From: Gemmatimonadales bacterium
GTDB lineage: Bacteria; Gemmatimonadota; Gemmatimonadetes; Gemmatimonadales; GWC2-71-9
Direction of reading: 5' to 3'
Assembly (NCBI GenBank): GCA_025934955.1
Contig: JAICWE010000009.1
Location: 2,913-66,912 of the forward strand
Length of the DNA stretch: 64,000 nt
Part shown: in pieces, positions 1 to 64,000 of the stretch
How positions within the stretch are numbered: position 1 is the stretch's first letter
Layout: each line of letters starts with the position of its first letter
Position numbers and translations under genes: made by a program
Notes under the pieces: generated by a model
What the model was told of the DNA's origin: nothing
Seen by the model: only the letters and a program-made list of their open reading frames with translations
The model's database searches: none

Positions 1-561
1 CTTGGCGCACGCCACCGGCCACGCGCCGTACTCGGCGCGCCAGTCGAGCGCGGGCGTCAGCCAGACGGCGAAGGTCTCGGCCCAGTCCTCGTCGGGATGC
101 TTCTGGGCGTACCAGCCGGGGAGGTGGCGCACGTAGCGGCGGCTGAAGGGCTCGGGGCGGTACTCTTCCTCGTACGGCTGCGTGATGGAGCCGAACTGGC
201 GGACCCACTCCTCCTCGTCGAACAGCCGGTAGGCGTAGTTGACGACGTGCCCCATCTCGTGCCGGAGATAGCGCAGGATGTCGGCGCGGTCGAAGCCCTC
301 GACGTGTCCGGCGCGCTCCACGTGCATGGCGGTCAGGTCGGCGCGGGCGAGGTAGAACGGGATGGCGATGGCGACGGTCTCGAAGGGGACGCCCCACTCG
401 GTGGACAGATAGAAACGCGGCTTGACCCGGGCGAGGCCGGCGCGCTCGAGCTCGGCCTCGAACTCGCGCACGATCGGCTCGAGTCGGGTGCCCTCGATGG
501 TCAGGCCGAGGTCCCGGATCGGGGTGGTGCCGAGGTTCTTTTCCTGGAAGGGCGTCGTCAC
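1..561 (-). CDS. putative zinc-binding metallopeptidase (HExxH), C-terminal part runs off the window start
   Basis: Not in the ORF track because it is open at the window edge. Reverse-complement translation from GTG (561-559) gives VTTPFQEKNLGTTPIRDLGLTIEGTRLEPIV...IPFYLARADLTAMHVERAGHVEGFDRADILRYLRHEMGHVVNYAYRLF...WYAQKHPDEDWAETFAVWL. The HEMGH motif and overall pattern fit the 'putative zinc-binding metallopeptidase' family. Confidence 0.7.
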   Translation of the reverse strand, partial: MTTPFQEKNLGTTPIRDLGLTIEGTRLEPIVREFEAELERAGLARVKPRFYLSTEWGVPFETVAIAIPFYLARADLTAMHVERAGHVEGFDRADILRYLRHEMGHVVNYAYRLFDEEEWVRQFGSITQPYEEEYRPEPFSRRYVRHLPGWYAQKHPDEDWAETFAVWLTPALDWRAEYGAWPVACAK

Positions 562-572
562 GGGGGTAAGAT

Positions 573-1091
573 ATGGTGACCGGATCGGCCCCGCTGCCGC
601 GGGTGGCGCGCCTCGCGCTCGGGGCGGCGTTACTCGCGCCGGCGGCCCTCGCGGCGCAGCAGCCGCCGTGGACCATCGAGAAGCCGGCGCAGCACGCCTT
701 CGGCGCGCTGTGGAAGGCGAGCATCGCGGTGCGCCGGGAGCGGGTGGCCTGCATGGCCGGGACGGTGACGGACGATTCGGTGCGGGTGACCGCGGTCGAG
801 CCGCTGGCGGCCTCGGAGCAGCAGGGCGACTCCCTCAACGCGCCGGCCGAGCGGTCCATCGCCGAGTGCGGGCCGCCGACATGGATCGGGACGGTGCACA
901 CCCACGTGCGCTCGACCGACGATCCGGATCCGGCGCCCGGCTTCAGCCCGCAGGACCGGATGGTGATGTCGCTCTGGTCGGGGAAGTGGGCGAAGCAGGG
1001 CGCGTTCTGCGTGATCTACGGCGCGCACTCGGCGCATTGCGAGAGCTATCCGCCGCACCGGGCGGAGCGGAAGCTGCCGGGCCAGGAGTGA
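573..1091 (+). CDS. exported protein with JAB/MPN (JAMM-like) motif
   Basis: ATG at 573. Signal-like N-terminus (RVARLALGAALLAPAALAAQQ). JAMM-like pattern RRERVACMAG...GTVHTHVRSTDDPDPAPGFSPQD (E..HxH..SxxD with a long spacer). Protein-like composition, unlike the overlapping frames. Confidence 0.6.
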   Translation: MVTGSAPLPRVARLALGAALLAPAALAAQQPPWTIEKPAQHAFGALWKASIAVRRERVACMAGTVTDDSVRVTAVEPLAASEQQGDSLNAPAERSIAECGPPTWIGTVHTHVRSTDDPDPAPGFSPQDRMVMSLWSGKWAKQGAFCVIYGAHSAHCESYPPHRAERKLPGQE

Positions 1092-1600
1092 GGTTGCGGC
1101 TGCGCGACGCGACGCCGGCCGATGCGGGCGCCATCGTCGCCCTCCTCATCGCCACGAAGGAAAGCTCGGTTCCAGAGCTCACCGACGATCACGATCGCGA
1201 CGCGCGGTTCTGGACCGACCGGTGGCACCGCTATCTCGCGGAAGGCAGTCGAGCGGAGATGTCCCGGGGCGACGGCTTCGCCATTCTGGCCGAAGCAGAC
1301 GGGCGGCTGGTCGGGTTTGCCGCGTACCATCACACCAGCCGGCACGGCGCCGACGCCGAGCTGGAGTCCATCTATGTAACGAAAGAGGCGCAGGGGCGGG
1401 GCGTGGGCACTGGGCTGCTGCGGACGGTCGCGGCCCGGCTGTCTGCCGACGGCTCGGCGAGTCTCTGCGTCGGCTACGACTCCCGGAATCCGTACAAGCG
1501 GTTCTACGCGAAGCACGGCGCCGTCGAGGTGAACCCGCACTGGGCGGTGTGGCGCGACCTGCCCGCGCTCAGCCGCGCAGCGTATCCCACGCGATCTTGA
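1088..1600 (+). CDS. GNAT family N-acetyltransferase
   Basis: C-terminal 170 aa of ORF 422..1600. The in-frame GTG at 1088 overlaps the upstream stop (GTGA). Acetyl-CoA-binding motif IYVTKEAQGRGVGTGLLR and ...NPYKRFYAKHG. The upstream part of the long ORF is Arg/Gly/Ala shadow sequence. Confidence 0.8.
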   Translation: MRLRLRDATPADAGAIVALLIATKESSVPELTDDHDRDARFWTDRWHRYLAEGSRAEMSRGDGFAILAEADGRLVGFAAYHHTSRHGADAELESIYVTKEAQGRGVGTGLLRTVAARLSADGSASLCVGYDSRNPYKRFYAKHGAVEVNPHWAVWRDLPALSRAAYPTRS

Positions 1601-2285
1601 CGATGAGCGCGGTCACCACCGCGAGGAAGAACGGCCGCACGAACCGGACGCCGCCGCGCACGGCTGCCCGGCTGCCCAACGCCGCGCCCGTCATGAGCGC
1701 CGCGCCCATCGCGAGCCCCAAACCCCAGCGCACGTGTCCGGTGCCGGCGAAGTAGCCCAGCGCCGCGACACCGGAACCGAAGTTCACCACCTTGGCCGTC
1801 GCCGATGCGGTGAGGAAATCCATTCCGAACACGCCGACGAACGCGAAGATGAGGAAGCTGCCGGCGCCGGGGCCGAAGAAGCCGTCATAGAAGCCGAGTG
1901 CGCCGCCCACGATGAGGGCCAGCAGCAGCGCCGCGGCGCCCCGGACGCGCGGCGCGTGACGAGCGGCGCCGTATCGCGGCCGGAGCACGGTGAACGCGCC
2001 GACCACGACGAGCAACGCCAGCACCAGCGGGCGGAGCAGGGTGGGATCGAGATGCGGCACCAGGCGCGCACCGAACCAGGAGCCGACCAGCGCGGCGACG
2101 GCGGCGGGGAGCGCCGTGCGCCAGGGAATGACGATGTGCCGTGCGTACCAGGTCGCGGCGGTGCCGGTGCCGAAGAGCGAGGCGAGCTTGTTGACGCCGA
2201 AGAGCGTTGCGATCGGAAGGCGGGGGAGCAGCGCCAGAAGGGCGGGCACCTGGATCAGCCCGCCGCCGCCCGCGACCGCGTCCAC
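1569..2285 (-). CDS. TauE/SafE (DUF81) family sulfite/anion exporter; true start probably upstream of 2285
   Basis: Multi-TM protein with the family hallmark VDAVAGGGGLIQVPALL at the very N-terminus of the ORF and a second repeat GFYDGFFGPGAGSFL. TM1 (LLLVTLALCAFALAAGF) lies in frame upstream, but with only CTG codons (see findings). Confidence 0.85.
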   Translation of the reverse strand: MDAVAGGGGLIQVPALLALLPRLPIATLFGVNKLASLFGTGTAATWYARHIVIPWRTALPAAVAALVGSWFGARLVPHLDPTLLRPLVLALLVVVGAFTVLRPRYGAARHAPRVRGAAALLLALIVGGALGFYDGFFGPGAGSFLIFAFVGVFGMDFLTASATAKVVNFGSGVAALGYFAGTGHVRWGLGLAMGAALMTGAALGSRAAVRGGVRFVRPFFLAVVTALIVKIAWDTLRG

Positions 2286-2326
2286 GAATCCGGCCGCGAG
2301 CGCGAAGGCGCAGAGCGCGAGGGTGA

Positions 2327-2500
2327 CTAGCAGCAGCGGCTCGCGCCGTCGCCGTAGCGCGTGCGCAGGTAATCGGCGAAGAACTCCCGCTCGCTCGGCA
2401 CCGGACGCTCGGGGTGGCAGCGGCGGAGGTGCGCGGTGTAGGCCGCGTAGTCGGGCATGCCGGCGACGCGGCGGACCAGTGTCGCGAGCCTAGCCCACAT
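2327..2500 (-). CDS. ybdD: YbdD/YjiX (DUF466) family small protein, CstA-associated
   Basis: Not in the ORF track (57 aa). Translation: MWARLATLVRRVAGMPDYAAYTAHLRRCHPERPVPSEREFFADYLRTRYGDGASRCC. Its ATG (2500-2498) lies inside the last codons of cstA (11-nt overlap). The family typically follows CstA. Confidence 0.85.
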   Translation of the reverse strand: MWARLATLVRRVAGMPDYAAYTAHLRRCHPERPVPSEREFFADYLRTRYGDGASRCC

Positions 2501-4523
2501 ACGCGGTCTCGACGAACGGCGTCTCGCGCGCAGTCGCGGGCTTCCGGTGGCGGAAGATCTGGAGCCACTCCCACGCGGCCGTCACCACCACGAGCGCAGT
2601 CACCAGCATGAACGCGGCGCACACCGTCGCGTCGAGCCGGTCGTTGAAGACGAGCCGCGCGCCGCGGGCCGGATCCACGGCGCCGGCCGCGATCTGCTCC
2701 ACGACCGACCCCGCGTGGGCCAGGAAGCCGAGCCGCGGGTCGGCGGCGAAGATCTTGATCCAGCCGGCGCTCATCGTCACCGCGAGCACCCACGCGAGGG
2801 GCAGCAGCGTCACCCAGGCGTAGCGCGCGCGGCCGCTCTTGATGATGAGCGTCGTCCCGACGCAGAGCGCCACCGACGCGAGCAGCTGGTTGGAGATGCC
2901 GAAGAGCGGCCAGAGCGAGTTGATGCCGCCCAACGGATCGGCGACGCCCTGCACCAGGAACCAGCCCCACGCGGCGGCGAGCAGCGCCGACGAGAACACC
3001 ACGCCGGGGTACCACGACGTGCGGCCGAGCGGGCGCCAGAGGTGGCCGGCCAGCTCCTGCAGCATGAAGCGGCCGACCCGGGTGCCGGTGTCGATGGTGG
3101 TGAGGATGAACAGCGCTTCGAACAGGATGGCGAAATGGTACCAGAGCGCGGTAAGCGTGCGGCCGAACGCGCCGCCGAGTATCTGCGCCATGCCGACCGC
3201 GAGCGACGGCGCGCCGCCGGTGCGGGCGAGCAGCGTCTTCTCGCCGACGTCGGCGGCGAGCGCCTGGAGCTGGCCCGGGGTCACCGTGAAGCCCCACGTC
3301 GCCACCGTCGCCGCGGCCTTCTCCACCGTGCCGCCGAGCGCGCCGAGCGGGGCGTTGATGGCGAAGTAGACCCCGGGGTCGAGCACCGCGGCGGCGCAGA
3401 GCGCCATCACCGCGACGAACGATTCCATCAGCATGCCGCCGTAGCCGATGAGCCGCGCGTCGCTCTCGCGGCGCAGCATCTTGGGCGTCGTGCCGGAGGC
3501 GACCAGCGCGTGGAAGCCGCTGATCGCGCCGCAGGCGATAGTAATGAAGGCGAAGGGGAAAAGCTTGCCGGCGAAGACCGGCCCGGTGCCGTCGATGAAG
3601 CGCGTGAGCGGCGGGAGCTTGAGCGGCGGCGCGACGGCGACGATCGCAACGGCGAGCAGCAGGATGACGCCGATCTTGAGGAAGCTGGAGAGGTAGTCGC
3701 GGGGGCAGAGCAGCATCCACACCGGCATCACGCTCGCGACGAAGCCGTAGCCGATGACAGCGTAGGCGAGGGTCGGTCCGTTCCAGGTGAAGAGCGGCGC
3801 CAGCACCGGCGAGGCCCCCACCCAGCGGCCGCCGACCAGCGCCAGCAGCAGCAGCACCACGCCGACGGCCGACGCCTCGATGGTCCGTCCCGGCCGCCAC
3901 GCCTTCATCCAGAATCCCATGAGCAGCGCGATGGGGATCGAGGCGGCGATGGTGAAGACGCCCCACGGGCTGTCCTTGAGCGCGTTCACGACGACGAGCC
4001 CGAGCGGGGCGAGCAGGATGATCATGATGGCGAGCACGGCGATCATCGCGAGCAGGCCGGTGACGGGGCCGATCTCCTCCTTGGCCATCTGTCCCAGCGA
4101 GCGGCCGTCGCGCCGCATGGAGCCGAAGAGGATGACGAAATCCTGCACCGCGCCGCCGAGCACGACGCCGAAGACGATCCAGAGCACGCCGGGCAGATAG
4201 CCGAACTGGGCCGCCAGCACCGGGCCGACCAGCGGGCCCGCGCCGGCGATCGCGGCGAAGTGGTGGCCGAAGAGCACCCAGCGGCTGGTGGGCACGAAGT
4301 CGCGGCCGTTGCCGAGGCGCTCGGCGGGGGTGGCGCGGCGGTCGTCGAGCTGGAAGACGCGGTCGGCGAGGAAGCGGGAGTAGAAGCGGTAGGCGACGAG
4401 ATAGGTGCCGACGGCGGCGAGGACCATCCAGGCGGCGCTGACGGTTTCGCCGCGGTGCAGGGCCAAGACGGCCCACGCGCCGGCGCCGGCGGTGGAGATC
4501 AGTGCCCAGAGGATTAGGCGCAT
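2490..4523 (-). CDS. cstA: carbon starvation protein A (peptide/pyruvate transporter CstA)
   Basis: C-terminal 677 aa of ORF 2490..6197, starting MRLILWALISTAGAGAWAV. Typical CstA blocks: FGHHFAAIAGAGPLVGPVLAAQFGYLPG, ACGAISGFHALVASGTTPKM, LWPLFGISNQLLA. Confidence 0.95.
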   Translation of the reverse strand: MRLILWALISTAGAGAWAVLALHRGETVSAAWMVLAAVGTYLVAYRFYSRFLADRVFQLDDRRATPAERLGNGRDFVPTSRWVLFGHHFAAIAGAGPLVGPVLAAQFGYLPGVLWIVFGVVLGGAVQDFVILFGSMRRDGRSLGQMAKEEIGPVTGLLAMIAVLAIMIILLAPLGLVVVNALKDSPWGVFTIAASIPIALLMGFWMKAWRPGRTIEASAVGVVLLLLALVGGRWVGASPVLAPLFTWNGPTLAYAVIGYGFVASVMPVWMLLCPRDYLSSFLKIGVILLLAVAIVAVAPPLKLPPLTRFIDGTGPVFAGKLFPFAFITIACGAISGFHALVASGTTPKMLRRESDARLIGYGGMLMESFVAVMALCAAAVLDPGVYFAINAPLGALGGTVEKAAATVATWGFTVTPGQLQALAADVGEKTLLARTGGAPSLAVGMAQILGGAFGRTLTALWYHFAILFEALFILTTIDTGTRVGRFMLQELAGHLWRPLGRTSWYPGVVFSSALLAAAWGWFLVQGVADPLGGINSLWPLFGISNQLLASVALCVGTTLIIKSGRARYAWVTLLPLAWVLAVTMSAGWIKIFAADPRLGFLAHAGSVVEQIAAGAVDPARGARLVFNDRLDATVCAAFMLVTALVVVTAAWEWLQIFRHRKPATARETPFVETAYVG

Positions 4524-4592
4524 CGTCGAACAAGGTAGCGCGGGCTTGGCTCGGCGGCGAGCGCGCCACGCCGAGGTCGGCTGCGGCGCTCC

Positions 4593-5504
4593 ATGCTTGC
4601 TCTCCGTTTGGCCGGGCCGTACCTTCTCAACCCCATGCCCTTCCCCAATTTCGGCTTCGGAAACCGCCCCTCGTGGGAGGACGAGCTGCCCGAGGTTTCG
4701 GGGGCGGCGCTGGAGGAGGCGCAGCCAAAGCCGGTGACCGAGGGGTTCCGCAACAAGGTCGCGATCGTGACCGGCGGGGCGACGGGGCTGGGCCGCAGCA
4801 TCTCGATGGAGTTTGCCCGGCTGGGGTGTCACGTCGGCTTCTGTTACGTCAACATGCCGGGCCGGGACGTCAGCGAGCAGGCGGTGCTGACCGAGACGGC
4901 GGTCTCGGCGATGGGCGTGTCGGTGGTCGCGGCGCGCTGCGACGTGCGGGACCGACAGCAGGTGGACCGCGTCGTCGCCGACGTGCGGCAGCGGCTCGGC
5001 GGGCTGCACTTCCTCATCAACAACGCCGGTATCGCCAACGACGGGGCGCTCTGGCGGCTGTCGGACGACGCGTGGCGCGACGTGATGGAGACCAATGTCA
5101 CCGGCGCCTTCAACTGCATCCGGGCGATGGCGCCGACGCTCCGGCGGCAGCGGTTCGGCAAGATCGTCAACGTGAGCGCGCACCAGGCCAAGCGGCCCGG
5201 CTTCGGGGTGAGCAACTACGCCGCGAGCAAGGCGGCGCTGCTGGGGCTCACGCGGGCGGCGGCGGTGGAGCTGGGACCGGCGAGCGTGAACGTGAACGCG
5301 GTGGCGCCGGGCTTCGTGCGGACCGAGCGGATGATGATGCTCCCGCGGGAAATCATCGAGCGGGCGCAGAAGAGCGCGGTGCTCGGCCGGGTGGCGGAGC
5401 CGGAGGACGTGGCGCACGTGGTGAGCTTCCTCTGCTCCGAGGCCGCGCGGCACATCACGGGGCAGACGCTCATCGTGGACGGGGGGCTGCTGCTCGATCA
5501 TTGA
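4593..5504 (+). CDS. SDR family oxidoreductase (FabG-like), with unusual ~45-aa N-terminal extension
   Basis: KVAIVTGGATGLGRS (TGxxxGxG), NNAG, and the catalytic YAASKAAL motif. Alternative start ATG 4635. Confidence 0.85.
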   Translation: MLALRLAGPYLLNPMPFPNFGFGNRPSWEDELPEVSGAALEEAQPKPVTEGFRNKVAIVTGGATGLGRSISMEFARLGCHVGFCYVNMPGRDVSEQAVLTETAVSAMGVSVVAARCDVRDRQQVDRVVADVRQRLGGLHFLINNAGIANDGALWRLSDDAWRDVMETNVTGAFNCIRAMAPTLRRQRFGKIVNVSAHQAKRPGFGVSNYAASKAALLGLTRAAAVELGPASVNVNAVAPGFVRTERMMMLPREIIERAQKSAVLGRVAEPEDVAHVVSFLCSEAARHITGQTLIVDGGLLLDH

Positions 5505-5564
5505 CCTCGTTAGCTTCCCCTCCCGGACGCCCCTGGATTCCCTGCAGCCGCTCGAGACCATTTC

Positions 5565-6200
5565 GTGACGCTTCGCCCCTCCGCGCTTCCGCTCGCGCTG
5601 TTGCCGTTGCTGTTGCTGCTGCTGCCGGCGCGGCTCCTCGCCCAGCACGAGCCCACGATTCCCCTCAGCACCACCGCGCTCGCCGGTCAGAAGGTCGCCG
5701 TTCTCCCGCTCACCATGGTCGTCACCGACCCGGACATCGCCGGCGACTCCGCCTACGCCGCGCTGCACGACCGCGCGGCCACGCTGCGCTGGGCCGACTC
5801 GCTGATCGGCGACGCGATGACCGGCCGCGCGCCGGAGGTGACGTGGGTGCTGCCGCCGGAGCTCCGGAAGGCGGCGCGGCGGAGCGCCGGGTTCATGGCC
5901 AACCCGGACCAGATGGGGCAGGCGGTGATGCGCTCGCGCGGGATCAAGAAGGTGCCCGACCCGCTGCGCTCGGAGCTGCGCACGCTGGTGGCGATCGCCG
6001 GCGGGCGCTACGCGCTGATCCCGGCGGCGCTGAGCTTCAGCCGCGACACCGCGGGCGCGGTGCACGCCGGCCTCTCGCTCGCCTTTGCCGACGCGCGCAC
6101 CGGCGATGTGCTCTGGCGAAGCTGGGCGGCCGGCAGCGGATCGGAGCCGCTCGGCGCCATGCGCGCGGCGCTCGCCAGCGTGCTGCCCGTCGAGCAATGA
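5565..6200 (+). CDS. exported hypothetical protein
   Basis: GTG start. Strong signal peptide MTLRPSALPLALLPLLLLLLPARLLAQ. The stop overlaps the IDH start (ATGA). No family recognised. Confidence 0.55.
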   Translation: MTLRPSALPLALLPLLLLLLPARLLAQHEPTIPLSTTALAGQKVAVLPLTMVVTDPDIAGDSAYAALHDRAATLRWADSLIGDAMTGRAPEVTWVLPPELRKAARRSAGFMANPDQMGQAVMRSRGIKKVPDPLRSELRTLVAIAGGRYALIPAALSFSRDTAGAVHAGLSLAFADARTGDVLWRSWAAGSGSEPLGAMRAALASVLPVEQ

Positions 6201-7213
6201 GCTACGCCATCACGCTGATTCCGGGCGACGGTATCGGGCCCGAGATCACCGAGCAGACGGTGCGAGTGCTCGAAGCGACGGGAATCAACTTCACCTGGGA
6301 AGAAGAGCTGGCCGGCGTCGCCGCCGTCGAGGCGACCGGCACGCCGCTGCCCGACGCGACGGTCACGAGCATCCGGCGCACGCGGCTCGCGCTCAAGGGC
6401 CCGCTCACGACGCCGGTGGGTACCGGCTTCCGCTCGGTGAACGTCGGACTGCGGAAGGAATTCGAGCTCTACGCCAACGTGCGGCCGGCGCGGACCATCG
6501 TGCCGGGCGGCCGGTTCGAGAACGTGGACATCGTGCTGGTGCGGGAGAACCTCGAGGGACTGTACATCGGCGTGGAGCACTTCGTCGCGGTGGGCAACGA
6601 TCCCCGCGCGGTGGGCGAGTCGCTCGCGATCGTAACGCGGGCCGGCTGCGAGCGGATCGTACGCTACGCCTTCGAGTACGCGGTGCGGCACGGTCGGAGG
6701 AAGGTCACGATCGTGCACAAGGCCAACATCCTCAAGATGGTGAGCGGCCTTTTCCTCGAGGTGGGCCGCGCGGTGGCCAAGGAGTTCGAGGGGCGGGTCT
6801 CCGCCAACGACATGATCGTGGACAACACCGCGATGCAGCTGGTCATGCGGCCGGAGCAGTTCGACGTGATGGTGACGACCAACATGTTCGGCGACATCCT
6901 CAGTGACGAAGTCTCGGGGCTGGTGGGCGGGCTGGGGCTCGCGCCCGGGGCCAACATCGGGACCGGTGCGGCGATCTTCGAGGCGGTGCACGGCAGCGCG
7001 CCCGACATCGCGGGGAAGGGCGTCGCCAACCCGTCGGCCCAGATGCTCGCCGCGGCGATGATGCTGGATCACATCGGCGAGCTGGACGCCGCGCGCCGGC
7101 TCCGGGCCGCGATCGAGGACGTGATCGTCCGCGCCAACCTGCGCACCCGCGACCTCGGCGGGTCCGCCACCACCGCGGAATTCGGTGCCGCCGTCGCTCA
7201 GCGGGTCGCCTGA
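6197..7213 (+). CDS. isocitrate/isopropylmalate dehydrogenase family enzyme, NAD-type isocitrate dehydrogenase-like (338 aa)
   Basis: MSYAITLIPGDGIGPEI..., LRKEFELYANVRP, VRENLEGLY, NMFGDILSD, FEAVHGSAPDIAGKGVANP. These are classic beta-decarboxylating dehydrogenase motifs. Confidence 0.9.
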   Translation: MSYAITLIPGDGIGPEITEQTVRVLEATGINFTWEEELAGVAAVEATGTPLPDATVTSIRRTRLALKGPLTTPVGTGFRSVNVGLRKEFELYANVRPARTIVPGGRFENVDIVLVRENLEGLYIGVEHFVAVGNDPRAVGESLAIVTRAGCERIVRYAFEYAVRHGRRKVTIVHKANILKMVSGLFLEVGRAVAKEFEGRVSANDMIVDNTAMQLVMRPEQFDVMVTTNMFGDILSDEVSGLVGGLGLAPGANIGTGAAIFEAVHGSAPDIAGKGVANPSAQMLAAAMMLDHIGELDAARRLRAAIEDVIVRANLRTRDLGGSATTAEFGAAVAQRVA

Positions 7214-7511
7214 GGTCCCGTGCGTTCAGTGCGGCCGGCGGGTGCGCGGCCTCGGATGGGCGGAGCTCTGCCCCGAGTGCACGGCGCGGCGGAAGCGGCG
7301 TGCAAACCGGCTGGCACGCCGCATCTCCCTTGCGGCGACCGTGCTGATGGCCGGATGGATCGCCCTCCGCAGACCCAGCGACCCGACGGGACAGCTCTAC
7401 GCGCTGGTCGGCGTCGTCGCGGTCTACATCATCGTACAGCGGATCGCGTCGCGCCTGGCCATGGAGTTTCTCCCGCGCGAGCCCGCGCCGTCCGAACCGA
7501 GGGAATCGTGA
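7185..7511 (+). CDS. small membrane protein with N-terminal zinc-ribbon (CxxC...CxxC)
   Basis: VPCVQCGRRVRGLGWAELCPECTARRKRR, followed by two hydrophobic helices (ISLAATVLMAGWIAL, LYALVGVVAVYIIV). The stop overlaps the next gene's start (GTGA). The start overlaps the IDH 3' end by 29 nt. Confidence 0.55.
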   Translation: MPPSLSGSPEVPCVQCGRRVRGLGWAELCPECTARRKRRANRLARRISLAATVLMAGWIALRRPSDPTGQLYALVGVVAVYIIVQRIASRLAMEFLPREPAPSEPRES

Positions 7512-8896
7512 GGCGTCCCGTCCTCGCCGCCGCGCTGCCGGCGGCCCTGCTGCTCGCGTCCGCCCCGTGCTCGCCGCTCCGCGCGCAGACCGGGCTCACC
7601 ATCTACAACGACGGCCGCGTGCTGGTGCGCCGGAGCGTGCCGCTCACCGTGCCGAAGGGCGTGTCGGAGCAGCGGCTCACGTTGGGCGCGCTGGATCCGG
7701 CCTCGCTCTTCGCGCTCGACTCGGGCGTCACCTTCGTCGCCGCCCGCTATGACGGCGGGGTGGACGAGTCCAGCATCATCCGGCGCGCGGTCGGGCGGCT
7801 GCTGGTGTTCCAGACCGGCGGCCGGCCGAACGACACGGTGAGCGCGACGCTGCTCGGGGTGGATCCGGAGCGCTATCGTCTGGCGGACGGAACCGTGGTG
7901 TTCTCGCGGCCGGGAACGCTGCGCTATCCGCCGGATCTGGTGCTGGCCGATCCGACGGTCGCGCTCGCGGTGCGGAGCGAGGTGCCGCGTCGCGCGCTCG
8001 GCGTCGGCTACTTCACCGGTGGAGCGGCCTGGGAGGCGAGCTACCAGGTGATCCTCGGCCGAGCCGACGCGCGGGTGAGCGGGAGCGCGGTGCTCCCGTC
8101 GCAGACGCTCCGCGCGGACAGCGCGGAGATTCAGCTGCTCGCCGGGGCGGTGAGTCGGGTGATGTCACAGTCGTCGCCGCAGCCCTACGCGGGCCGGGTG
8201 ATGGCGGCGAAGGATATGGCTGCGGACGAGGTGAGCGTCGCCGGCGAGCAGAAGGTCGGCGAGTTCCATCTCTACTCGCTCCCGGGGCGCTGGAGCATCC
8301 TGCCGGGCGTCACGACGTCCATCGCGATGTTCGACCCGGCGAGCGTGCCGTACGAGCGGAGCTACGTGGTGCGGGGCGAGATCCCGTTCTGGGGCTACTT
8401 CCCGCAGCAGCCCAACGAGAATCCGGTGCCGGTGGAGGTGAGCTACCTGCTCAAGCGGCCGCGCAAGAGCGATTTCGGTGACCGCCCGATACCGATGGGC
8501 ATCGCACGGATCTACGCCGCCGACTCGAACGGGCGCCAGCAGCTCGTGGGCGAAGCGGCCGTGAACCACACCGCGGCGGGGCAGGACCTCCGGCTCAGCG
8601 CGGGCGAAGCGTTCGATCTCACCGCGCGCCGGGTGCAGACCAACTATGCGACCCGGCGCGACAGCACCCGGAGCGGCTGGCGCACGACGGCCACCGCCGA
8701 CTATGCCGTGACCATCGCGAACGCGACCGATTCCCTGGCGACGGTGGACGTGCTGGAGCGGCGCGCGGGCGACTGGAACGTCGTGTCCAGCTCGGTGCCG
8801 CCGGAGAAGCTCTCCTCCACCGAGACCCGCTTCCGGGTGAAGGTGCCGGCCCGGGGCGAGACCCGGCTCACCTACCGCGTGCGCGTCACCTGGTGA
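7508..8896 (+). CDS. DUF4139 domain-containing exported protein (MuiA-like)
   Basis: In-frame GTG 7508 within ORF 7220..8896. Signal peptide VRRPVLAAALPAALLLASAPCSPLRAQ. Blocks typical of DUF4139: VGYFTGGAAWEASYQV and GEFHLYSLPGRWSILPGVTTSIAMF. Confidence 0.7.
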   Translation: MRRPVLAAALPAALLLASAPCSPLRAQTGLTIYNDGRVLVRRSVPLTVPKGVSEQRLTLGALDPASLFALDSGVTFVAARYDGGVDESSIIRRAVGRLLVFQTGGRPNDTVSATLLGVDPERYRLADGTVVFSRPGTLRYPPDLVLADPTVALAVRSEVPRRALGVGYFTGGAAWEASYQVILGRADARVSGSAVLPSQTLRADSAEIQLLAGAVSRVMSQSSPQPYAGRVMAAKDMAADEVSVAGEQKVGEFHLYSLPGRWSILPGVTTSIAMFDPASVPYERSYVVRGEIPFWGYFPQQPNENPVPVEVSYLLKRPRKSDFGDRPIPMGIARIYAADSNGRQQLVGEAAVNHTAAGQDLRLSAGEAFDLTARRVQTNYATRRDSTRSGWRTTATADYAVTIANATDSLATVDVLERRAGDWNVVSSSVPPEKLSSTETRFRVKVPARGETRLTYRVRVTW

Positions 8897-8903
8897 GCGG
8901 CGG

Positions 8904-9782
8904 GTGACGGCGGCGCCGGGCGTCGCGATCGTCCACGTCTCCGACGTGCACTTCGGGCGGGACTGCGACTTGGTCCAGATCGAAGCGCTGGAGACCTTCT
9001 TCCCGACGTTAGGCGCGCAGGCGATCGCCCTCTCCGGCGACCTGAGCCAGCGGGCCCGGCACGGCGAGCTGCAGGCGGCGCACGCCTTCGTCCAGCGGCT
9101 CCGCGCCGTGCTGCCGACGCTGGTGATTCCGGGCAATCACGACGTGCAGTGGTGGGCCAGCCCGTTCGGCGTGCGCGGCTCGGCGCCGCTCTACCGGAAG
9201 TACCGCCGCTACTTCGGCGAGGAGCTGACGCCGACGCTCGCGATCCCCGGCGCGGTGCTCGCGAGCGCGCTCACCAGCTTCGGCGTGTCGCCGGGCTCGC
9301 TCACGCCGCGGCTCCGCGACATGGCGGTGAAGGGTCACCTGCCGCGGAGCGAGACGGACCGGGTGCGCGACATCTTCGCCAAGGCCCCGGCCGGCGCGGC
9401 GAAGGTGCTGGTGATGCACCACAACGTGCTGCCGGGAAAGATCTCGGAGCGGATGGGCCTGGCGCACTGGCGCGACGCGCAGCGACGGCTGCAGGAGACC
9501 GGTGCCGACGTCGTGCTCTGCGGCCACGATCATCAGGAGGGCGCCGGACAGGTGAGCGGACGCCTGGCGGTGAGCGCCGCCGGCACCCACACGACGCGGA
9601 CCCGCGGCCGCCGGCCGTCGGTGTTCAACGTGGTCCGGGTGGATCGCGACTCGGTGCACATCCAGCACTACCGCTGGGAGGCGCACGGCCGCCATTTCCT
9701 CCCGTCCGACCGCTACACCTTCATGCGCGGCGACCCCCGGCACGCCGCGGTCTCCGTGGCCGGTGGCGACCAGCCCCGCTGA
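8904..9782 (+). CDS. metallophosphoesterase (calcineurin-like)
   Basis: IVHVSDVHFG, LSGDLS, IPGNHD, VLVMHHN, VLCGHDH. All the canonical MPE metal-binding motifs are present. Confidence 0.9.
   Translation: MTAAPGVAIVHVSDVHFGRDCDLVQIEALETFFPTLGAQAIALSGDLSQRARHGELQAAHAFVQRLRAVLPTLVIPGNHDVQWWASPFGVRGSAPLYRKYRRYFGEELTPTLAIPGAVLASALTSFGVSPGSLTPRLRDMAVKGHLPRSETDRVRDIFAKAPAGAAKVLVMHHNVLPGKISERMGLAHWRDAQRRLQETGADVVLCGHDHQEGAGQVSGRLAVSAAGTHTTRTRGRRPSVFNVVRVDRDSVHIQHYRWEAHGRHFLPSDRYTFMRGDPRHAAVSVAGGDQPR
9007..9015 (+). repeat. CGTTAGGCG 9-mer copy 1
   Basis: In the metallophosphoesterase CDS, read ACG-TTA-GGC-GCG (T-L-G-A). Confidence 0.9.
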
Positions 9783-10479
9783 GCCGGTCTCGATCCACGA
9801 CGCGCCGGCGCGGGTGCTCGCCCATCGCCTCGGCGCGCTCGGCTTCCGGCCGGCGCGACTCACGGTCCACCACAATCGCACCGTGCTCTTCTCCCACTCG
9901 CCCGGCAAGGGACTGCGGATCCACGCCGGCTTCGCCCAGGCGCCGGACCGCGTGCTGCTCGCGGTGGTGCACTACCTCCGGCCGCGTGCCTCGCGGGACG
10001 AGCGGGCGGCGGCGCGGCGGGTGTTCCTCGGCTTCCCGGTCCACGAGCACGCGCCGCCGAGGTCGCCGGCGCGGCTCCGCCGCCCCGAGCGGATGCGACG
10101 CGGCGACGCGGAGATCATCGAGCGGCTGGAGGCGCTGCACGTCGAGCTGAACCAGCGGCACTTCGAAGGGCGGCTCGCGCGGCTGCCGATCCGGTTGAGC
10201 GGCCGCATGCGGAGTCGGCTCGGCGAGATCGCGCTCGCGCGGGAGGGCGGGCGGCCGTACGTGATCACGCTGTCGCGCCGCCACCTGGCGCGGGACGGTT
10301 GGGACGAGGTCGGGCATACGCTGCTGCACGAGATGGTGCACCAATGGCAGGCGGAAACCGGCCGCACCGTGGACCATGGCGGCGAGTTCCGCCGCAAGGC
10401 ACGGGTGGTCGGCATCACGCCGAGCGCGGTGCGGGCGATCGTGCGGGGCGGCGCGGCGGAGGGCGTCGGCACCGGTTGA
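9763..10479 (+). CDS. SprT-like zinc metalloprotease domain protein
   Basis: LNQRHFEGRL...RLSGRMRSRLGE...LLHEMVHQWQAETG...HGGEFRRKA. Overlaps the upstream gene by 20 nt. Confidence 0.8.
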   Translation: MATSPAEPVSIHDAPARVLAHRLGALGFRPARLTVHHNRTVLFSHSPGKGLRIHAGFAQAPDRVLLAVVHYLRPRASRDERAAARRVFLGFPVHEHAPPRSPARLRRPERMRRGDAEIIERLEALHVELNQRHFEGRLARLPIRLSGRMRSRLGEIALAREGGRPYVITLSRRHLARDGWDEVGHTLLHEMVHQWQAETGRTVDHGGEFRRKARVVGITPSAVRAIVRGGAAEGVGTG

Positions 10480-10558
10480 TTCCGCGGCTGCGACGACCGA
10501 CGTATCTTGCGTCAGCGCCAGGCCGGCGCGTTTGCATCCCCACCAGCTCGAGGCACGC

Positions 10559-13270
<2,712 letters not shown>

Positions 13271-13346
13271 GGGCATCCGTCACCGACACCGGCGCGGCGC
13301 CGCAGCGATCATCCGCTGTCACGCGCCGGCCTTCCCAGGAGACGAC

Positions 13347-14213
13347 ATGCGCTGGACCCCCGGTGGCCGCAGCTCCGACATCGACGACGAACGTGGCGCG
13401 ACGGGTGGCCGCGGCGGTTTCGGCGGCGGCGGCGGGATGCGCATCGGGCTGGGCGGCGCGGTCGTGCTGCTGGTGCTGAGTCTGGTCTTCCATCAGAACT
13501 TCTTCGCGCTGCTCGGTGGTGGCGGCGGCGGCCCGGCGGCGGCGCCGACCGGCCAGGCCGCGCCGGTCGCGAGCACGCCGGAGGAGGACAAGGAGGTACA
13601 GTTCGTCTCCTTCGTCCTCGATGACGCGCAGAAGACCTGGACCGACATCTTCCAGCGGGAAGGGCGGCAGTACCGCCATGCGCGGCTGGTGCTCTTCCGC
13701 GACGGAATCCAGAGCGCGTGCGGCTTCGCCGAGACCGCCATGGGGCCGTTCTACTGCCCCGGCGACGAGCGGGTGTACATCGACCTCGGCTTCTTCGACG
13801 AGCTGCGCCAGCGCTTCGGCGCCGACGGCGACTTCGCCCAGGCGTACGTCATCGCGCACGAGCTGGGACACCACGTGCAGAAGCTGCTCGGCACGGAGGC
13901 GAAGGTCCGCTCGCTGCAGGAGCGCGCACCGGACCAGGGCAACGCGCTGTCGGTCGCGCTCGAGCTTCAGGCCGACTGCTACGCCGGCGTGTGGGGCCAC
14001 TCGACCCAGCAACGGCAGATCCTGGAGCAGGGCGACATGCAGGAAGGTCTCAACGCCGCCGCGGCGGTCGGCGATGACCGGATCCAGCGGATGTCCGGGC
14101 AGGGCATCCACCCCGAGAGCTTCACCCACGGCACCTCGGCCCAGCGCACCCAGTGGTTCAAGCGCGGCTTCGACAGCGGCCGGCCGGAGGATTGCGATAC
14201 CTTCGGACGCTGA
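13347..14213 (+). CDS. ypfJ: YpfJ family neutral zinc metallopeptidase
   Basis: Near-collinear with E. coli YpfJ as I recall it: MRW...GPFYCPGDERVYIDLGFFDEL..GADGDFAQAYVIAHELGHHVQKLLG...LELQADCYAGVWGH...SFTHGTSAQRTQWFKRGFDSG. Confidence 0.95.
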   Translation: MRWTPGGRSSDIDDERGATGGRGGFGGGGGMRIGLGGAVVLLVLSLVFHQNFFALLGGGGGGPAAAPTGQAAPVASTPEEDKEVQFVSFVLDDAQKTWTDIFQREGRQYRHARLVLFRDGIQSACGFAETAMGPFYCPGDERVYIDLGFFDELRQRFGADGDFAQAYVIAHELGHHVQKLLGTEAKVRSLQERAPDQGNALSVALELQADCYAGVWGHSTQQRQILEQGDMQEGLNAAAAVGDDRIQRMSGQGIHPESFTHGTSAQRTQWFKRGFDSGRPEDCDTFGR

Positions 14214-14285
14214 CGCGCCGGCTCGCGCCGGTCGCGCGGCGCGATCCACCGCGCTAGCTTGAGACCGTTTCCTCACGGACGGTCG

Positions 14286-15095
14286 ATGTCATCCCCCAAC
14301 TTGTCGGTCCAGTCGGACAACCCGGTTCCGGGTGCATCACGGGCGCGCGGCTACCTCGTCGCGTTCGGGCTCGTGGTGCTTGCCACGCTGCTCCGCGTCG
14401 GCATCGTGGACCCCCTCGTCGGGGACCGGCTGCCTTACATCACGTTTTTCGCCGCCGTGTTCGCCGTCGCCTGGTACGGCGCGCCCGGCCCGACGCTGTT
14501 TGCCGTCGTGCTGAGCGCGCTCGCGGCGGCGCTGCTGGTGCTCCGGCCGCTCGCATCGCAGGGCGGGCCCGCGCTGGCGCTTCCCGGCACCGCGCTCTTC
14601 CTCGCCGTCGGTCTCGGCGTCGCCGCGCTGGCTGAGGCGCGCCGGCGCTCCGCGGCGCGTCTGCGGGCGGAGCTGGAGGAGAACCAGCGGCTCCGGCAGG
14701 TGGCGGAGGACACCGCGGTCGAGGCGGAGAATGCCGTCGCCGAGGCGGAGGAGTCGCTGGACCAGCTGCTCGAGGCGGAGCAGGAGCTGCGGGCCAGCGA
14801 GGAGCGGCTGCGGGCGGCGCTGCGCATCGTGCCGCTCGGCGTGTTCACCCAGGACCGGGAACTGCGCTACACCTGGTACGAGAACTCGCTGGACGACGGC
14901 CGCGGGCCGGCGGTCGTCGGCCGGCGGGACACCGATCTGCTGGAGCCGCCCGATGCCGCGACGATCGAGCGGATCAAGCGGGCGGTGCTCGAAGCGGTCG
15001 CGGCAGCCGGCAGCTGGTGGAGGAGAGCCGCGACGGCGATCGCCGCGCCTACGACCTCACGCTGGAGCCGCTGCGCGATCGCGCCGGCGCGGTGA
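14286..15095 (+). CDS. hybrid sensor histidine kinase, N-terminal fragment (DUF4118-like membrane region, coiled coil, first half of PAS); interrupted by frameshift
   Basis: ATG 14286 in ORF 14259..15095. TM segments (YLVAFGLVVLATLL, ITFFAAVFAVAWY...). Then RLRAALRIVPLGVFTQDRELRYTWYENSL...ATIERIKRAVLE, after which the frame degenerates into AVAAAGSWWRRAATAIAAPTTSRWSRCAIAPAR. Confidence 0.7.
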   Translation: MSSPNLSVQSDNPVPGASRARGYLVAFGLVVLATLLRVGIVDPLVGDRLPYITFFAAVFAVAWYGAPGPTLFAVVLSALAAALLVLRPLASQGGPALALPGTALFLAVGLGVAALAEARRRSAARLRAELEENQRLRQVAEDTAVEAENAVAEAEESLDQLLEAEQELRASEERLRAALRIVPLGVFTQDRELRYTWYENSLDDGRGPAVVGRRDTDLLEPPDAATIERIKRAVLEAVAAAGSWWRRAATAIAAPTTSRWSRCAIAPAR

Positions 15096-16303
15096 TCGGC
15101 CTGGTCGGCGCGACGTACGACGTCACCGAGCGGCGCCGGCGCGACGCCCGGGAGCAGGAGGCCCGGCGGCTCGAGGCGATCGGCCGGCTGGCGGGCGGCG
15201 TCGCCCACGAGGCCAACAACCAGATGAGCGTGGTGCTCGGGGCCGCGCACTTCCTGCTCGCCGACGCCGAGCTGTCGCCCTCCGCGCGGTCCGACGCCGA
15301 CCAGATTCGCCGCGCGGCGGAGCGGACGGCGGCGGTCACCGCGCAACTCCTCGCCTTCGGCCGCCGCCAGCTGCTTCATGCCGCGCCGCTCGACGTGGGC
15401 ACCCTGGTCACGACTTTCCTGCCGGTCATCCGCCGCAGCGTCGGCGCCGGAATCGGCGTGGAGGCGACGGTCGCGGAGGGCGTCCGCGTCGTGGCCGATG
15501 CCGGCCAGCTGGAGCAGGTGCTGCTCAATCTCGCGCTCAACTCGCGCGACGCGCTGCCGCACGGCGGACGCATCGAGGTGCGGGTGGACACCGCCAGCGT
15601 CGGCACCAGTCGCACGGCGCCGAGCGGCGGCGAGGCCGTTCCGGCCGGCCGCTACGCGCGGATTCAAGTGGAGGACGACGGCGCCGGCATGAGCCGCGAG
15701 ACGCTGGCCCGCGTGTTCGAGCCGTTCTTCACCACCAAGGAGGTCGGCAAGGGGACCGGGCTCGGGCTCGCGATGGTGTACGGTATCGTCAGGCAGAGCG
15801 GCGGCTACATCCTCGCGACCAGCGCGCCGGGCGAAGGCGCGTGCTTCGAGATCTTTCTGCCGCTCACCGAGGCGGAGCTGGTCTCGAGCGATGCGGCCGC
15901 CGTGTCGCGCGCGCCGGGCGCGGAGCGGGTGCTGGTGGTGGACGATGACGCCGGGGTGCTCGCCGTCGCGACGCGCGCGCTGACCGAGTCGGGCTACGCC
16001 GTGGTGGCGGTGTCGAGCGCGGAGGCGGCGCTGCCGCAGACCGGGCATGCCGCGCGGGCCGAGCAGCCGTTCGCGATCGTCGTCTCCGACCTGATCCTGG
16101 GCGGGATGGACGGAGCGGCGCTGCTGATGCGGCTCTCCCACGAGGCGCCCGCGACGCGGGTGCTGCTCATGTCCGGCTTCGCCGACGAGGCGCGGCGCCG
16201 GGCGGCCGAGACGCAGCCGTACCCCGTTCTGCTCAAGCCGTTCGCGCCGGACGAGCTGCTGCAGCGGGTCCGGGAGTCACTGGACGGAGCGCTGGTGGAG
16301 TAA
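15017..16303 (+). CDS. hybrid sensor histidine kinase, C-terminal fragment (second half of PAS, HisKA, HATPase_c, REC)
   Basis: RRAYDLTLEPLRDRAGAVIGLVGATYDVTERRR (PAS end), LAGGVAHEANNQM (H-box), NLALNSRDA (N-box), DDGAGM, GTGLGLAMVYGIV (G-boxes), VLVVDDD...VVSDLILGGMDG...LLKPF (receiver). Confidence 0.85.
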   Translation: MEESRDGDRRAYDLTLEPLRDRAGAVIGLVGATYDVTERRRRDAREQEARRLEAIGRLAGGVAHEANNQMSVVLGAAHFLLADAELSPSARSDADQIRRAAERTAAVTAQLLAFGRRQLLHAAPLDVGTLVTTFLPVIRRSVGAGIGVEATVAEGVRVVADAGQLEQVLLNLALNSRDALPHGGRIEVRVDTASVGTSRTAPSGGEAVPAGRYARIQVEDDGAGMSRETLARVFEPFFTTKEVGKGTGLGLAMVYGIVRQSGGYILATSAPGEGACFEIFLPLTEAELVSSDAAAVSRAPGAERVLVVDDDAGVLAVATRALTESGYAVVAVSSAEAALPQTGHAARAEQPFAIVVSDLILGGMDGAALLMRLSHEAPATRVLLMSGFADEARRRAAETQPYPVLLKPFAPDELLQRVRESLDGALVE

Positions 16304-16339
16304 CGCGGCGGCGCCCTGCGGGACGCCCTTCCCCCGACT

Positions 16340-17575
16340 ATGTTCCCCGCAAAACCGACCCCGACCGAGGCCCCGATGGCGACCGCAGCGGCGACGTCCA
16401 CCTTCACCGGCGTGGACTTCCTCAACTTCGACTCGCTCCTCTCCGAGGAAGAGCGCGCGGTGCGCGACACCGTGCGGACCTGGGTGGACGAGAACCTCGT
16501 CCCGGTCATCGGCGACGCCTACGTCGAAGGCAAGTTCCCCAAGCAGCTCATTCCCGGCATGGCCGAGCTCGGCCTCTACGGCGCCAACCTGCCGGAGGAG
16601 TACGGCTGCGCCGGGCTCAACAACGTCGCCTACGGGCTGATCATGCAGGAGCTGGAGCGGGGCGACTCGGGCATCCGCTCCTTCGCGTCGGTGCAGGGCG
16701 GGCTGGTTATGTACCCGATCTTCGCCCTCGGCAGCGACGAGCAGAAGAAGAAATGGCTGCCGCTGCTCGCGTCGGGCCAGGAGATCGGCTGCTTCGGGTT
16801 GACCGAGCCGGACTACGGCTCCAACCCGGGCGGCATGATCACCACCGCGCGCGAGACCGCCGACGGATGGGTGCTGAACGGCGTGAAGATGTGGATCACC
16901 AACGGCAGCCAGGCGACGGTCTCGATCATCTGGGCCAAGACCGGTGACGTGAAGGACCCGAAGAGCATCCGCGGCTTCATCGTGCCGACCGACGCCAGGG
17001 GCTACGCGGCACGCGATCAGAAGGGAAAGCTCTCACTCCGCGCCAGCGACACCTCGGAAATCCACCTCGAGGACTGCGTCGTTCCCAGGGACGCGCTGCT
17101 GCCCGGGTCCGGGGGCATCAAGAGCCCGCTCATGTGCCTGACGCAGGCGCGCTACGGCATCGCATGGGGCGCGATCGGCGCGGCGATGGCGTGCTACGAC
17201 GAAGCGCTGCGTTACGCCGGCCAGCGCGTGATGTTCGATCGTCCGATCGCGGCGACGCAGATCCAGCAGGTGCGCCTGGTGGACATGCTGACCGAGATCA
17301 CCAAGGCGCAGTTCATGACGCTGCAGCTGGGCCGGCTCAAGGATGCGGGCACGATGACGCCGGACCAGGTGTCGCTCTGCAAGCGGAACAACGTGGACAT
17401 GGCGACCGACGTCGCCCGCGAGGCGCGGCGGCTGCTCGGCGCCAACGGCATCCTCGCCGAGTACCACTCGATGCGCCACATGGCGAACCTCGAGTCGGTC
17501 TACACCTACGAGGGCACCCACGACATGCACTCGCTGATCGTGGGGCAGTCGATCACGGGTCATCCGGCGTTCTGA
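16340..17575 (+). CDS. gcdH: glutaryl-CoA dehydrogenase (acyl-CoA dehydrogenase family)
   Basis: GCFGLTEPDYGSNPGGM, WITNG, YEGTHDMHSLIVGQSITG. Length and blocks are typical of GCDH. Alternative start ATG 16376. Confidence 0.9.
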   Translation: MFPAKPTPTEAPMATAAATSTFTGVDFLNFDSLLSEEERAVRDTVRTWVDENLVPVIGDAYVEGKFPKQLIPGMAELGLYGANLPEEYGCAGLNNVAYGLIMQELERGDSGIRSFASVQGGLVMYPIFALGSDEQKKKWLPLLASGQEIGCFGLTEPDYGSNPGGMITTARETADGWVLNGVKMWITNGSQATVSIIWAKTGDVKDPKSIRGFIVPTDARGYAARDQKGKLSLRASDTSEIHLEDCVVPRDALLPGSGGIKSPLMCLTQARYGIAWGAIGAAMACYDEALRYAGQRVMFDRPIAATQIQQVRLVDMLTEITKAQFMTLQLGRLKDAGTMTPDQVSLCKRNNVDMATDVAREARRLLGANGILAEYHSMRHMANLESVYTYEGTHDMHSLIVGQSITGHPAF

Positions 17576-17609
17576 CGCCGCTCGCGGCGGACCACGCTAT
17601 CGTTCGGCG

Positions 17610-19769
17610 ATGATCCGCCTCCCGCTTGTTTCGTTCCTGATCGCGGCGTCGCTCCTCGGGGCGGCGCCGCTGGTTGCGCAGCAGCCCGATACCGCGCGCC
17701 GGGTCACGCGCGATTCCGTGGTCGAGCTCTCGCCGGTCGAGGTGACCGGGACCATCGCGCCGACCGCGTCGCCCAAGATCGGCTCGGGGGTGCCGGCGCG
17801 GATTTCGGTGATCAGCGGCGACGAGATCGATGCGTGGGAGCCGCGCCTCCTGACCGACGCGCTGCAGACCCAGGCGGGCTTTTCGCTCTACGACGACTTC
17901 GGCTCGCCCTACAAGACGTCGCTGGTCACCCGCGGCTTCTCGGCCGGCCCGATCCTCGGCCTGCCGCAGGGCGTGTCGGTGTTCCTCGACGGCGTGCGGC
18001 AGAACGAGCCCGACGCGGCGGAGGTGAACTTCGACCTGCTGCCGCTGGAGCACGTGAAGCGGGTGGAGTTCCTCCACGGCACCGCCTCGCTGCTCGGGCC
18101 GAATTCGTTAGGCGGCGCGATCAACCTGGTGACCGAGCGGGGCCAGGGGCCGCTCTCGGGCGACCTCGAGGTGTCGGGCGGAACGTACGGCCAGGCCAGC
18201 GTCGAGGGCTCGGTGGGCGGATCGGGCACGGCGGGCGACTACTACCTGGCCGGCGGCTTCGAGCGGGAAGACGGCTGGCGCGATGCCACCAACGCGCGGA
18301 ACGGCGACGTCTTCTTCAACCTGGGCCACACCCGTCCCGACCGCGGCCTCACGTTGCAGGGGCTCTACAGCCAGAGCCACGTGATGGCGGCGGGGAGCCT
18401 GCCCGAGGAGCTGTTCGCGACGGCGCCGCGCACCAACTTCACCCCCGGCGACCTCGACGACATCCGGCAGATCCAGGGCACCGTCTCCGCCTACCGCATC
18501 CTCGGCTCGACCCGGCTCTCGGCGACGGTGTATCACCGGCGCACCGACAGCGACCGCTTCAACGTCAATCAGGCGCCCGATCCCGACGTGCGGAGCGCGA
18601 CGGCCAACCGCACCGTCGGCGGGAACTTCGACGTGCGGCACGGCATGACCGTGGGCCAGCTGCCGCTGGCGCTCCGCGCCGGGGTCGACGGTACGGTGAA
18701 CCGGGTCGGCGTCAACATCTTCAATCAGTCGCCCGCCGACACGGTGGAGACGACATCGGTGAAGAGCCCGGGCTGGGACGTGTCCGGCTACGGCATCGCC
18801 GACCTCACCGCCGGCCGAGTGACGTTCTCCGCCGGACTCCGCTACGACTATATCCGCGTCCCGTTTCAGGACCTGCTCGATCCGTCGGCCGACACCACGA
18901 GCCACTTCAACCGCGCCAGCCCGCGCGGCGGCGTCAGCGTGGACCTGGGCGGCGGCGCGTCGCTGTACGGCTCGGTGGGACAGAGCTTCCGCGCTCCGGC
19001 GCTGCTGGAACTCACCTGCGCCGATGCCACCGCGCCGTGTCCGCTGCCGTTCGCGCTGGGCGACGACCCGCCGCTCAAGCCGGTGATCGCGACGAGCTAC
19101 GAAGTCGGCGGCAAGTGGGCGGCGGGGCGCGCCTCGGTGGATTTCTCGGCGTATCGCACCGACGTGCGGGACGACATCTTCTTCGTCGCGTCGGACGCGG
19201 CGCTGTTCGAGGGCTTCTTCAGCAACATCGGTCCCACCCGGCGCGACGGCGTCGAGGTCGGCGCCAACTACACGCTGTCGTCCCGCGTGTCGCTGTACGC
19301 CAACTACGCCTGGACCCATGCGACATTCCGCGCCGCGTCCGACCTGTTTTCGCCGCGGAGCGCCGCGGACCCGTCGAGTCCGATCTTCGGCCCCAACGAC
19401 GTTCAGCCGGGTGACGAGCTGCCGCTGGTTCCGCGACATCAGGCGCGGGCCGGCGCGCGGATCGGGCTGCCGGCGGGGTTCGAGACCGGCGTGGATGCGC
19501 GCTACGTCGGCACCCGCTGGCTCCGGGGCGACGAGGCGAACGAGACGACCAAGCTGCCGGACTATCTCGTCGCCGACGTGCGCGTGGCGTGGCGGGGCGG
19601 ACCGTGGGGCGTGAGCGCGATCGCGAGCAACGTGTGGGACCACCGCTATCCGACCTTCGGCACCTTCAACACCAACCGGCAGACCGACACGGTCGAGCGT
19701 TTCCTCACACCGGGGCTGCCGTTCCAGCTCCGGCTCCGGATCGAGCGGAACTTCGGGGCGGGGCAGTAG
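17610..19769 (+). CDS. TonB-dependent receptor
   Basis: Signal peptide, plug domain (ELSPVEVTGT...ISVISGDEI..., RGFS...VFLDGVRQNEP, GGAINLVT). Beta-barrel with a C-terminal aromatic-rich strand. Confidence 0.9.
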   Translation: MIRLPLVSFLIAASLLGAAPLVAQQPDTARRVTRDSVVELSPVEVTGTIAPTASPKIGSGVPARISVISGDEIDAWEPRLLTDALQTQAGFSLYDDFGSPYKTSLVTRGFSAGPILGLPQGVSVFLDGVRQNEPDAAEVNFDLLPLEHVKRVEFLHGTASLLGPNSLGGAINLVTERGQGPLSGDLEVSGGTYGQASVEGSVGGSGTAGDYYLAGGFEREDGWRDATNARNGDVFFNLGHTRPDRGLTLQGLYSQSHVMAAGSLPEELFATAPRTNFTPGDLDDIRQIQGTVSAYRILGSTRLSATVYHRRTDSDRFNVNQAPDPDVRSATANRTVGGNFDVRHGMTVGQLPLALRAGVDGTVNRVGVNIFNQSPADTVETTSVKSPGWDVSGYGIADLTAGRVTFSAGLRYDYIRVPFQDLLDPSADTTSHFNRASPRGGVSVDLGGGASLYGSVGQSFRAPALLELTCADATAPCPLPFALGDDPPLKPVIATSYEVGGKWAAGRASVDFSAYRTDVRDDIFFVASDAALFEGFFSNIGPTRRDGVEVGANYTLSSRVSLYANYAWTHATFRAASDLFSPRSAADPSSPIFGPNDVQPGDELPLVPRHQARAGARIGLPAGFETGVDARYVGTRWLRGDEANETTKLPDYLVADVRVAWRGGPWGVSAIASNVWDHRYPTFGTFNTNRQTDTVERFLTPGLPFQLRLRIERNFGAGQ
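18106..18114 (+). repeat. CGTTAGGCG 9-mer copy 4
   Basis: In the TonB-dependent receptor CDS, TCG-TTA-GGC-GGC (S-L-G-G). Confidence 0.9.
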
Positions 19770-19772
19770 CGC

Positions 19773-20423
19773 ATGGATCCGGCGCGGCTGTTCGCGGCGC
19801 GACCGTCCACCCGCGCGGAGGAGATCGCCAACGCGCTGAGTCACGGGCTCGGCCTGGCGGCGAGCGCGGCGGCGCTTCCGCTGCTGCTGGCCACCGCCCT
19901 CCGGCACGGAGGGTGGAGCGGCGTCGGCGCCGGCGTGTTCGCGGCGAGCGTGGTACTGCTCTATCTCGCCTCCACGCTGTACCACACGGCCCGCAGGCCG
20001 CGGGCGCGGCGGGTGCTCCAGCGGGTCGATCACGCGGCGATCTACCTGCTGATCGCCGGCACCTACACGCCGTTTCTGCTCGGGCCGCTGCGCGGCGCGT
20101 GGGGCTGGACGCTGCTCATCGCGGTGTGGACGGTGGCGCTCGGGGGGCTCGCGCTCAAGGCGACGGGGCGGCTCCAGCATCGCGGCCGTTCGCTGAGCCT
20201 GTACCTCGGACTCGGCTGGCTGGCGGTAGTGGCGGTGGTGCCGCTCTGGCGCGCGCTGCCGGGCTCGGCGCTCCTCTGGCTCGCCGCCGGCGGGCTGGCC
20301 TATACTGCGGGCGTGCTCTTCTTCGCACTCGAGCGGATGCGATTCGGGCACCTGGTGTGGCACGGCTGCGTGCTGGCGGGCACCGCGTGTCACTACGTCG
20401 CCGTCCTGCGATACGCCGCCTGA
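19773..20423 (+). CDS. hemolysin III / PAQR family channel protein
   Basis: EEIANALSHGLG, ASTLYH, VDHAAIYLLIAGTYTPF, seven TM segments, HLVWHGCVLAGTACHY. Confidence 0.9.
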   Translation: MDPARLFAARPSTRAEEIANALSHGLGLAASAAALPLLLATALRHGGWSGVGAGVFAASVVLLYLASTLYHTARRPRARRVLQRVDHAAIYLLIAGTYTPFLLGPLRGAWGWTLLIAVWTVALGGLALKATGRLQHRGRSLSLYLGLGWLAVVAVVPLWRALPGSALLWLAAGGLAYTAGVLFFALERMRFGHLVWHGCVLAGTACHYVAVLRYAA

Positions 20424-20484
20424 GCGCCGAGCTCCGCGGCTGCTGCTAGCGGGGTTCTCCGGCGGCAGGTACTATCTCGCTGTC

Positions 20485-21750
20485 ATGCCCGCCCCCAATC
20501 CAGCCGTCGTCCCGCCGCGCGCCCGGCACCCGTGGGTCTGGGCGGTGCTGTACTTCCCCTACGGCCTCACCTTCGGCTTCCCGGCCATCGCGCTCGGGTA
20601 TCTCGCCGGGCGCGCCGGCGTCGCCACCTCGGCGGTCGCGGGGATGGTCGGAATGGCGTTCCTCGCCGCCGGCTGGAAGTTCGTCTGGGCGCCGTTAGGC
20701 GACTACACCCTGTCGCGGAAGCGCTGGTACCTGCTGGCGGTCGCGGCGGTGTCGGCGGGGTTCGTCGCGCTTACGGCGCTGCCGCTCTCGTCGCGCACCG
20801 TGCCGCTGGCCGGCTTCCTCGTGCTGGTCTCCGGCGTCGCCGCCACGTTCCTCGCCTTTGCGACGGAAGGGCTGATGGTGCACAACACGCCGGCCGCGCA
20901 GCGCGGCCGGGCGGCGGGATGGTTCCAGTCGGGCAACCAGTTCGGGCAGACGGCGGGCGGCGGCGTCGGGCTCTGGCTCATCCACCACTCGCCCTCGCCG
21001 TGGATGGCGGGCATCGGGCTCACGGCGATCATCGGTGCCTGTGCGCTGGCGCTCCGCGGGCTGGAGGAGCCGCCGCGGCCGCTGGCCGGGGCGTCGTTCG
21101 GCGCGCGCATCGCCGATGTGGGCCGCGAGCTCGGCGGCGTGCTCCGCTCGCGGGCGGGGCGGGTCGGGCTGCTCCTCGCCATCCTGCCGATCGGCACGGC
21201 GGCGGCGCAGTTCCTCTTCGGCGCGCTCGGCCCCGAGTGGCACGCGTCGGCGGATACCGTCTCGTTCGTGCTCGGCGCGGGCGGCGGCCTCGCGATCGTC
21301 ACCGGCTGCTTCGCCGGCGGGCGGCTGGCCGACCGCATCGCCAAGACCCGGGCCTACGCAGTCGCCTGCGCGCTCATGATCCTGGCGTGCGTGGCGCTCG
21401 CGGTCTCGCCCCGGACCGAGGCCGGGTATGCCGCCGCGACGCTGTTCTACATCTTTGCCAACGGGATGGGCGCGGCGTCGTTCACGGCACTGGTGCTCGC
21501 GATCATCGGCGACAGCGCCGCCGCTACCAAGATCAACCTCTTCTTCGCGCTCAACACGCTGTTCAGTCTCGGCATGCTCCGGGTGGATGGCTGGGCGCAC
21601 GACGCGTGGGCGACGAACGGGATGCTGTACACCGAGGCGGGAGCGGGCGTGCTCGCGCTGGTGGTGTTCGCGGCGCTGGCTCCGGCGCTCCGGGGAACCG
21701 CCGGGGTAGCGGCCACCCGCCCGGCCGAGCGGGCGGCGGGTGCGGTGTAA
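20485..21750 (+). CDS. MFS transporter
   Basis: 421 aa, about 12 hydrophobic helices. The ORF is clean relative to the Arg-rich overlapping frames. Subfamily not assigned (possibly AmpG-like). Confidence 0.8.
   Translation: MPAPNPAVVPPRARHPWVWAVLYFPYGLTFGFPAIALGYLAGRAGVATSAVAGMVGMAFLAAGWKFVWAPLGDYTLSRKRWYLLAVAAVSAGFVALTALPLSSRTVPLAGFLVLVSGVAATFLAFATEGLMVHNTPAAQRGRAAGWFQSGNQFGQTAGGGVGLWLIHHSPSPWMAGIGLTAIIGACALALRGLEEPPRPLAGASFGARIADVGRELGGVLRSRAGRVGLLLAILPIGTAAAQFLFGALGPEWHASADTVSFVLGAGGGLAIVTGCFAGGRLADRIAKTRAYAVACALMILACVALAVSPRTEAGYAAATLFYIFANGMGAASFTALVLAIIGDSAAATKINLFFALNTLFSLGMLRVDGWAHDAWATNGMLYTEAGAGVLALVVFAALAPALRGTAGVAATRPAERAAGAV
20693..20701 (+). repeat. CGTTAGGCG 9-mer copy 5
   Basis: In the MFS CDS, CCG-TTA-GGC-GAC (P-L-G-D). 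Confidence 0.9.
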
Positions 21751-21754
21751 TTGA

Positions 21755-22000
21755 GTGGCCTCGCGTGATCCGGCTCTTTACACCGTCAGGCCGCGGTTCA
21801 ACATTGCACGCGTGGACGACCGCCTGCTGACCACCGAAAGCGCCCGCCACCGCGGACGAGAGGCGTTCTTCGCGGGGGAACCACGCGAGAGCTGCCCCTT
21901 TCCGGAGGACAGCGGCGAGCGGCTGGCCTGGACCGGTGCGTGGGAGGCGGCGCGTGATTATCGCGTCTGGCTGGACATCCACATCGAGCGGGAGGCGTAG
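21755..22000 (+). CDS. Rmf/CrpP-fold small protein (ribosome modulation factor-like domain)
   Basis: ESARHRGREAFFAGEPRESCPFPEDSGERLAWTGAWEAARDYRV aligns with E. coli RMF ERAHQRGYQAGIAGRSKEMCPYQTLNQRSQWLGGWREAMADRV. An alternative shorter start is GTG ~21809. Confidence 0.55.
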   Translation: MASRDPALYTVRPRFNIARVDDRLLTTESARHRGREAFFAGEPRESCPFPEDSGERLAWTGAWEAARDYRVWLDIHIEREA

Positions 22001-22173
22001 CCAACTCCAACGGTGTAAGTAGCTGAGAGCGGGCGGCTTAGATCACCCCGGCGCGGCCAGCACATCGCGGTCGCGGCGGGATTTTGCGTTGCCGGCGCGC
22101 CGCCACTACCTTTGCCGCGCCCGCCGCCGCGGAGGCGCGGTCTCGGCGGACGGCCTCTACCGTGGAGCATGCG

Positions 22174-22926
22174 TTGAAGATCGCGGTCTGCATCAAGCGG
22201 GTGCCCGACATGGACCTCCGCTTTTCCATCGCCCCCGACGGCCGGTCGCTGCTCGAAGCCGGCCTCAAGTACGACATCAGCGACTTCGACGGCTACGCGG
22301 TGGAGGTCGGCCTCCGCCTGGTGGAGAAGGCCGGCCAGGGCGAAGTCGTCGTCATCTCCCTCGGCCCCGACGGCGTACAGGAAACCATGCGCAAGGCGCT
22401 CGGCATGGGCGCGCACCGCGCGGTGCAGCTCAAGACCGACGCGATCCCGTTCGACGGACTGGTGATCGCCCGCGCGCTCGCCGACGAGCTGCGCGGCGGC
22501 GGCTACGACCTCATCCTCTTCGGCCGCGCCGCCACCGACACCGGGAACGGCGCCGTCGGCCCGATGGTCGCGCAGCTCCTCGACCTGCCCTGCGTGAGCG
22601 CCGTCTCCCGCCTCGACATCGCCGACGGCCGCGGCTCGGCCGATCGCCAGCTCGAGAGCGCCACCGAAACGGTCGAGTTTCCCCTCCCCGCCGTCGCCAC
22701 TATAGATGAAGGGATCGCGCGGGCGCGGCTTCCGTCGCTCAAGGGCATCATGGCGGCCAAGAAGAAGCCGCTGGAGGTGAAGCCGGTGCAGCTCGCCCAA
22801 GGGCAGCTCACCGTACAGCGCATGGAGCTGCCGCCGGAGCGGTCCGGCGGCCGGATCGTGGGCGAAGGTGCCGCGGCGGTGCCCGAGCTGGTGCAGCTGC
22901 TCCGGACCGAAGCGAAGGTGCTCTAA
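22174..22926 (+). CDS. etfB: electron transfer flavoprotein subunit beta
   Basis: TTG 22174 gives MKIAVCIKRVPD..., the canonical EtfB N-terminus (alternative GTG 22162). LILFGRAATDTGNGAVGPMVAQLLDLP. The upstream part of ORF 22084 is shadow sequence. Confidence 0.9.
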   Translation: MKIAVCIKRVPDMDLRFSIAPDGRSLLEAGLKYDISDFDGYAVEVGLRLVEKAGQGEVVVISLGPDGVQETMRKALGMGAHRAVQLKTDAIPFDGLVIARALADELRGGGYDLILFGRAATDTGNGAVGPMVAQLLDLPCVSAVSRLDIADGRGSADRQLESATETVEFPLPAVATIDEGIARARLPSLKGIMAAKKKPLEVKPVQLAQGQLTVQRMELPPERSGGRIVGEGAAAVPELVQLLRTEAKVL

Positions 22927-23909
22927 TGGCGAATGTCTTCGCGTTCGCGGAGTCGCGCGGCGGCGAGCTGCGCAAGGTGGCGCTCGAGGCGGTGACCGCC
23001 GCCCGCGCCGCGGCCGACGCGCTCGGCGGCGAGGTGCACGCGCTCCTGATCGGCGCGCCCGGCATCGGGGCGAAGGCCGAGCGGCTGGGCCGCGCGGGTG
23101 CGGACGTCGTGATCGTCGTGGAGCATCCCGCGCTCGAGCGCTACAGCCCCGAGGTGTTCACCGCGACCGCCGCCGAGCGGATCGGGAGCGGCGGGTACCG
23201 GCTGGCGGTGTTTCCGGCGTCGGCCGAGGGGCGCGACCTCTCGCCTCGCGTCGCGGCCGTACTCGGCGTGAGTCTCGCGTCAGACCTGGTGAGCTTCGAG
23301 CTTCAGGGCGATGCCGTGGTCGGCCGGCATCCGACGCACACGGGGAAGGTCGTCACCACGGTCCGCTTTACCGGCACGCCGGCCGTCGTCTCGCTCCGGC
23401 CCGGCGCGGTGCCGGCGGCGGAGTCGCCGCGGGCCGGCCGAGTGGAGCAGGCGGCGCCGGCGCTCGATCCGGGGGCGGCCAGGGTTCAGGTCACGGCGCT
23501 CACCAGTCGCGCCGGCACCAAGCTGGACCTGGGCGAGGCCCCGGTGATCGTCGCCGGCGGCCGGGGCCTCCGCGAGGCCGCCAACTTCCGGCTGGTCGAG
23601 GAGCTGGCTGACGCTTTCGGCAACGCGGCGGTCGGCGCCACCCGCGCGGTAACCGACGACGGCTGGCGGGACCCGTCGACCCAGATCGGGCAGACCGGCC
23701 GCATCGTGAGCCCCAACCTCTATGTTGCGGTCGGCATCTCTGGCGCGATCCAGCATCTCGCCGGCATGCGCACCGCCCGCACCATCGTCGCCATCAACCG
23801 GGACAGGGACGCACCGATCTTCAAGGTCGCCGACTACGGCATCGTCGGCGACCTCTTCGAGGTCGTTCCCCGTCTGACCGAGGAAGTGCGCAAGCTCCGC
23901 GAGCACTGA
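22926..23909 (+). CDS. etfA: electron transfer flavoprotein subunit alpha
   Basis: VIVAGGRG..., [42 protein letters not shown]. The start abuts the etfB stop. Confidence 0.95.
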
Positions 23910-23940
23910 GCCGGGCGTCGCCCATCGTGAACACCAGCGG

Positions 23941-23975
23941 CGGGCCGTGAGCCATCTCACGGCCCGTATGCGTTC
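23941..23975 (+). terminator. putative intrinsic terminator after etfA
   Basis: Perfect 10-bp stem GGGCCGTGAG / CTCACGGCCC (23941-23950 / 23955-23964) with loop CCAT, followed by a weak T-containing tail GTATGCGTTCC. Confidence 0.45.
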
Positions 23976-24014
23976 CAAGCCCCATATGGAAGCTCGCTTC
24001 TCGAGGAGCTGACG

Positions 24015-25775
24015 ATGGCACGCAACGCGTCGCGCGTCCTGGTGGACACGCTGATCGCCTGGGGTATCGACACCGTGTTCGGCCTGCCGGGTGACGGGAT
24101 CAACGGCATCATGGAGGCACTGCGCGAGCGGAAGGACGCCGTTCGCTTCATCCAGGTGCGGCACGAGGAGGCGGCGGCGTTCATGGCCTGCGCCCACGGC
24201 AAGTACACCGGCCGGCTCGGCTGCTGTCTCGCGACCTCGGGCCCCGGCGGCATCCACCTGCTGAACGGGCTGTACGACGCGAAGCTGGACCAGGTCCCGG
24301 TCGTCGCCATCACCGGCCAGACCTTCTCCGATCTGCAGGGGAGCCGGTTCCAGCAGGAGATCAACATGACGCTCCTGTACGAGGACGTGAGCGTCTACAA
24401 CCAGGAGCTGATCAACCCCGACCAGATCGAGATGCTGGCCGACGAGGCGTGCCGCCGCGCGCTCAACAATCGCGGCGTCGCCCACTTGAATCTCCCGGTG
24501 GATTATCAGGAGGCGGAGCCGTCGGGCAAGGGATCGATGCACCGGGTCCCCGGCTTCACGGACGCGAGCTGGACCCGCGCGATCACGGTCCCGCCGGAGC
24601 GGCAGCTCGCCCACGCCGCCGAGGTGCTGGGCTCGGCGAAGCGGCCGGTGATGCTGGTGGGACAGGGCGCGTTAGGCGCGCGCGAGGCGGTCATCGCGGT
24701 CGCCGACCGGCTCGGCGCGCCCATCGTCAAGGCGCTGCTGGGCAAAGGCGTCGTGCCGGACGATCACCCGCTCACCACCGGCGGCCTCGGCCTGCTGGGC
24801 ACCGCGCCGTCGCAGGAGGCAATGGAAGACTGCGACGCGCTGCTGATCGTCGGCTCGTCATTCCCCTACATGGAGTACCTGCCGAAGCACGACCAGGCGG
24901 TCGGCGTGCAGATCGACGACAAGGCCGACCGGATCGGACTGCGCTACCCGGTGCGCGTCGGGCTGGTGGGCGACGCGCGCGCGACGCTGGAGGCGCTGCT
25001 GCCATTCCTGCCGGAGCAGACCGACCGCACCTGGATCGCGCGGGCGCAGCAGGCCATGGTCGAGTGGTGGTCGCTGATGGAGGAGCGGGAGTCGCGCGAC
25101 GGCGCGCCGATCAAGCCGCAGCGAGTCGCGCGGGAGCTGGATGCCCTGCTCTCCGACGACGCCATCATCTCCACCGACTCGGGCACCATCACGACCTGGG
25201 TCGCGCGGCACGTACGGCTTCGCGGCGAGCAGCAATTCAGCTGCTCCGGCACGCTCGCGACGATGGCGCCGGGGCTGCCGTACGCCGTGGCCGCGCAGCT
25301 CGCCTATCCCGACCGGCAGAGCGTCGCGTTCGTGGGCGACGGCGGCTTCACCATGCTCATGGGCGAGTTCGCCACCGCGGTGAAGTACGACCTGCCGATC
25401 GTGGTCGTCATCATCAAGAACAACACGCTGGGCCAGATCAAGTGGGAGCAGATCGTCTTCCTCGGCAACCCCGAGTACGGCTGCGAGCTCCAGCCGATCG
25501 ACTTCGCGAAATACGCCGAGGCGTGCGGCGGCGTCGGCATCTCGGTGGAGCGGCCGGAGGAGCTTCGGCCCGCGCTGGAGCGTGCCTTCGCCTCGCGCCG
25601 GCCGACGGTGGTCGAGGTGCTGGTGGATCCGAACGAGCCGCCGATGCCACCCAAGATCTCCGCGAAGCAGGCGCTGCACTTCGCCGAGGCGCTGGCGAAG
25701 GGCACGCCGGGCGGCGGGCGGATCGCGCTCACGCTGTTCCGCGACAAGCTCAGCGAGATCATTCCGTCCAAGTAG
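24015..25775 (+). CDS. poxB: thiamine-diphosphate-dependent pyruvate oxidase / pyruvate dehydrogenase (quinone), PoxB-like
   Basis: VFGLPGDGINGI, HEEAAAFMA, SGPGGIHLLNGLYDA. ThDP motif GDGGFTMLMGEF...VVVIIKNN. 586 aa. Confidence 0.85.
   Translation: MARNASRVLVDTLIAWGIDTVFGLPGDGINGIMEALRERKDAVRFIQVRHEEAAAFMACAHGKYTGRLGCCLATSGPGGIHLLNGLYDAKLDQVPVVAITGQTFSDLQGSRFQQEINMTLLYEDVSVYNQELINPDQIEMLADEACRRALNNRGVAHLNLPVDYQEAEPSGKGSMHRVPGFTDASWTRAITVPPERQLAHAAEVLGSAKRPVMLVGQGALGAREAVIAVADRLGAPIVKALLGKGVVPDDHPLTTGGLGLLGTAPSQEAMEDCDALLIVGSSFPYMEYLPKHDQAVGVQIDDKADRIGLRYPVRVGLVGDARATLEALLPFLPEQTDRTWIARAQQAMVEWWSLMEERESRDGAPIKPQRVARELDALLSDDAIISTDSGTITTWVARHVRLRGEQQFSCSGTLATMAPGLPYAVAAQLAYPDRQSVAFVGDGGFTMLMGEFATAVKYDLPIVVVIIKNNTLGQIKWEQIVFLGNPEYGCELQPIDFAKYAEACGGVGISVERPEELRPALERAFASRRPTVVEVLVDPNEPPMPPKISAKQALHFAEALAKGTPGGGRIALTLFRDKLSEIIPSK
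24670..24678 (+). repeat. CGTTAGGCG 9-mer copy 6
   Basis: In the PoxB-like CDS, GCG-TTA-GGC-GCG (A-L-G-A). Confidence 0.9.
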
Positions 25776-25782
25776 GCGTGCG

Positions 25783-28700
25783 ATGACCATCACTCTTCCC
25801 GTTCTCGATCACGCCGGCGTCCTCGAGGCGCCGGAGTCGCCGATGCCCGGCGCCGCCGAGCGCAACGCGATCGCCGCGGAGCTGCGGCGCGCCGTGCGCG
25901 GCGAAGTGCGCTTCAGCGACGGCGACCGCGCGATGTACGCCTCCGACGCCGGCAACTACCGGCAGGTGCCGATCGGCGTCGTGCTCCCGCGCGACGCGGC
26001 CGACGTGCTGGCGACGCTCGAGGTCGCACGGCGGCACGCGCTGCCGATCGGCGCGCGGGGCGGCGGCACCGGCATTCCGGGGCAGACGGTGAACCGCGCG
26101 CTGATGCTCGACTTCTCCAAGTACATGAATCGCATCGTGGCGCTCGATTCGGGAGGACGCAGCGCGCAGGTCGAGCCCGGTCTCGTGCTGGACGAGCTGC
26201 GCGACGCCGCCGGCCGCTTCGGTCTCACCTTCGGCCCCGATCCGGCGACCCACAGCCGCTGCACCCTCGGCGGGATGATCGGCAACAACTCCTGCGGCAT
26301 CCACTCGGTGATGGCGGGCGAGACGGTCGATAACGTGGACGCGCTCCGCGTGGTCACCTACGACGGCACCGTGCTCGACGTCGGGGCCACTGACGACACG
26401 GCGTACGAGCGGATCGTACGGCGTGGCGGGCGCGACGCGGAGATCTACCGCGGCCTCCGCGCGCTGCGCGACCGCCACGCCGACCTGATCCGCCGGAGCT
26501 TCCCCGACATCCCCCGCCGCGTCTCCGGCTTCAACCTGCCGGAGCTGCTGCCGGAGAAGGGCTTCAACGTCGCCCGCGCGCTGGTCGGCACCGAGGCGAC
26601 GTGCGTGCTGGTGCTGCAGGCGACGGTGAGGCTGGTGCCGAATCCGCCGGTGCGCTCGCTCCTCGTGCTCGGCTACGACGACATCTTCGCCGCGGCGGAC
26701 GACGTGGTCGCACCGATGGAGTTCGGGCCCATCGCGCTGGAGGCGCTGGACGACGCCTTCTTCGACGACATGCGGCGGAAGGGCATGCACCCGCCGCACT
26801 CCGACATGATGCCGGCGGGGGGCGCGTGGCTGCTCATCGAGTTCGGCGGCAGCGACAAGGCGGAAGCCGACGCCAAGGCCCACCGCCTGATGGACGCGCT
26901 CAAGCAGCGGACGCGCCCGCCATCGGCCAAGCTGTTCGACAACCCGGCGGAGGAGCGCCACGTCTGGCACCTGCGTGAGGAGGGGCTCGGCGCAACGGCG
27001 AAGGTGCCGGGTGAGCCGGACAATCACGAAGGGTGGGAGGATGCGTCGGTGCCGCCGGCGCGCCTCGGTGGTTATCTGCGCGACTTCAAGAAGCTGCTCG
27101 ACGAGTATCAGTACAGCGGGCCGCTCTACGGCCACTTCGGCCAGGGCTGCGTGCACACCCGGCTCGATTTCGATCTCATCACCGCCGCGGGCATCGCGAA
27201 GTTCCGGCGCTTCGTCTACGAGGCGGCCGACCTCGTGGTGCGCTACGGCGGCTCGCTCTCGGGGGAGCACGGCGACGGCCAGGCTCGCGGCGAGCTGCTG
27301 CCGCGGATGTACCCCCCGGAAATCATGGAGGCGTTCCGCGAGTTCAAGTTGATCTGGGATCCGGCGTGGCGGATGAATCCGGGCAAGGTGATCGAGCCCG
27401 CGCGGGTGGACGAGCACCTGCGACTCGGCACCGGCTTCGATCTCCCCGAGCCGACGACGCACTTTGCCTTTCCCGACGACGGCTTCAGCTTCGCCGAGGC
27501 GAGCGAGCGCTGCGTCGGCGCCGGGGTCTGCCGGCGCCACGGCGGGGGCACCATGTGTCCGAGCTACATGGTCACGCGGGAGGAGAAGCATTCGACCCGC
27601 GGCCGCGCCCGCCTGCTGAACGAGATGCTTCGCGCCGATCCGCTCGAGGGCGGCTGGCACAGCGAAGCGGTCCGCGAGGCGCTCGATCTCTGCCTCTCCT
27701 GCAAGGGCTGCAAAGGCGAGTGCCCGGTGCAGGTGGACATGGCGACGTACAAGGCGGAGTTCCTCTCGCACTACTACGAGGGCCGGCTCCGCCCGCGGAC
27801 GGCGTACACCATGGGCCGCATCGAGCGGTGGGCGCGGCTGGCGTCGCTCGCGCCGGAGCTGGTGAACGCCGCCACCCATGCGCCGCTGCTCGCCACGTTG
27901 GCGCGGCTCGGCGCCGGCGTGCACCCGGCGCGCACCATCCCGCGCTTCGCGCCGGACACCTTCAAGAGCTGGTTCGCGCGCCGCGGCCGACCCGCGCAGA
28001 AGGCGACGCGCGGCCCCGTTCTCCTCTGGGCCGACACCTTCAACAACTTCTTCCACCCGAGCACCGCCGCCGCCGCGGTCGAGGTGCTCGAGGCGGCGGG
28101 ATTCCACGTGCAGGTCGCGCGGCGGCACCTCTGCTGCGGGCGGCCGCTGTACGACTGGGGCATGCTCGACGCGGCGAAGGCGCACCTGGTCGAAATTCTC
28201 GGCGCGCTCCGGAAGCCGATCGAGGCCGGCGTGCCGATCGTCGTGCTGGAGCCGAGCTGCGCCTCGGTGTTCCGCGACGAGTTGCACCAGTTCTTTCCCC
28301 GGCATCAGGACGCGCGGCGATTGCGGGAGCAGACCTTCCTCCTGAGCGAGCTGCTGGCCGATCACGCGCCGGACTACGCGCCGCCTCCACTCAAGCGGAA
28401 GGCACTGCTCCACGGCCATTGCCATCACAAGGCGATCATGAAGCTCGACGCCGAGGAGGCGCTGCTGCGCCGGATGGGCGTGGAGCTCACGGTTCCGGAC
28501 ACCGGCTGCTGCGGCATGGCCGGCGCGTTCGGCTTCGAGCGCGAGCACTACGACGTGGCGATGCGCTGCGGCGAGCGGGTGCTGCTCCCCGCGGTGCGCG
28601 AGACAGCGGGCGACACGCTGGTGATCACCGACGGCTTCAGCTGCCGGGAGCAGGTGGAGCAGGCGACCGGGCGGGTGCCGCTCCACCTCGCGCAGGTGAT

Positions 28701-28884
28701 GCGGATGGCGCTGCGCGAAGGACCGAGCGGCCCGTCCGGTGAGCGGCCGGAGCGCGACTACCTGCGGCTGCCGCGCTCGCGGCGGGCCAACCTCCGCGCC
28801 GGGCTCCTCGCCGGCGCGGGCGTCGCGCTCGCCGGCGCGGCCATCGGCGCGCTCGCCGGCCGCGCGCGGAGCGGCCGGCGGTGA
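25783..28884 (+). CDS. FAD-binding and (Fe-S)-binding oxidoreductase (GlcD-like FAD domain fused to GlcF/HdrD-like CCG domains; YdiJ-like D-2-hydroxyacid dehydrogenase)
   Basis: ATG 25783 within ORF 25582..28884. FAD_binding_4 (RGGGTGIPGQ, GGMIGNNSCGIHS). FAD-oxidase C-domain (GSLSGEHGDGQAR). 4Fe-4S motif CLSCKGCKGECP. Two CCG motifs (HLCCGRP, DTGCCGMAGAFG). C-terminal hydrophobic tail. 7 nt after the poxB stop. Confidence 0.9.
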   Translation: MTITLPVLDHAGVLEAPESPMPGAAERNAIAAELRRAVRGEVRFSDGDRAMYASDAGNYRQVPIGVVLPRDAADVLATLEVARRHALPIGARGGGTGIPGQTVNRALMLDFSKYMNRIVALDSGGRSAQVEPGLVLDELRDAAGRFGLTFGPDPATHSRCTLGGMIGNNSCGIHSVMAGETVDNVDALRVVTYDGTVLDVGATDDTAYERIVRRGGRDAEIYRGLRALRDRHADLIRRSFPDIPRRVSGFNLPELLPEKGFNVARALVGTEATCVLVLQATVRLVPNPPVRSLLVLGYDDIFAAADDVVAPMEFGPIALEALDDAFFDDMRRKGMHPPHSDMMPAGGAWLLIEFGGSDKAEADAKAHRLMDALKQRTRPPSAKLFDNPAEERHVWHLREEGLGATAKVPGEPDNHEGWEDASVPPARLGGYLRDFKKLLDEYQYSGPLYGHFGQGCVHTRLDFDLITAAGIAKFRRFVYEAADLVVRYGGSLSGEHGDGQARGELLPRMYPPEIMEAFREFKLIWDPAWRMNPGKVIEPARVDEHLRLGTGFDLPEPTTHFAFPDDGFSFAEASERCVGAGVCRRHGGGTMCPSYMVTREEKHSTRGRARLLNEMLRADPLEGGWHSEAVREALDLCLSCKGCKGECPVQVDMATYKAEFLSHYYEGRLRPRTAYTMGRIERWARLASLAPELVNAATHAPLLATLARLGAGVHPARTIPRFAPDTFKSWFARRGRPAQKATRGPVLLWADTFNNFFHPSTAAAAVEVLEAAGFHVQVARRHLCCGRPLYDWGMLDAAKAHLVEILGALRKPIEAGVPIVVLEPSCASVFRDELHQFFPRHQDARRLREQTFLLSELLADHAPDYAPPPLKRKALLHGHCHHKAIMKLDAEEALLRRMGVELTVPDTGCCGMAGAFGFEREHYDVAMRCGERVLLPAVRETAGDTLVITDGFSCREQVEQATGRVPLHLAQVMRMALREGPSGPSGERPERDYLRLPRSRRANLRAGLLAGAGVALAGAAIGALAGRARSGRR

Positions 28885-30104
28885 GTGCGGACCGGCGTGC
28901 GCGGGTCGCCGACGCGCTGCGCGACGCCGGGCTCGATGCGGTCGTCGCGGCGCTGCCGGCGAACGTGCTGCTGCTCACCGGCTACTGGCCGGTGATCGGG
29001 ACCGCCGTCGCGGTCGCGACGGTCGAGGGTCAGGTCGGCGTGGTGATCCCGCCGGACGAGCGCGACCTCACTGCTGCCGCCTGGACCGACGTCATCAGCG
29101 AGCTGCCGCCGTCGCGGCGGGGTGACGGACGCAGCGTGCCGGAGCTGCTCGAGGGCCCGCTGCGGCTCCTGCTCGGCCGGCTCGGCGTGGGCGGCGGGCG
29201 CATCGGCATCGAGAGCGGACCGGTCGAGATGCCGACGTCATACGTCGGCGCGTGGCTCTATGGCGACACGCTGCGCACCATCCTCGAGCGGCTGCTCCGC
29301 TTCGCCACGACGATGCCGGCGGCCGACGTGCTGGCGCGGCTCCGGTCGCGCCCGGTGCCGCTCGAGCTGGATCGCATCCGCCGCGCGGCGGCCGTCGTGG
29401 GCGGCGCGTACGACGACGGCGCCCAGATGATCGCGCCGACGATGACGGAGGCGGAGGCGGCCGCGGGGTTCCGCGCCGGGCTCGAGCCGCGGGGACTCGC
29501 GGCGGGCGGACTGCGCGCCGGCGGCCTGGTGTCCTGCATGGCGGGACCCGAGTCCGCCGCCGCGTACGGCAGCCATGCGCGCTCGAGTGCGCGGCGCATC
29601 CGGCGCGGCGAGCTGCTGCTGATCCACGGCAACTCCTACGTGGACGGCTACTGGACCGACGTCACCCGCACCTACGTGCTGGGGCAGCCCGGCGCGCGGC
29701 AGCGCGAGCTGTACGACGCGGTGCACGACGCGCGCCGAGCGGCGCTCGGCGCGATCCGCGCGGGCGTCCGCGCAGCCGAGGTCGATACCGCAGCTCGGCG
29801 GGTGATGCAGTCGCGCGGGCTGGGCGATGCCTTCCGGCACGCAACCGGCCACGGCGTCGGGCTCGCGGCGATCAATCACGACGCGGAGCCGCGGCTCGCG
29901 CAGGGCTCGACGGACGTGCTGGAGCCGGGGATGGTGTGCAACGTCGAGCCCGCCGCGTACGTGGACGGCGTCGGCGGCGTGCGCCACTGCGACATGGTCG
30001 TGGTGACGGATGCCGGCGCCGAGCTGCTGACGCCCTTTCACGCATCGCTCGAATCACTGGTGCTCGAGGCGCCGGCGGCGCAGCCGATGGAGGTGCGCGG
30101 ATGA
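28881..30104 (+). CDS. M24 family (Xaa-Pro peptidase/creatinase fold) protein with atypical metal-ligand set
   Basis: GTG 28881 overlaps the upstream stop (GTGA). Pita-bread blocks [50 protein letters not shown]. Confidence 0.8.
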
Positions 30105-31432
30105 AGGTGGGCTTTCCGTTTCCCGGCTATGAGAAGATCGCGCCGGTCGACGTGCCTGATGCCAACCTCATGGGCATCTTCGCACCGAAGGCGTCGGATG
30201 GCGTGAACGAGGCCGCGGTGCTTCGCGACGGCTTCGAGCGGCCGATCGACGCGCCGCGGCTTCGCGATGCACTGCGCGACCGGGTGCAGGGCAACGGCCG
30301 CGTGCTCATTCTGGTGGACGACGGGACCCGCACGACGCCGGTCGCGCGGATGCTGCCGGCGATCTTCGAGGAGCTGAAGGCGGCGGAGATCGGCGACGAC
30401 CGCGTCGCCTTCCTGACCGCGCCCGGCACCCACCGCGAGATGACCGACGCCGAGCTGCGCGAGAAGCTCGGCCCGTTCAAGGCGCGCTGCGCGGTGCACC
30501 AGCATCGCTGGCTCGACGAAGGCACGTTGCGCGACTACGGCCGCACCAGCGACGGCACCCGCGTCACCGCCAACCGGCTGCTGGGCGAGTCGGCGTTCGT
30601 GCTCGGTGTCGGCTCGATCGTGCCGCACCGGGTGAAGGGTTTCAGCGGCGGCGCCAAGATCGCGTTCCCCGGCGTCGCCGGGCGCGAAATGATGGAAAAG
30701 AACCAGTGGGAGGCGTCGCTCCGGATGTCGGAGACGGTGATGGGCGTCGCCGACAACCCGATGCGGCTCCGGATGGAGGAGGCGGCGCGCCTCGCCGGCA
30801 TGCACTACATCGTGAACGTGATCGTCGCCGAGTGCGATCACAGGATCGTCGGCTGCGTCACCGGCGACGTGGTGGCGGCGCACCGCGCGGGCTGCGCCAT
30901 CTCGCGCGAATACAACGGCGCCCGTCTGCCGCGCCGCGCGGACATCGTCATCAGCGACGCGCACCCGGCCGACCGCGACGTCTGGCAATCGGCGAAGGGG
31001 ATCTATTCCGGCACCATGGCGGTGCGTCGCGGGGGCACGCTCATCGTGGTGGCGCCGAATCCCGAGGGCGTCGCGAACAATCATCCGAACCTGCTGGAGA
31101 TCGGTTACCGGCCGCACGACGAGGTGATCCGCATGGTGCGCGAGGGCGAGGTGAAGGACATCGTCGGCGTCGCCATCCTGGGCGACATCGCGCAGATCCT
31201 CGACCACGCCGACTCGATCCTCGTCTCGCCCGGCGTCAGGCGGGAGGACGCCGAGCGGCTCGGCTTCCGCTGGGCGCCGACGACACAGGAGGCGCTGGAG
31301 ATGGGCTTCCTTCGATGCGGCCGCGAGGCGTCGGTCGCGGTACTCCGCTACGGCGGCCACATCCTGCCGATCGTCGAGCACGACGACGAGAGCCATCCGG
31401 AGCGCGGCGCCGAGCGTGGCATCGGCCGATGA
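30101..31432 (+). CDS. LarA-family (DUF2088) nickel-pincer-dependent 2-hydroxyacid racemase/epimerase homolog
   Basis: ATG 30101 (ATGA overlap) in ORF 29252..31432. VLILVDDGTRTTP, LTAPGTHREMT, GSIVPHRVKGFSGGAKIAFPG match the LarA Arg75/His108/His174/Lys184 regions as I recall them. Confidence 0.85.
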   Translation: MKVGFPFPGYEKIAPVDVPDANLMGIFAPKASDGVNEAAVLRDGFERPIDAPRLRDALRDRVQGNGRVLILVDDGTRTTPVARMLPAIFEELKAAEIGDDRVAFLTAPGTHREMTDAELREKLGPFKARCAVHQHRWLDEGTLRDYGRTSDGTRVTANRLLGESAFVLGVGSIVPHRVKGFSGGAKIAFPGVAGREMMEKNQWEASLRMSETVMGVADNPMRLRMEEAARLAGMHYIVNVIVAECDHRIVGCVTGDVVAAHRAGCAISREYNGARLPRRADIVISDAHPADRDVWQSAKGIYSGTMAVRRGGTLIVVAPNPEGVANNHPNLLEIGYRPHDEVIRMVREGEVKDIVGVAILGDIAQILDHADSILVSPGVRREDAERLGFRWAPTTQEALEMGFLRCGREASVAVLRYGGHILPIVEHDDESHPERGAERGIGR

Positions 31433-32628
31433 CGGGGTTCATGTTCGCCACGGGTATCGAGAACAGCTACCCGACGATCGTCTTGCCCGACGGCCGCACC
31501 GAGCGGGTGGACGAGATGGCGCGGACGAAGCATTACCAGCGCTGGAAGGAGGACTTCGCGCTGGTGAAGCAGCTCGGGATCCCGGCGCTGCGCTACGGGC
31601 CGCCGTACTACAAGGCGCACCTGGGCCCGGGCCGCTACGACTGGAGCTTCGCCGACGAGACGTTCGCCGAGCTGGAGCGGCTCGAGATCTGTCCCATCGC
31701 CGATCTGTGCCACTTCGGGGTGCCCGACTGGGTCGGCAACTTCCAGAATCCCGACTGGCCGCACTACTTCGCCGAGTACGCCGCGGCGTTCGCGCGGCGA
31801 TTCCCGTGGGTGCGCTACTACACGCCGGTGAACGAGATCTTCTGCTGCGCGACGTTCTCCGCGCAGTTCGGCTGGTGGAACGAGCGCCTCGCGAGCGACC
31901 AGGCGTTCGTCACGGCGCTCCGGCACATGTGCCAGGCCAACGTGCTCGCGATGGGCGCCATCATCGGCGCGCGCGCCGATGCCACCTTCATTCAGAGCGA
32001 GACGTCGACGTACTACCACGCCGAGGATCCGAGCTGCGTCCGCCAGGCGGCGTTCCTCAACGAGAAGCGGTTCCTCGCGCTCGACTTCACCTACGGCTAT
32101 CCGGTCTCGGCGCCGATGTACGAGTACGTGATGGATCACGGCATGACCCGCGACGACTATCACTGGTTCCGCGAGCACCACGTGAAGGCACATTGCGTGA
32201 TGGGCACGGATTACTACGAGGACAACGAGCAGGTGGTGCGCAGCGACGGCACCCTGCGCCACGCCGGTGAGATCTTCGGCTACTACGTGCTCACCCACCA
32301 GTACTTCGGCCGCTACCGGCTGCCGGTGATGCACACCGAGACCAACTTCCACGAGCCCGGTGCCGAGGCGTGGCTGTTCAAGGAGTGGACCAACATGGTT
32401 CGGCTCAAGGAGGACGGCGTGCCGATCATCGGCTTCACCTGGTACAGTCTCACCGACCAGGTGGATTGGGATACCGCGCTCAGGGAAGACAACGGCCGGG
32501 TGAATCCGCTCGGACTCTGCGATCTCGATCGCCAGCTGCGGCCGGTGGGGCGGGCGTACCAGGAGCTGATCAAGCAATGGCAGGAGATCCTGCCGACCGG
32601 GAGCCTCGTCCTCACCCTCGGCTACTGA
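31429..32628 (+). CDS. glycoside hydrolase family 1-like protein
   Basis: ATG 31429 (ATGA overlap) in ORF 30706..32628. TIM-barrel GH1-like blocks: YYTPVNEI (acid/base NE), VMHTETN (nucleophile TE), GFTWYSLTDQVDW. Confidence 0.75.
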   Translation: MTGFMFATGIENSYPTIVLPDGRTERVDEMARTKHYQRWKEDFALVKQLGIPALRYGPPYYKAHLGPGRYDWSFADETFAELERLEICPIADLCHFGVPDWVGNFQNPDWPHYFAEYAAAFARRFPWVRYYTPVNEIFCCATFSAQFGWWNERLASDQAFVTALRHMCQANVLAMGAIIGARADATFIQSETSTYYHAEDPSCVRQAAFLNEKRFLALDFTYGYPVSAPMYEYVMDHGMTRDDYHWFREHHVKAHCVMGTDYYEDNEQVVRSDGTLRHAGEIFGYYVLTHQYFGRYRLPVMHTETNFHEPGAEAWLFKEWTNMVRLKEDGVPIIGFTWYSLTDQVDWDTALREDNGRVNPLGLCDLDRQLRPVGRAYQELIKQWQEILPTGSLVLTLGY

Positions 32629-32728
32629 CCCGGAGTGTGACCCGAGTCACCGCCGCTCGCGCGCACGCGGGCCTATGCTCGGGCCTTCCCGGCAGGTCCC
32701 TGGCTCTTCAACGAAGGATTGTCTCCCT

Positions 32729-33349
32729 ATGCGTTCGCTCCTTCTCGGCCTCCTCGTCGTCGGCGCCGCAGGCATCGTCCCCAGCATCGCCGCCGCCCAG
32801 GTGGACACGACCGGCCGTCAGCGGACCGATACGACGACGGGCATTCAGCGCGATACCACGGGCATGAGTCGCGACAGTACCAGCTCCATGCAGCGGGACA
32901 CGACCAACCCGACGCAGCGCGACACCGGCAGCATGTCGAATCCGTCGAGCAGCACGACGAATCCGACGCCGAACAGTCCGTCGAGCACGGCCAACCCGTC
33001 CAGCTCGACCAATCCGTCCGGCAACGCGAATCCTTCGGACACCACCGCCGCCGAGAACGGCGGGCGGGGCACGGTGAGCGGCGACTCCGCGGCCGGCTCG
33101 GACACGAATCGGATTCATCGCGACTCCACTCACGTGAATCCGGGGGCGAGCAGCTCCAGCAACTCGAGCAGCTACGACAGCAGCTCGCCCGGCTCTCAGG
33201 CGAGCGATACCAGCATGCATACCAAGCGCAGCAGCAAGCACTGGAAGCACCACAAGCGCTCGTCCAGCTCCGGCACCATGCACCACGACACCAGCAGCGC
33301 GGGCCAGAGCACGAGCCCGTCGCCGAGCGACACGACCAAGCCGCGCTAA
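32729..33349 (+). CDS. exported Ser/Thr/Asn-rich low-complexity repeat protein with basic His/Lys-rich tail
   Basis: ATG 32729 gives the signal peptide MRSLLLGLLVVGAAGIVPSIAAAQ. Then 5 degenerate Q/S-R-D-T-T repeats, NP(S/T) runs and HTKRSSKHWKHHKRSSSSGTMHHD. Followed by a strong terminator. Confidence 0.65.
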   Translation: MRSLLLGLLVVGAAGIVPSIAAAQVDTTGRQRTDTTTGIQRDTTGMSRDSTSSMQRDTTNPTQRDTGSMSNPSSSTTNPTPNSPSSTANPSSSTNPSGNANPSDTTAAENGGRGTVSGDSAAGSDTNRIHRDSTHVNPGASSSSNSSSYDSSSPGSQASDTSMHTKRSSKHWKHHKRSSSSGTMHHDTSSAGQSTSPSPSDTTKPR

Positions 33350-33370
33350 ATCAGCAGCGCATGATCGCAC

Positions 33371-33404
33371 GACGGGCCCGCACCCCGGTGCGGGCCCGTC
33401 TTTT
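33371..33404 (+). terminator. rho-independent terminator
   Basis: Perfect 13-bp stem GACGGGCCCGCAC / GTGCGGGCCCGTC (33371-33383 / 33388-33400), loop CCCG, then TTTT. Confidence 0.9.
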
Positions 33405-33548
33405 CCTGTCGGACCGACCAGAAATGCGACTGTGCGCCGACTGTACAGAATTGCGTAATTGCCCCGGGCCGGCGCGTGGGCCATTCTGCGCAGGCCCAAG
33501 GGCGGTGCGTGGCGGGGGAACGGTTGGGTTTCACGGTAGACGGCGCTC

Positions 33549-34748
33549 GTGCGCTCCGGTTCCATGCCGCGCAACTCGCTCGCACCCGCGATCATCGCAG
33601 GTACGCTCGCCGCCGTCGTGCTCGCCGCCTGCGGCGGCGAGGGCGGCTCCGCGCCGCTCGGCCCGCGGGCACCGGCCGCGCCATCCGCCGCGTCGCTCGC
33701 CGCCATCATGGTCACGCCGCACACCGATTCACTCGACACCAATCAGACGGTGCAGCTCGCCGCGCGCGGCCGGAGCAGCGCCGGCGACAGCGTGCCGGTC
33801 GTCGTGACGTGGAGCGTGTCCGGCGGCATGCTCGATTCGGCGGCGCGCTTCTCGGCGGCGCTCGACGGCGAGTACACCGTCGTGGCGAAGCACTCGAGCG
33901 GCCTCGCCGACACGGCGCACATGACGGTGAAGGGCAAGGCGCACGCTCCGGCGCCGGCCGGCGCCGAGTGCGCGTCGCCCAGGGCGGGCTGGGTCTGGTG
34001 CGACGACTTCGAGCAGGACCGGCTGGCGAGCTACTACGAGTACATCACCGACGGCGGCAGCTTTCAGCGGGTGAGCGGTGTCGGCAAGGATGGCTCCTAC
34101 GGCATGCGCGCGCACTTCGCCGCGGGACAGGTCTCCGCCGGCGCGCTCCATCTGGCGCTAGGTCGCACGCCGCAGGCGTACTTCCGCCCGGCCGACGCCG
34201 GCACGGCGAACTATCGCGAGCTGTACTGGCGTCTGTACCTGAAGAACCAGGCAGGGTGGATCGGCGGCGGCGGCAACAAGCTGACCCGCGCGACGGTGTT
34301 TGCGTCGTCCACCAGCTGGGCGCAGGCGACGATCGCGCACCTGTGGAGCGGTGGCGCCGGCGACAACTACCTGATCCTCGATCCGGCGCGCGGCACCGAT
34401 GCTGCCGGCAACCTCGTCACCACCACCTACAACGACTTCGCCAATCTTACCTGGCTCGGCCAGGGCCCGGGTGTGACGCCGCTCTTCGATGCCGCGCACG
34501 TTGGCACCTGGCGTTGCGTGGAGGCCCACGTGCGGCTCAACGACGCGGGGCAGTCGAACGGCGTGTTCGAGTTCTGGCTCGACGGCGGGCTCGAGGCGCG
34601 GCGCACCGGCCTCAACTTCCTCGGCTCGTACTCGGCGTACGGGCTGAACGCGGTGTTCTTCGAGAATTACTGGAACGCCGGTTCGCCGGTGGCGCAGGAG
34701 CGCTACATGGACGACATCGTGGTGAGTACCCAGCGGATCGGGTGCTGA
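33549..34748 (+). CDS. lipoprotein with bacterial Ig-like (Big_2) domain and a C-terminal concanavalin/polysaccharide-lyase-like domain
   Basis: Lipobox AVVLAAC. Big_2-like segment IMVTPHTDSLDTNQTVQLAARGRSSAGDSVPVVVTWSVSGG...YTVVAKH. The C-terminal 250 aa are Trp/Tyr-rich; the family call is tentative. Confidence 0.65.
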   Translation: MRSGSMPRNSLAPAIIAGTLAAVVLAACGGEGGSAPLGPRAPAAPSAASLAAIMVTPHTDSLDTNQTVQLAARGRSSAGDSVPVVVTWSVSGGMLDSAARFSAALDGEYTVVAKHSSGLADTAHMTVKGKAHAPAPAGAECASPRAGWVWCDDFEQDRLASYYEYITDGGSFQRVSGVGKDGSYGMRAHFAAGQVSAGALHLALGRTPQAYFRPADAGTANYRELYWRLYLKNQAGWIGGGGNKLTRATVFASSTSWAQATIAHLWSGGAGDNYLILDPARGTDAAGNLVTTTYNDFANLTWLGQGPGVTPLFDAAHVGTWRCVEAHVRLNDAGQSNGVFEFWLDGGLEARRTGLNFLGSYSAYGLNAVFFENYWNAGSPVAQERYMDDIVVSTQRIGC

Positions 34749-34753
34749 CGGCC

Positions 34754-36016
34754 CTATCCCACCACCTCGCCGACCCGCCGCACGCCCTCCGCTACCTCCG
34801 CCTCACTCGGCCCGAAGCTGAGCCGCACGTACTGCCGGAAGCGCGACGGCCGGCCGCTCCGCCGTTTGCCGGGATTCACGTCGAAGAACTCGCCCGGCAC
34901 GCAGATGACCTTCGCCTCGAGCATCCGGCGGAAGAACGCCATCCCGTCGTCCAGCCCCCGCGGCATTCCCGACAGGTCCGCCCAGCAGTAGAACGTCCCT
35001 TCCGGCTCGGCGCCGACCCTGAGGCCGGCGGCGGTGATGCCGTCATAGAGGATGCGGCGCTTCCGGAGAAACGCGGCGCGGATCGCGCGGGTCTCCGCTT
35101 CGACGTGCGCCGGCTCGAGCAGCGGAATGGCCGAGCGCTGGAGCGGCTTGCTGCCGCCGCCGTCAAGGAAGCTGCCGGTGCTCGCCACGCCCTCGATCAC
35201 CGTGCGGGGCCCGACGATCCAGGTCGTCCGCCAGCCGGGATAGCGCCAGTTCTTGGTGAGACCGTCGAACAGCACGACGGGATCACGATCGACGTCCTCC
35301 ACGTACCGCGCCGCCGATTCGAGCCGCGCCTCCCCGGCATCGCCGCCCCACACGTAGTGCGAGTAGAACTCGTCCAGCAGCAGCGTGCACTGGAGCTCGC
35401 GCGCCGCCGCGACCCACGCCGCCAGCTCGTCACCCTGGATCGCCTTGCCCGTCGGATTGCACGGATTCGAGAGCAGCACCGCGGAGAGCCCGCGGCCGAG
35501 CACCTCGCGCCTGAGGTCGTCGGCGCTGAAGTGATAGCCGCGCTCGGGATCGAGCAGGATCGGGATCGCGGTGAAGAGCTTGAAGATGTCGAGCAGCTCC
35601 TCGTACGCGGTGTAGTCCGGCAGGAAGTGTCCCAGATTGATCTGGCCCAGCGCCGCGACGGCGCGGGTGAGCGACGCGCGCCCGCCGCCGCAGATGCAGA
35701 CGTTGTCCGCGCTGTACTGCGACCGCTTGCCGCCGCGGTAGAACGCGTTGTAGAGCGCGGCGACCGCCTCGCGCAGCTCGGGGATGCCCGGCACCGGCGC
35801 GTACTCCTGATCGTCCACGCCGATCTCGACCTGATGCACTCGCGGCGGCGCGCCCGGCAACGCGCCGGTCTCCGGCTGACCCTGGCCCAGGTTGCACCAG
35901 TCGGGGTGGCCGTAGCGATAGCCGCGCTTCGCCGCTTCGGCGACGACATAGATGACGCCGGTGTACGGCACCGGCCGGAAGCCGGGCACCGCCGGCGGTG
36001 TCGAGGAGAGAGGCAT
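34754..36016 (-). CDS. PLP-dependent aminotransferase (class I/II)
   Basis: LLSNPCNPTG, LLLDEFYSHY, DGLTKNWRYPGWR (PLP-Lys region), VRLSFG. ATG at 36016; a TTG two codons upstream (36022) is also possible. Confidence 0.9.
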   Translation of the reverse strand: MPLSSTPPAVPGFRPVPYTGVIYVVAEAAKRGYRYGHPDWCNLGQGQPETGALPGAPPRVHQVEIGVDDQEYAPVPGIPELREAVAALYNAFYRGGKRSQYSADNVCICGGGRASLTRAVAALGQINLGHFLPDYTAYEELLDIFKLFTAIPILLDPERGYHFSADDLRREVLGRGLSAVLLSNPCNPTGKAIQGDELAAWVAAARELQCTLLLDEFYSHYVWGGDAGEARLESAARYVEDVDRDPVVLFDGLTKNWRYPGWRTTWIVGPRTVIEGVASTGSFLDGGGSKPLQRSAIPLLEPAHVEAETRAIRAAFLRKRRILYDGITAAGLRVGAEPEGTFYCWADLSGMPRGLDDGMAFFRRMLEAKVICVPGEFFDVNPGKRRSGRPSRFRQYVRLSFGPSEAEVAEGVRRVGEVVG

Positions 36017-36090
36017 CGGCAAAGGTTAGCAGGGGCGGGGGCACGCGACCACCCGCGCGCTATATTCTCCCGACCTCAACCGGCTTCGCC

Positions 36091-37737
36091 ATGACTCGCA
36101 TCCTGCCGATCGCGCATCAGGTGCCGCTCCCGCAGAACCAGCTCATCCTCACCGACGCGCCGGCGGACGACGCGATCGAGATGGACGTCGCCATCGTCGG
36201 TGCCGGGCCGGCGGGGCTCGCCTGCGCCATCGCGCTGGCGCAGCTCGCCCGGCGCGCCGGCACCGAGTTGAACGTCGCGGTGCTGGAGAAGGCCGGCAGT
36301 CTCGGCGAGCACAATCTCTCGGGCGCGGTGGTGAATCCGCGGCCGTTCCGCGAGCTCTTTCCCGACGTCAAGGACGACGAGCTTCCGTTCCGCCAGCCGG
36401 TAAACGCCGAGCGGGTGTACTTCCTGGGCGAGCGCGCCGCGCGTCCGCTGCCGACGCCGCCGACGATGCACAACCGCGGCTACTTCACCGCATCCGTCTG
36501 CGAGATCGTCCGCTGGCTCGGCGAGCGGGCCGAAGCGCTGGGCGTGAATCTCTTCGCCGGATTTCCGGTGGAGGCGCTCCTTGCCGACGCCGGCGCCGTC
36601 CGCGGCGTGCGCACTACGCCGTCGGGACTCTCGCGCGATCGCCAACCGACCGGCGACTACCAGCAGCCGACCGACGTGACGGCGCGGGTGACGGTGCTCG
36701 CCGAGGGCACCCGCGGCCCGCTGGGGCAGGCCTGGTGCACGTGGCAGGGCGTGACCAGCGCCAACCCGCAGATCTTCGCGCTCGGCGTGAAGGAGGTGTG
36801 GGAAGTCGCGCGGCCGCTCGACCGGGTGGTGCACACGCTCGGCTGGCCGCTTCGCGCCGACGAGTTCGGCGGAAGCTGGATGTATCCGCTCGGGCCGGCG
36901 CAGGTGTCGCTCGGCCTCGTGGTCGGACTCGACTATCACGACGCGCGCCTCGACGTGCACGAGCGGATGCAGCGGATGAAGCTGCACCCGCTCTTCCGGG
37001 GCGTCCTCGAGGGCGGTCAGCTTCTCGAATGGGGCGCCAAGACCATTCCGGAGGGCGGTTACTACAGTCTGCCGGCGCGCCGCTCGGGAAGCGGCGTGGT
37101 GCTGGTGGGCGACACCGCCGGGTTCGTGGACGTGCCGTCGCTGAAGGGCATTCACTACGCGATGCAGTCGGGCATCTACGCCGCGCGGGCGATCTTCGCC
37201 GCGCTGCAGGCACACGACGCGTCGGCCGCGGCGCTGGCGGCGTACGACCGCGCCGTGGACGAGAGCTACATCGTGAGCGACTTGCGGAAGACGCGCAACA
37301 TGCGGCTGGCGTTCAAGGCCGGGCTGTTCGTGGGTGGCGCGAAGGCCGGGCTGATGACGCTCACCGGCGGCCGGTTCCCCGGCGGCCGCATCGCGATGCA
37401 CGCCGACGCGGAAGTGCCGCGCGATGAGCCCGCGCGCGCAACCCAGCCGGCGTTCGCGCCCGACGGCAAGCTCACCTTCAGCAAGCTCGACGCGGTGTTC
37501 AAGTCGGGCAACGAGACCCGCGACACGATCCCGAGTCATCTGATCGTCGGACGCGACGTGGGCGGCGCCGTCGCCGACTTCTACGCCGCACTTTGCCCGG
37601 CCGGGGTGTACGAGCGGGTGGGCGACGAGCTGCGGGTGAACCCGCCGAACTGTGTCGACTGCAAGGCGACCGACGTCCTCGGCCCACGCTGGACGCCGCG
37701 CGAGGGCGGGAGCGGCCCGAAGTACCGTCTGATGTGA
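36091..37737 (+). CDS. electron transfer flavoprotein-ubiquinone oxidoreductase (ETF-QO)
   Basis: ATG 36091 in ORF 35998..37737. DVAIVGAGPAGLACA, GGSWMYP, VGDTAGFVDVPSLKGIHYAMQSG. C-terminal 4Fe-4S region CPAGVYE...NPPNCVDCKATD...PREGGSGPKYRLM. Confidence 0.95.
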   Translation: MTRILPIAHQVPLPQNQLILTDAPADDAIEMDVAIVGAGPAGLACAIALAQLARRAGTELNVAVLEKAGSLGEHNLSGAVVNPRPFRELFPDVKDDELPFRQPVNAERVYFLGERAARPLPTPPTMHNRGYFTASVCEIVRWLGERAEALGVNLFAGFPVEALLADAGAVRGVRTTPSGLSRDRQPTGDYQQPTDVTARVTVLAEGTRGPLGQAWCTWQGVTSANPQIFALGVKEVWEVARPLDRVVHTLGWPLRADEFGGSWMYPLGPAQVSLGLVVGLDYHDARLDVHERMQRMKLHPLFRGVLEGGQLLEWGAKTIPEGGYYSLPARRSGSGVVLVGDTAGFVDVPSLKGIHYAMQSGIYAARAIFAALQAHDASAAALAAYDRAVDESYIVSDLRKTRNMRLAFKAGLFVGGAKAGLMTLTGGRFPGGRIAMHADAEVPRDEPARATQPAFAPDGKLTFSKLDAVFKSGNETRDTIPSHLIVGRDVGGAVADFYAALCPAGVYERVGDELRVNPPNCVDCKATDVLGPRWTPREGGSGPKYRLM

Positions 37738-37878
37738 TTCCTTGGGAACCGCCGCACGCCCGCGCCCGGAATTTGCCAAGCGGCACGTCGCCGGCTAAAC
37801 TAGCCGACTCCTCAGCACCCCGAAGATACGCCGAAATCGCGAGAGGCCCCGCTGGAAGATCAACGGCTCGTCACCGCC

Positions 37879-39066
37879 GTGCGCCGCATCTGGCAACCCA
37901 CCGACGCGTTCCTGCTGAGCGCGGGCGCCAAGGGCGAGCTGCTCATCGCCCGCATCCGGCTGTTGCTCACCGCGCTGCTGCTGTTGATCCCGCTCAACGC
38001 CTACATCTCGTATCCGGATGCGCGGGAGAACTACGTCGGGATCGCGGTGAGCCTGGGGTCGGTGGCGTTCGCGCTCGCGGTCTACCTTGCGGTGCGCCGC
38101 GAACACCACCGGCCGTGGCTCGGCTTCGCGACCACCATTTTCGATGTGACCTCGGTGAGCGCCGCGCTCGCCGCGTTCATGCTGCTCGACCAGCCGCTCA
38201 CGGCGGTGAACAGCAAGGTCGTCTTCGAGGCGTACTTCCTCGCCATCGGCGCCACGGCGCTGCGCTACGACGTGCGCACCTGCTTCCTCGCCGGCGCGCT
38301 CGCGCTGGCACAGTACATGGGGATCGTCGCGTACGCGGACGCGCACTGGGATCTGAACAGTCCGGCGTTGGCGCCGTACACCTACGGCACGTTCGAGTGG
38401 GGCGCTCAGATCTCCCGCCTCATGCTGCTGTTCATCGCGGCGCTGCTCAGCGCGACGATCGTGGTGCGTGCCCACCAGCTTCGCCGGCTCTCGGCGATCG
38501 ACCGGCTCACCGGCCTGTTCAATCGGGGCTACTTCGACGAGCGGGTGGAGGCCGAGCTGAGCCGGGCGCGGCGAGGCCAGCAGCCGCTGTCGCTGGTGAT
38601 GATCGACGTCGACCACTTCAAGCGCTTCAACGACCGGTACGGCCACGCGGCGGGTGACACCGCGCTCCGCACCATCGCGGCGCTGGTGCGCAACATGGTC
38701 CGCCGGCACGACATCGTCTCGCGCTACGGCGGCGAGGAGTTCGTCGTGGTGCTCCCGGAGACGAGCGCGGACGCGGCGGTCGAGAAGCTCGAGTCCATCC
38801 GCGCGGCGGTCGAGGCGGCGGCGATCCGGCTCCCGCGCCAGCAGGGGAGCGGCTCGCTGACGATCAGCGCCGGCGTCTCGACCTTCCCCGCCGACGGCGT
38901 CACCACCGACGACCTCCTCGACGAAGCGGACGCGCGGCTCTTCCGGGCCAAGAAGAGCGGCAGGAACCGCGTCATCGGCCGCGTTCCCGCCCCCGTCGCA
39001 TCCCCGGCCGCCGTCGCGCCCAACTCCCGCTCCACCGCCGCCGCGCCCCGCCGCGAGCGCGTCTGA
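37879..39066 (+). CDS. membrane-anchored diguanylate cyclase (GGDEF domain)
   Basis: About 6 TM helices, then DRLTGLFNRGYF, IDVDHFKRFNDRYGHAAGD, RYGGEEFVVVL (GGEEF active site). Confidence 0.9.
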   Translation: MRRIWQPTDAFLLSAGAKGELLIARIRLLLTALLLLIPLNAYISYPDARENYVGIAVSLGSVAFALAVYLAVRREHHRPWLGFATTIFDVTSVSAALAAFMLLDQPLTAVNSKVVFEAYFLAIGATALRYDVRTCFLAGALALAQYMGIVAYADAHWDLNSPALAPYTYGTFEWGAQISRLMLLFIAALLSATIVVRAHQLRRLSAIDRLTGLFNRGYFDERVEAELSRARRGQQPLSLVMIDVDHFKRFNDRYGHAAGDTALRTIAALVRNMVRRHDIVSRYGGEEFVVVLPETSADAAVEKLESIRAAVEAAAIRLPRQQGSGSLTISAGVSTFPADGVTTDDLLDEADARLFRAKKSGRNRVIGRVPAPVASPAAVAPNSRSTAAAPRRERV

Positions 39067-39077
39067 CGCCGCACACC

Positions 39078-39102
39078 GGCGCGCCCGCCCGTCAGGCGCG
39101 CC
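39078..39102 (+). terminator. possible stem-loop terminator after the GGDEF gene (no U-tract)
   Basis: GGCGCGCC (39078-39085), 9-nt loop, GGCGCGCC (39095-39102). The 8-mer is self-complementary. 12 nt after the stop codon. The tail is not T-rich. Confidence 0.3.
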
Positions 39103-39500
39103 TGCAACTCGTGTCGCTCGCCGCGCGCCGACCGGCTCGAATCCGGCCGGTGTTCGCTTTCTATGGATTGTGCTCCGTCGCGGGGACGCGCACTGTGGAG
39201 TGGGCGCTCGAAGACCTACGCGCGCTTCAGGGGCCGGCGGCAGTCACGAGCGGCGGGCAGGTTGGCGGTGCGGGTCCCGATCCCCGCGCCGTCGGCCGGT
39301 CCGCCTCTCGTCGTGTGGGTGCGAGTCCGTCGTGTAACCCGCTGCACGCGGCAGCGTCCGCGCTGTGCGATTCCTGAGGGCGTTCGGAAATTCGGAATTG
39401 TGCGACCTGCCGTCGGGCGCGACTGTGTGGCGGGGCCCAAGGGTGCGGCGGGGATTCACGACGGTTGGGCTTCGGATGCGCAGCTCTCGAGGGCGCAGCG

Positions 39501-39752
39501 ATGGGCCCGGTCACCGAGCGGCGGTATCGCACCCCCGACGGCCAGGAGTGGATCTTCACCGAGCGCGAGCACGTGCGCCGCGGCGAAGAGGGCCGCCTCG
39601 CCGCGGTGATGGTGCGCTCGCAGCGGCACTCCCGCATCGTCATCTGCCTGCGGGGCGAGTGGGATGCCCCCGAGCCCGATCTCGACACGCTGCTCGTCGC
39701 CTCGATGCCGAGCGGCGCGTCCAAGTCGGCTACGCCTCCCCCAGTACCTTGA
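39501..39752 (+). CDS. small hypothetical protein (83 aa)
   Basis: ATG 39501 in ORF 39465..39752: MGPVTERRYRTPDGQEWIFTEREHVRRGEEGRLAAVMVRSQRHSRIVICLRGEWDAPEPDLDTLLVASMP... Balanced, protein-like composition. The 3' end overlaps convergent yjbQ by 23 nt. Confidence 0.45.
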   Translation: MGPVTERRYRTPDGQEWIFTEREHVRRGEEGRLAAVMVRSQRHSRIVICLRGEWDAPEPDLDTLLVASMPSGASKSATPPPVP

Positions 39753-40152
39753 TGATCACCCGCTTCCGTCGCTGCCCGTCCCACTCGCCGTAGAACACCC
39801 GCTGCCACGGCCCGAGGTCGAGCGCGCCGCTGGTGATCGGCACGATGACCTCGTGGCCGACGGTGAGACTCCGCAGGTGCGCCGCCGCGTTGTCCTCGCC
39901 GGTCTCGTTGTGCCGATAGCGCGCCGGATCCCACGGCGCGACGGTGTGCTCCAGCCAGTGCAGGATGTCGTGCCACAGCCCCGACTCGTGGTCGTTCACG
40001 AACACCGAGGCGCTGATGTGCATCGCCGAGACCAGCACGAAACCCTCGCGCACGCCGCTCGCGCGCACCTGCGCCGACACTTCGTCCGTGATGTCGATGA
40101 TCTCCTGGCGCTGGCGGGTATGGAACCAGAGATAGTGGGTATGCGCGGTCAC
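39730..40152 (-). CDS. yjbQ: YjbQ/UPF0047 family secondary thiamine-phosphate synthase enzyme
   Basis: EIIDITDEV, GFVLVSAMHISASVFVNDHESGL, NAAAHLRS, ITSGALDLGPWQRVFYGEWDG. GTGA overlap with the dapD stop. Confidence 0.9.
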   Translation of the reverse strand: MTAHTHYLWFHTRQRQEIIDITDEVSAQVRASGVREGFVLVSAMHISASVFVNDHESGLWHDILHWLEHTVAPWDPARYRHNETGEDNAAAHLRSLTVGHEVIVPITSGALDLGPWQRVFYGEWDGQRRKRVIIKVLGEA

Positions 40153-41000
40153 CGGAGCAGCTCCTCGAGCTGCACGCTCGCGTCGGTCCGCTCGTCCCGG
40201 TACTTCACGATCACCGGCGCGTAGAGCGAGATCCCCGCCGCCGCACCCGGCCCGCGCCGCACCGGCCGCGTGCCCGGCACCACCACCGCGCCGGCCGGAA
40301 TCTCCAGCGGCCGCTCGCCGTCGCGGCGATAGCTCCGGTCGTGTACCAGGTCCACCAGCACCGTTCCGCCGGTGAGCAGCGTGCCCGGCGCCAGGACGGC
40401 TCGCTCCCGCACGATCGTGCCCTCGTACACGCCGCAGTTGCCGCCGACGAGGACGTCATCCTCGATCACCACCGGCACGGCACCGGCCGGCTCCAGCACG
40501 CCGCCGATCTGCGCGCCGGCGGAGAGGTGGACCCGCTTCCCGATCTGCGCGCAGCTTCCCACCAGCGCGTGGCTGTCGACCATCGTCCCCTCGTCCACGT
40601 ACGCGCCGGCGTTGATGTACATCGGAGGCATGCAGACCACGCCGCGCGCCACGTAGCAGCCGTCGCGAATGGCGGAGCCGCCGGGCACCAGCCGCACACC
40701 GTCGTCCGGGCCGATGGCGCGGAGCGGATACGTGTCCTTGTCGTAGAACGGAAACGGCCCGCCTTCCGCCGCCGGTGCGATTCGGCCGAGGCGGAAGCCG
40801 AGCAGTATGCCGGTCTTCACCCATGCGTTGGCGTGCCAGCGCCCGTCCGCGTCGCGCTCGGCGGCGCGCACCGTACCGGCGTTCAGCAGCCGCTTGAGCT
40901 CGCCGAATGCGGCGAGGGCGTCCGCCTCCTGACCCTCGGGCACGCCGCCGGCCCACCGCTCGATGGCGGCCCTGAGGCCGAGCGCGTCAGCGACTGGCAT
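40149..41000 (-). CDS. dapD: 2,3,4,5-tetrahydropyridine-2,6-dicarboxylate N-succinyltransferase
   Basis: ATG 41000 (MPVADALGLRAAIE...) within ORF 40149..41060. Left-handed beta-helix hexapeptide repeats (YINAGAYVDEGTMVDSHALVGSCAQIGKRVHLSAGAQIGGVLEP). Confidence 0.9.
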   Translation of the reverse strand: MPVADALGLRAAIERWAGGVPEGQEADALAAFGELKRLLNAGTVRAAERDADGRWHANAWVKTGILLGFRLGRIAPAAEGGPFPFYDKDTYPLRAIGPDDGVRLVPGGSAIRDGCYVARGVVCMPPMYINAGAYVDEGTMVDSHALVGSCAQIGKRVHLSAGAQIGGVLEPAGAVPVVIEDDVLVGGNCGVYEGTIVRERAVLAPGTLLTGGTVLVDLVHDRSYRRDGERPLEIPAGAVVVPGTRPVRRGPGAAAGISLYAPVIVKYRDERTDASVQLEELLR

Positions 41001-41910
41001 GCGCGGGCTCGCGTGCCGGCTCGGCGGCGGGCCTGATGCCGAGGAGGGCGAGGGCTTCACTCACCGCGAGCTCGCAGGTCTCGGTCGCCGGCACCAGCGG
41101 GAGCCGCAGCACGTTGTGGATCCGACCCATCCGGTGCAGCGCCGCCTTCACCGGCGCGGGGTTGGTCTCGACGAAGTTCGCGTCCATCAGCGACGACAAC
41201 CGGCGGTCGAGCGCGCGCGCGGTGTCGAGTTCGCCCCGCAGCGCAAAGCGCACGAGGTCGCTCACGAAGCGCGGCGCCTCGTTTCCCGCGACCGAGATCA
41301 GCCCGTCGCCGCCGAGCGCGATCACCGGCAGCGCGAGCCAGTCGTCGCCCGAGAGCACGCTGAACCGCTCCGGCCGAGCGTAGAGCAGCGCGCGGATCTG
41401 CGCCAGGTCGCCGCTCGACTCCTTGATGCCGATCACGTTGGGATGCTCGGCGAGGCGGAGCGCAGTGGCGGGTCGCAGATTGACGCCGGCGCGCCCGGGA
41501 ATGTTGTAAAGGCAGATCGGTCGCTCGGACGCATCGGCGATGGCGCTGAAATGGCGGAAGAGCCCTTCGGCGGTGGGCTTGTTGTAGTATGGCGTCGCCG
41601 TGAGGATGCAGCTGACGCCGAGCCGCGACATTCGCCGCGCCTCGGCGACCGCCACCGCGGTGTCGTTGCTGGTGGCGCCGGCCATCACCGGCACCCGGCC
41701 CGCCGCCTCTTCCACCACGATCGTCACCACCCGCTCCCGCTCGGCCGGCGTCATGGTCTGCGCCTCGCCGGTCGAGCCGCAGGGGACGAGGAAGCCCATC
41801 CCTTCGTCGATCTGCCAGCGCACCAGCGCGCGGAGCGCGGTCTCGTCCACTGCGTTGTCCGGCGTGAACGGCGTCACCAGCGCGGTGCCGCACCCCTGCA
41901 ATCGAGTCAT
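40987..41910 (-). CDS. dapA: 4-hydroxy-tetrahydrodipicolinate synthase
   Basis: ATG 41910 (MTRLQGCGTALVTPF...) within ORF 40987..42045. GSTGE, TPYYNKP, LYNIPGR, IGIKESSG (catalytic Lys). Confidence 0.95.
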   Translation of the reverse strand: MTRLQGCGTALVTPFTPDNAVDETALRALVRWQIDEGMGFLVPCGSTGEAQTMTPAERERVVTIVVEEAAGRVPVMAGATSNDTAVAVAEARRMSRLGVSCILTATPYYNKPTAEGLFRHFSAIADASERPICLYNIPGRAGVNLRPATALRLAEHPNVIGIKESSGDLAQIRALLYARPERFSVLSGDDWLALPVIALGGDGLISVAGNEAPRFVSDLVRFALRGELDTARALDRRLSSLMDANFVETNPAPVKAALHRMGRIHNVLRLPLVPATETCELAVSEALALLGIRPAAEPAREPAHASR

Positions 41911-42602
41911 GGGTCCCTCCCGAAGAGCATCTGCTCGAAGGTAAAGACGCCGACACGTCCCGGCAGCCACTCCGCCGCGGCGACGGCGCCGGCGGCGAAG
42001 CCGTCGCGGCTCCGCGCGGCATGGGTGAGCGCGAGCGACTCCCACGCACCCTCGTACCGCAGTGCATGCGACCCGGGGATCGCGCCGGCGCGGATCGAGG
42101 TGATCGGGTAGTCCCGCGAAGCGTCGGCGGCGCGGGCGGTGCGCTGCAGCTGCAGCGCGGTGCCCGACGGCGCGTCGCGCTTGGCGGCGTGATGCTCGTC
42201 GACGATGAGCCCGTCGAACTCCTCGCGGCCGGCGAGCCCGGCGGCGAGCGCCGCCGCCGCGCGGAGGAACAGCGCCACGCCGACCGAAAAGTTGGCGGCG
42301 TAGAGCAGCGCGCCGCCGCGCTCCCGTACCAGGTCCGCGACCGCGGGGAACTGCGCCTCCCAGCCCGTCGTGCCCACGATCGTCGGGATGCCGAGGGACA
42401 CCAGCTGGCGGACGTTCGCCGCGGCCGCGTCGGGCCGGGTGAACTCGATGGCAACGTCGGCGCCGGCGATCCGATCCGCCGGGAGCGCGCCGGCGGCGAG
42501 GTCCTCGCGCCCGAGCAGCGCCTGCACGGTGTGTCCCCGCGCCTCCGCGCGCGCCGCGACGGCGCGGCCCATCCTGCCGCGGCCGACGATCGCGATCCTC
42601 AT
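41907..42602 (-). CDS. dapB: 4-hydroxy-tetrahydrodipicolinate reductase
   Basis: ATG 42602 (MRIAIVGRGRMG...). EHHAAKRDAPSGTAL motif. ATGA overlap with the dapA start. Confidence 0.9.
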   Translation of the reverse strand: MRIAIVGRGRMGRAVAARAEARGHTVQALLGREDLAAGALPADRIAGADVAIEFTRPDAAAANVRQLVSLGIPTIVGTTGWEAQFPAVADLVRERGGALLYAANFSVGVALFLRAAAALAAGLAGREEFDGLIVDEHHAAKRDAPSGTALQLQRTARAADASRDYPITSIRAGAIPGSHALRYEGAWESLALTHAARSRDGFAAGAVAAAEWLPGRVGVFTFEQMLFGRDP

Positions 42603-42612
42603 GCTGCGTCCC

Positions 42613-43956
42613 TCACGGGAAGAACGCCCGGTGCAGCCGGCGCACCACATCCGGCCCGTCGCCCTCGTGCACCACGAACGTCATGTTGATCGCCGACGCG
42701 CCCTGCGAGATCACGTCCACGTTGGCCGGCGGCACCGCGGCGAAGATCCGCGCCGCGAGCCCCGGCGTGTGCCGGATCCCCACGCCCACCACCGCGACGA
42801 TGGCACGGTGCGGCTCGGTCCACACCTCGCCTAACGCCGCCAGGTCCTCGATGATGGGCTCCAGCCGGCTGGTGTCCTCGATCGTCAGTGAGACGCTCAC
42901 CTCGCCGCTCGCGAGCACGTCCACCGCCGTCTCATGCCGCTCGAAGACCTCGAAGATGGCGCGCAGAAAGCCGAAGGCGCCGAGCATCCGGGGCGCGCGG
43001 ATGTTGACGACGGTGATGCCGCGCTTGAACGAGATGGAGCGCACCGGCCGCTCCTCGCTCCACATCGGCGATTCCGCCGTGATCGTGGTGCCGGCACCAT
43101 CAGGACGTGCCGAGTTGAGGATGACGATCGGAATCCGCTCCTTCACCAGCGGCAGCTGCGTCGCGGGGTGCAGCACCTTGGCCCCGAACGTCGCCAGCTC
43201 CGCCGCCTCATCGTACGTCGCGGCCGGCAGCACCCGTGCCTCGGGGACGATGCGCGGATCGGCGGTCATGAGCCCGTCCACGTCGGTCCAGATCTCGACC
43301 CGCTCGGCCCGAAGGGCCGCACCGAGCAGCGCCGCGGTGAAATCGGACCCGCCGCGGCCGAGCGTCGTCGGCACGCGGTCGCCGGTCGCGCCGATGAAGC
43401 CCTGGGTGACGGGGATGCGGGCGGCGTCGAGCAGCGGGAGCAGCCGACCGGCGGCCCGCGCGGCGATCTCGTCGCGCTGCGGCACCGCGCGGCCGTGGCG
43501 GCCGTCGGTCACCACCACGTCGCGGGCATCGACCCACTCGGCCGGCAGCCGCCGGCCGGCGAGCGCCGCGGCGACGAGCCGCGAGCTCCACAGTTCGCCG
43601 TGCGCCACCAGCGCGTCGGCCTCGCGGGCGGTGAGTGCGCGTCCGAGCGCGGCGGTCAGCTCGTCCAGCAGGATGGCCGCGTCATCGAGGATCTGGTCCA
43701 TCGCCTTCGCCGCGCCGGGAAGCTGCGCCGCGACGGTGCGGTGCCGCTCCACCAGCTGTGCCAGCCCGACGTCCACCGCGCCGAGGTCACCGAGCGCCAC
43801 GTGGCGCGTGAGCTGGAGCAGGCCGTCGGTCACCCGCGCGAGGGCCGAGACGACGATGAGCGGCCGCTCCGCCGCGCGGGCCGCGACGATGTCGCCCAGC
43901 CGCCGGATCGCGGCGGCGTCCTGCACCGACGTCCCGCCGAACTTGCAGACGATCAC
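42613..43956 (-). CDS. lysC: aspartate kinase
   Basis: GTG 43956 gives VIVCKFGGTSV... LIVVSALARVTD, TLGRGGSDFTA. Two C-terminal ACT-like regions. GTGA overlap with the asd stop. Confidence 0.95.
   Translation of the reverse strand: MIVCKFGGTSVQDAAAIRRLGDIVAARAAERPLIVVSALARVTDGLLQLTRHVALGDLGAVDVGLAQLVERHRTVAAQLPGAAKAMDQILDDAAILLDELTAALGRALTAREADALVAHGELWSSRLVAAALAGRRLPAEWVDARDVVVTDGRHGRAVPQRDEIAARAAGRLLPLLDAARIPVTQGFIGATGDRVPTTLGRGGSDFTAALLGAALRAERVEIWTDVDGLMTADPRIVPEARVLPAATYDEAAELATFGAKVLHPATQLPLVKERIPIVILNSARPDGAGTTITAESPMWSEERPVRSISFKRGITVVNIRAPRMLGAFGFLRAIFEVFERHETAVDVLASGEVSVSLTIEDTSRLEPIIEDLAALGEVWTEPHRAIVAVVGVGIRHTPGLAARIFAAVPPANVDVISQGASAINMTFVVHEGDGPDVVRRLHRAFFP
42828..42836 (-). 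repeat. CGTTAGGCG 9-mer copy 7 (only minus-strand copy)
   Basis: In lysC (minus strand), sense orientation, GCG-TTA-GGC-GAG (A-L-G-E). Confidence 0.9.
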
Positions 43957-45014
43957 GCGAGCCCCTCCGCCGCGAGCAGCTCCGCGATCTGCACTCCGGC
44001 GCCTGCGGCGCCGCGAATGGTGTTGTGGCCGAGGAGCACGAGGCGGAGATCCAGCAGCGGGCACGGCCGCACCCGGCCGACGGTGATCGCCATGCCGCCG
44101 CCGCGCTCGAGGTCGAGCCGGGGCTGCGGGCGATCGTGGCGCTCATCCACTTCCACCGGCGGATTGGGTGACGACGGCAGCGACCGCACCCGGTCGCTGC
44201 CGCGAAAGTCGCGCATCGCCACGATCGCCTCCGCCGGAGAGACCCGTCGCCCGAGGCCGACCGACACCGTCATCAGATGACCGTCAACGGTCGGGACGCG
44301 GTTGGCGTGCGCGCTCAGCACGATGGAGGCCGGTGTCACCCGCCCGGTCTCGACGGCGCCGAGGATCTTGCACGTCTCCCGCTCGATCTTCTCCTCCTCG
44401 CCGCCGATGTGGGGCACGACATTGCCCAGGATGTCGAGCGACGCGACGCCGGGATAACCCGCGCCGGACACCGCCTGCATCGTCGAAACGAACAGCTTCT
44501 CGACGCCGAACGCGCGGTGCAGCGGCGCCAGCGCGAGCACCAGGGCGGCGGTGGAGCAGTTGGGATTGGCGACGATGCCGCCGGACCAGGCGCGCGCCTC
44601 GCGCTGGCGCCGGAGCAGCGCCAGGTGATCGTCGTTGATCTCCGGAATCATGAGCGGGACGTCGTCTTCCATGCGGTGGGTCCGGGTGTTCGTCACCACC
44701 ACCGCGCCCGCCTGTGCGAACGCCTGCTCGATCGGTCCCGCGACGCCGGCGTCGAGCGCGGAGAAGACGATCGGCGTGTCGAGCGGGGGCGCCGATCGCC
44801 GGACGGTCATCGCGGCAATGCGGGGCGCGAGCGGCACCGTCTCCCGCCAGCGCACCACCTCGCCGTAAACGCGCCCGGCGCTCTGCTCCGAGGCCGCCAC
44901 CGCCATCAGCTCGAACCACGGATGCTCCGCCAGCAGCCGCACGAACTTCTGCCCGACGGTGCCGGTGGCGCCCAGCACGGCGACCGGGATGCGTCGCGGC
45001 GGCTTCTCGCTCAC
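43953..45014 (-). CDS. asd: aspartate-semialdehyde dehydrogenase
   Basis: GTG 45014 gives VSEKPPRRIPVAVLGATGTVGQ. NPNCSTAAL (catalytic Cys), SGAGYPG, AHANRVPTVDGH. GTGA overlap with the upstream gene's stop. Confidence 0.95.
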   Translation of the reverse strand: MSEKPPRRIPVAVLGATGTVGQKFVRLLAEHPWFELMAVAASEQSAGRVYGEVVRWRETVPLAPRIAAMTVRRSAPPLDTPIVFSALDAGVAGPIEQAFAQAGAVVVTNTRTHRMEDDVPLMIPEINDDHLALLRRQREARAWSGGIVANPNCSTAALVLALAPLHRAFGVEKLFVSTMQAVSGAGYPGVASLDILGNVVPHIGGEEEKIERETCKILGAVETGRVTPASIVLSAHANRVPTVDGHLMTVSVGLGRRVSPAEAIVAMRDFRGSDRVRSLPSSPNPPVEVDERHDRPQPRLDLERGGGMAITVGRVRPCPLLDLRLVLLGHNTIRGAAGAGVQIAELLAAEGLA

Positions 45015-46015
45015 GCGTCCTCCCGCGCCAGCAGGTCCTGCGCGAGCCGCACGTAGAGATCCACGCCGTCGAGCAGCTCGCGCTTGGCGATCCGCTCGTC
45101 GTCCGTGTGCGCGACCTTGATCGTTCCCGGCCCCAGCTGAAAGCCTTCGCCCCACGCGCTGAGGAGGCCGAGGTCGGAGGCGTAGCTCACAGTGGTCGTC
45201 TCCCATCCCGCCGGCGCCAGGGCGCCCTTCACGAAGGGCAGCTCCACCGCCGCATCCACCGTGACGCCGGGCCGCGCGCACGCCCTGACCGCGGCCTTGA
45301 GCGGCCCGGTCGGCTCGACGGTGCGAAAGAGGATCTGGGCGGAGGCGTGCGGCGGGATCACGTTAGGCGCGACGCCGCCCTGGATCAGCCCGATGTTCAT
45401 GGTGGAGGGACCGAGCACCGGGTCGGTCGGGAGCGGGAGCCGGCGGATCGCGTCGAGCGTGTCGAGCAGCGGCTCGATCGCGCTGCGTCCTTCAGCGGGA
45501 TACGCCGAGTGCGCCGCGCGGCCGGTGGCGCTCAGGTCCACCCGCAGCGAGCCCTTCTGCCCGACGGTGAGCCGGTTCTCGGTCGGCTCGCCGTTCACCA
45601 GGATGTGGCCCTTCGGCGCGAGCGAGCCCGCGGCGGTGGCGCCGTCGGAGCCGTTCTCCTCGCCGACCACGAAGAGCAGGCCGATCCGCCGCTCGCCCGC
45701 ATCCGCCAGGCGCGCCGCGGCCGCGACCATCGCGGCGGCGATGCCCTTTGCGTCGCAGACGCCGCGGCCGTAGAGATGGCTCTCGTCCTCGTGCAGCGGC
45801 AGGAACGGCGGCACGGTGTCGAGGTGGGTCGAGAAGACCAGCGCCGGCGCGCCGCGATGCGCGTAGACGTTGAACCGGCCGTGCTGCACCGGCTGGCGAG
45901 TCACCTGCCAGCCCGCGCCGTCGAGCAGGTCGGCGAGGTGCGCGGCGACGGACGTCTCGTGTCCGGTGGTCGAATCAATGCGGCAGAGCGCGCGGGTGAG
46001 CTCGATCGGGTCCAT
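45011..46015 (-). CDS. dapE: M20 family metallohydrolase (succinyl-diaminopimelate desuccinylase / ArgE-like)
   Basis: STHLDTVP, GRGVCDAKG, FVVGEENGSDG, GRAAHSAYP. The dapE assignment rests on operon context with dapD/dapA/dapB. GGAGG lies 5 nt before the ATG. Confidence 0.75.
   Translation of the reverse strand: MDPIELTRALCRIDSTTGHETSVAAHLADLLDGAGWQVTRQPVQHGRFNVYAHRGAPALVFSTHLDTVPPFLPLHEDESHLYGRGVCDAKGIAAAMVAAAARLADAGERRIGLLFVVGEENGSDGATAAGSLAPKGHILVNGEPTENRLTVGQKGSLRVDLSATGRAAHSAYPAEGRSAIEPLLDTLDAIRRLPLPTDPVLGPSTMNIGLIQGGVAPNVIPPHASAQILFRTVEPTGPLKAAVRACARPGVTVDAAVELPFVKGALAPAGWETTTVSYASDLGLLSAWGEGFQLGPGTIKVAHTDDERIAKRELLDGVDLYVRLAQDLLAREDA
45361..45369 (+). repeat. CGTTAGGCG 9-mer copy 8
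   Basis: Plus-strand copy inside the minus-strand dapE-like CDS. Antisense to the gene, read GCG-CCT-AAC-GTG (A-P-N-V). Confidence 0.9.
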
Positions 46016-46049
46016 GGTCCTCCAGCGGTTGATCAGATCCGATGGTCTG

Positions 46050-46088
46050 CAAACGAATCGCCCCGCCGGGCAACGTGCTCGGCGGGGC
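46050..46088 (-). terminator. putative intrinsic terminator downstream of the MFS gene / upstream of the dap operon
   Basis: 9-bp perfect stem GCCCCGCCG / CGGCGGGGC (46060-46068 / 46080-46088), extendable to ~13 bp with a 5-nt loop. On the minus strand it is followed by GATTCGTTTG. Confidence 0.5.
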
Positions 46089-46238
46089 TGTTTCCGGGTG
46101 GACGCGCGCGTGCGCTACGCCGACCGGAGCCCGCCGACGGACTTCTTCCCGCGCTTCGACTTGGGGTTGCCCGAAGGCGCCATGCGGGGTGTCGGGGTCG
46201 TGGTCACGAGTCGCGTCCGTTGAGGGGTCTCCGCCAAA

Positions 46239-47630
46239 CTAGGCATCGGAGCGCTCGGCGACAAGAGGGCCGAGTTGCGCTGTCTCCGCCGCGTGCGCCG
46301 CCTCGACGCCCTCGTCCACGTTCACGAACGCGAGCAGCACCGCACCGACGGCGAAGAAGGCGATGACGCTCAGGATGGCGTTCCGGCTGGAGCCCGTGGC
46401 CGCGATGGTGCCGGCGAACAGCAGCGGACCGAAGATGCCGGCGAACTTCTCGAACACACTGTAGAAGCCGAAGAATTCTCCGCTCCGGTGCTGCGGGATC
46501 ATGTTGGCGAAGAGCGAGCGGCTCAGCGCCTGGGTGCCGCCCTGCACCATGCCGACGAGGATGGCGAGGATGAGGAAGTGCGTCGCCGTTCGCATGTAAT
46601 AGCCGAGAATGCTGATGACGGTGTACGCCGCGAGGCCGAGGAAGATGGCGCGCTTGGCGCCGATCCGGCCGGCCAGCATGCCGAAGAGGAACGCGAACGG
46701 GATACCGACGAACTGCACCAGCAGGATGGACGCGATCAGCGCGCCCTGGCCGATGCCGATCTCGGTGCCGTAGGCCGTCGCCATCTTGATGATGGTCTGG
46801 ATGCCGTCGTTGTAGATCAGGAAAGCCAGCAACAGCAGGAACGCCTGCCGGTACCCGCGCAGCTCGCGGAAGGTCTCGCCCAGGCGGACGAACGCGGCGC
46901 GGACCACCGCGGCGCCTCGCACGGCGGTTTCGTCCCGCTCCAGCCGCCGCGGCGGCTCGGGCACGCGGCGGAAGAGGGGGATCGAGAACACCAGCCACCA
47001 CACCGCCGTCGCGATGAACGTGAGCCGGGTCGGCAGCGTCGCCGCGCTCTCGCTCAGCCCGGTGCCCGCCGGCAGCCCGAACCACGCCGGCCGCTGGATC
47101 ATCGCGAGCGAGAGCGCCAGCAGCACGCCGCCCCCGACGTAACCGATGGCGTAGCCGGCGGTGGAGACGCGATCCATCTCCTCGCGCGAGGCGATGTGGG
47201 GCAGCAGCGCCTCGTAGAACACGAAGCTGCCGGTGCCGCCGACCAGCACCACGATGAACAGCGCCGACGCGAGGCCGAGATCGCCGTGGTGGATCCAGAA
47301 CATCGCCGCGGTGCCCGCGACGCCGAGCAGCATGAAGCCGGCGAGCAGGCGCTTCTTCACCGCGGCGTAATCGGCCAGCGCACCGAGAATCGGCGAGAGC
47401 AGCGCGATGAAGACGAGGGCGACGGTGTTCGCGGTGGCGAGCGCCTGGGTCGGCTTCCCCGCGCCGAGTCCCGCGCCGGCCACCTTCACGTAGTAGATCG
47501 GGAAGACGGCGGTCACGATCATGACCTGCATCGCCGAGATGGCCCAGTCGTACATCGCCCAGGCGCGGAGGACGGGGCGGTCGAGGCCGAGGGCGGCGAG
47601 GCGGCCGGGGCGTGCGGCGGAAGCTGTCAT
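46239..47630 (-). CDS. MFS transporter, UMF1/Atg22-like family
   Basis: ATG 47630 (MTASAARPG...) in ORF 46239..47768. WAMYDWAISAM is the hallmark of UMF1. 12 TM helices. Confidence 0.85.
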   Translation of the reverse strand: MTASAARPGRLAALGLDRPVLRAWAMYDWAISAMQVMIVTAVFPIYYVKVAGAGLGAGKPTQALATANTVALVFIALLSPILGALADYAAVKKRLLAGFMLLGVAGTAAMFWIHHGDLGLASALFIVVLVGGTGSFVFYEALLPHIASREEMDRVSTAGYAIGYVGGGVLLALSLAMIQRPAWFGLPAGTGLSESAATLPTRLTFIATAVWWLVFSIPLFRRVPEPPRRLERDETAVRGAAVVRAAFVRLGETFRELRGYRQAFLLLLAFLIYNDGIQTIIKMATAYGTEIGIGQGALIASILLVQFVGIPFAFLFGMLAGRIGAKRAIFLGLAAYTVISILGYYMRTATHFLILAILVGMVQGGTQALSRSLFANMIPQHRSGEFFGFYSVFEKFAGIFGPLLFAGTIAATGSSRNAILSVIAFFAVGAVLLAFVNVDEGVEAAHAAETAQLGPLVAERSDA

Positions 47631-47721
47631 GGGGTGCTGGAATCTGGGCGCGGGCGAGCGGGGAGGCCAGCGGCGAGGCCGGTTTCTGGCGCAAGCGCTC
47701 CAGCGCGGCGACATTCGAGCG

Positions 47722-48627
47722 ATGCCGTCACCGCTCACCGAGCTTGCGGCGGGCGTGCCCCCGCGCATCCGCTTCGGCAGCTCGAGCTGGACCTACCCCG
47801 GCTGGGCCGGCCTCGTCTACCAGACGCGCTACCCTGCCACCGGCGCCTCGGTCCCGATGCTGGGCGAGTACGCGCGCTTCCCGCTGTTCCGCACTGCCGG
47901 CATCGACTCGAGCTTCTACCGCCCGCCCGATGCCGCGACGCTCGAGGCCTACGCGGCGCAGCTGCCTGACAATTTCCCCTGCGTGAGCAAGGTGTGGGAC
48001 CGCATCACCGTGCACACCTTCGCCAAGGGGCCGCAGGCGGGCACCGCGAATCCCGATTTCCTCAATGCCGCCTTGTTCCGCGAAGCGGTGTACGACGTGT
48101 ACGCCGAGCACTTCGCCGGTCACACCGGACCGTTCGTCTTCGAGTTCCAGACGATCGCGCGGCGCTCCGGCGTCTCCGCCGATCGCTTTTCCGATCTGCT
48201 CGACGGCTTTCTCGGCGCCCTGCCGCGGCCGGCGCAGTACGCCGTCGAGATCCGCAACGCCGAGTATCTCACGCCTGCCTACTTCGCCGTGCTGCGCGAG
48301 CACGATGTGTCGCACGTGTTCAACTCCTGGACCCGGATGCCGCCCATCGGCGAGCAGCTCGATCACGCCGACGCGATCACCGCGCCGTTCGTCGTCTGCC
48401 GCGCGCTGCTTCCGCCCGGCGTGTCCAACGACGCGGTGGCCGGCCTGCTCGAGCCGTACGACGCGATCCGGCAGCCGCAGCCCGACGTGCGGAGCGACCT
48501 GGTGCGGCTCGCGCGGCTGGCGATCGACCGGGATCTCTACGCCTTCGTGCTGATCAACAACCGGCTGGAGGGGAGCGCCCCGCTCACGATCATCGCGCTG
48601 GCGGAGGCGCTCGCCGCCGTCAGGTAG
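47722..48627 (+). CDS. DUF72 (UPF0759/YecE-like) domain protein
   Basis: ATG 47722 in ORF 47521..48627. IRFGSSSWTYPGWAGLVY, IDSSFYRPP, FEFQ, VEIRN. Confidence 0.85.
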   Translation: MPSPLTELAAGVPPRIRFGSSSWTYPGWAGLVYQTRYPATGASVPMLGEYARFPLFRTAGIDSSFYRPPDAATLEAYAAQLPDNFPCVSKVWDRITVHTFAKGPQAGTANPDFLNAALFREAVYDVYAEHFAGHTGPFVFEFQTIARRSGVSADRFSDLLDGFLGALPRPAQYAVEIRNAEYLTPAYFAVLREHDVSHVFNSWTRMPPIGEQLDHADAITAPFVVCRALLPPGVSNDAVAGLLEPYDAIRQPQPDVRSDLVRLARLAIDRDLYAFVLINNRLEGSAPLTIIALAEALAAVR

Positions 48628-49558
48628 CGGGCGCCCGCCGGGCCCGCCGCCGCGCCCGGACGGCCGAGGCGACGATCGCGATCGCCAGCACGCCGACGAT
48701 GACCGCCAGCGAGACCCACGTCGGCGGGTGCCACCAGTGGCCCGCGAGCATCTTGCAGCCGACGAACACCAGGATGACCGCGACGCCGGGCTTCAGGTAG
48801 ACGAAGCGGTCGAGCAGGTTCGCCAGCACGAAGAAGAGCGCGCGCAGTCCGAGGATGGCGAAGATGTTGGAGCTGTACACCAGGAACGGATCGCGGGTCA
48901 CGGCGAAGACCGCCGGGATCGAATCGATCGCGAAGACCAGGTCGGACCACTCGATCACCACGAGCACCAGCACCAGCGGCGTGAGCGCGCGCCGCCCGTT
49001 CTGCCGGGTGACGAACCGCGCGCCGTCGTAGGAGTCGGTGCAGGGCAGCAGCCGTCGCGCCATGCGCACGATCGGGTTGCGATCCGGCTGCATCGACTCG
49101 CCGCCGCTGCGGAACATCCGCAGGCCGGTGACGATCAGGATGGCGCCGAAGACGAACTCGATCCACTCGAAGCGCTGCAGCGCCAGGGCGCCCAGGCCGA
49201 TCATGATCGCGCGCATCACGATCGCGCCGAGGATGCCCCACTTGAGCACCTTCGGCTGCGCCTCGGCGGGGACCGCGAAGTACTCGAAGAGCAGAATGAA
49301 GACGAAGAGGTTGTCGACCGACAGCGACAGCTCGATCAGATAGCCCGAGTAGTACTCCAGCGCGTGGTGCACGCCCTCCCGCCACATCACGAACAGCCCG
49401 AACAGGAGCGCGAGCGTGACCAGGCCCGCGCTCCAGCTCAGCGCCTCGCGGAAGGACGGCGTGTGGCTCCGCCGATTGAGCACGCCGAGGTCGAGCACCA
49501 GCAGCGCGACGACGAGCGCGGTGAAGCCGATCCAGACGCCCGGCGGATGGACGCCCAT
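48620..49558 (-). CDS. terC: TerC family integral membrane protein
   Basis: YYSGYLIELSLSVDNLFVF, DLVFAIDSIPAVFAVTRDPFLVYSSNIFAILGLRALFF. Confidence 0.95.
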   Translation of the reverse strand: MGVHPPGVWIGFTALVVALLVLDLGVLNRRSHTPSFREALSWSAGLVTLALLFGLFVMWREGVHHALEYYSGYLIELSLSVDNLFVFILLFEYFAVPAEAQPKVLKWGILGAIVMRAIMIGLGALALQRFEWIEFVFGAILIVTGLRMFRSGGESMQPDRNPIVRMARRLLPCTDSYDGARFVTRQNGRRALTPLVLVLVVIEWSDLVFAIDSIPAVFAVTRDPFLVYSSNIFAILGLRALFFVLANLLDRFVYLKPGVAVILVFVGCKMLAGHWWHPPTWVSLAVIVGVLAIAIVASAVRARRRARRAPAT

Positions 49559-49623
49559 TCAGCGCGCCGCCGCGGGCGGTCTCAGGAGAGACGTCCTGGT
49601 GTGTTGCACGTGCAGCCGCTCCG

Positions 49624-49682
49624 GAAAAGGAAAAGCGAGACTGTCGTCCGCGTGCCGTGGCAGCGTGACGAAGGTCTCGCTC
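49624..49682 (-). terminator. putative intrinsic terminator after the RNA methyltransferase gene (or attenuator in the terC leader)
   Basis: Minus-strand RNA: AGCGAGAC (49682-49675) ... GTCTCGCT (49642-49635), with an imperfect inner stem, then TTTCCTTTTCC. Confidence 0.5.
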
Positions 49683-49717
49683 TGATGCGGGGCCGACCCG
49701 CGCCCGCGGCGGACGAG

Positions 49718-51010
49718 CTACTCCCGTTCTGGCGCGTGAAATGTAGAGCCGCCGGTCCCGCGGTCAATGCGGCGGACCTCGGTTGTGACGACGCGCACGG
49801 CCAACCCTCCGTTGTTGCTGCGGAGCCGCTCCTCGAATGTCAGGGCGGTGTCGCGCTCGAGGGCCGCCGGCAGGAGCAGCGTGACCGTCCAGCCGTCGAG
49901 CCGCTCGCGCGCGATCTGTCCGAAGCGTGCGTACAGGTCGCGCAGCGCGCGCCGGTCGCCGACGCGATGGCCATACGGCGGATTGGTGACCAGCGCGCCC
50001 GCGGCATCGGGCACCGTGAGCGCGGAGAGTGCGGCGTGCCGGAGCTCGACGTCCGCGCCGACTCCCGCGCGCTCGGCGTTGGCCCGCGCCCCCGCGATCG
50101 CGCCGGCATCGCGGTCCGCGCCGACGATCGGCGCCGGCGCCGCGGGGAGGATGCGTTCGCGCGCTTCGGCGACCAGCGCGTCCCACACCGGGGGATCGAA
50201 GCCGGGCCAGTCGAGCACCGCGAACCTGCGTCCGAGTCCCGGCGCCATGCACCGCGCCCGGAGCGCGGCCTCGATCGGAATGGTGCCGGAGCCGCAGAAT
50301 GGATCGAGCAGCGGCGTCGCCGCATCCCAGCCGCTCGCGGTGAGGAGCGCCGCGGCGAGCGTCTCCCGCAGCGGCGCCTTGCCCGTCGCGAGCCGCCATC
50401 CCCGGCGATGCAGCAGCGCGCCCGAGGTGTCCACGCTGATCTCGCACTCGTCGCGCAGCAGGCGGACGACGACGAGCGGATGACTCTCGGCACGCGGATG
50501 ACTCGCCTCGACGATCGCCGCCGCCGCCTCTCGCGCGGTCTGCCCGCCCGGCGCACCCTCGGCCGGCTCTCGCTCCTCGTCGGAGCCGGTGTGCCACGCG
50601 CCGCCCAACCGGGCCACGATCGCCTCGCCCACCCGCTCGGCCACGGCGCCCTGGTGGTAGAGCCGCGACTTGCGCGACGTCGCGCGCACCCGCACGTCCG
50701 CGCCCGGCGGAATGAACCGCTGCCACGGCACCTGACCAGCGCGCCGCTCCAGCTCGCCGAGCGCGCGGGCGTGAAAGCGCGCGGCGCGGACCAGCACGCG
50801 CGACGCGGTGCGGAGGTGCAGGTTGGCGCGGGCGACGTCGGTGAGCGTGCCGCGAAAGGTGACGCCGCCCGGCTCCGCCGCCGGCGCGAGATCCAGGTCA
50901 GCGAGCTCGGAGGCGACGATCGCCTCGAGGCCCGGCGCGGCGACGGCGAAGCAGCTGAGCCGCTCGGCGCTCGAGCCGGCGCTCGAGCCGGCGCTCGTCG
51001 GCCCGGTCAT
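49718..51010 (-). CDS. THUMP domain-containing class I SAM-dependent RNA methyltransferase
   Basis: N-terminal THUMP-like region. DPFCGSGTIPIEAA (SAM motif I), VTNPPYG (motif IV). Confidence 0.85.
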   Translation of the reverse strand: MTGPTSAGSSAGSSAERLSCFAVAAPGLEAIVASELADLDLAPAAEPGGVTFRGTLTDVARANLHLRTASRVLVRAARFHARALGELERRAGQVPWQRFIPPGADVRVRATSRKSRLYHQGAVAERVGEAIVARLGGAWHTGSDEEREPAEGAPGGQTAREAAAAIVEASHPRAESHPLVVVRLLRDECEISVDTSGALLHRRGWRLATGKAPLRETLAAALLTASGWDAATPLLDPFCGSGTIPIEAALRARCMAPGLGRRFAVLDWPGFDPPVWDALVAEARERILPAAPAPIVGADRDAGAIAGARANAERAGVGADVELRHAALSALTVPDAAGALVTNPPYGHRVGDRRALRDLYARFGQIARERLDGWTVTLLLPAALERDTALTFEERLRSNNGGLAVRVVTTEVRRIDRGTGGSTFHAPERE

Positions 51011-51639
51011 GTCCCGCGGGTGCGCCGCACCTCGAGCTCGACGCGGGCCCGCAGCATGTCCACTCCGATCGCGTTGCTCCCGCCTTCGGGAATGATGATG
51101 TCGGCCCAGCGCTTGGACGGCTCGACGAACTCGAGGTGCATCGGACGGACGGTGCCGAGATACTGCTCGATGACGTTCTCCATGGTGCGGCCGCGCTCGC
51201 GCACGTCGCGCAGCAGGCGGCGGATGAAGCGCACGTCGTCGGCGACGTCGACGTACACCTTCACGTCGAACAGCTCGCGCAGCCGCCGGTCCGTGAAGAG
51301 AAGGATGCCCTCGACGATCACGACCGGCCTCGGCTCGATGCGCAGCACCGCCGCGGCGCGGGTGTGCCGCGCAAAATCGTAGGTCGGCTTGTCGATCGCC
51401 TCGCCCGCCGCGAGCCGGCCGAGCTGCGCGATCATCAGGTCCGCGTCGAGGCTCTCGGGGTGGTCGAAGTTGACCCGGGCGCGCTCCTCCAGCGTGAGGT
51501 GCGCGAGGTCCTTGTAGTAGGCGTCCTGGTCCAGCAGCACGGCGTCGCCCGCGAGCGCTTCGAGGATGCCGCGGGCGACGGTGGTCTTGCCGGCGCCGGA
51601 GCCGCCGGCGACGCCGATGACGAGCGAGCGGGGAGGCAT
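51007..51639 (-). CDS. udk: uridine kinase
   Basis: ATG 51639 (MPPRSLVIGVAGGSGAGKTT, P-loop). NFDHPESLD, VIVEGILLF. ATGA overlap with the downstream gene. Confidence 0.9.
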   Translation of the reverse strand: MPPRSLVIGVAGGSGAGKTTVARGILEALAGDAVLLDQDAYYKDLAHLTLEERARVNFDHPESLDADLMIAQLGRLAAGEAIDKPTYDFARHTRAAAVLRIEPRPVVIVEGILLFTDRRLRELFDVKVYVDVADDVRFIRRLLRDVRERGRTMENVIEQYLGTVRPMHLEFVEPSKRWADIIIPEGGSNAIGVDMLRARVELEVRRTRGT

Positions 51640-51745
51640 GGGGCGGGAATATGCGGGCGGCGGGCGCGGCGGCAAGACGCGACGCCGGGAGAACGCAACG
51701 AAGGCCCGCCGGAGCGGGCCTTCGGATCGAGCGGCCGTGGCTGCG

Positions 51746-52717
51746 TCAGCGGATGCCGCCCACCGGGCCGATCAGCTGCTCTCCCGCGGTCAGGTTGAGA
51801 CCGGGTGCCGCCGTGAGTGCGCGGACGGAGGCGCTCGCAACCGGCAGCCTGTACGGCTCGGAGAGCGGTGCCACAGTGTAGCCGAGGTCTCGCATGGACG
51901 CCGTGGACACGCTGCTGAGCGGGTTGGCGCCGGGTGCGATGAAGCCGGTCATGAGCTCGTTGCCGAACACACTCTCGCGCCAGTGATTGTCGGCCGTTTC
52001 CGGTCCACCGATGTTCTCGACCGGCACCGGGCCGGCGCCGTGCAGTACGTTGAAGAACACGTTGGCGCCGTGCCCGTCGAACGTCGGGTCCGCGCCGCCC
52101 GCATCCGCCAGCAGTGAGCGACCGAAGCTCCACAGCGTGCCGAAGCCCAGGACGTGCGCCATCTCGTGCGTGACGACGTCGTTGAGCAGGCCGATCTGCT
52201 CGAGATCGCTGACGTCCGCGGCGTCGAAGAACATGATGCCGTATGCCGGAAGCTCATCACTGAGTCGCACCGCGCAGGGGCCGGACACCGCCAGGGCTCC
52301 GCCGGGTCCGTCGATCGGCACCACGACGACATCGATCAGGATATCGTCGATGGTCCCGGTGAACGCCGGGACGCCGGGCAGCCCGCAGAAGCCGGCCGGA
52401 ATGGTGCCGGTGATCGCCGGCTTGTCCCCGATGATGACATGCTCCCATCGGGAGGCGGCGCCGTTGAACGCCGCGCGCTGGCCGGCGCTGAGGGGCACCA
52501 CGAAGCGGAGCGTGATGTCGAAGCGCCGCGTCGCACCGGGTACCCCGGCCGGCTCGGCGGACGTCTGGAGCGTGGGCACCTGCACCAGGCCCGCGCCGGC
52601 ACCCGCCGCGACGCGGGCTGATGCCGGTGCGGCGGGTGCCACCGGCGATCCGCCGTCCGCGCATCCGAAGAGCGCGCCGGCGAGAAGGGCGCACGCGTAC
52701 GAGGAAGAACGCACCAC
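51746..52717 (-). CDS. leishmanolysin-like (M8) zinc metallopeptidase lipoprotein
   Basis: GTG start with GGAGG 7 nt upstream. Lipobox LFGC. VVTHEMAHVLGFGTLW (HExxHxxGF). Confidence 0.65.
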   Translation of the reverse strand: MVRSSSYACALLAGALFGCADGGSPVAPAAPASARVAAGAGAGLVQVPTLQTSAEPAGVPGATRRFDITLRFVVPLSAGQRAAFNGAASRWEHVIIGDKPAITGTIPAGFCGLPGVPAFTGTIDDILIDVVVVPIDGPGGALAVSGPCAVRLSDELPAYGIMFFDAADVSDLEQIGLLNDVVTHEMAHVLGFGTLWSFGRSLLADAGGADPTFDGHGANVFFNVLHGAGPVPVENIGGPETADNHWRESVFGNELMTGFIAPGANPLSSVSTASMRDLGYTVAPLSEPYRLPVASASVRALTAAPGLNLTAGEQLIGPVGGIR

Positions 52718-52818
52718 GGTACGACCTCCGGGAGACGGGCGGCGATGCTGGTTGTGCGGACGAGTGCCCCGAATATTTCATGCGCTGCACAATCCCGCAA
52801 CGCGTGCGCCCGTGCCGC

Positions 52819-54108
52819 TCAGTATGGCGGCGCCGCCACATGCACCGCGTCATCCAGCAGGATCGCCGACAGCTCGGCGCCGGCCGCGGTCTCGTGCTGG
52901 CCCTCCGGAATCACCAGCAGCGCGTTCGCCAGCACCATCGAGGTGAGGATTCCCGAGCCCTGCGGCCCGGTGAGCCACGCGTCGGGCAGCCCGTCGGCGT
53001 TCGGCGTGACGATACCGCGGAGAAAGTGCTGCAGCTTCGGCTTGAGCGAGATCGGCTCGGCGGCGCGGGCGCGCACCGCGCGGCGGAACGGCAGTGCGTG
53101 GCCGCACATCGCCCGGATCGCGGGCCGCACGAACAGCTCGAACGTCACCATGGTGCTCACCGGATTGCCCGGCAGCCCGATCCACGGAATGCCGCCGATC
53201 ACGCCGAAGCCGACCGGCGCGCCCGGCCGCATCCGCAGCTTCCAGAACCGCTGCTCCGCACCCAGGTCGGTGAGCACCTCGCGCACGTAGTCGTGCTCGC
53301 CCACGCTGATGCCGGCGGTGGTCACCAGGAGATCGCAGTCGAGCGCGCGCTCGACGTGCTCGCGCAGGCTCTCCCGGGTATCACGCGCGATGCCGAGGTT
53401 GACCGGCTCGCCGCCGGCCAGCCGCACCAGGGCGACCAGCGTATGGGTGTTGCTGCTCGCGGTGCGGCGCCCGCTGAGGATCTCCTCGGGCTGGTCCACG
53501 TCCACGATCTCGTCGCCGCTGCCCAGAATGGCGACGCGGGGCCGCCGGTAGACCAGCGGGTGCGCCACCGCCAGCGACGCGAGCACGCCGAGGTGCGCCG
53601 GGCCGAGCGCGGCGCCGTCCCGCAGCACCACCGCGCCTCGGCGAACGTCTTCGCCGACCCGGCGGAAGTTCACGCCGGCGTCGCGGTCCTGGTAGATCGT
53701 CACCGTCTCACCGCCGCCGTCGGTGTCCTCCTGCCGCACCACGCCGTCGGCGCCCTCCGGCAGCGGCGCGCCGGTGAAGATGCGGGCGCACTCGCCCGGC
53801 CCGAGCGCGCGGGTGGGGAAGCTCCCGGCCGCGAGCTGTTCCACCACGCGGAGCCGCACCGGCGCCGCTTCGCTCGCGCCCCGCACGTCCGCACTGCGGG
53901 TGGCGTAGCCGTCCATCGCGGAGTTGGTCCGCGCGGGTATGTCGAGCGGGCTCACCACGTCCTCCGCCAGCACACTGCCGAGCGCGTCGTCCAGCGGGAC
54001 GCGCAGCGGCGGCTGGCGGCGGACCTCGGCGAGAATGCGTCGCGCCGCATCGGCGGCGGCGAGCGGACCGCTCGCCCCGGCGTTCGGGTCGCGCTCCGGC
54101 GGCGTCAC
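52819..54108 (-). CDS. moeA: molybdopterin molybdenumtransferase MoeA
   Basis: GTG 54108 (GTGA overlap with the mobB stop) in ORF 52819..54234. NSAMDGYA, ILGSGDEI, NTHTLVAL, TTAGISVGEHDY, PGNPVSTMV. Confidence 0.9.
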   Translation of the reverse strand: MTPPERDPNAGASGPLAAADAARRILAEVRRQPPLRVPLDDALGSVLAEDVVSPLDIPARTNSAMDGYATRSADVRGASEAAPVRLRVVEQLAAGSFPTRALGPGECARIFTGAPLPEGADGVVRQEDTDGGGETVTIYQDRDAGVNFRRVGEDVRRGAVVLRDGAALGPAHLGVLASLAVAHPLVYRRPRVAILGSGDEIVDVDQPEEILSGRRTASSNTHTLVALVRLAGGEPVNLGIARDTRESLREHVERALDCDLLVTTAGISVGEHDYVREVLTDLGAEQRFWKLRMRPGAPVGFGVIGGIPWIGLPGNPVSTMVTFELFVRPAIRAMCGHALPFRRAVRARAAEPISLKPKLQHFLRGIVTPNADGLPDAWLTGPQGSGILTSMVLANALLVIPEGQHETAAGAELSAILLDDAVHVAAPPY

Positions 54109-54635
54109 GCCTCGAGCGGGAGCCCGCGCTCGAGCGCGAGCCCGGCGAGCGCCTGGAGCCACATGGTGTCGTTGAAGCGGAGCACGCGGCAGGGCGCCGC
54201 GAGGCGGGGATCGTCGGTGACGATCGCGATCCACTCCCCGGCGTTAGGCGCCGCGGGGTCGTAGAGCGGTCGCGCGCCGGCGGCGAGCCGGTGCACTTCG
54301 ATCTTGGGGAGCGGCGCGCGCTTGTAGCCCTCGGCGATGACGAGGTCGGCGTCGGCGAGGTAGCGGCGGGCGAGGGCGACGGGGTCGTAGAGATCGGGCG
54401 CGCGCTCGAAGAGGACGCGGCCCTCCGGCCCCGCGAGCAGCGTCCGCTCCGCGCCGGCTTCCTGAAAGTGGCGCCAGCTGTCGGAGCCGGGGATGTCGGG
54501 CTGGCCGGCGTGGTGGCCGTGCTTGATCGTCATCACCCGCACCCGCCGCCGCAGCAGCTCGCCGGTGAGCGCCACCGTCAGCGTGGTCTTGCCGGCGTTC
54601 TTCCGTCCGATGATCGAGACGATCCGTGCTGCCAC
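54105..54635 (-). CDS. mobB: molybdopterin-guanine dinucleotide biosynthesis protein B
   Basis: MAARIVSIIGRKNAGKTTL (P-loop), IKHGHH, VIAEGYK. Confidence 0.9.
   Translation of the reverse strand: MAARIVSIIGRKNAGKTTLTVALTGELLRRRVRVMTIKHGHHAGQPDIPGSDSWRHFQEAGAERTLLAGPEGRVLFERAPDLYDPVALARRYLADADLVIAEGYKRAPLPKIEVHRLAAGARPLYDPAAPNAGEWIAIVTDDPRLAAPCRVLRFNDTMWLQALAGLALERGLPLEA
54242..54250 (+). repeat. CGTTAGGCG 9-mer copy 9
   Basis: Plus-strand copy inside minus-strand mobB. Antisense to the gene, read GCG-CCT-AAC-GCC (A-P-N-A). Confidence 0.9.
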
Positions 54636-55234
54636 AGCGCCTCCGCGTGCGCGAGGTCGTCCGCGGTGTTCACGTTGAAGAAGAGTCGCTCGGGATCGCC
54701 GAGCGCGCGGATCCGATCGAGGGAGAGAATACCGACGTCCACGCGATCATGGAAGCCGATCGCCCGCAGATCGCCGGCGTCGAGGCTGGCCGCGATCGCC
54801 TCGCGGCAGCGCGGGCCGTACGCCGCGCAGAGCGGCTCGACGCCTCGCCGGCCGTCGCTTCGGGGCAGCACGGCGTCGTGCTCCGCGAGTGCCGCGGCGA
54901 GCGCCCGCACCAGCGGTACCGTCACGAACGGCATGTCCCACGCGACGCAGACCACCGGCGCGGGCGCCTCCACGACGGCCGTGTAGATGCCGCCCAGCGA
55001 CCCGAGGCCGGGCCGCACGTCGGGCACGGTACGGAGATCGGGGCGCCACTCCGCCGCGTCCGCCGCATTGGCGACGAGGAGCGGCGGTGCGCCCAACGCG
55101 TCGGTGAGCACGGCAACGGCCCGGTCGAGCACCCGCTCGCCGCCGACGCGCTCCAGTCCCTTGGGTCGCCCGCCGAACCGCGTCGCGCCGCCGCCGGCGA
55201 GGACCGCGCCCGCCACGCTGCCCGCCGCCGGCAT
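54578..55234 (-). CDS. mobA: molybdenum cofactor guanylyltransferase MobA
   Basis: GAVLAGGGATRFGG.PKGL, VAWDMPF. The 3' end overlaps mobB by 58 nt. Confidence 0.85.
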   Translation of the reverse strand: MPAAGSVAGAVLAGGGATRFGGRPKGLERVGGERVLDRAVAVLTDALGAPPLLVANAADAAEWRPDLRTVPDVRPGLGSLGGIYTAVVEAPAPVVCVAWDMPFVTVPLVRALAAALAEHDAVLPRSDGRRGVEPLCAAYGPRCREAIAASLDAGDLRAIGFHDRVDVGILSLDRIRALGDPERLFFNVNTADDLAHAEALWQHGSSRSSDGRTPARPR

Positions 55235-56049
55235 CAGTATCGCCGTCCCCGCTTGCGCTCGAGGATAACGCCGATGCCTATCGAGATGCTCGGCAGATGC
55301 TTGAACGCCCGCCGGCTCGCCGGCTCCTCGCCGTCGCGCACCGTCGGGCCCAGCACCTCGCGCACCGAGACGATGTTGTCGCGCGCCTCGAGCCGAAGCG
55401 CCCAGCCCGGGCTGATCTGCCCCACGAAGCCGCCACCGAGCGAGAAGCCCGGCGCGATGCGCCCGCCGTGGCTGTCGCTGTAGATCTGGATCAGGTCGCT
55501 GCCGAAGTTGATGTCGGGGACGAACACCTCGGTCGCGACCGTGCTCGCGGCGCCGATCACGACGCCCGCGTTGGCCTGAAGAAACGGCGAGATCGCCGCG
55601 CGCGGCAGGAACCGGAGCACCGGCCCCACGCTCGCCAGCACCGCGGCGCCCCCGCGGTCGGTGCCGTTGAGCGCGTTGCAGACGAACGTGGTGTTGGGTG
55701 AGCCGGAGACCGCCGCGTCGGTGCAGCTCGTCGTCGTGCCGATGCCCACCACCGCGCCTTCCGCGTTGAATCCGAGCATGCCGCTGCGGAAATAGGTCGC
55801 GGTGAAATAGATGTTCATTGCCTCGCGCAGCCGGCGGCTGATGTTGAACGTGTCCGCCGCGTTGCCGAGAAAGTAGGGCTGGCCGGTCACCGACCAGAGC
55901 GACTGCCCGAAGTTGTAGCCGACGCCGAGCGAGAACACCAATCGCGCTTCGTCGTGCGTGGCCTGCGCGTGGAGCACGCGTGCGCCGCCGCCGGCCAGGC
56001 CGAATCCGGCGAGCGAGAACGCGAGCGCCAGGGACCGAGCGCGCATCAT
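55234..56049 (-). CDS. outer-membrane beta-barrel protein (hypothetical)
   Basis: ATG 56049 (MMRARSLALAFSLAGFGLAGG..., signal peptide) in ORF 55234..56310. Alternating-hydrophobic strands and a C-terminal aromatic residue. ATGA overlap with the upstream stop. Confidence 0.65.
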   Translation of the reverse strand: MMRARSLALAFSLAGFGLAGGGARVLHAQATHDEARLVFSLGVGYNFGQSLWSVTGQPYFLGNAADTFNISRRLREAMNIYFTATYFRSGMLGFNAEGAVVGIGTTTSCTDAAVSGSPNTTFVCNALNGTDRGGAAVLASVGPVLRFLPRAAISPFLQANAGVVIGAASTVATEVFVPDINFGSDLIQIYSDSHGGRIAPGFSLGGGFVGQISPGWALRLEARDNIVSVREVLGPTVRDGEEPASRRAFKHLPSISIGIGVILERKRGRRY

Positions 56050-56471
56050 ACCCCCAGGAGTTGGTGATCCACGGCGAGGCAGCGGTCCATCACCAGCGGA
56101 ATACCCGCGGCCCGGATCGCGCGCGCGGCGCCGTCGTCCACGACGCCGATCTGGAACCAGGCGAGCCCCGGCCGTACCGCGATGATGTCCGGCGCCAGCG
56201 CCGGCAGCGCGTCGGAGCGGCGGAAGACGTCCACCACGTCGATCCGCCCCGCGGCCGCGGCTGCGGCGAGGGTCGGGTGCACCGGCTCGCCGAGGATGCT
56301 GCCGCCGCACGGATTCACCGGGACGATCGTGTAACCGGACCGCTGCAGGTACGCGGCAACCCCGTGACTCGGGCGGTCGGCGCGCGGGCTGAGGCCGACG
56401 ACGGCGATGCGGCGGCTGGTGCGCAACAGCTCGCGCAGCGCGGCCTCACCCGGCGCTCGAGCCGTCACCAT
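56046..56471 (-). CDS. CoA-binding domain protein (YccU/YneT-like)
   Basis: ATG 56471 in ORF 56046..56588. RIAVVGLSPRADRPSHGVAAYLQRSGYTIVPVNP, VVDVFRRS. Confidence 0.85.
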   Translation of the reverse strand: MVTARAPGEAALRELLRTSRRIAVVGLSPRADRPSHGVAAYLQRSGYTIVPVNPCGGSILGEPVHPTLAAAAAAGRIDVVDVFRRSDALPALAPDIIAVRPGLAWFQIGVVDDGAARAIRAAGIPLVMDRCLAVDHQLLGV

Positions 56472-57253
56472 CACACCGCACCGTGCCGGTGCGGCGTGCC
56501 GCTCACCGCCCGGCCGATCAGGATCATGCCGGTGCGCCGCGCGATCTCCACCGCGAGCGTCGAGGGCACCGACGGCGTCGCCACCCATACCAGCCCCGCG
56601 CGCGCCGCCTTGTACGCCAGCTCCGCCGAGATCCGTCCGGTGACCAGGAGCCCGAGTCCCGCCACCGGACGGCGCGCGAGCATCGCCGCGCCGATCGCCT
56701 TGTCCACCGCGTTGTGCCGCCCGATGTCCTCGGCGTGCGAGATCAGCTGGTGCCCGTCGGTGAGGGCGGCCGCGTGGATGCCGCCGGTCTCCTGATACCG
56801 CTCACCCTGCGCGAACAGCGCCTTGAAGAGCTGACGAAGGACGTCGACCGGAGGCGGCTCGCCCCGCGGCGGCTCGGCCCGTACCGTCGCGGGGTCGGCG
56901 AGGAACGTGGAGACGGCGCCGCACCCCGAGGCCAACACAGGACGCCGCGCCTCGGCGGTCACCTGTTCCAGCCGCGCGGCGGGCACCTCGGCCCAGAAGC
57001 CGAGGTCGGTGGCACAGGGACGGAGGTGCACTTCGTCGAGCGTGTCGATGTAGCCCTCGCCGCGGAGCCAGCCGATCGCCAGCTCCTCGAGCAGCTCCGG
57101 CGTGCACATCCAGGTGACGACCGGGCGCCCGTTCACCTCGAGCCACACGGGCACTTCCTCCACCGCCGCGTGCGCCGACATCCGGCCGCGACGGCCGCCG
57201 CTCTCGCCGGTGGCGGGTCGTTCCTGCAGATCAGGGTCCGGTGTACTCGCCAT
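56471..57253 (-). CDS. fdhD: formate dehydrogenase accessory sulfurtransferase FdhD
   Basis: GGIHAAAL, AEDIGRHNAVDKAIG, LLVTGRISAELAYKAARAG. Alternative start ATG 57181. Confidence 0.9.
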   Translation of the reverse strand: MASTPDPDLQERPATGESGGRRGRMSAHAAVEEVPVWLEVNGRPVVTWMCTPELLEELAIGWLRGEGYIDTLDEVHLRPCATDLGFWAEVPAARLEQVTAEARRPVLASGCGAVSTFLADPATVRAEPPRGEPPPVDVLRQLFKALFAQGERYQETGGIHAAALTDGHQLISHAEDIGRHNAVDKAIGAAMLARRPVAGLGLLVTGRISAELAYKAARAGLVWVATPSVPSTLAVEIARRTGMILIGRAVSGTPHRHGAV

Positions 57254-57644
57254 ACAGGGTGGGATCCTCGGTCACGCGCACGCACGAAAGGGAGCTGCCG
57301 TCGGGGAGCTGCGCCGCTATTTGCCGCCAGACCCAGCGCGCGAGGCCCTCGCAGGTGGGGAGCGCCGCGGGCGCGGCGAAGTCGGGCACCACGTCGTTGA
57401 GCACCCGGCCCGCCAGCCGCGCGACGATGTCGCCGAGCAGCCGGTCGAGCGCGGGAAGGTCCACGACCGCAAGTGACGCGGAGAGCGGCCCCGTCACCGT
57501 CACCGCGCACTCGTAATCGTGGCCGTGTCCCGGCCGCTCCGCCAGTGCGCCGAACGCCGCATGGTTCCGCGCGTCGTCCCAGTCCGCGCGGGCAAAGCGG
57601 TGCAGCGCGAAAAAGCGGACGGTGCGGGTGAGCGACGCGGCCAT
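57231..57644 (-). CDS. 6-pyruvoyl-tetrahydropterin synthase / QueD family protein lacking the canonical CxxxHGH cysteine
   Basis: FFALHRF...FGALAERPGHGHDYECAVTV...VVDLPALD...LNDV. Zn-His triad present. No Cys at -4 or -6 from HGH. Confidence 0.8.
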   Translation of the reverse strand: MAASLTRTVRFFALHRFARADWDDARNHAAFGALAERPGHGHDYECAVTVTGPLSASLAVVDLPALDRLLGDIVARLAGRVLNDVVPDFAAPAALPTCEGLARWVWRQIAAQLPDGSSLSCVRVTEDPTLYGEYTGP

Positions 57645-57650
57645 GCGTGG

Positions 57651-58367
57651 CTACGGCGTAAAGGAGTAGGCGAGCCCGACGCGGAACCACGGCGTCGCGG
57701 TCCACTCGGAGAGCTGGTTGTTCGTGATCACCGCGTTCGACTTGGTGCTGTTGCCGGGCTCGAGCGGCGGCTCCTGGGTGAAGCTCGTCGGGTAGCTGAG
57801 CTTCCAGAACGCGCTCCGCGCCTCGAGCCTGAGGTGCAGGCGATCGGTGAGGAACAGCCGCGTGCCGAGCGTCGGTGCGAAGTAGAACTTGTTCTTGAAG
57901 CGATAGCCGCTGGTGTCCGCCGCGGGGCCCTTGCCTCCGAACGCCACCCCGAGACCGACGCCGAAGAACGGCGCCAGCCGGTGCCAGCTCTTGCCGCCGG
58001 TCAGGTTGAGCTGGACCGCCGTCTCGGCGAACGACACCGACTGCGAGACCGGCCCCTGCAGCCGGTCCACCAGACGCACGAACGGATTCTGGATGAACCG
58101 GTCGAGATCGCCGCGGCCCACGTCGAGGCCGAACTGGAGAAACTGATTGGTGCGCACGTCGTAGCGCACACCGTACACGCTCCCGCCGTGCGGCCCCAGG
58201 TGCAGCGACCCGCCGCTTCCGCCGAGCCAGCCGTACTGCGCGCTGATCGAATGCCCCGGCGGGATGTCGCGATACGGCGACGCGCCCGGCGGATGGCCGA
58301 CCTGCGCCGCGAGACGGGCGGGGAGCAGCACGGCGGCGGCGGTGAACAGAAAGGAAAGCGGGCGCAT
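57651..58367 (-). CDS. outer-membrane beta-barrel protein (hypothetical)
   Basis: ATG 58367 (MRPLSFLFTAAAVLLPARLAAQ, signal peptide) within ORF 57651..59804. Beta-strand periodicity and a C-terminal ...FRVGLAYSFTP. Confidence 0.65.
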   Translation of the reverse strand: MRPLSFLFTAAAVLLPARLAAQVGHPPGASPYRDIPPGHSISAQYGWLGGSGGSLHLGPHGGSVYGVRYDVRTNQFLQFGLDVGRGDLDRFIQNPFVRLVDRLQGPVSQSVSFAETAVQLNLTGGKSWHRLAPFFGVGLGVAFGGKGPAADTSGYRFKNKFYFAPTLGTRLFLTDRLHLRLEARSAFWKLSYPTSFTQEPPLEPGNSTKSNAVITNNQLSEWTATPWFRVGLAYSFTP

Positions 58368-58372
58368 CGGTC

Positions 58373-59923
58373 TCACGGTTGGCGGAGGTCGCGGCCGGTC
58401 ATGTCGGCCGGCTGCTCGAGGCCGAGCAGTCCGAGAACGGTCGGGGCAACGTCGCAGAGCGCGCCGCCGGCGCGGAGCGGCGCCCCATCGGCGCCGACCG
58501 TGACGAGCGGAACCGGATTGGTGGTGTGCGCGGTGTGCACGCCGCCGGTCGTGGGGTCCACCATCATCTCGCAGTTGCCGTGGTCGGCGGTGACGATGGC
58601 GCGGGCGCCGCTCTGCTCCACGCTCGCGAGCACACGGCCGAGGCAGCGGTCCACCGTCTCGACCGCGCGGATCACGGCGGGGAGCACGCCGGTGTGGCCC
58701 ACCATGTCGGCGTTGGCGTAATTGGCGAGGATGAAGTCGTGACGCCGCTGCTCGATGGCGCGGCAGAGCACGTCGGTGACGCCGGCGGCGCTCATCTCCG
58801 GCGCCAAGTCGTATGTCGCCACCCGCTGCGAGGGCACCAGGCAGCGCTCTTCGTTTGGGTACGGCGGCTCGACGCCGCCGTTGAAGAAGTAGGTGACGTG
58901 CGGGTATTTCTCGGTCTCCGCGGTGCGGAGTTGGGTCCGCCCGTGCTCGGCGAGCTGCTGCGCCAGAATGCGCTCGAGGGTGAACGGCGGGAATGCCTGC
59001 GGCAGATCGAAGGTCGCATCGTACTGCGTCATCGTCACGCAGCGGAGGTCGGGGCGATCGCGCACGTCGAAGCCGTCGAAGCCGTCCACCGCGAGCGCGC
59101 CCACGATCTGGCGCATCCGGTCGCTGCGGTAATTGAAGAAGACGAACGCGTCGCCGTCCTTCACCGTGGCGACCGGCGCGCCGTTTCGATAATGTACCAG
59201 CGGCTTGATGAACTCGTCGGTCTCGCCCCGCTGATACGCCGCCTGCACCGCGAGCACCGGGTGCTCGATCGCCTGGCCGCGCCCGTGGATGATCGCGTCG
59301 TACGCGATCCTGGTCCGCTCCCAGCGCTTGTCGCGGTCCATCGCGTAGTAGCGGCCCACCAGCGTCGCGATGTCCACCGTCGCACCGGCGATGCGCCGCA
59401 TGTCGTTCAGCAGTGTCCGCACCACCTCGGCCCCCAGCGTCGGCGCGGAGTCGCGGCCGTCGAGAAAGCCGTGGATCGCGATGCGGGCGACGCGGAGCCG
59501 GACGCCCAGTTCCACGCACGCGAGCAGATGCCGGTCCAGCGCGTGGACGCCACCGGGGCCGAGCAGTCCGGCCAGGTGCAGGGTGCCGCCGGTGCGGCGC
59601 AGGTGCTCGCCCAGCTCGACGAACGGCGGCAGCGTGTAGAACCCGCCACGCTGGATGCTCTGCGAGATGCGCACGAGATCCTGCGGCACGACCCGGCCGG
59701 CGCCGAGGTTGAGGTGGCCCACCTCGCTGTTCCCCATCTGACCCTCGGGCAACCCGACGGCGAGCCCGCTCGCCTCGAGCAGCGTGCGCGGCGACGTCTC
59801 CCACAGTTTGTGCCAGACGGGCGTGCGGGCGAGCTCGATGGCATTGCCCTCGCGCGCCGCGCGGTAGCCCCAGCCGTCGAGAACGACGAGCACGACCGGC
59901 CGCCGTGCGGTCGCGTTTGACAT
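58373..59923 (-). CDS. gpmI: 2,3-bisphosphoglycerate-independent phosphoglycerate mutase
   Basis: VVLVVLDGWG, GNSEVGHLNLGAGR, GLLGPGGVHA, YANADMVGHTG, ADHGN. Confidence 0.95.
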   Translation of the reverse strand: MSNATARRPVVLVVLDGWGYRAAREGNAIELARTPVWHKLWETSPRTLLEASGLAVGLPEGQMGNSEVGHLNLGAGRVVPQDLVRISQSIQRGGFYTLPPFVELGEHLRRTGGTLHLAGLLGPGGVHALDRHLLACVELGVRLRVARIAIHGFLDGRDSAPTLGAEVVRTLLNDMRRIAGATVDIATLVGRYYAMDRDKRWERTRIAYDAIIHGRGQAIEHPVLAVQAAYQRGETDEFIKPLVHYRNGAPVATVKDGDAFVFFNYRSDRMRQIVGALAVDGFDGFDVRDRPDLRCVTMTQYDATFDLPQAFPPFTLERILAQQLAEHGRTQLRTAETEKYPHVTYFFNGGVEPPYPNEERCLVPSQRVATYDLAPEMSAAGVTDVLCRAIEQRRHDFILANYANADMVGHTGVLPAVIRAVETVDRCLGRVLASVEQSGARAIVTADHGNCEMMVDPTTGGVHTAHTTNPVPLVTVGADGAPLRAGGALCDVAPTVLGLLGLEQPADMTGRDLRQP

Positions 59924-59953
59924 GACCCTCCGCGTGCTCTACTATGCGCCACT

Positions 59954-60655
59954 GTGACTTGCGCGCCGCAATCTAGTCCTGCCTTCCGTTGGCTACCAGC
60001 CTGTCTCGTCCTCCTTCTCGCCGTCACCACACACGGCGCCGCGCAGGAACGCGCGAGCACGCACACCGGCGGCGCGGCCCGGAAATCCGCGGCCGCTCCG
60101 GCTGCCGCGACGGCGTCGCCGGCGCCGGCGGACAGCACCGATCGCGTCGAGGCCGGTCGCGCCGCACCACTGTTCACCGCGCCGGACGCCGGCGAGTTCG
60201 CCACGTTGCAGCCGGGCGCATCCGGCCGCGTCGTCGGCCGCTCGGGCGACTGGGTCCACGTGCAGCTCGACGGCTGGGTCCGCACCGCCGACCTCAAGAC
60301 CGCCGGCGGCGGCGCGCTCGCCGGCGTCACGGCAGCGGCGGTGCGCGCCAAACCCGACAAGTACGTCGGGCAGGCGGTCGAGTGGCGGCTCCAGCTCATC
60401 GCGATCCAGACCGCGGACGAATTGCGCACCGAGATCCCCGCCGGCGAGCCATATCTGCTCACCCGCGGCCCGCTGCCGGAGCCCGGCTTCGTGTACGTGA
60501 TCGTCTCGCGTGATCTCGTCCCGCGCTTCCAGTCGCTCGGCCCGCTGGCCGAGTTGACCGTGCGTGCCACCATCAAGTCGGCCCGCTCGAAGTACCTCGC
60601 CACACCCGTCATTCAACTCGACACGCTGCTAGAGCCCGCCGCGGGCACCCGCTAG
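59954..60655 (+). CDS. exported hypothetical protein (possible SH3b-like segment)
   Basis: GTG start 30 nt from the divergent gpmI. Signal peptide WLPACLVLLLAVTTHGAAQ. GRSGDWVHVQLDGWVRTADL resembles bacterial SH3. Confidence 0.5.
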   Translation: MTCAPQSSPAFRWLPACLVLLLAVTTHGAAQERASTHTGGAARKSAAAPAAATASPAPADSTDRVEAGRAAPLFTAPDAGEFATLQPGASGRVVGRSGDWVHVQLDGWVRTADLKTAGGGALAGVTAAAVRAKPDKYVGQAVEWRLQLIAIQTADELRTEIPAGEPYLLTRGPLPEPGFVYVIVSRDLVPRFQSLGPLAELTVRATIKSARSKYLATPVIQLDTLLEPAAGTR

Positions 60656-60657
60656 CG

Positions 60658-61881
60658 ATGCACCTGCTCGCGGCCGCGGCGCCGGGCGGCGACGTCGGCG
60701 CGATCTTCCTGGCGCTCGCGGCCGCGCTGGCCGCCGCGAAGCTGCTCGGCGAGCTGGCCGAGCGGATCGGGCAACCGGCGGTGCTGGGCGAGCTGATCGC
60801 CGGACTCCTGCTCGGCCCGTCCATGCTCGACCTGGTGAACCCGCACGATCCCGCGATCCACGTCATCGCCGAGATCGGCGTCGTCATCCTGCTCTTTCAG
60901 ATCGGACTCGAAATCGACCTGAGGAAGATGCTCGGCGTCGGTGGCGCCGCGCTCACCGTCGCGTGCGTCGGCGTCGCCGTCCCCTTCGTGCTGGGCGACG
61001 TCGTGTCCCGCGTCGTCGGCCTGGCGCCGCTGCCGGCGCTGGTCACCGGCGCGGCGCTCACCGCGACGTCGGTCGGCATCACCGCGCGCGTCTTCAGCGA
61101 CCTCGGCCGGCTGCACGATCCCGAGAGCCAGGTGGTGCTGGGCGCCGCGGTCATAGACGACGTGATCGGGCTCATCATCCTTGGCGTCGTCGGCGGACTG
61201 GTGGGCGGCGCCGAGCTCACGGCCGGCAGCGTACTGGGAAAGACCGCCGTCGCCTTCGGGTTCGTCGTCGGCGCCGTCGTCGTCGGGCGGCTGATCGTGC
61301 CGCCGCTGTTCGACGTCATCGCCCGGGTCGGCCGCGCCAGCACGATCGGCCCGATGGCGCTCGGGTTGATGTTCGTCACGGCGGTGCTGGCGCAGGTGAT
61401 CGGGCTTGCGCCGATCGTCGGCGCGTTCACCGCCGGTCTCGTGCTCGCGCCGACGCGCCATGCCGAGTCGTGCCGCGACGGCGTGACCCGGCTGGGGCAT
61501 TTCTTCGTGCCGATCTTCTTCGTGGTGGTCGGCGCGGCGGTGGACGTGCGCACCTTCGCCGACGGACACGTGCTCGCCGTCGGCGGGCTCATCACCGCCG
61601 CGGCGATCGTCGGGAAGCTCTTCTCCGGCTACGCCGCGTTCTGGTTTCCCGGCCGCAAGTTCGTCGTCGGCGTCGGCATGATTCCGCGCGGCGAGGTCGG
61701 GCTGATCTTCGCGCAGATGGGGCTCACGGCGAAGGTGCTCGACGCCGGCCTGTACGCCGCGCTGACGCTGATGGTGATGGTGACGACGTTCGTGACGCCG
61801 CCCGCGCTCAAGCTGCTGCTCGGGCCGGGGCGGGCGGGCGGCGATGCGGGCGGATCGGCGGAGCTGGTCACCGAGGCGTGA
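60658..61881 (+). CDS. cation:proton antiporter (CPA1/CPA2, Kef/NhaP-type)
   Basis: GQPAVLGELIAGLLLGPS, LLFQIGLEIDL, about 12 TM helices, IPRGEVGLIFA. Confidence 0.85.
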   Translation: MHLLAAAAPGGDVGAIFLALAAALAAAKLLGELAERIGQPAVLGELIAGLLLGPSMLDLVNPHDPAIHVIAEIGVVILLFQIGLEIDLRKMLGVGGAALTVACVGVAVPFVLGDVVSRVVGLAPLPALVTGAALTATSVGITARVFSDLGRLHDPESQVVLGAAVIDDVIGLIILGVVGGLVGGAELTAGSVLGKTAVAFGFVVGAVVVGRLIVPPLFDVIARVGRASTIGPMALGLMFVTAVLAQVIGLAPIVGAFTAGLVLAPTRHAESCRDGVTRLGHFFVPIFFVVVGAAVDVRTFADGHVLAVGGLITAAAIVGKLFSGYAAFWFPGRKFVVGVGMIPRGEVGLIFAQMGLTAKVLDAGLYAALTLMVMVTTFVTPPALKLLLGPGRAGGDAGGSAELVTEA

Positions 61882-61934
61882 ACGGACCGGCGCCCGCGTG
61901 GTAGATTGCAGCCGGTAGAATCCCGGGAGACTCC

Positions 61935-62245
61935 ATGAACGACGTCCTCAAGCAACGTATCGCCCGCGCGCTCGAGCGGCTCAGCGACGAGCGCGCCTAC
62001 CAGGTGCTCGACTACGTCGAGTTCCTCGAGAGTCGTTACGCCGAGCGCGCCCGGCCCAGCAATCTTTTCGCGCGCATCACCGAGAAGGTGGAAGACACCA
62101 TGCGCGCCGGGAAGCTCCCGATACAGGCCATCAGCGGCACCATGGGCGTGATGGATGGCGCGGCGAAGGTGATGAAGGGGCTCGCGGCCGCGGGGCAGGC
62201 CGTCGTCGAGGAAGCGGTCAAGGCGAAGGACACCAAGGAGACCGG

Positions 62246-62249
<4 letters not shown>
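61935..62249 (+). CDS. small hypothetical protein with DUF2281-like N-terminus
   Basis: MNDVLKQRIARALERLSDERAYQVLDYVEFLESRY..., then an amphipathic Ala/Lys-rich C-terminus. The stop overlaps the permease start (ATGA). Confidence 0.6.

Positions 62250-64000
<1,751 letters not shown>

Follow-up and report, generated by a model that had tools for sequence, protein, structure and literature searches.

The 64-kb stretch of Gemmatimonadales DNA analysed here (the window) carries nine exact copies of the 9-mer CGTTAGGCG, eight on the + strand and one on the - strand, which raises the question of whether the word is a genuine DNA signal and, if so, what could hold it in place. A preliminary description had located the nine sites by eye and set them beside Chi sites, KOPS and uptake sequences; our recount of the window reproduced every coordinate and strand, and that class of comparison proved to be the right one. 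The sites are:

9007-9015, + strand: CGTTAGGCG, sense ACG-TTA-GGC-G (Thr-Leu-Gly), calcineurin-like phosphoesterase gene (8904-9782, +)
11184-11192, + strand: CGTTAGGCG, sense TCG-TTA-GGC-G, Ser/Thr kinase-TPR gene (about 10376/10559-13270, +), in the stretch SDVYSLGAVLYEML within the Pkinase match
12015-12023, + strand: CGTTAGGCG, sense GCG-TTA-GGC-G, second copy in the Ser/Thr kinase-TPR gene
18106-18114, + strand: CGTTAGGCG, sense TCG-TTA-GGC-G, plug domain of a TonB-dependent receptor (17610-19769, +)
20693-20701, + strand: CGTTAGGCG, sense CCG-TTA-GGC-G, MFS transporter gene (20485/20545-21750, +)
24670-24678, + strand: CGTTAGGCG, sense GCG-TTA-GGC-G, thiamine-pyrophosphate enzyme gene (24015-25775, +)
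42828-42836, - strand (the sole copy there): CGTTAGGCG, sense GCG-TTA-GGC-G, aspartokinase gene lysC (42613-43956, -)
45361-45369, + strand: CGTTAGGCG, antisense, GCG-CCT-AAC-G (Ala-Pro-Asn), M20 (DapE-like) peptidase gene (45011-46015, -)
54242-54250, + strand: CGTTAGGCG, antisense, GCG-CCT-AAC-G, mobB (54105-54635, -)
4512-4520, + strand: near-copy GATTAGGCG, 7 of 9 bases matching, 5' end of cstA (2490-4523, -)
7680-7688, + strand: one-transition variant CGTTGGGCG, ACG-TTG-GGC-G
2927-2935, - strand: one-transition variant CGTTGGGCG, CCG-TTG-GGC-G, in cstA
55090-55098, - strand: one-transition variant CGTTGGGCG, GCG-TTG-GGC-G

A strongly over-represented word in housekeeping genes

Shuffle, Markov and synonymous-codon nulls placed the expectation for the window at 0.06-0.8 copies, bearing out the suspicion that the word is over-represented. 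Dinucleotide shuffles gave 0.33 copies, with more than two in 0 of 100 shuffles, and Markov models of order 0-3 gave 0.11-0.77; synonymous-codon shuffles, in which all proteins and the codon usage were held constant, gave 0.06 (pooled) to 0.19 (within gene) and at most two copies in 500 shuffles. The pentamers TTAGG and CCTAA occur at ten sites in the window, nine within CGTTAGGCG and the tenth in the near-copy at 4512, which is probably not a functional copy. One-mismatch variants at outer positions 1, 2, 6, 7, 8 or 9 are lacking from the window, and the flanks of its nine copies show no conservation outside the nine bases. The variant at 7680 may be an incipient copy or a decayed one, because its frame and peptide context are those of the word. 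Copies lie 0.8 to about 20 kb apart (one per 7 kb). Together, these results confirm CGTTAGGCG as a genuine DNA signal, strongly over-represented and set in unrelated housekeeping genes.

The word is written through silent substitutions

As had been described, all nine copies lie inside genes; each of these has Pfam support. Seven are in the sense frame NCG-TTA-GGC-G, and the two in the M20 peptidase and MobB genes are antisense and read as CCT-AAC. None creates a stop codon. TTA is used eight times in about 19,900 codons of the window, seven times in the word and once at 630. The preliminary view that synonymous sites are held to the word against codon usage agrees both with the codon nulls, which stay far below nine, and with the ordinary codons of orthologues. 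The preference for one frame is largely set by which peptides permit silent installation: the window offers 34 [STPA]-L-G-[GAVDE] contexts against four [STPA]-P-N-[GAVDE]. TTG is also enriched in the same context (4 of 46).

Orthologous sites in word-free relatives retain the amino acids with ordinary codons. At the codons matching sites 9007, 11184 and 12015, the syntenic relative L093 has ACG-CTC-GGC, GCG-CTC-GGA and GCC-CTC-CAC, and at site 18106 the orthologues in L093 and L095 (72-75% identical) use CTC and CTG. A Logan contig from another sample (L094; five differences in 2948 bases, 99.8% identical) covers one copy of the window, that at 18106, and retains it. In lysC, about 80 orthologues preserve Leu-Gly, mainly as CTG or CTC; among them, the full word stands at this same codon in L046, and CGTTAGGTG in L048. 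At the M20 site, about 40 of 62 aligned orthologues encode Pro-Asn, mainly with CCC or CCG, and most others Ala-Asn, so that Asn is conserved in nearly all; CCT-AAC is used in four loci, and we take GCG-CCT-AAC-GTC of L048, in an APNV context, to be this site. The lysC and M20 sites recur as word sites in separate word-bearing lineages.

A hyper-abundant word on Gemmatirosa megaplasmids

The two megaplasmids of Gemmatirosa kalamazoonensis contain 380 copies of CGTTAGGC in 600 kb, or one per 1.6 kb, where 7-19 would be expected. Of these, 103 run antisense to a gene and 114 fall where no gene is called; sense, antisense and non-coding copies have identical edges. The DNA without called genes, about 13% of the total, holds 30% of the copies, making the word about threefold denser there. 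TTA accounts for about 1% of Leu codons and CCT for about 2% of Pro codons on these plasmids; nevertheless TTA fills 156 of 526 NCG-Leu-GGC contexts (its one-step neighbour TTG another 50), CCT-AAC fills 89 of 166 (G)-Pro-Asn-(G) contexts, and 30-54% of silent opportunities carry the word. These data show that the word is installed through silent substitutions where the protein permits, [Ser/Pro/Thr/Ala]-Leu-Gly being written NCG-TTA-GGC and Pro-Asn, for the opposite strand, CCT-AAC, and that it is read as DNA rather than as codons.

Spacing on the megaplasmids is close to Poisson (variance-to-mean ratio 0.84), and no periodicity was found in it. Density increases with local GC, the word-poor stretches being lower-GC DNA, and inverted pairs that form hairpins between called genes are few (2 of 380). 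The Gemmatirosa consensus is YGTTAGGCR, with T allowed at position 1, R at position 9 and YG...CR flanks symmetric around an asymmetric core. The window is stricter, with C at position 1, G at position 9 in 9/9 copies and no TG-TTA-GGC. We conclude that the window holds a strict local dialect, CGTTAGGCG, of a genomic word that is hyper-abundant and has the core GTTAGGC. We found no published report of YGTTAGGCR in the literature, and the word is apparently unreported.

Orientation is coherent locally and balanced overall

The 8:1 strand count of the preliminary description is correct and persists, as had been claimed, past about 39.5 kb, where convergent genes meet; as a statistical signal it is weak (plain binomial p = 0.04; scaled to silent opportunities, 8/24 versus 1/14, p = 0.11), and it is not a general property of the word. 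Orientation was followed in the window, the two megaplasmids, L045 and L048. The megaplasmids have 187 copies on the + strand and 193 on the - strand, with one-orientation runs, of 9-12 copies, being local only; at most 57% lie on the presumed leading strand, with the replication origin guessed at parAB. Neighbouring megaplasmid copies are co-oriented in 216 cases versus 152 (p = 0.001), and those in opposite-strand genes are no more co-oriented than expected. L045 has a 6:0 and L048 a 0:4 orientation, and pooling both with the window gives p = 0.0003 for sense/antisense against gene strand. A check of word polarity against GC skew found a weak positive correlation (rho = 0.40, p = 0.045); in the window, the stretch from 1 to 32 kb has a positive GC skew, and each of the six copies there is on the + strand.

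Patchy distribution across the order

Conservation of the word in the closest relatives, a check that the preliminary description had proposed, was not found. The word is patchy across the order, and on a lysC tree sister lineages differ in its presence. The core also occurs in soil contigs and, enriched, in some Illumina metagenome-assembled genomes with megahit-type contigs. This patchiness argues against a Chi or KOPS word read by core machinery, as it does not sit well with a reader such as RecBCD/AddAB or FtsK that is passed on vertically.

What could maintain the word

We tentatively favour an uptake- or recombination-linked self tag, similar to DUS and USS and spread by molecular drive. 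The enrichment (9 versus 0.06-0.8; 380 versus 7-19) lies in the range of USS and DUS, that of Chi being few-fold, and silent contexts are saturated despite the rarity of TTA and CCT. The USS of Pasteurellaceae is AAGTGCGGT. The DUS of Neisseriaceae has the core GCCGTCTGAA and comes in dialects (PMC3630211). Like these, the word is short and non-palindromic, tens to hundreds fold over-represented (about one per 1-2 kb on the Gemmatirosa plasmids), nearly balanced in overall orientation, placed in genes in the frames cheapest for the protein and more densely outside them, accompanied by enriched one-off variants, atypical of the genome in composition, and different in dialect between lineages. 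Identical edges in sense, antisense and non-coding copies, near-Poisson spacing, a few hairpin-forming inverted pairs, turnover to ordinary codons alongside reuse of the lysC and M20 sites, and patchiness also suit a self tag, as does the scarcity of copies in lower-GC DNA, which would follow if the tag builds up in resident DNA. The likeness is one of sequence pattern, in another phylum and with another sequence, and it has gaps: hairpin pairs are present but few (2/380), unlike DUS terminators; the word is patchy even among sister lineages; the window has just one copy per 7 kb; and the local orientation runs, which to our knowledge have not been described for DUS or USS, hint that the signal is polar and the genome rearranged.

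Such polarity would suit a Chi-like role, which we consider unlikely: host RecBCD or AddAB would recognise the word in one orientation, protect self DNA ends and stimulate RecA loading, and enrichment would come from selection and preferential recombination of Chi-carrying linear DNA. Known examples are GCTGGTGG of E. coli, read by RecBCD, and the AddAB Chi of Firmicutes, non-palindromic 5-8-mers at one per few kb. The word is a non-palindromic 8-9-mer with G or T at 5/8 core bases, its density of one per 1.6-7 kb falls in the Chi range, and orientation dependence would suit the one-strand runs of the window, L045, L048 and the plasmid blocks, over genes of both strands, as well as the weak skew correlation and the 57% leading-strand share. 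Known Chi sites are usually made of common codons, whereas the word uses the rarest, and its 20-100-fold enrichment and 30-54% saturation far exceed theirs. Stronger polarity could be masked, given that GC skew in G. kalamazoonensis is reportedly degraded by rearrangements (PMC11237797); still, the megaplasmids show no global skew, opposite-strand neighbours are not co-oriented beyond expectation, and a core present in separate lineages and absent from sisters would require convergent or repeatedly lost specificity of a core, vertically inherited enzyme. A KOPS- or SRS-like guide leading FtsK or SpoIIIE towards dif is very improbable. Like these motifs, the word is a non-palindromic 8-mer with a one-strand bias in the window, and the six copies in the positive-skew stretch are all on +, but KOPS-type motifs are rich in G, with a skew towards dif above 80-90%, and the word is not G-rich, is densest on megaplasmids, is patchy and keeps its orientation at 39.5 kb. 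The 64-kb window contains no dif-like site, and the megaplasmid balance (49:51) with its leading-strand share rules against this role.

Maintenance by a DNA methyltransferase, a nicking-repair system or nucleoid structure, not by uptake, as might apply to HIP1, is doubtful, more so than a Chi-like role. The cyanobacterial octamer HIP1 (GCGATCGC) is hyper-abundant, 15-300 fold over-represented (PMC5861425), a range that includes the word, and both are kept against drift within and between genes, the word in all tolerated frames; patchiness would suit mobile restriction-modification-type genes, and the flanks are symmetric. HIP1, however, is palindromic with a cognate methyltransferase and the word is asymmetric and without periodicity, and very-short-patch repair, turning only T:G into C:G, would not make a TTA core against GC pressure. 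The function of HIP1, debated for decades, has recently been linked to transformation and recombination, methylated HIP1 being reported to boost transformation (bioRxiv 10.1101/2024.09.10.611283), so that this explanation and the self tag may overlap.

The remaining explanations have little in their favour. A translational or regulatory TTA context (bldA-style control or a ribosome pause site), the alternative offered in the preliminary description, drew on seven of nine copies being sense in one frame and seven of eight TTA codons falling in the word; it is refuted by the antisense and non-coding megaplasmid copies, the two antisense window copies, the unrelated host genes and the peptide-set frame choice, and we give it hardly any credence. 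The integron core consensus is GTTRRRY, and GTTAGGC, a common attC and attI core, fits it. Metagenome contig L184 is a genuine cassette array, with GCCTAAC and GTTAGGC paired across 60-135 nt. That our copies are attC halves or secondary integrase sites is nonetheless exceedingly improbable: window copies are single, mostly in one orientation and in conserved housekeeping genes, quite unlike that array, and the megaplasmids show neither cassette structure, extended attC-like conservation, nor an excess of inverse-core-then-core pairs at 50-150 nt (within 200 nt, five pairs are '-+' and five '+-'). Least probable of all is chance, or an artefact of sequencing or assembly. TTA is two transitions from CTG, and transition errors, as in nanopore data, are reported at methylated motifs; yet CGCTGGGCG (four copies) and CGTTGGGCG (three) stay unconverted in the window, no copy makes a stop codon, the M20 site encodes a conserved Asn, and the nulls, the Logan contig from another sample, the Illumina assemblies and the finished plasmids refute it.

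For the self tag, enrichment this strong from the rarest codons would need a force favouring the whole word, most likely sequence specificity at some step of DNA uptake or of the handling of incoming DNA. Such a step would raise the chance that word-carrying DNA is recombined into the genome, and the word would then spread by molecular drive, the mode of spread of the DUS of Neisseriaceae and the USS of Pasteurellaceae. The patchiness points to a putative word-reading protein whose gene is probably mobile or readily lost.

A nine-base word is over-represented in the window

The word CGTTAGGCG was found at exactly the positions and on exactly the strands given in the preliminary description:

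9007, 11184, 12015, 18106, 20693, 24670, 45361 and 54242, + strand: eight copies of CGTTAGGCG
42828–42836, − strand: one copy of CGTTAGGCG

The expected number of copies was 0.33 from dinucleotide shuffles, 0.11–0.77 from Markov models of order 0–3 and 0.06–0.19 (maximum 2 in 500) from synonymous-codon shuffles that kept the proteins and codon usage. The claimed over-representation therefore held against both codon-shuffled and Markov nulls (9 observed, 0.06–0.8 expected), at a density of only one copy per 7 kb. As described before, TTAGG/CCTAA occurred at ten sites in the window, nine of them within the word and the tenth being GATTAGGCG at 4512. Variants of CGTTAGGCG at positions 1, 2, 6, 7, 8 or 9 were absent from the window, and no conservation flanked the nine bases in the window copies. 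The possibility that the word belongs to a longer repeat or a mobile element was rejected, as flanks were unconserved both here and in the 380 plasmid copies described below.

Genes in the window were called by codon-usage score and then checked with Pfam. Every copy falls within an ordinary housekeeping gene:

phosphoesterase, one copy
Ser/Thr kinase, two copies
TonB-dependent receptor, one copy
MFS transporter, one copy
TPP enzyme, one copy
lysC, one copy
DapE-like M20 peptidase, one copy
mobB, one copy

Seven sense copies read NCG-TTA-GGC-G and two antisense copies read CCT-AAC, in agreement with the earlier reading of the frames. TTA is as rare as had been stated: it was used 8 times in ~19,900 window codons, seven of these within the word.

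The word arises through silent substitution

In the window, TTA was used in 7 of 34 [STPA]-Leu-Gly-[GAVDE] contexts versus once in ~2,030 Leu codons elsewhere (p = 1e-12), and CCT-AAC in 2 of 4 [STPA]-Pro-Asn-[GAVDE] contexts. The frame preference noted in the preliminary description is largely due to which peptides permit silent installation. In either of the other two open frames the word would require three changes and the peptide V-R-R or R-L-T.

Orthologous sites were compared across lysC-centred loci (L001–L080), among which the M20 orthologue was present in 62, and TonB-receptor relatives; one Logan contig of 2.9 kb aside, the nearest relatives shared 72–75% identity in the TonB receptor. 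The lysC Leu-Gly site carried CTG or CTC in most of ~80 loci, and the M20 site kept Pro-Asn in ~40 of 62, mostly as CCC or CCG for Pro, the remainder being mostly Ala-Asn. The syntenic relative L093 (TonB receptor 72% identical) had CTC at all four alignable word sites and a single CGTTAGGC, the form counted in plasmids and related loci, in 22 kb. The word, whose conservation at synonymous sites was raised earlier as a check, was not kept at most of these sites: orthologues kept the amino acids and used ordinary codons. The lysine-pathway cluster itself (dapD-like/dapA/dapB/lysC/asd/M20 (dapE-like), window 42613–46015) is syntenic in many Gemmatimonadales MAGs.

The near-identical contig L094, a Logan assembly of another sample's run, showed 5 differences in 2,948 bases and retained the copy at 18106. 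Under a transition-error model, candidate true words remained unconverted in the window (CGCTGGGCG four times and CGTTGGGCG three times). A nanopore or assembly artefact was rejected on these two grounds, together with the orthologue amino acids and the copies in other assemblies. Together, these results demonstrate that the word arises through silent substitution and is no artefact.

Leu CTG was strongly avoided before Gly GGN whatever codon preceded, in window genes and in the Gemmatirosa plasmid stretches (L081–L092); after a C-ending codon the plasmids had 264 CTC-GGC and 25 CTG-GGC, CTG and CTC being otherwise about equal. CTG depletion before GGC as a trace of CTG-to-TTA conversion was rejected, because CTG-GGN is avoided in every context; this avoidance is a codon-pair or CTGG-avoidance effect unconnected with the word.

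Gemmatirosa megaplasmids carry a dialect of the word

In twelve 50-kb stretches sampled across both megaplasmids of G. kalamazoonensis KBS708 (600 kb), CGTTAGGC occurred 380 times versus 7–19 expected, or once per 1.6 kb, and CGTTAGG was followed by C in every case. Against the gene calls, 163 copies were sense (156 as NCG-TTA-GGC) and 103 antisense (89 as CCT-AAC); the 114 outside called genes amounted to 30% of copies in ~13% of the DNA. TTA filled 156 of 526 NCG-Leu-GGC contexts, with the one-step neighbour TTG in 50 more, and CCT-AAC filled 89 of 166 (G)-Pro-Asn-(G) contexts. Almost all TTA codons in plasmid genes (n = 210) lay within the word. Word density climbed with local G+C (rho = 0.27, p = 0.0025), opposite to what composition predicts, and the longest word-free stretches were lower-G+C DNA, including a SusC/SusD locus, parAB, and genes for glycosyltransferases and ABC transporters.

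The 380 plasmid copies showed no conservation beyond the word edges and position 9, and the edges of antisense and non-coding copies were identical to those of sense copies. This contradicts the TTA codon-context or regulatory effect offered earlier as the alternative; bldA-type regulation through TTA codons is further disfavoured by the hosts being unrelated housekeeping genes. The results show a word that acts at the DNA level, independently of translation, and on which a strong directional force operates.

Position 9 in the plasmids was A in 41%, G in 43%, C in 13% and T in 2% of copies; G stood there in 9/9 window copies versus 163/380 plasmid copies (p = 6e-4). The only common one-off plasmid variant was TGTTAGGC, with 53 copies, mostly at CTG-TTA-GGC, where C at position 1 would alter the protein. 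TG-TTA-GGC was found in 0/29 contexts in the window versus 39/254 in the plasmids (p = 0.02). The window dialect, CGTTAGGCG, is stricter than the YGTTAGGCR of Gemmatirosa.

The word is patchily distributed

By lysC the window falls within the Gemmatimonadales; its best lysC match was 68–73% identical and all matches came from MAGs. The word was lacking in most of the 80 related loci. Enrichment in CGTTAGGC was seen in L045 (6 +, 0 −, 13.5 kb), L048 (0 +, 4 −, 11 kb) and L046 (3 +). In a lysC neighbour-joining tree the window was the lone word carrier amid ~40 word-free loci, and L045, L046 and L048 carried the word with sisters L043 and L050 lacking it. That separate lineages with word-free sisters have this core in common suggests that its reader is mobile or readily lost, and that words decay quickly once unprotected. 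L046 has the word at the lysC Leu-Gly site, as in the window, and CCT-AAC occupies the M20 Pro-Asn site in four loci, apparently including L048; such reuse is expected when silent opportunities are few and near saturation. Scanning metagenomes for closely spaced direct pairs yielded more soil contigs of 70–74% G+C in which numerous copies are scattered over the two strands, for example 11 in 8.4 kb (L200) and 8 in 10.5 kb (L113). These results show that the word has dialects and a patchy distribution.

A crude k-mer screen of word-free relatives revealed no other hyper-abundant dialect word, only a longer repeat of ~150 bp in the Gemmatimonadales MAG locus L016, with inverted '...GGGCGATTTTAGCACTTGCCACTGGACCCCGAC' arms ~120 nt apart and a MITE- or REP-like look. 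Locus L048 also carries a short telomere-like heptamer run, 0.3 kb from the end of its 11.1-kb contig. Tandem arrays of two to four words at 9–13-bp spacing came mostly from the close-pair search, so their frequency is uninformative; some are coding (PNAT repeats in L083), and others fall between called genes or come from contigs that lack annotation. Slippage might have produced them, or they might serve as arrays for protein binding. The scan also returned (TTAGGCG)n heptamer satellites with TTAAGCG variants on metagenome contigs of 44–45% G+C (L201 and L110), which hold the word by construction and have no relation to the Gemmatimonadales signal; satellites in L201, L110, L120 and L138 were discarded as unrelated tandem repeats.

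L016 2129–2270, 7657–7800 and 15052–15195: three copies of the ~150-bp repeat
L048 10810–10835: heptamer run, GCTTAGGTG TTAGGGA TTAGGGC CTAGGG
L132 3013–3038: tandem word array
L208 2238–2267: tandem word array
L119 22–55: tandem word array
L083 8118–8173: tandem word array
L082 22094–22113: tandem word array
L201 8751–8900 and 10721–10830: heptamer satellite
L110 873–1030 and 7975–9030: heptamer satellite

Orientation of the word

The 8:1 strand bias described before is exact as a count; its statistical support is thin (binomial p = 0.04, and p = 0.11 after counting silent opportunities per strand, 8/24 vs 1/14). In the megaplasmids the orientations were equal (187 +, 193 −), segments were mostly near 50:50 and heterogeneity among them was borderline (p = 0.055). 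The presumed leading strand held 57% of plasmid copies with the origin guessed post hoc at parAB (p = 0.012). ParA-/ParB-like genes at L088 47563–49494 (NZ_CP007130.1, ~647.6–649.5 kb), in one of plasmid 2's longest word-free stretches, may indicate where replication and partition functions lie. Neighbouring plasmid copies were co-oriented in 216 cases and opposed in 152 (p = 0.001), with co-oriented runs reaching 9–12 copies; at 6–30 kb of plasmid stretch L083, 16/18 copies lay on the − strand across genes called on the + strand. Antisense copies in the window, L045 and L048 kept to the DNA strand that most copies use (pooled p = 0.0003, the loci being partly selected). Polarity correlated weakly with GC skew (rho = 0.26–0.40), and replication-linked polarity by gene-strand-corrected GC3 skew was rejected as not significant (rho = 0.26). 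The GC skew of the G. kalamazoonensis genome is reported to be degraded through rearrangements (PMC11237797). KOPS-grade skew is excluded for the megaplasmids, and a Chi-grade skew blurred by rearrangement may be present in them.

GC skew in the window flips sign near 32 kb (region 32000–40150), and genes switch from the + to the − strand at a convergent gap of 660 bp (39067–39729). Gemmatimonadota are described as having a conserved strand-biased region around the terminus (PMC11237797). A terminus or dif in the window was rejected: no dif-like CATAA-N6-TTATG site was found there, even allowing 2 mismatches, and word orientation is unchanged at the convergent switch at 39.1–39.7 kb.

Comparison with known DNA words

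Only a handful of hyper-abundant bacterial words are known, namely DUS, USS and HIP1 and, less so, Chi and KOPS, and each has uncovered a DNA-handling machine. DUS and USS are single short words that occur tens to hundreds of times over expectation, about once per kb, with the two orientations about equal genome-wide, and competent cells favour word-bearing DNA via a specific receptor such as ComP. The present word resembles them in its hyper-abundance, in the plasmids as in the window, and in having one core with lineage-specific dialects; its orientations were 187:193 in the plasmids, 8:1 in the window, 6:0 in L045 and 0:4 in L048, with local runs. DUS also form frequent inverted pairs that act as terminators, whereas here such pairs are scarce (2 tight hairpins among 380 plasmid copies). 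We infer that the force must favour the whole word; a repair bias acting on single bases could not produce the TTA core in the face of GC pressure. The known mechanism giving this magnitude and coding-frame behaviour is preferential uptake of DNA with subsequent recombination, as with DUS and USS, and we tentatively rank such an explanation first.

A Chi-type signal, recognized in one orientation by RecBCD or AddAB and with ~60–80% of copies on the leading strand, is ranked second; it is favoured by the local polarity but unlikely given how large the enrichment is and how patchy the phylogeny: specificity that depends on a vertically inherited core enzyme would predict sharing among related lineages, whereas these do not share the word and L093 lacks it at aligned sites. 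KOPS/SRS are skewed by >80–90% and invert at dif, in contrast to the balanced plasmid orientation and the lack of a dif-like site in the window. HIP1 is a palindromic word with a cognate methyltransferase, whereas CGTTAGGC is non-palindromic (reverse complement GCCTAACG), and a HIP1-like system tied to methylation or chromosome structure, ranked third, appears improbable. The uptake and HIP1-like classes may overlap, as HIP1 is reported to enhance transformation (bioRxiv 10.1101/2024.09.10.611283).

Among the explanations tested and disfavoured (KOPS, TTA regulation, integron sites and artefact), integron attC sites share the 7-mer core GTTAGGC. They pair an inverse core RYYYAAC with a core GTTRRRY, 50–150 nt apart, in arrays, whereas the window has zero such pairs and the plasmids 5 '-+' and 5 '+-' pairs within 200 nt; an origin of the word from attC pairs was rejected because pairing in the plasmids is not orientation-specific. 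An integron-type cassette array (GCCTAAC ... 60–135 nt ... GTTAGGC) is present on L184, a 6.7-kb metagenome contig of 62% G+C, with at least 6 pairs in one orientation, 260–1100 nt apart, and a conserved TTRAGCGCRATC before each. It was recognised as a real cassette array and set aside: its 7-mer core is that of the word, and the phenomenon is clearly different.

Implications

Full-text matches to the word in the literature were unrelated, mostly primers or constructs going by their titles, and literature searches on uptake sequences, Chi, KOPS, competence or hyper-abundant words in Gemmatimonadota turned up nothing relevant. We therefore consider the word unreported; its general kind is known, the phylum is new for it. 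Gemmatimonadota are a major soil phylum, barely cultured, in which competence is, to our knowledge, not known. In a genome of 72% G+C the word is built on the rarest codon, and it occupies 30–54% of silently usable positions. This implies a strong force with sequence specificity, and probably that homologous recombination or DNA uptake is frequent in these bacteria.

It is possible, if rather doubtful, that some soil Gemmatimonadales carry an unrecognised genome-wide self-DNA tag, YGTTAGGCR, with a horizontally mobile reader, either an uptake receptor or a defence/recombination reader of nuclease/helicase type. KBS708 is cultured and its plasmids are finished, allowing direct testing of these hypotheses, and, the distribution being patchy, the reader gene could be sought by phylogenetic profiling. 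When metagenomes are binned, the word can mark these lineages by composition, and TTA usage in word-bearing genomes is to be read as a DNA signal, not as translational regulation. If the self-tag proposal is true, this would be the first uptake-sequence-like system beyond Neisseriaceae and Pasteurellaceae or, alternatively, a new Chi-like self marker independent of core RecBCD/AddAB specificity, and it would point to frequent homologous DNA exchange in an abundant soil phylum.

What the first reader, a model, noticed from the sequence alone, without database searches (positions are those of the whole stretch)
24015..32628. Tightly coupled operon joining a LarA-family racemase homolog to a YdiJ-like FAD/Fe-S dehydrogenase, PoxB-like ThDP enzyme, atypical M24 protein and GH1-like protein
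Five genes run head to tail with a 7-nt gap and then GTGA/ATGA/ATGA overlaps (25783, 28881, 30101, 31429). The run ends, after an exported Ser/Thr-rich protein, at a strong terminator (33371). The LarA homolog keeps the regions I associate with the catalytic His108/His174 and the NPN-tethering Lys184 (APGTHRE, VPHRVKGFSGGAK). No larB/larC/larE cofactor-biosynthesis genes are in the window. A coherent inference is a 2-hydroxyacid funnel. The LarA homolog would racemise or epimerise the substrate. The membrane-tailed FAD/Fe-S enzyme would carry out D-specific oxidation to the 2-oxoacid. The PoxB-like enzyme would then perform ThDP-dependent oxidative decarboxylation. The M24 and GH1-like proteins would release the hydroxyacid from a conjugate. 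I do not know of this gene combination having an assigned substrate.
Basis: partly seen in the sequence, partly recalled or inferred. Interest (0 to 1): 0.6.

Follow-up and report, generated by a model that had tools for sequence, protein, structure and literature searches.

The report
LarA variant lacking its nickel-binding histidine
A tightly coupled operon in a soil Gemmatimonadales genome carries an undescribed branch of the nickel-cofactor lactate-racemase family in which the histidine that holds the nickel is always glutamine; this gene travels between bacterial phyla beside a pyruvate-oxidase-like enzyme, so it probably feeds an unknown 2-hydroxyacid into respiration.

Summary
Five genes run head to tail: ThDP enzyme, FAD/Fe-S dehydrogenase, M24, LarA homolog, GH1-like. 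They are joined by a 7-nt gap and then GTGA/ATGA/ATGA overlaps, and a 13-bp-stem terminator lies at 33371.

The LarA homolog keeps His108, His174, Lys184, Asp72, Arg75, Gln295 and Lys298. The nickel ligand His200 is Gln (Q202). Gln occurs in 119 of 120 close homologs, whereas 130 of 132 other LarA-superfamily representatives have His. I found no description of this in the LarA papers I read.

The clade is monophyletic and 55-70% identical across Gemmatimonadota, Acidobacteriota, Planctomycetota, Myxococcota and Chloroflexota. It is absent from 40 close relatives of this genome, so it moves horizontally. A PoxB/PRK08273-like ThDP enzyme is its near-constant neighbour (33 of 40 well-flanked loci). 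The FAD/Fe-S dehydrogenase is frequent (23), and M24 and GH1-like are accessory (8 each).

larB, larC and larE are in this genome, but they are ancestral to its lineage. Six Phycisphaerae genomes keep larB/larE, sometimes in the same operon, but lack larC.

Best reading: a mobile 2-hydroxyacid racemise/oxidise/decarboxylate module with an unknown, probably polyanionic substrate. An earlier scan note on another genome records a similar cluster.

The parts
22084..22926 (+). EtfB (electron transfer flavoprotein beta). Possibly co-transcribed. The listed TTG start probably lies about 30 codons too far upstream.
   Evidence: Pfam ETF 4e-36, with the match starting at residue 56. NCBIfam matches start at residues 31-32. 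EtfB/EtfA lie 4-5 kb upstream of the module in 4 Gemmatimonadota loci.
22926..23909 (+). EtfA (electron transfer flavoprotein alpha).
   Evidence: Pfam ETF + ETF_alpha. 75% identity to the EtfA of Gemmatimonadales locus L027. There is a 105-nt gap to the next gene and no terminator was predicted.
24015..25775 (+). ThDP (and probably FAD) 2-oxoacid oxidase/dehydrogenase of the PoxB/POX clade. This is 'type II', a sister type to the PRK08273 family.
   Evidence: TPP_enzyme_N/M/C. PRK08273 657.6 bits (cut-off 724) and pyruvate oxidase PRK08611 632 bits (cut-off 742). The best PDB match is E. coli PoxB 3EY9, 1.9e-100. 72-77% identical homologs are numerous, and the named ones are mostly Pyrinomonadaceae; in the Pyrinomonadaceae loci fetched here this enzyme lies next to LarA-Q.
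25783..28884 (+). Tail-anchored FAD/Fe-S/CCG D-2-hydroxyacid-type dehydrogenase with the YdiJ/Dld-II architecture.
   Evidence: FAD_binding_4, FAD-oxidase_C, Fer4_8 and CCG. YdiJ model 493 bits (cut-off 1350) and GlpC-like C-terminal half. The hydrophobic C-terminal tail is conserved in orthologs. Adjacent to LarA-Q in 23 of 40 loci.
28881..30104 (+). Atypical M24 (pita-bread) protein whose metal site reads His/Asp/His/Glu/Cys.
   Evidence: Peptidase_M24 5.6e-47. Alignment to the D. radiodurans prolidase 5CDL shows the first Asp replaced by His249 and the last Glu by Cys370. H249 is present in 10 of 10 and C370 in 9 of 10 syntenic orthologs.
30101..31432 (+). LarA-Q, a LarA-superfamily protein with Gln202 in place of the Ni-ligand His200. 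It is the only Lar_N protein in the genome.
   Evidence: Lar_N 1.4e-40 and LarA_C. Alignments to Mar2 6D6Z and LarA 5HUQ. Residue conservation. Tree. AF2 model TM 0.83-0.86 to LarA structures. Sole Lar_N match in G000. The codon is CAG at 30704-30706.
31429..32628 (+). GH1-like (clan GH-A) glycosidase-like protein, shorter than canonical GH1.
   Evidence: Glyco_hydro_1 2e-12 over profile positions 54-238 only. PDB beta-glucosidases match at 5e-12, in the N-terminal half. N135-E136 (acid/base NE motif) and E304 in HTETN are invariant in 10 orthologs. Orthologs of at least 49% identity occur in about 17 of 46 carrier genomes and are multi-copy in Planctomycetota.
32675..33349 (+). Ser/Thr-rich protein with an N-terminal hydrophobic segment. 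Not conserved with the module.
   Evidence: No Pfam or NCBIfam match. Sequence. No homolog was found in the related loci.
33371..33400 (+). Intrinsic-terminator-like hairpin that ends the gene run.
   Evidence: 13-pair stem, 11 G-C pairs, loop of 4, TTTT tail. It is the only such site in 20300-34000.
20485..21750 (+). MFS transporter upstream. Its link to the module is not established.
   Evidence: MFS_1 5.9e-22. The similarity to AmpG is only weak, E 6e-6.

Best explanation
The region is a horizontally acquired 2-hydroxyacid catabolic module. It is built around a previously undescribed LarA subfamily, called LarA-Q here.

LarA-Q keeps the two acid/base histidines, the cofactor-tethering lysine and the carboxylate-binding residues of nickel-pincer (NPN) racemases. 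It has fixed Gln in place of the protein's only nickel ligand. It has also gained several basic residues (K179, R224, R292) beside the substrate loop.

Proposed working (inferred, not shown):
1. LarA-Q inverts C2 of a 2-hydroxyacid that carries an extra anionic group, by hydride transfer to a LarB/LarE-derived pyridinium-bis-thiocarboxylate cofactor.
2. The tail-anchored FAD/Fe-S dehydrogenase oxidises one enantiomer (by family precedent, D) to the 2-oxoacid and passes the electrons to the quinone pool.
3. The PoxB-like ThDP/FAD enzyme oxidatively decarboxylates that 2-oxoacid.
4. The M24 and GH1-like proteins are lineage-specific accessories, possibly working upstream on conjugates.

Shown here: the gene structure, the residue pattern, the clade-wide fixation of Gln, the cross-phylum linkage to the ThDP enzyme, and the presence of cofactor genes. 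Inferred: the substrate class, the order of steps, and the use of the cofactor.
For: Operon junctions and terminator. Domains.

Catalytic and tether residues are kept and H200 is Gln. Q is present in 119 of 120 close homologs while D72, R75, H174, K184, Q295 and K298 are invariant. His is present in 130 of 132 other representatives. The Q clade is monophyletic (SH-aLRT 97) with short branches, which indicates strong purifying selection. Its His-bearing sister also follows a ThDP gene.

Synteny over 40 well-flanked loci: ThDP 33, FAD/Fe-S 23, M24 8, GH1-like 8. larB and larE sit inside the module locus in three Planctomycetota loci (L025, L051, L068). Across 46 carrier genomes LarB is found in 43, LarE in 40 and LarC in 38. 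larB, larC and larE are present in this genome.

The ThDP enzyme is closest to PoxB and pyruvate oxidase. The FAD/Fe-S protein has the YdiJ architecture and a conserved membrane tail. In the best-known LarA group, association with FAD dehydrogenase and ETF genes is documented (Table S1 of PMC7583248).
Against: No biochemical data exist, and the substrate is unknown.

The Ni-ligand His is missing. The LarA papers read here list His200 among the NPN-binding residues and report those residues present in every LarAH group they analysed, so cofactor chemistry may differ.

larB, larC and larE in this genome are ancestral to the lineage: LarC is in 28 of 32 related genomes that have no LarA homolog. 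Their presence is therefore permissive, not evidence of use.

The FAD/Fe-S dehydrogenase is absent genome-wide from the Acidobacteriota and Chloroflexia carriers, so the three-step funnel is not universal.

Two Chloroflexia carriers lack larB, larC and larE altogether.

The AF2 model is unreliable exactly in the cofactor loop, residues 175-214.

Confidence: 0.5

Rival explanations
1. Plain lactate utilisation. LarA-Q would be a lactate racemase, the FAD/Fe-S protein a respiratory D-lactate dehydrogenase (Dld-II type), and the ThDP enzyme a pyruvate:quinone oxidoreductase or pyruvate oxidase. Together they would convert L- or D-lactate to acetate (or acetyl-phosphate) and CO2.
For: The ThDP enzyme's nearest solved relatives are E. 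coli PoxB and L. plantarum pyruvate oxidase. The FAD/Fe-S architecture equals that of YdiJ and the Fe-S D-lactate dehydrogenases (the Dld-II comparison is from my own knowledge). Canonical LarA genes are often next to FAD dehydrogenase, ETF and lactate permease genes (PMC7583248 Table S1). EtfBA lie just upstream in this window.
Against: The LarA model NF033504 scores 222.7 bits against a cut-off of 460. The lactate-racemase loop F175/F176 reads R177-V178 here, followed by K179. The clade also has extra basic residues R224 and R292, which points to a more anionic substrate. No lactate permease was seen in the window or in the loci whose called genes carry Pfam labels. The ThDP enzyme falls below every pyruvate oxidase/PoxB equivalog cut-off.
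Confidence: 0.2
2. LarA-Q is not a racemase. It would be the hydride-handling partner of the ThDP enzyme. The minimal conserved pair would carry out a coupled reaction in which LarA-Q oxidises the 2-hydroxyacid, the 2-oxoacid is passed to the ThDP enzyme for decarboxylation, and the stored hydride is delivered elsewhere (an intermolecular hydride shuttle). Loss of the His ligand would tune or free the cofactor for this role.
For: ThDP plus LarA-Q is the only near-invariant pair, and the two genes are often translationally coupled or under 600 bp apart (40 of 63 loci). In Acidobacteriota and Chloroflexia there is no FAD/Fe-S dehydrogenase ortholog anywhere in the genome. The His-bearing sister is also paired with a ThDP gene. 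Intermolecular hydride shuttling by an NPN enzyme now has a precedent in NphT, and removing NphT's Ni-ligating His did not prevent cofactor loading (PMC13524815).
Against: Both catalytic histidines needed for two-sided proton transfer are strictly conserved, which is the hallmark of racemases. Carriers without the FAD/Fe-S enzyme may use an unlinked dehydrogenase. There is no direct evidence for a protein complex or for substrate channelling.
Confidence: 0.15
3. The adjacency is incidental. On this reading the genes are unrelated housekeeping functions packed together, and LarA-Q is a decaying or non-catalytic relic.
For: The genome's close relatives lack the gene. Two Chloroflexia carriers lack all the lar cofactor genes. 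One Phycisphaerales copy has an in-frame TGA.
Against: The clade shows 55-70% identity across five phyla, invariant catalytic residues and short branches. The same partners recur around it in different gene orders. The start and stop codons overlap in this window.
Confidence: 0.03

Closest known systems
Lactate racemase LarA (L. plantarum; PDB 5HUQ/6C1W) and the characterised LarA homologs (malate racemase Mar2 6D6Z, Isosphaera pallida LarA 9EIA)
   Same: Same two-domain fold: TM 0.83-0.86, Lar_N + LarA_C. The equivalents of Asp72, Arg75, His108, His174, Lys184, Gln295 and Lys298 are all present.
   Different: His200, the only protein ligand of the nickel, is Gln in the whole clade. The substrate loop reads H-R-V-K instead of H-F-F (LarA) or H-Y-K (Mar2). 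There are extra basic residues R224 and R292; N320 replaces a common Cys; Y294 is Trp. Scores fall far below every curated LarAH family cut-off. The clade occurs in aerobic soil lineages and is paired with a ThDP enzyme.
E. coli PoxB / pyruvate:quinone oxidoreductase and L. plantarum pyruvate oxidase; NCBIfam PRK08273 'thiamine pyrophosphate-requiring protein'
   Same: Three-domain ThDP enzyme that aligns end to end with PoxB at 1.9e-100. In Gemmatimonadales, Phycisphaerae and Polyangia the partner of LarA-Q is a true PRK08273 member, scoring 970-1050 bits.
   Different: The window's copy falls below all equivalog cut-offs (657.6 against 724; 632 against 742). It belongs to a sister type shared with Pyrinomonadaceae and Chloroflexia. 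The substrate is untested. The PRK08273 family itself has, to my knowledge, no assigned substrate.
E. coli YdiJ (D-2-hydroxyglutarate dehydrogenase) and the Fe-S D-lactate dehydrogenases of Dld-II type
   Same: The same fusion of a GlcD-like FAD domain with a 4Fe-4S domain and two CCG (GlpC/GlcF-like) domains.
   Different: Only 493 bits against the YdiJ cut-off of 1350. It carries a conserved C-terminal membrane tail. Its specificity is unknown.
Acetobacterium woodii lct operon (LctBC Etf, LctD FAD lactate dehydrogenase, LctF lactate racemase) - recalled from memory, not tested here
   Same: It combines EtfB/EtfA, a GlcD-type FAD dehydrogenase and a LarA-family racemase in one locus.
   Different: That system is anaerobic and electron-bifurcating. 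It has a canonical LarA with His200, a lactate permease and no ThDP enzyme. Here the dehydrogenase has its own Fe-S/CCG module and membrane tail, and ETF-QO is nearby.

Membership tests
LarA superfamily (NPN-dependent 2-hydroxyacid racemases/epimerases) | Lar_N + LarA_C domains and the LarA fold | tested here: met
   Pfam 1.4e-40 and 4.6e-09. Foldseek TM 0.83-0.86 to 9EID and 5HUQ.
LarA superfamily (NPN-dependent 2-hydroxyacid racemases/epimerases) | Two catalytic histidines (His108, His174) | tested here: met
   H111 and H176 align with them. They are present in 119 of 120 and 120 of 120 close homologs.
LarA superfamily (NPN-dependent 2-hydroxyacid racemases/epimerases) | Cofactor-tethering Lys184 and phosphate-binding Arg75 | tested here: met
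   K186 and R77 are invariant.
LarA superfamily (NPN-dependent 2-hydroxyacid racemases/epimerases) | His200 as the fourth ligand of the nickel | tested here: not met
   Gln202 (codon CAG). Q occurs in 119 of 120 close homologs, whereas His occurs in 130 of 132 other representatives.
LarA superfamily (NPN-dependent 2-hydroxyacid racemases/epimerases) | NPN biosynthesis genes larB, larC and larE in the same genome | tested here: met
   LarC is on C5, LarE on C98 and LarB on C94, all above their cut-offs. Caveat: they are ancestral in this lineage, and larC is missing in 8 of 46 carrier genomes.
LarA superfamily (NPN-dependent 2-hydroxyacid racemases/epimerases) | Bound Ni-pincer cofactor and racemase/epimerase activity | not testable with these tools
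   This needs protein chemistry.
Lactate racemase sensu stricto (NF033504) and malate racemases (NF052593, NF052595) | Score above the curated equivalog cut-off | tested here: not met
   222.7 against 460; 256 against 500; 193 against 462. The nearest sister clusters are also below the cut-offs.
Pyruvate oxidase / PoxB / PRK08273 ThDP enzymes | TPP_enzyme_N, M and C domains, with full-length alignment to PoxB | tested here: met
Pyruvate oxidase / PoxB / PRK08273 ThDP enzymes | Score above an equivalog cut-off | tested here: not met
   657.6 against 724 (PRK08273); 632 against 742; 436.6 against 792. The partners in other phyla do pass PRK08273.
YdiJ-type D-2-hydroxyacid dehydrogenase | FAD_binding_4 + FAD-oxidase_C + 4Fe-4S + CCG architecture | tested here: met
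YdiJ-type D-2-hydroxyacid dehydrogenase | Equivalog score (D-2-hydroxyglutarate specificity) | tested here: not met
   493 against 1350.
M24 metallopeptidases (prolidase / aminopeptidase P) | Five carboxylate/His metal ligands (Asp, Asp, His, Glu, Glu) | tested here: not met
   The first Asp is His249 and the last Glu is Cys370. Both changes are conserved in syntenic orthologs.
Glycoside hydrolase family 1 | Full-length GH1 match with acid/base NEP and nucleophile ENG glutamates | tested here: inconclusive
   The Pfam match covers only profile positions 54-238. The BGL model scores 57.9 against 478. N135-E136 and E304 (HTETN) are invariant, but assigning E304 as the nucleophile is an inference.

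The most novel reading that the evidence does not exclude
LarA-Q enzymes may work with a nickel-free or differently metallated form of the pincer cofactor, for example the LarB/LarE product P2TMN without LarC-made cyclometallation.

The clade has discarded the only protein ligand to nickel. Six Phycisphaerae-class genomes that carry LarA-Q as their sole LarA homolog keep larB (6 of 6) and larE (5 of 6), in two of them in the same locus as LarA-Q. Those six genomes have no detectable larC by two models. If the reading is right, this would be the first LarA-family enzyme to use the pyridinium-bis-thiocarboxylate scaffold without the Ni-C bond, possibly as an adaptation to aerobic life.
Probability: 0.12. 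Interest if true: 0.85.

Novelty: new variant of a known kind. Interest (0 to 1): 0.66.

Why it matters
Every LarA-family enzyme studied so far holds its organometallic nickel through His200, and the literature treats that residue as part of the family signature. A large, strongly conserved, horizontally mobile clade that has replaced it raises three questions. How is the nickel-pincer cofactor bound and tuned? Is nickel needed at all? How does an oxygen-labile cofactor work in aerobic soil bacteria?

These genes are currently auto-annotated as 'nickel-dependent lactate racemase' and 'pyruvate oxidase'. That labelling probably hides an unassigned 2-hydroxyacid catabolic route that is common in Gemmatimonadota, Acidobacteriota and Planctomycetota. 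It also gives a functional handle on PRK08273, a ThDP family for which I know of no assigned substrate.

Tried and rejected
1. I looked for a description of a Gln200 LarA clade in PMC7583248 (text and supplements), PMC11770544, PMC12611868, PMC11796402, PMC13524815 and PMC13510736. None was found. A motif search for NQWE in the held supplement text found nothing, but that file is cut.

2. I tried to place the protein in a curated LarAH class. All scores fall below the cut-offs, and so do those of its nearest sisters.

3. I tested the argument that 'larBCE plus a sole LarA homolog shows NPN use'. I rejected it as proof, because relatives without any LarA homolog also keep larC.

4. I tested whether GH1-like and the FAD/Fe-S gene are obligate partners. 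They are not.

5. De novo ORF clustering of the neighbourhoods was confounded by long spurious ORFs in this high-GC DNA. I replaced it with tblastn using the window's proteins.

6. I looked for a divergent LarC downstream of larE in L051. Only a tRNA synthetase and HipA-like and HIRAN genes are there. TIGR00299 was also negative.

7. I looked for NphT-like AKR genes beside the lar genes of this genome. The three AKR genes lie on other contigs.

8. The AF2 model could not be used to map which residues surround Q202. No coordinates are exposed, and the loop 175-214 has pLDDT below 60.

10. The second PRK08273 gene of this genome, on C100, has an uninformative context.

Full report
**1. The observation**

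The window has about 72% G+C. On the + strand lie ORFs 24015-25775, 25783-28884, 28881-30104, 30101-31432 and 31429-32628. The junctions read TAG-GCGTGCG-ATG (a 7-nt gap), GTGA, ATGA and ATGA. A Ser/Thr-rich ORF follows at 32675-33349. The only terminator-like hairpin in 20300-34000 is at 33371-33400, with 13 pairs and a TTTT tail.

Pfam and NCBIfam give, in physical order:
- a three-domain ThDP enzyme (PRK08273 657.6 bits, cut-off 724; pyruvate oxidase 632 bits, cut-off 742);
- a 1033-aa FAD_binding_4/FAD-oxidase_C/4Fe-4S/CCG protein (YdiJ model 493 bits, cut-off 1350);
- a Peptidase_M24 protein;
- a Lar_N+LarA_C protein;
- a protein with a partial Glyco_hydro_1 match.

EtfB and EtfA (22084-23909) lie 105 nt upstream on the same strand, with no predicted terminator between them and the ThDP gene. 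Also in the window are an acyl-CoA dehydrogenase, a TonB-dependent receptor, an MFS transporter and an ETF-quinone oxidoreductase.

**2. The LarA homolog**

Alignment to malate racemase Mar2 (6D6Z) and to L. plantarum LarA (5HUQ/6C1W) shows Asp72, Arg75, His108, His174, Lys184, Gln295 and Lys298 all conserved. The residue aligned with His200 is Gln202, encoded by CAG. [quoted passage not shown]

This is not a sequencing accident:
- Among 120 close homologs (63-100% identity), Gln occupies this column in 119, and the other catalytic residues are invariant.
- In a search of 1.84 billion cluster representatives, Gln occurs only in the query's own clade. 130 of 132 other LarA-superfamily representatives have His.
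- A maximum-likelihood tree (quick search) recovers the Gln clade as monophyletic (SH-aLRT 97). Its end branches are 0.04-0.35 for the full-length members (one representative, P0122, reaches 0.78), against a median of 0.89 for the whole tree. Its sister is a His-bearing protein of 46% identity.

Further clade-specific residues are K179 (Ala elsewhere), R224 (Glu elsewhere), R292 (Ile/Leu elsewhere), N320 (Cys elsewhere), D362 and H420. The loop after the second catalytic His reads H-R-V-K; it reads H-F-F in lactate racemase and H-Y-K in Mar2.

No curated LarAH family model is passed, either by this protein or by its sisters. An AF2 model (pLDDT 80) superposes on LarA structures with TM 0.83-0.86, but it is unreliable in the cofactor loop 175-214.

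The LarA literature I could read describes the NPN-binding residues, His200 among them, as present in all analysed groups. It does not mention a Gln variant.

**3. Distribution and gene neighbourhood**

Seventy-three loci were fetched from species-representative genomes, 63 of which carry a LarA match of at least 50% identity; all are MAGs. They come from Pyrinomonadaceae and other Acidobacteriota, Gemmatimonadales, Phycisphaerae/Tepidisphaerales/Pirellulales, Polyangiaceae, Chloroflexia and Binatia.

I ran tblastn with the window's proteins. Among 40 loci with at least 4 kb on both sides of the LarA gene:
- the ThDP enzyme lies within 5 kb in 33 (all Gemmatimonadota, Acidobacteriota, Chloroflexota and Myxococcota loci, and 5 of 12 Planctomycetota loci);
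- the FAD/Fe-S protein in 23;
- M24 in 8;
- GH1-like in 8;
- EtfA in 4.

The ThDP partner comes in two types. A true PRK08273 member (970-1050 bits) is found in Gemmatimonadales, Phycisphaerae and Polyangia. A sister type (658-677 bits) is found in this window and in Chloroflexia; the Pyrinomonadaceae partners are 72-76% identical to the window's copy, so I assign them to the same type.

The sister-type group lacks an FAD/Fe-S ortholog genome-wide. In Pyrinomonadaceae that group has a translationally coupled Fe/Mn-SOD-like gene between the ThDP gene and the LarA gene.

GH1-like orthologs occur in about 17 of 46 carrier genomes and are multi-copy in Planctomycetota.

The His-bearing sister of the clade also follows a ThDP gene directly. 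The ThDP-LarA pairing therefore predates the His-to-Gln change.

The window's arrangement is a mosaic: sister-type ThDP enzyme, FAD/Fe-S, M24, LarA-Q and GH1-like.

**4. The host and horizontal transfer**

The best named hits of the window's ETF-QO are all Gemmatimonadales or Gemmatimonadota MAGs, at 73-79% identity. None of the 40 nearest genomes carries LarA-Q (24 genera of the same family and 16 genomes of the same order). In the LarA tree the phyla are intermixed. The module is therefore a horizontally acquired singleton in this lineage.

**5. Cofactor genes**

This genome encodes LarC (contig C5), LarE (C98) and LarB (C94), all above their cut-offs, and LarA-Q is its only Lar_N protein.

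This is weaker evidence than it looks. LarC is present in 28 of 32 genomes of the two nearest families, and none of those has any Lar_N protein. NPN synthesis was therefore already there, serving some non-LarA user.

Across 46 LarA-Q genomes, LarB is found in 43, LarE in 40 and LarC in 38.

The strongest link is physical. In three Planctomycetota loci, larB and larE lie inside the module:
- L051: FAD/Fe-S, ThDP | LarA-Q, GH1-like, LarB, LarE;
- L025: LarE, LarB | M24 ... LarA-Q, FAD/Fe-S;
- L068.

All six non-Chloroflexia genomes without LarC belong to the class Phycisphaerae. They keep LarB (6 of 6) and LarE (5 of 6), and LarA-Q is their sole Lar_N protein. Elsewhere in the set, LarB or LarE drop out at only 3-9%. 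Two Chloroflexia carriers lack all three genes.

Kin are not independent, so this may reflect one or a few loss events. Even so, loss of the nickel ligand together with loss of the nickel-inserting enzyme keeps open a nickel-free or otherwise metallated cofactor. Against that reading, canonical LarA is not labelled with cofactor when nickel is withheld (PMC11796402). In the unrelated NPN enzyme NphT, removing the Ni-ligating His leaves loading intact but lowers activity (PMC13524815).

**6. The other proteins**

The M24 protein has His249 in place of the first Asp ligand and Cys370 in place of the last Glu. Both changes are conserved in syntenic orthologs. This agrees with an earlier first-reader note on this window.

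The GH1-like protein keeps an N-E acid/base pair and a conserved Glu in HTETN.

The FAD/Fe-S protein ends in a hydrophobic segment flanked by basic residues, and most orthologs share this feature.

**7. Interpretation**

What is shown:
- a real, translationally coupled operon;
- a new, strongly constrained LarA subfamily that lacks the nickel-ligand histidine;
- a cross-phylum genetic linkage to a PoxB/PRK08273-type ThDP enzyme and, in one architecture, to a YdiJ-type dehydrogenase;
- availability of the cofactor genes.

What is inferred: LarA-Q inverts C2 of a 2-hydroxyacid, probably one with an additional anionic group (given K179, R224 and R292). One enantiomer is oxidised by the membrane FAD/Fe-S enzyme, and the ThDP enzyme oxidatively decarboxylates the 2-oxoacid.

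Plain lactate use remains a rival at about 0.2. A non-racemase, hydride-shuttle role coupled to the ThDP enzyme has about 0.15. It is favoured by the minimal pair found in Acidobacteriota, which have no dedicated dehydrogenase.

**8. Verdict**

The finding is best filed as a new variant of a known kind: a LarA-superfamily clade that fails one defining feature (His200) while keeping the others. An earlier scan note (e1-1395279) records the same kind of cluster in another genome. I did not examine that genome itself.

Noticed in passing
G000 relatives (families f1 and f2): LarC is present in 28 of 32 Gemmatimonadales-type genomes that have no Lar_N (LarA-family) protein at all. This is an 'orphan' NPN-producing lineage, so it must have an unknown non-LarA user of the cofactor. 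The three AKR genes of G000 are not next to the lar genes.
   Followed up: partly
L025:8455-10002 (-), and also L029 and L048: A 515-aa DUF362 protein is encoded divergently, right next to LarA-Q, in three Phycisphaerae loci. DUF362 belongs to the same Pfam clan as Lar_N. All three loci come from genomes without detectable larC.
   Followed up: partly
L009:9366-10004 (+) and the equivalent position in other Pyrinomonadaceae loci: An Fe/Mn-SOD-like gene lies between the ThDP gene and LarA-Q, and its stop overlaps the LarA-Q start. It has the Sod_Fe_C domain and keeps the DVWEH motif. It may give protection from reactive oxygen made by the flavoenzyme, or protect the oxygen-labile cofactor.
   Followed up: partly
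G000:C100:1300-3054 (-) = L091: The genome has a second, bona fide PRK08273 ThDP protein (940 bits). It stands alone between a sigma-70 gene and metallophosphoesterase/TamA-like genes.
   Followed up: yes
L011:14591-21299: In a Gemmatimonadales locus, alternative-complex-III-like genes follow the FAD/Fe-S dehydrogenase gene directly (cytochrome c7, Fer4_11, NrfD, ActD, cytochrome c). This fits delivery of electrons to an aerobic quinone-linked chain.
   Followed up: no
L011:4833-8067 and other Gemmatimonadales loci: A 742-aa GDE_N_bis / mannosylglycerate-hydrolase-like glycosidase and an SDR sit between EtfBA and the ThDP gene. This hints at a link to glycosides of hydroxyacids.
   Followed up: no
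L068 (genome G041), LarA-Q and larB: In this long-read Phycisphaerales MAG, LarA-Q has an in-frame TGA and larB is split into two frames. This is either gene decay or homopolymer sequencing errors.
   Followed up: no
window 22084-22926: The longest EtfB ORF starts about 30 codons upstream of where all family models begin to match. The true start is probably internal.
   Followed up: no
window 33549-34748 (+): The 399-aa ORF just after the terminator has only a weak Polysaccharide lyase 14 match, below the Pfam cut-off (E 3.7e-4). Its function is unknown.
   Followed up: no
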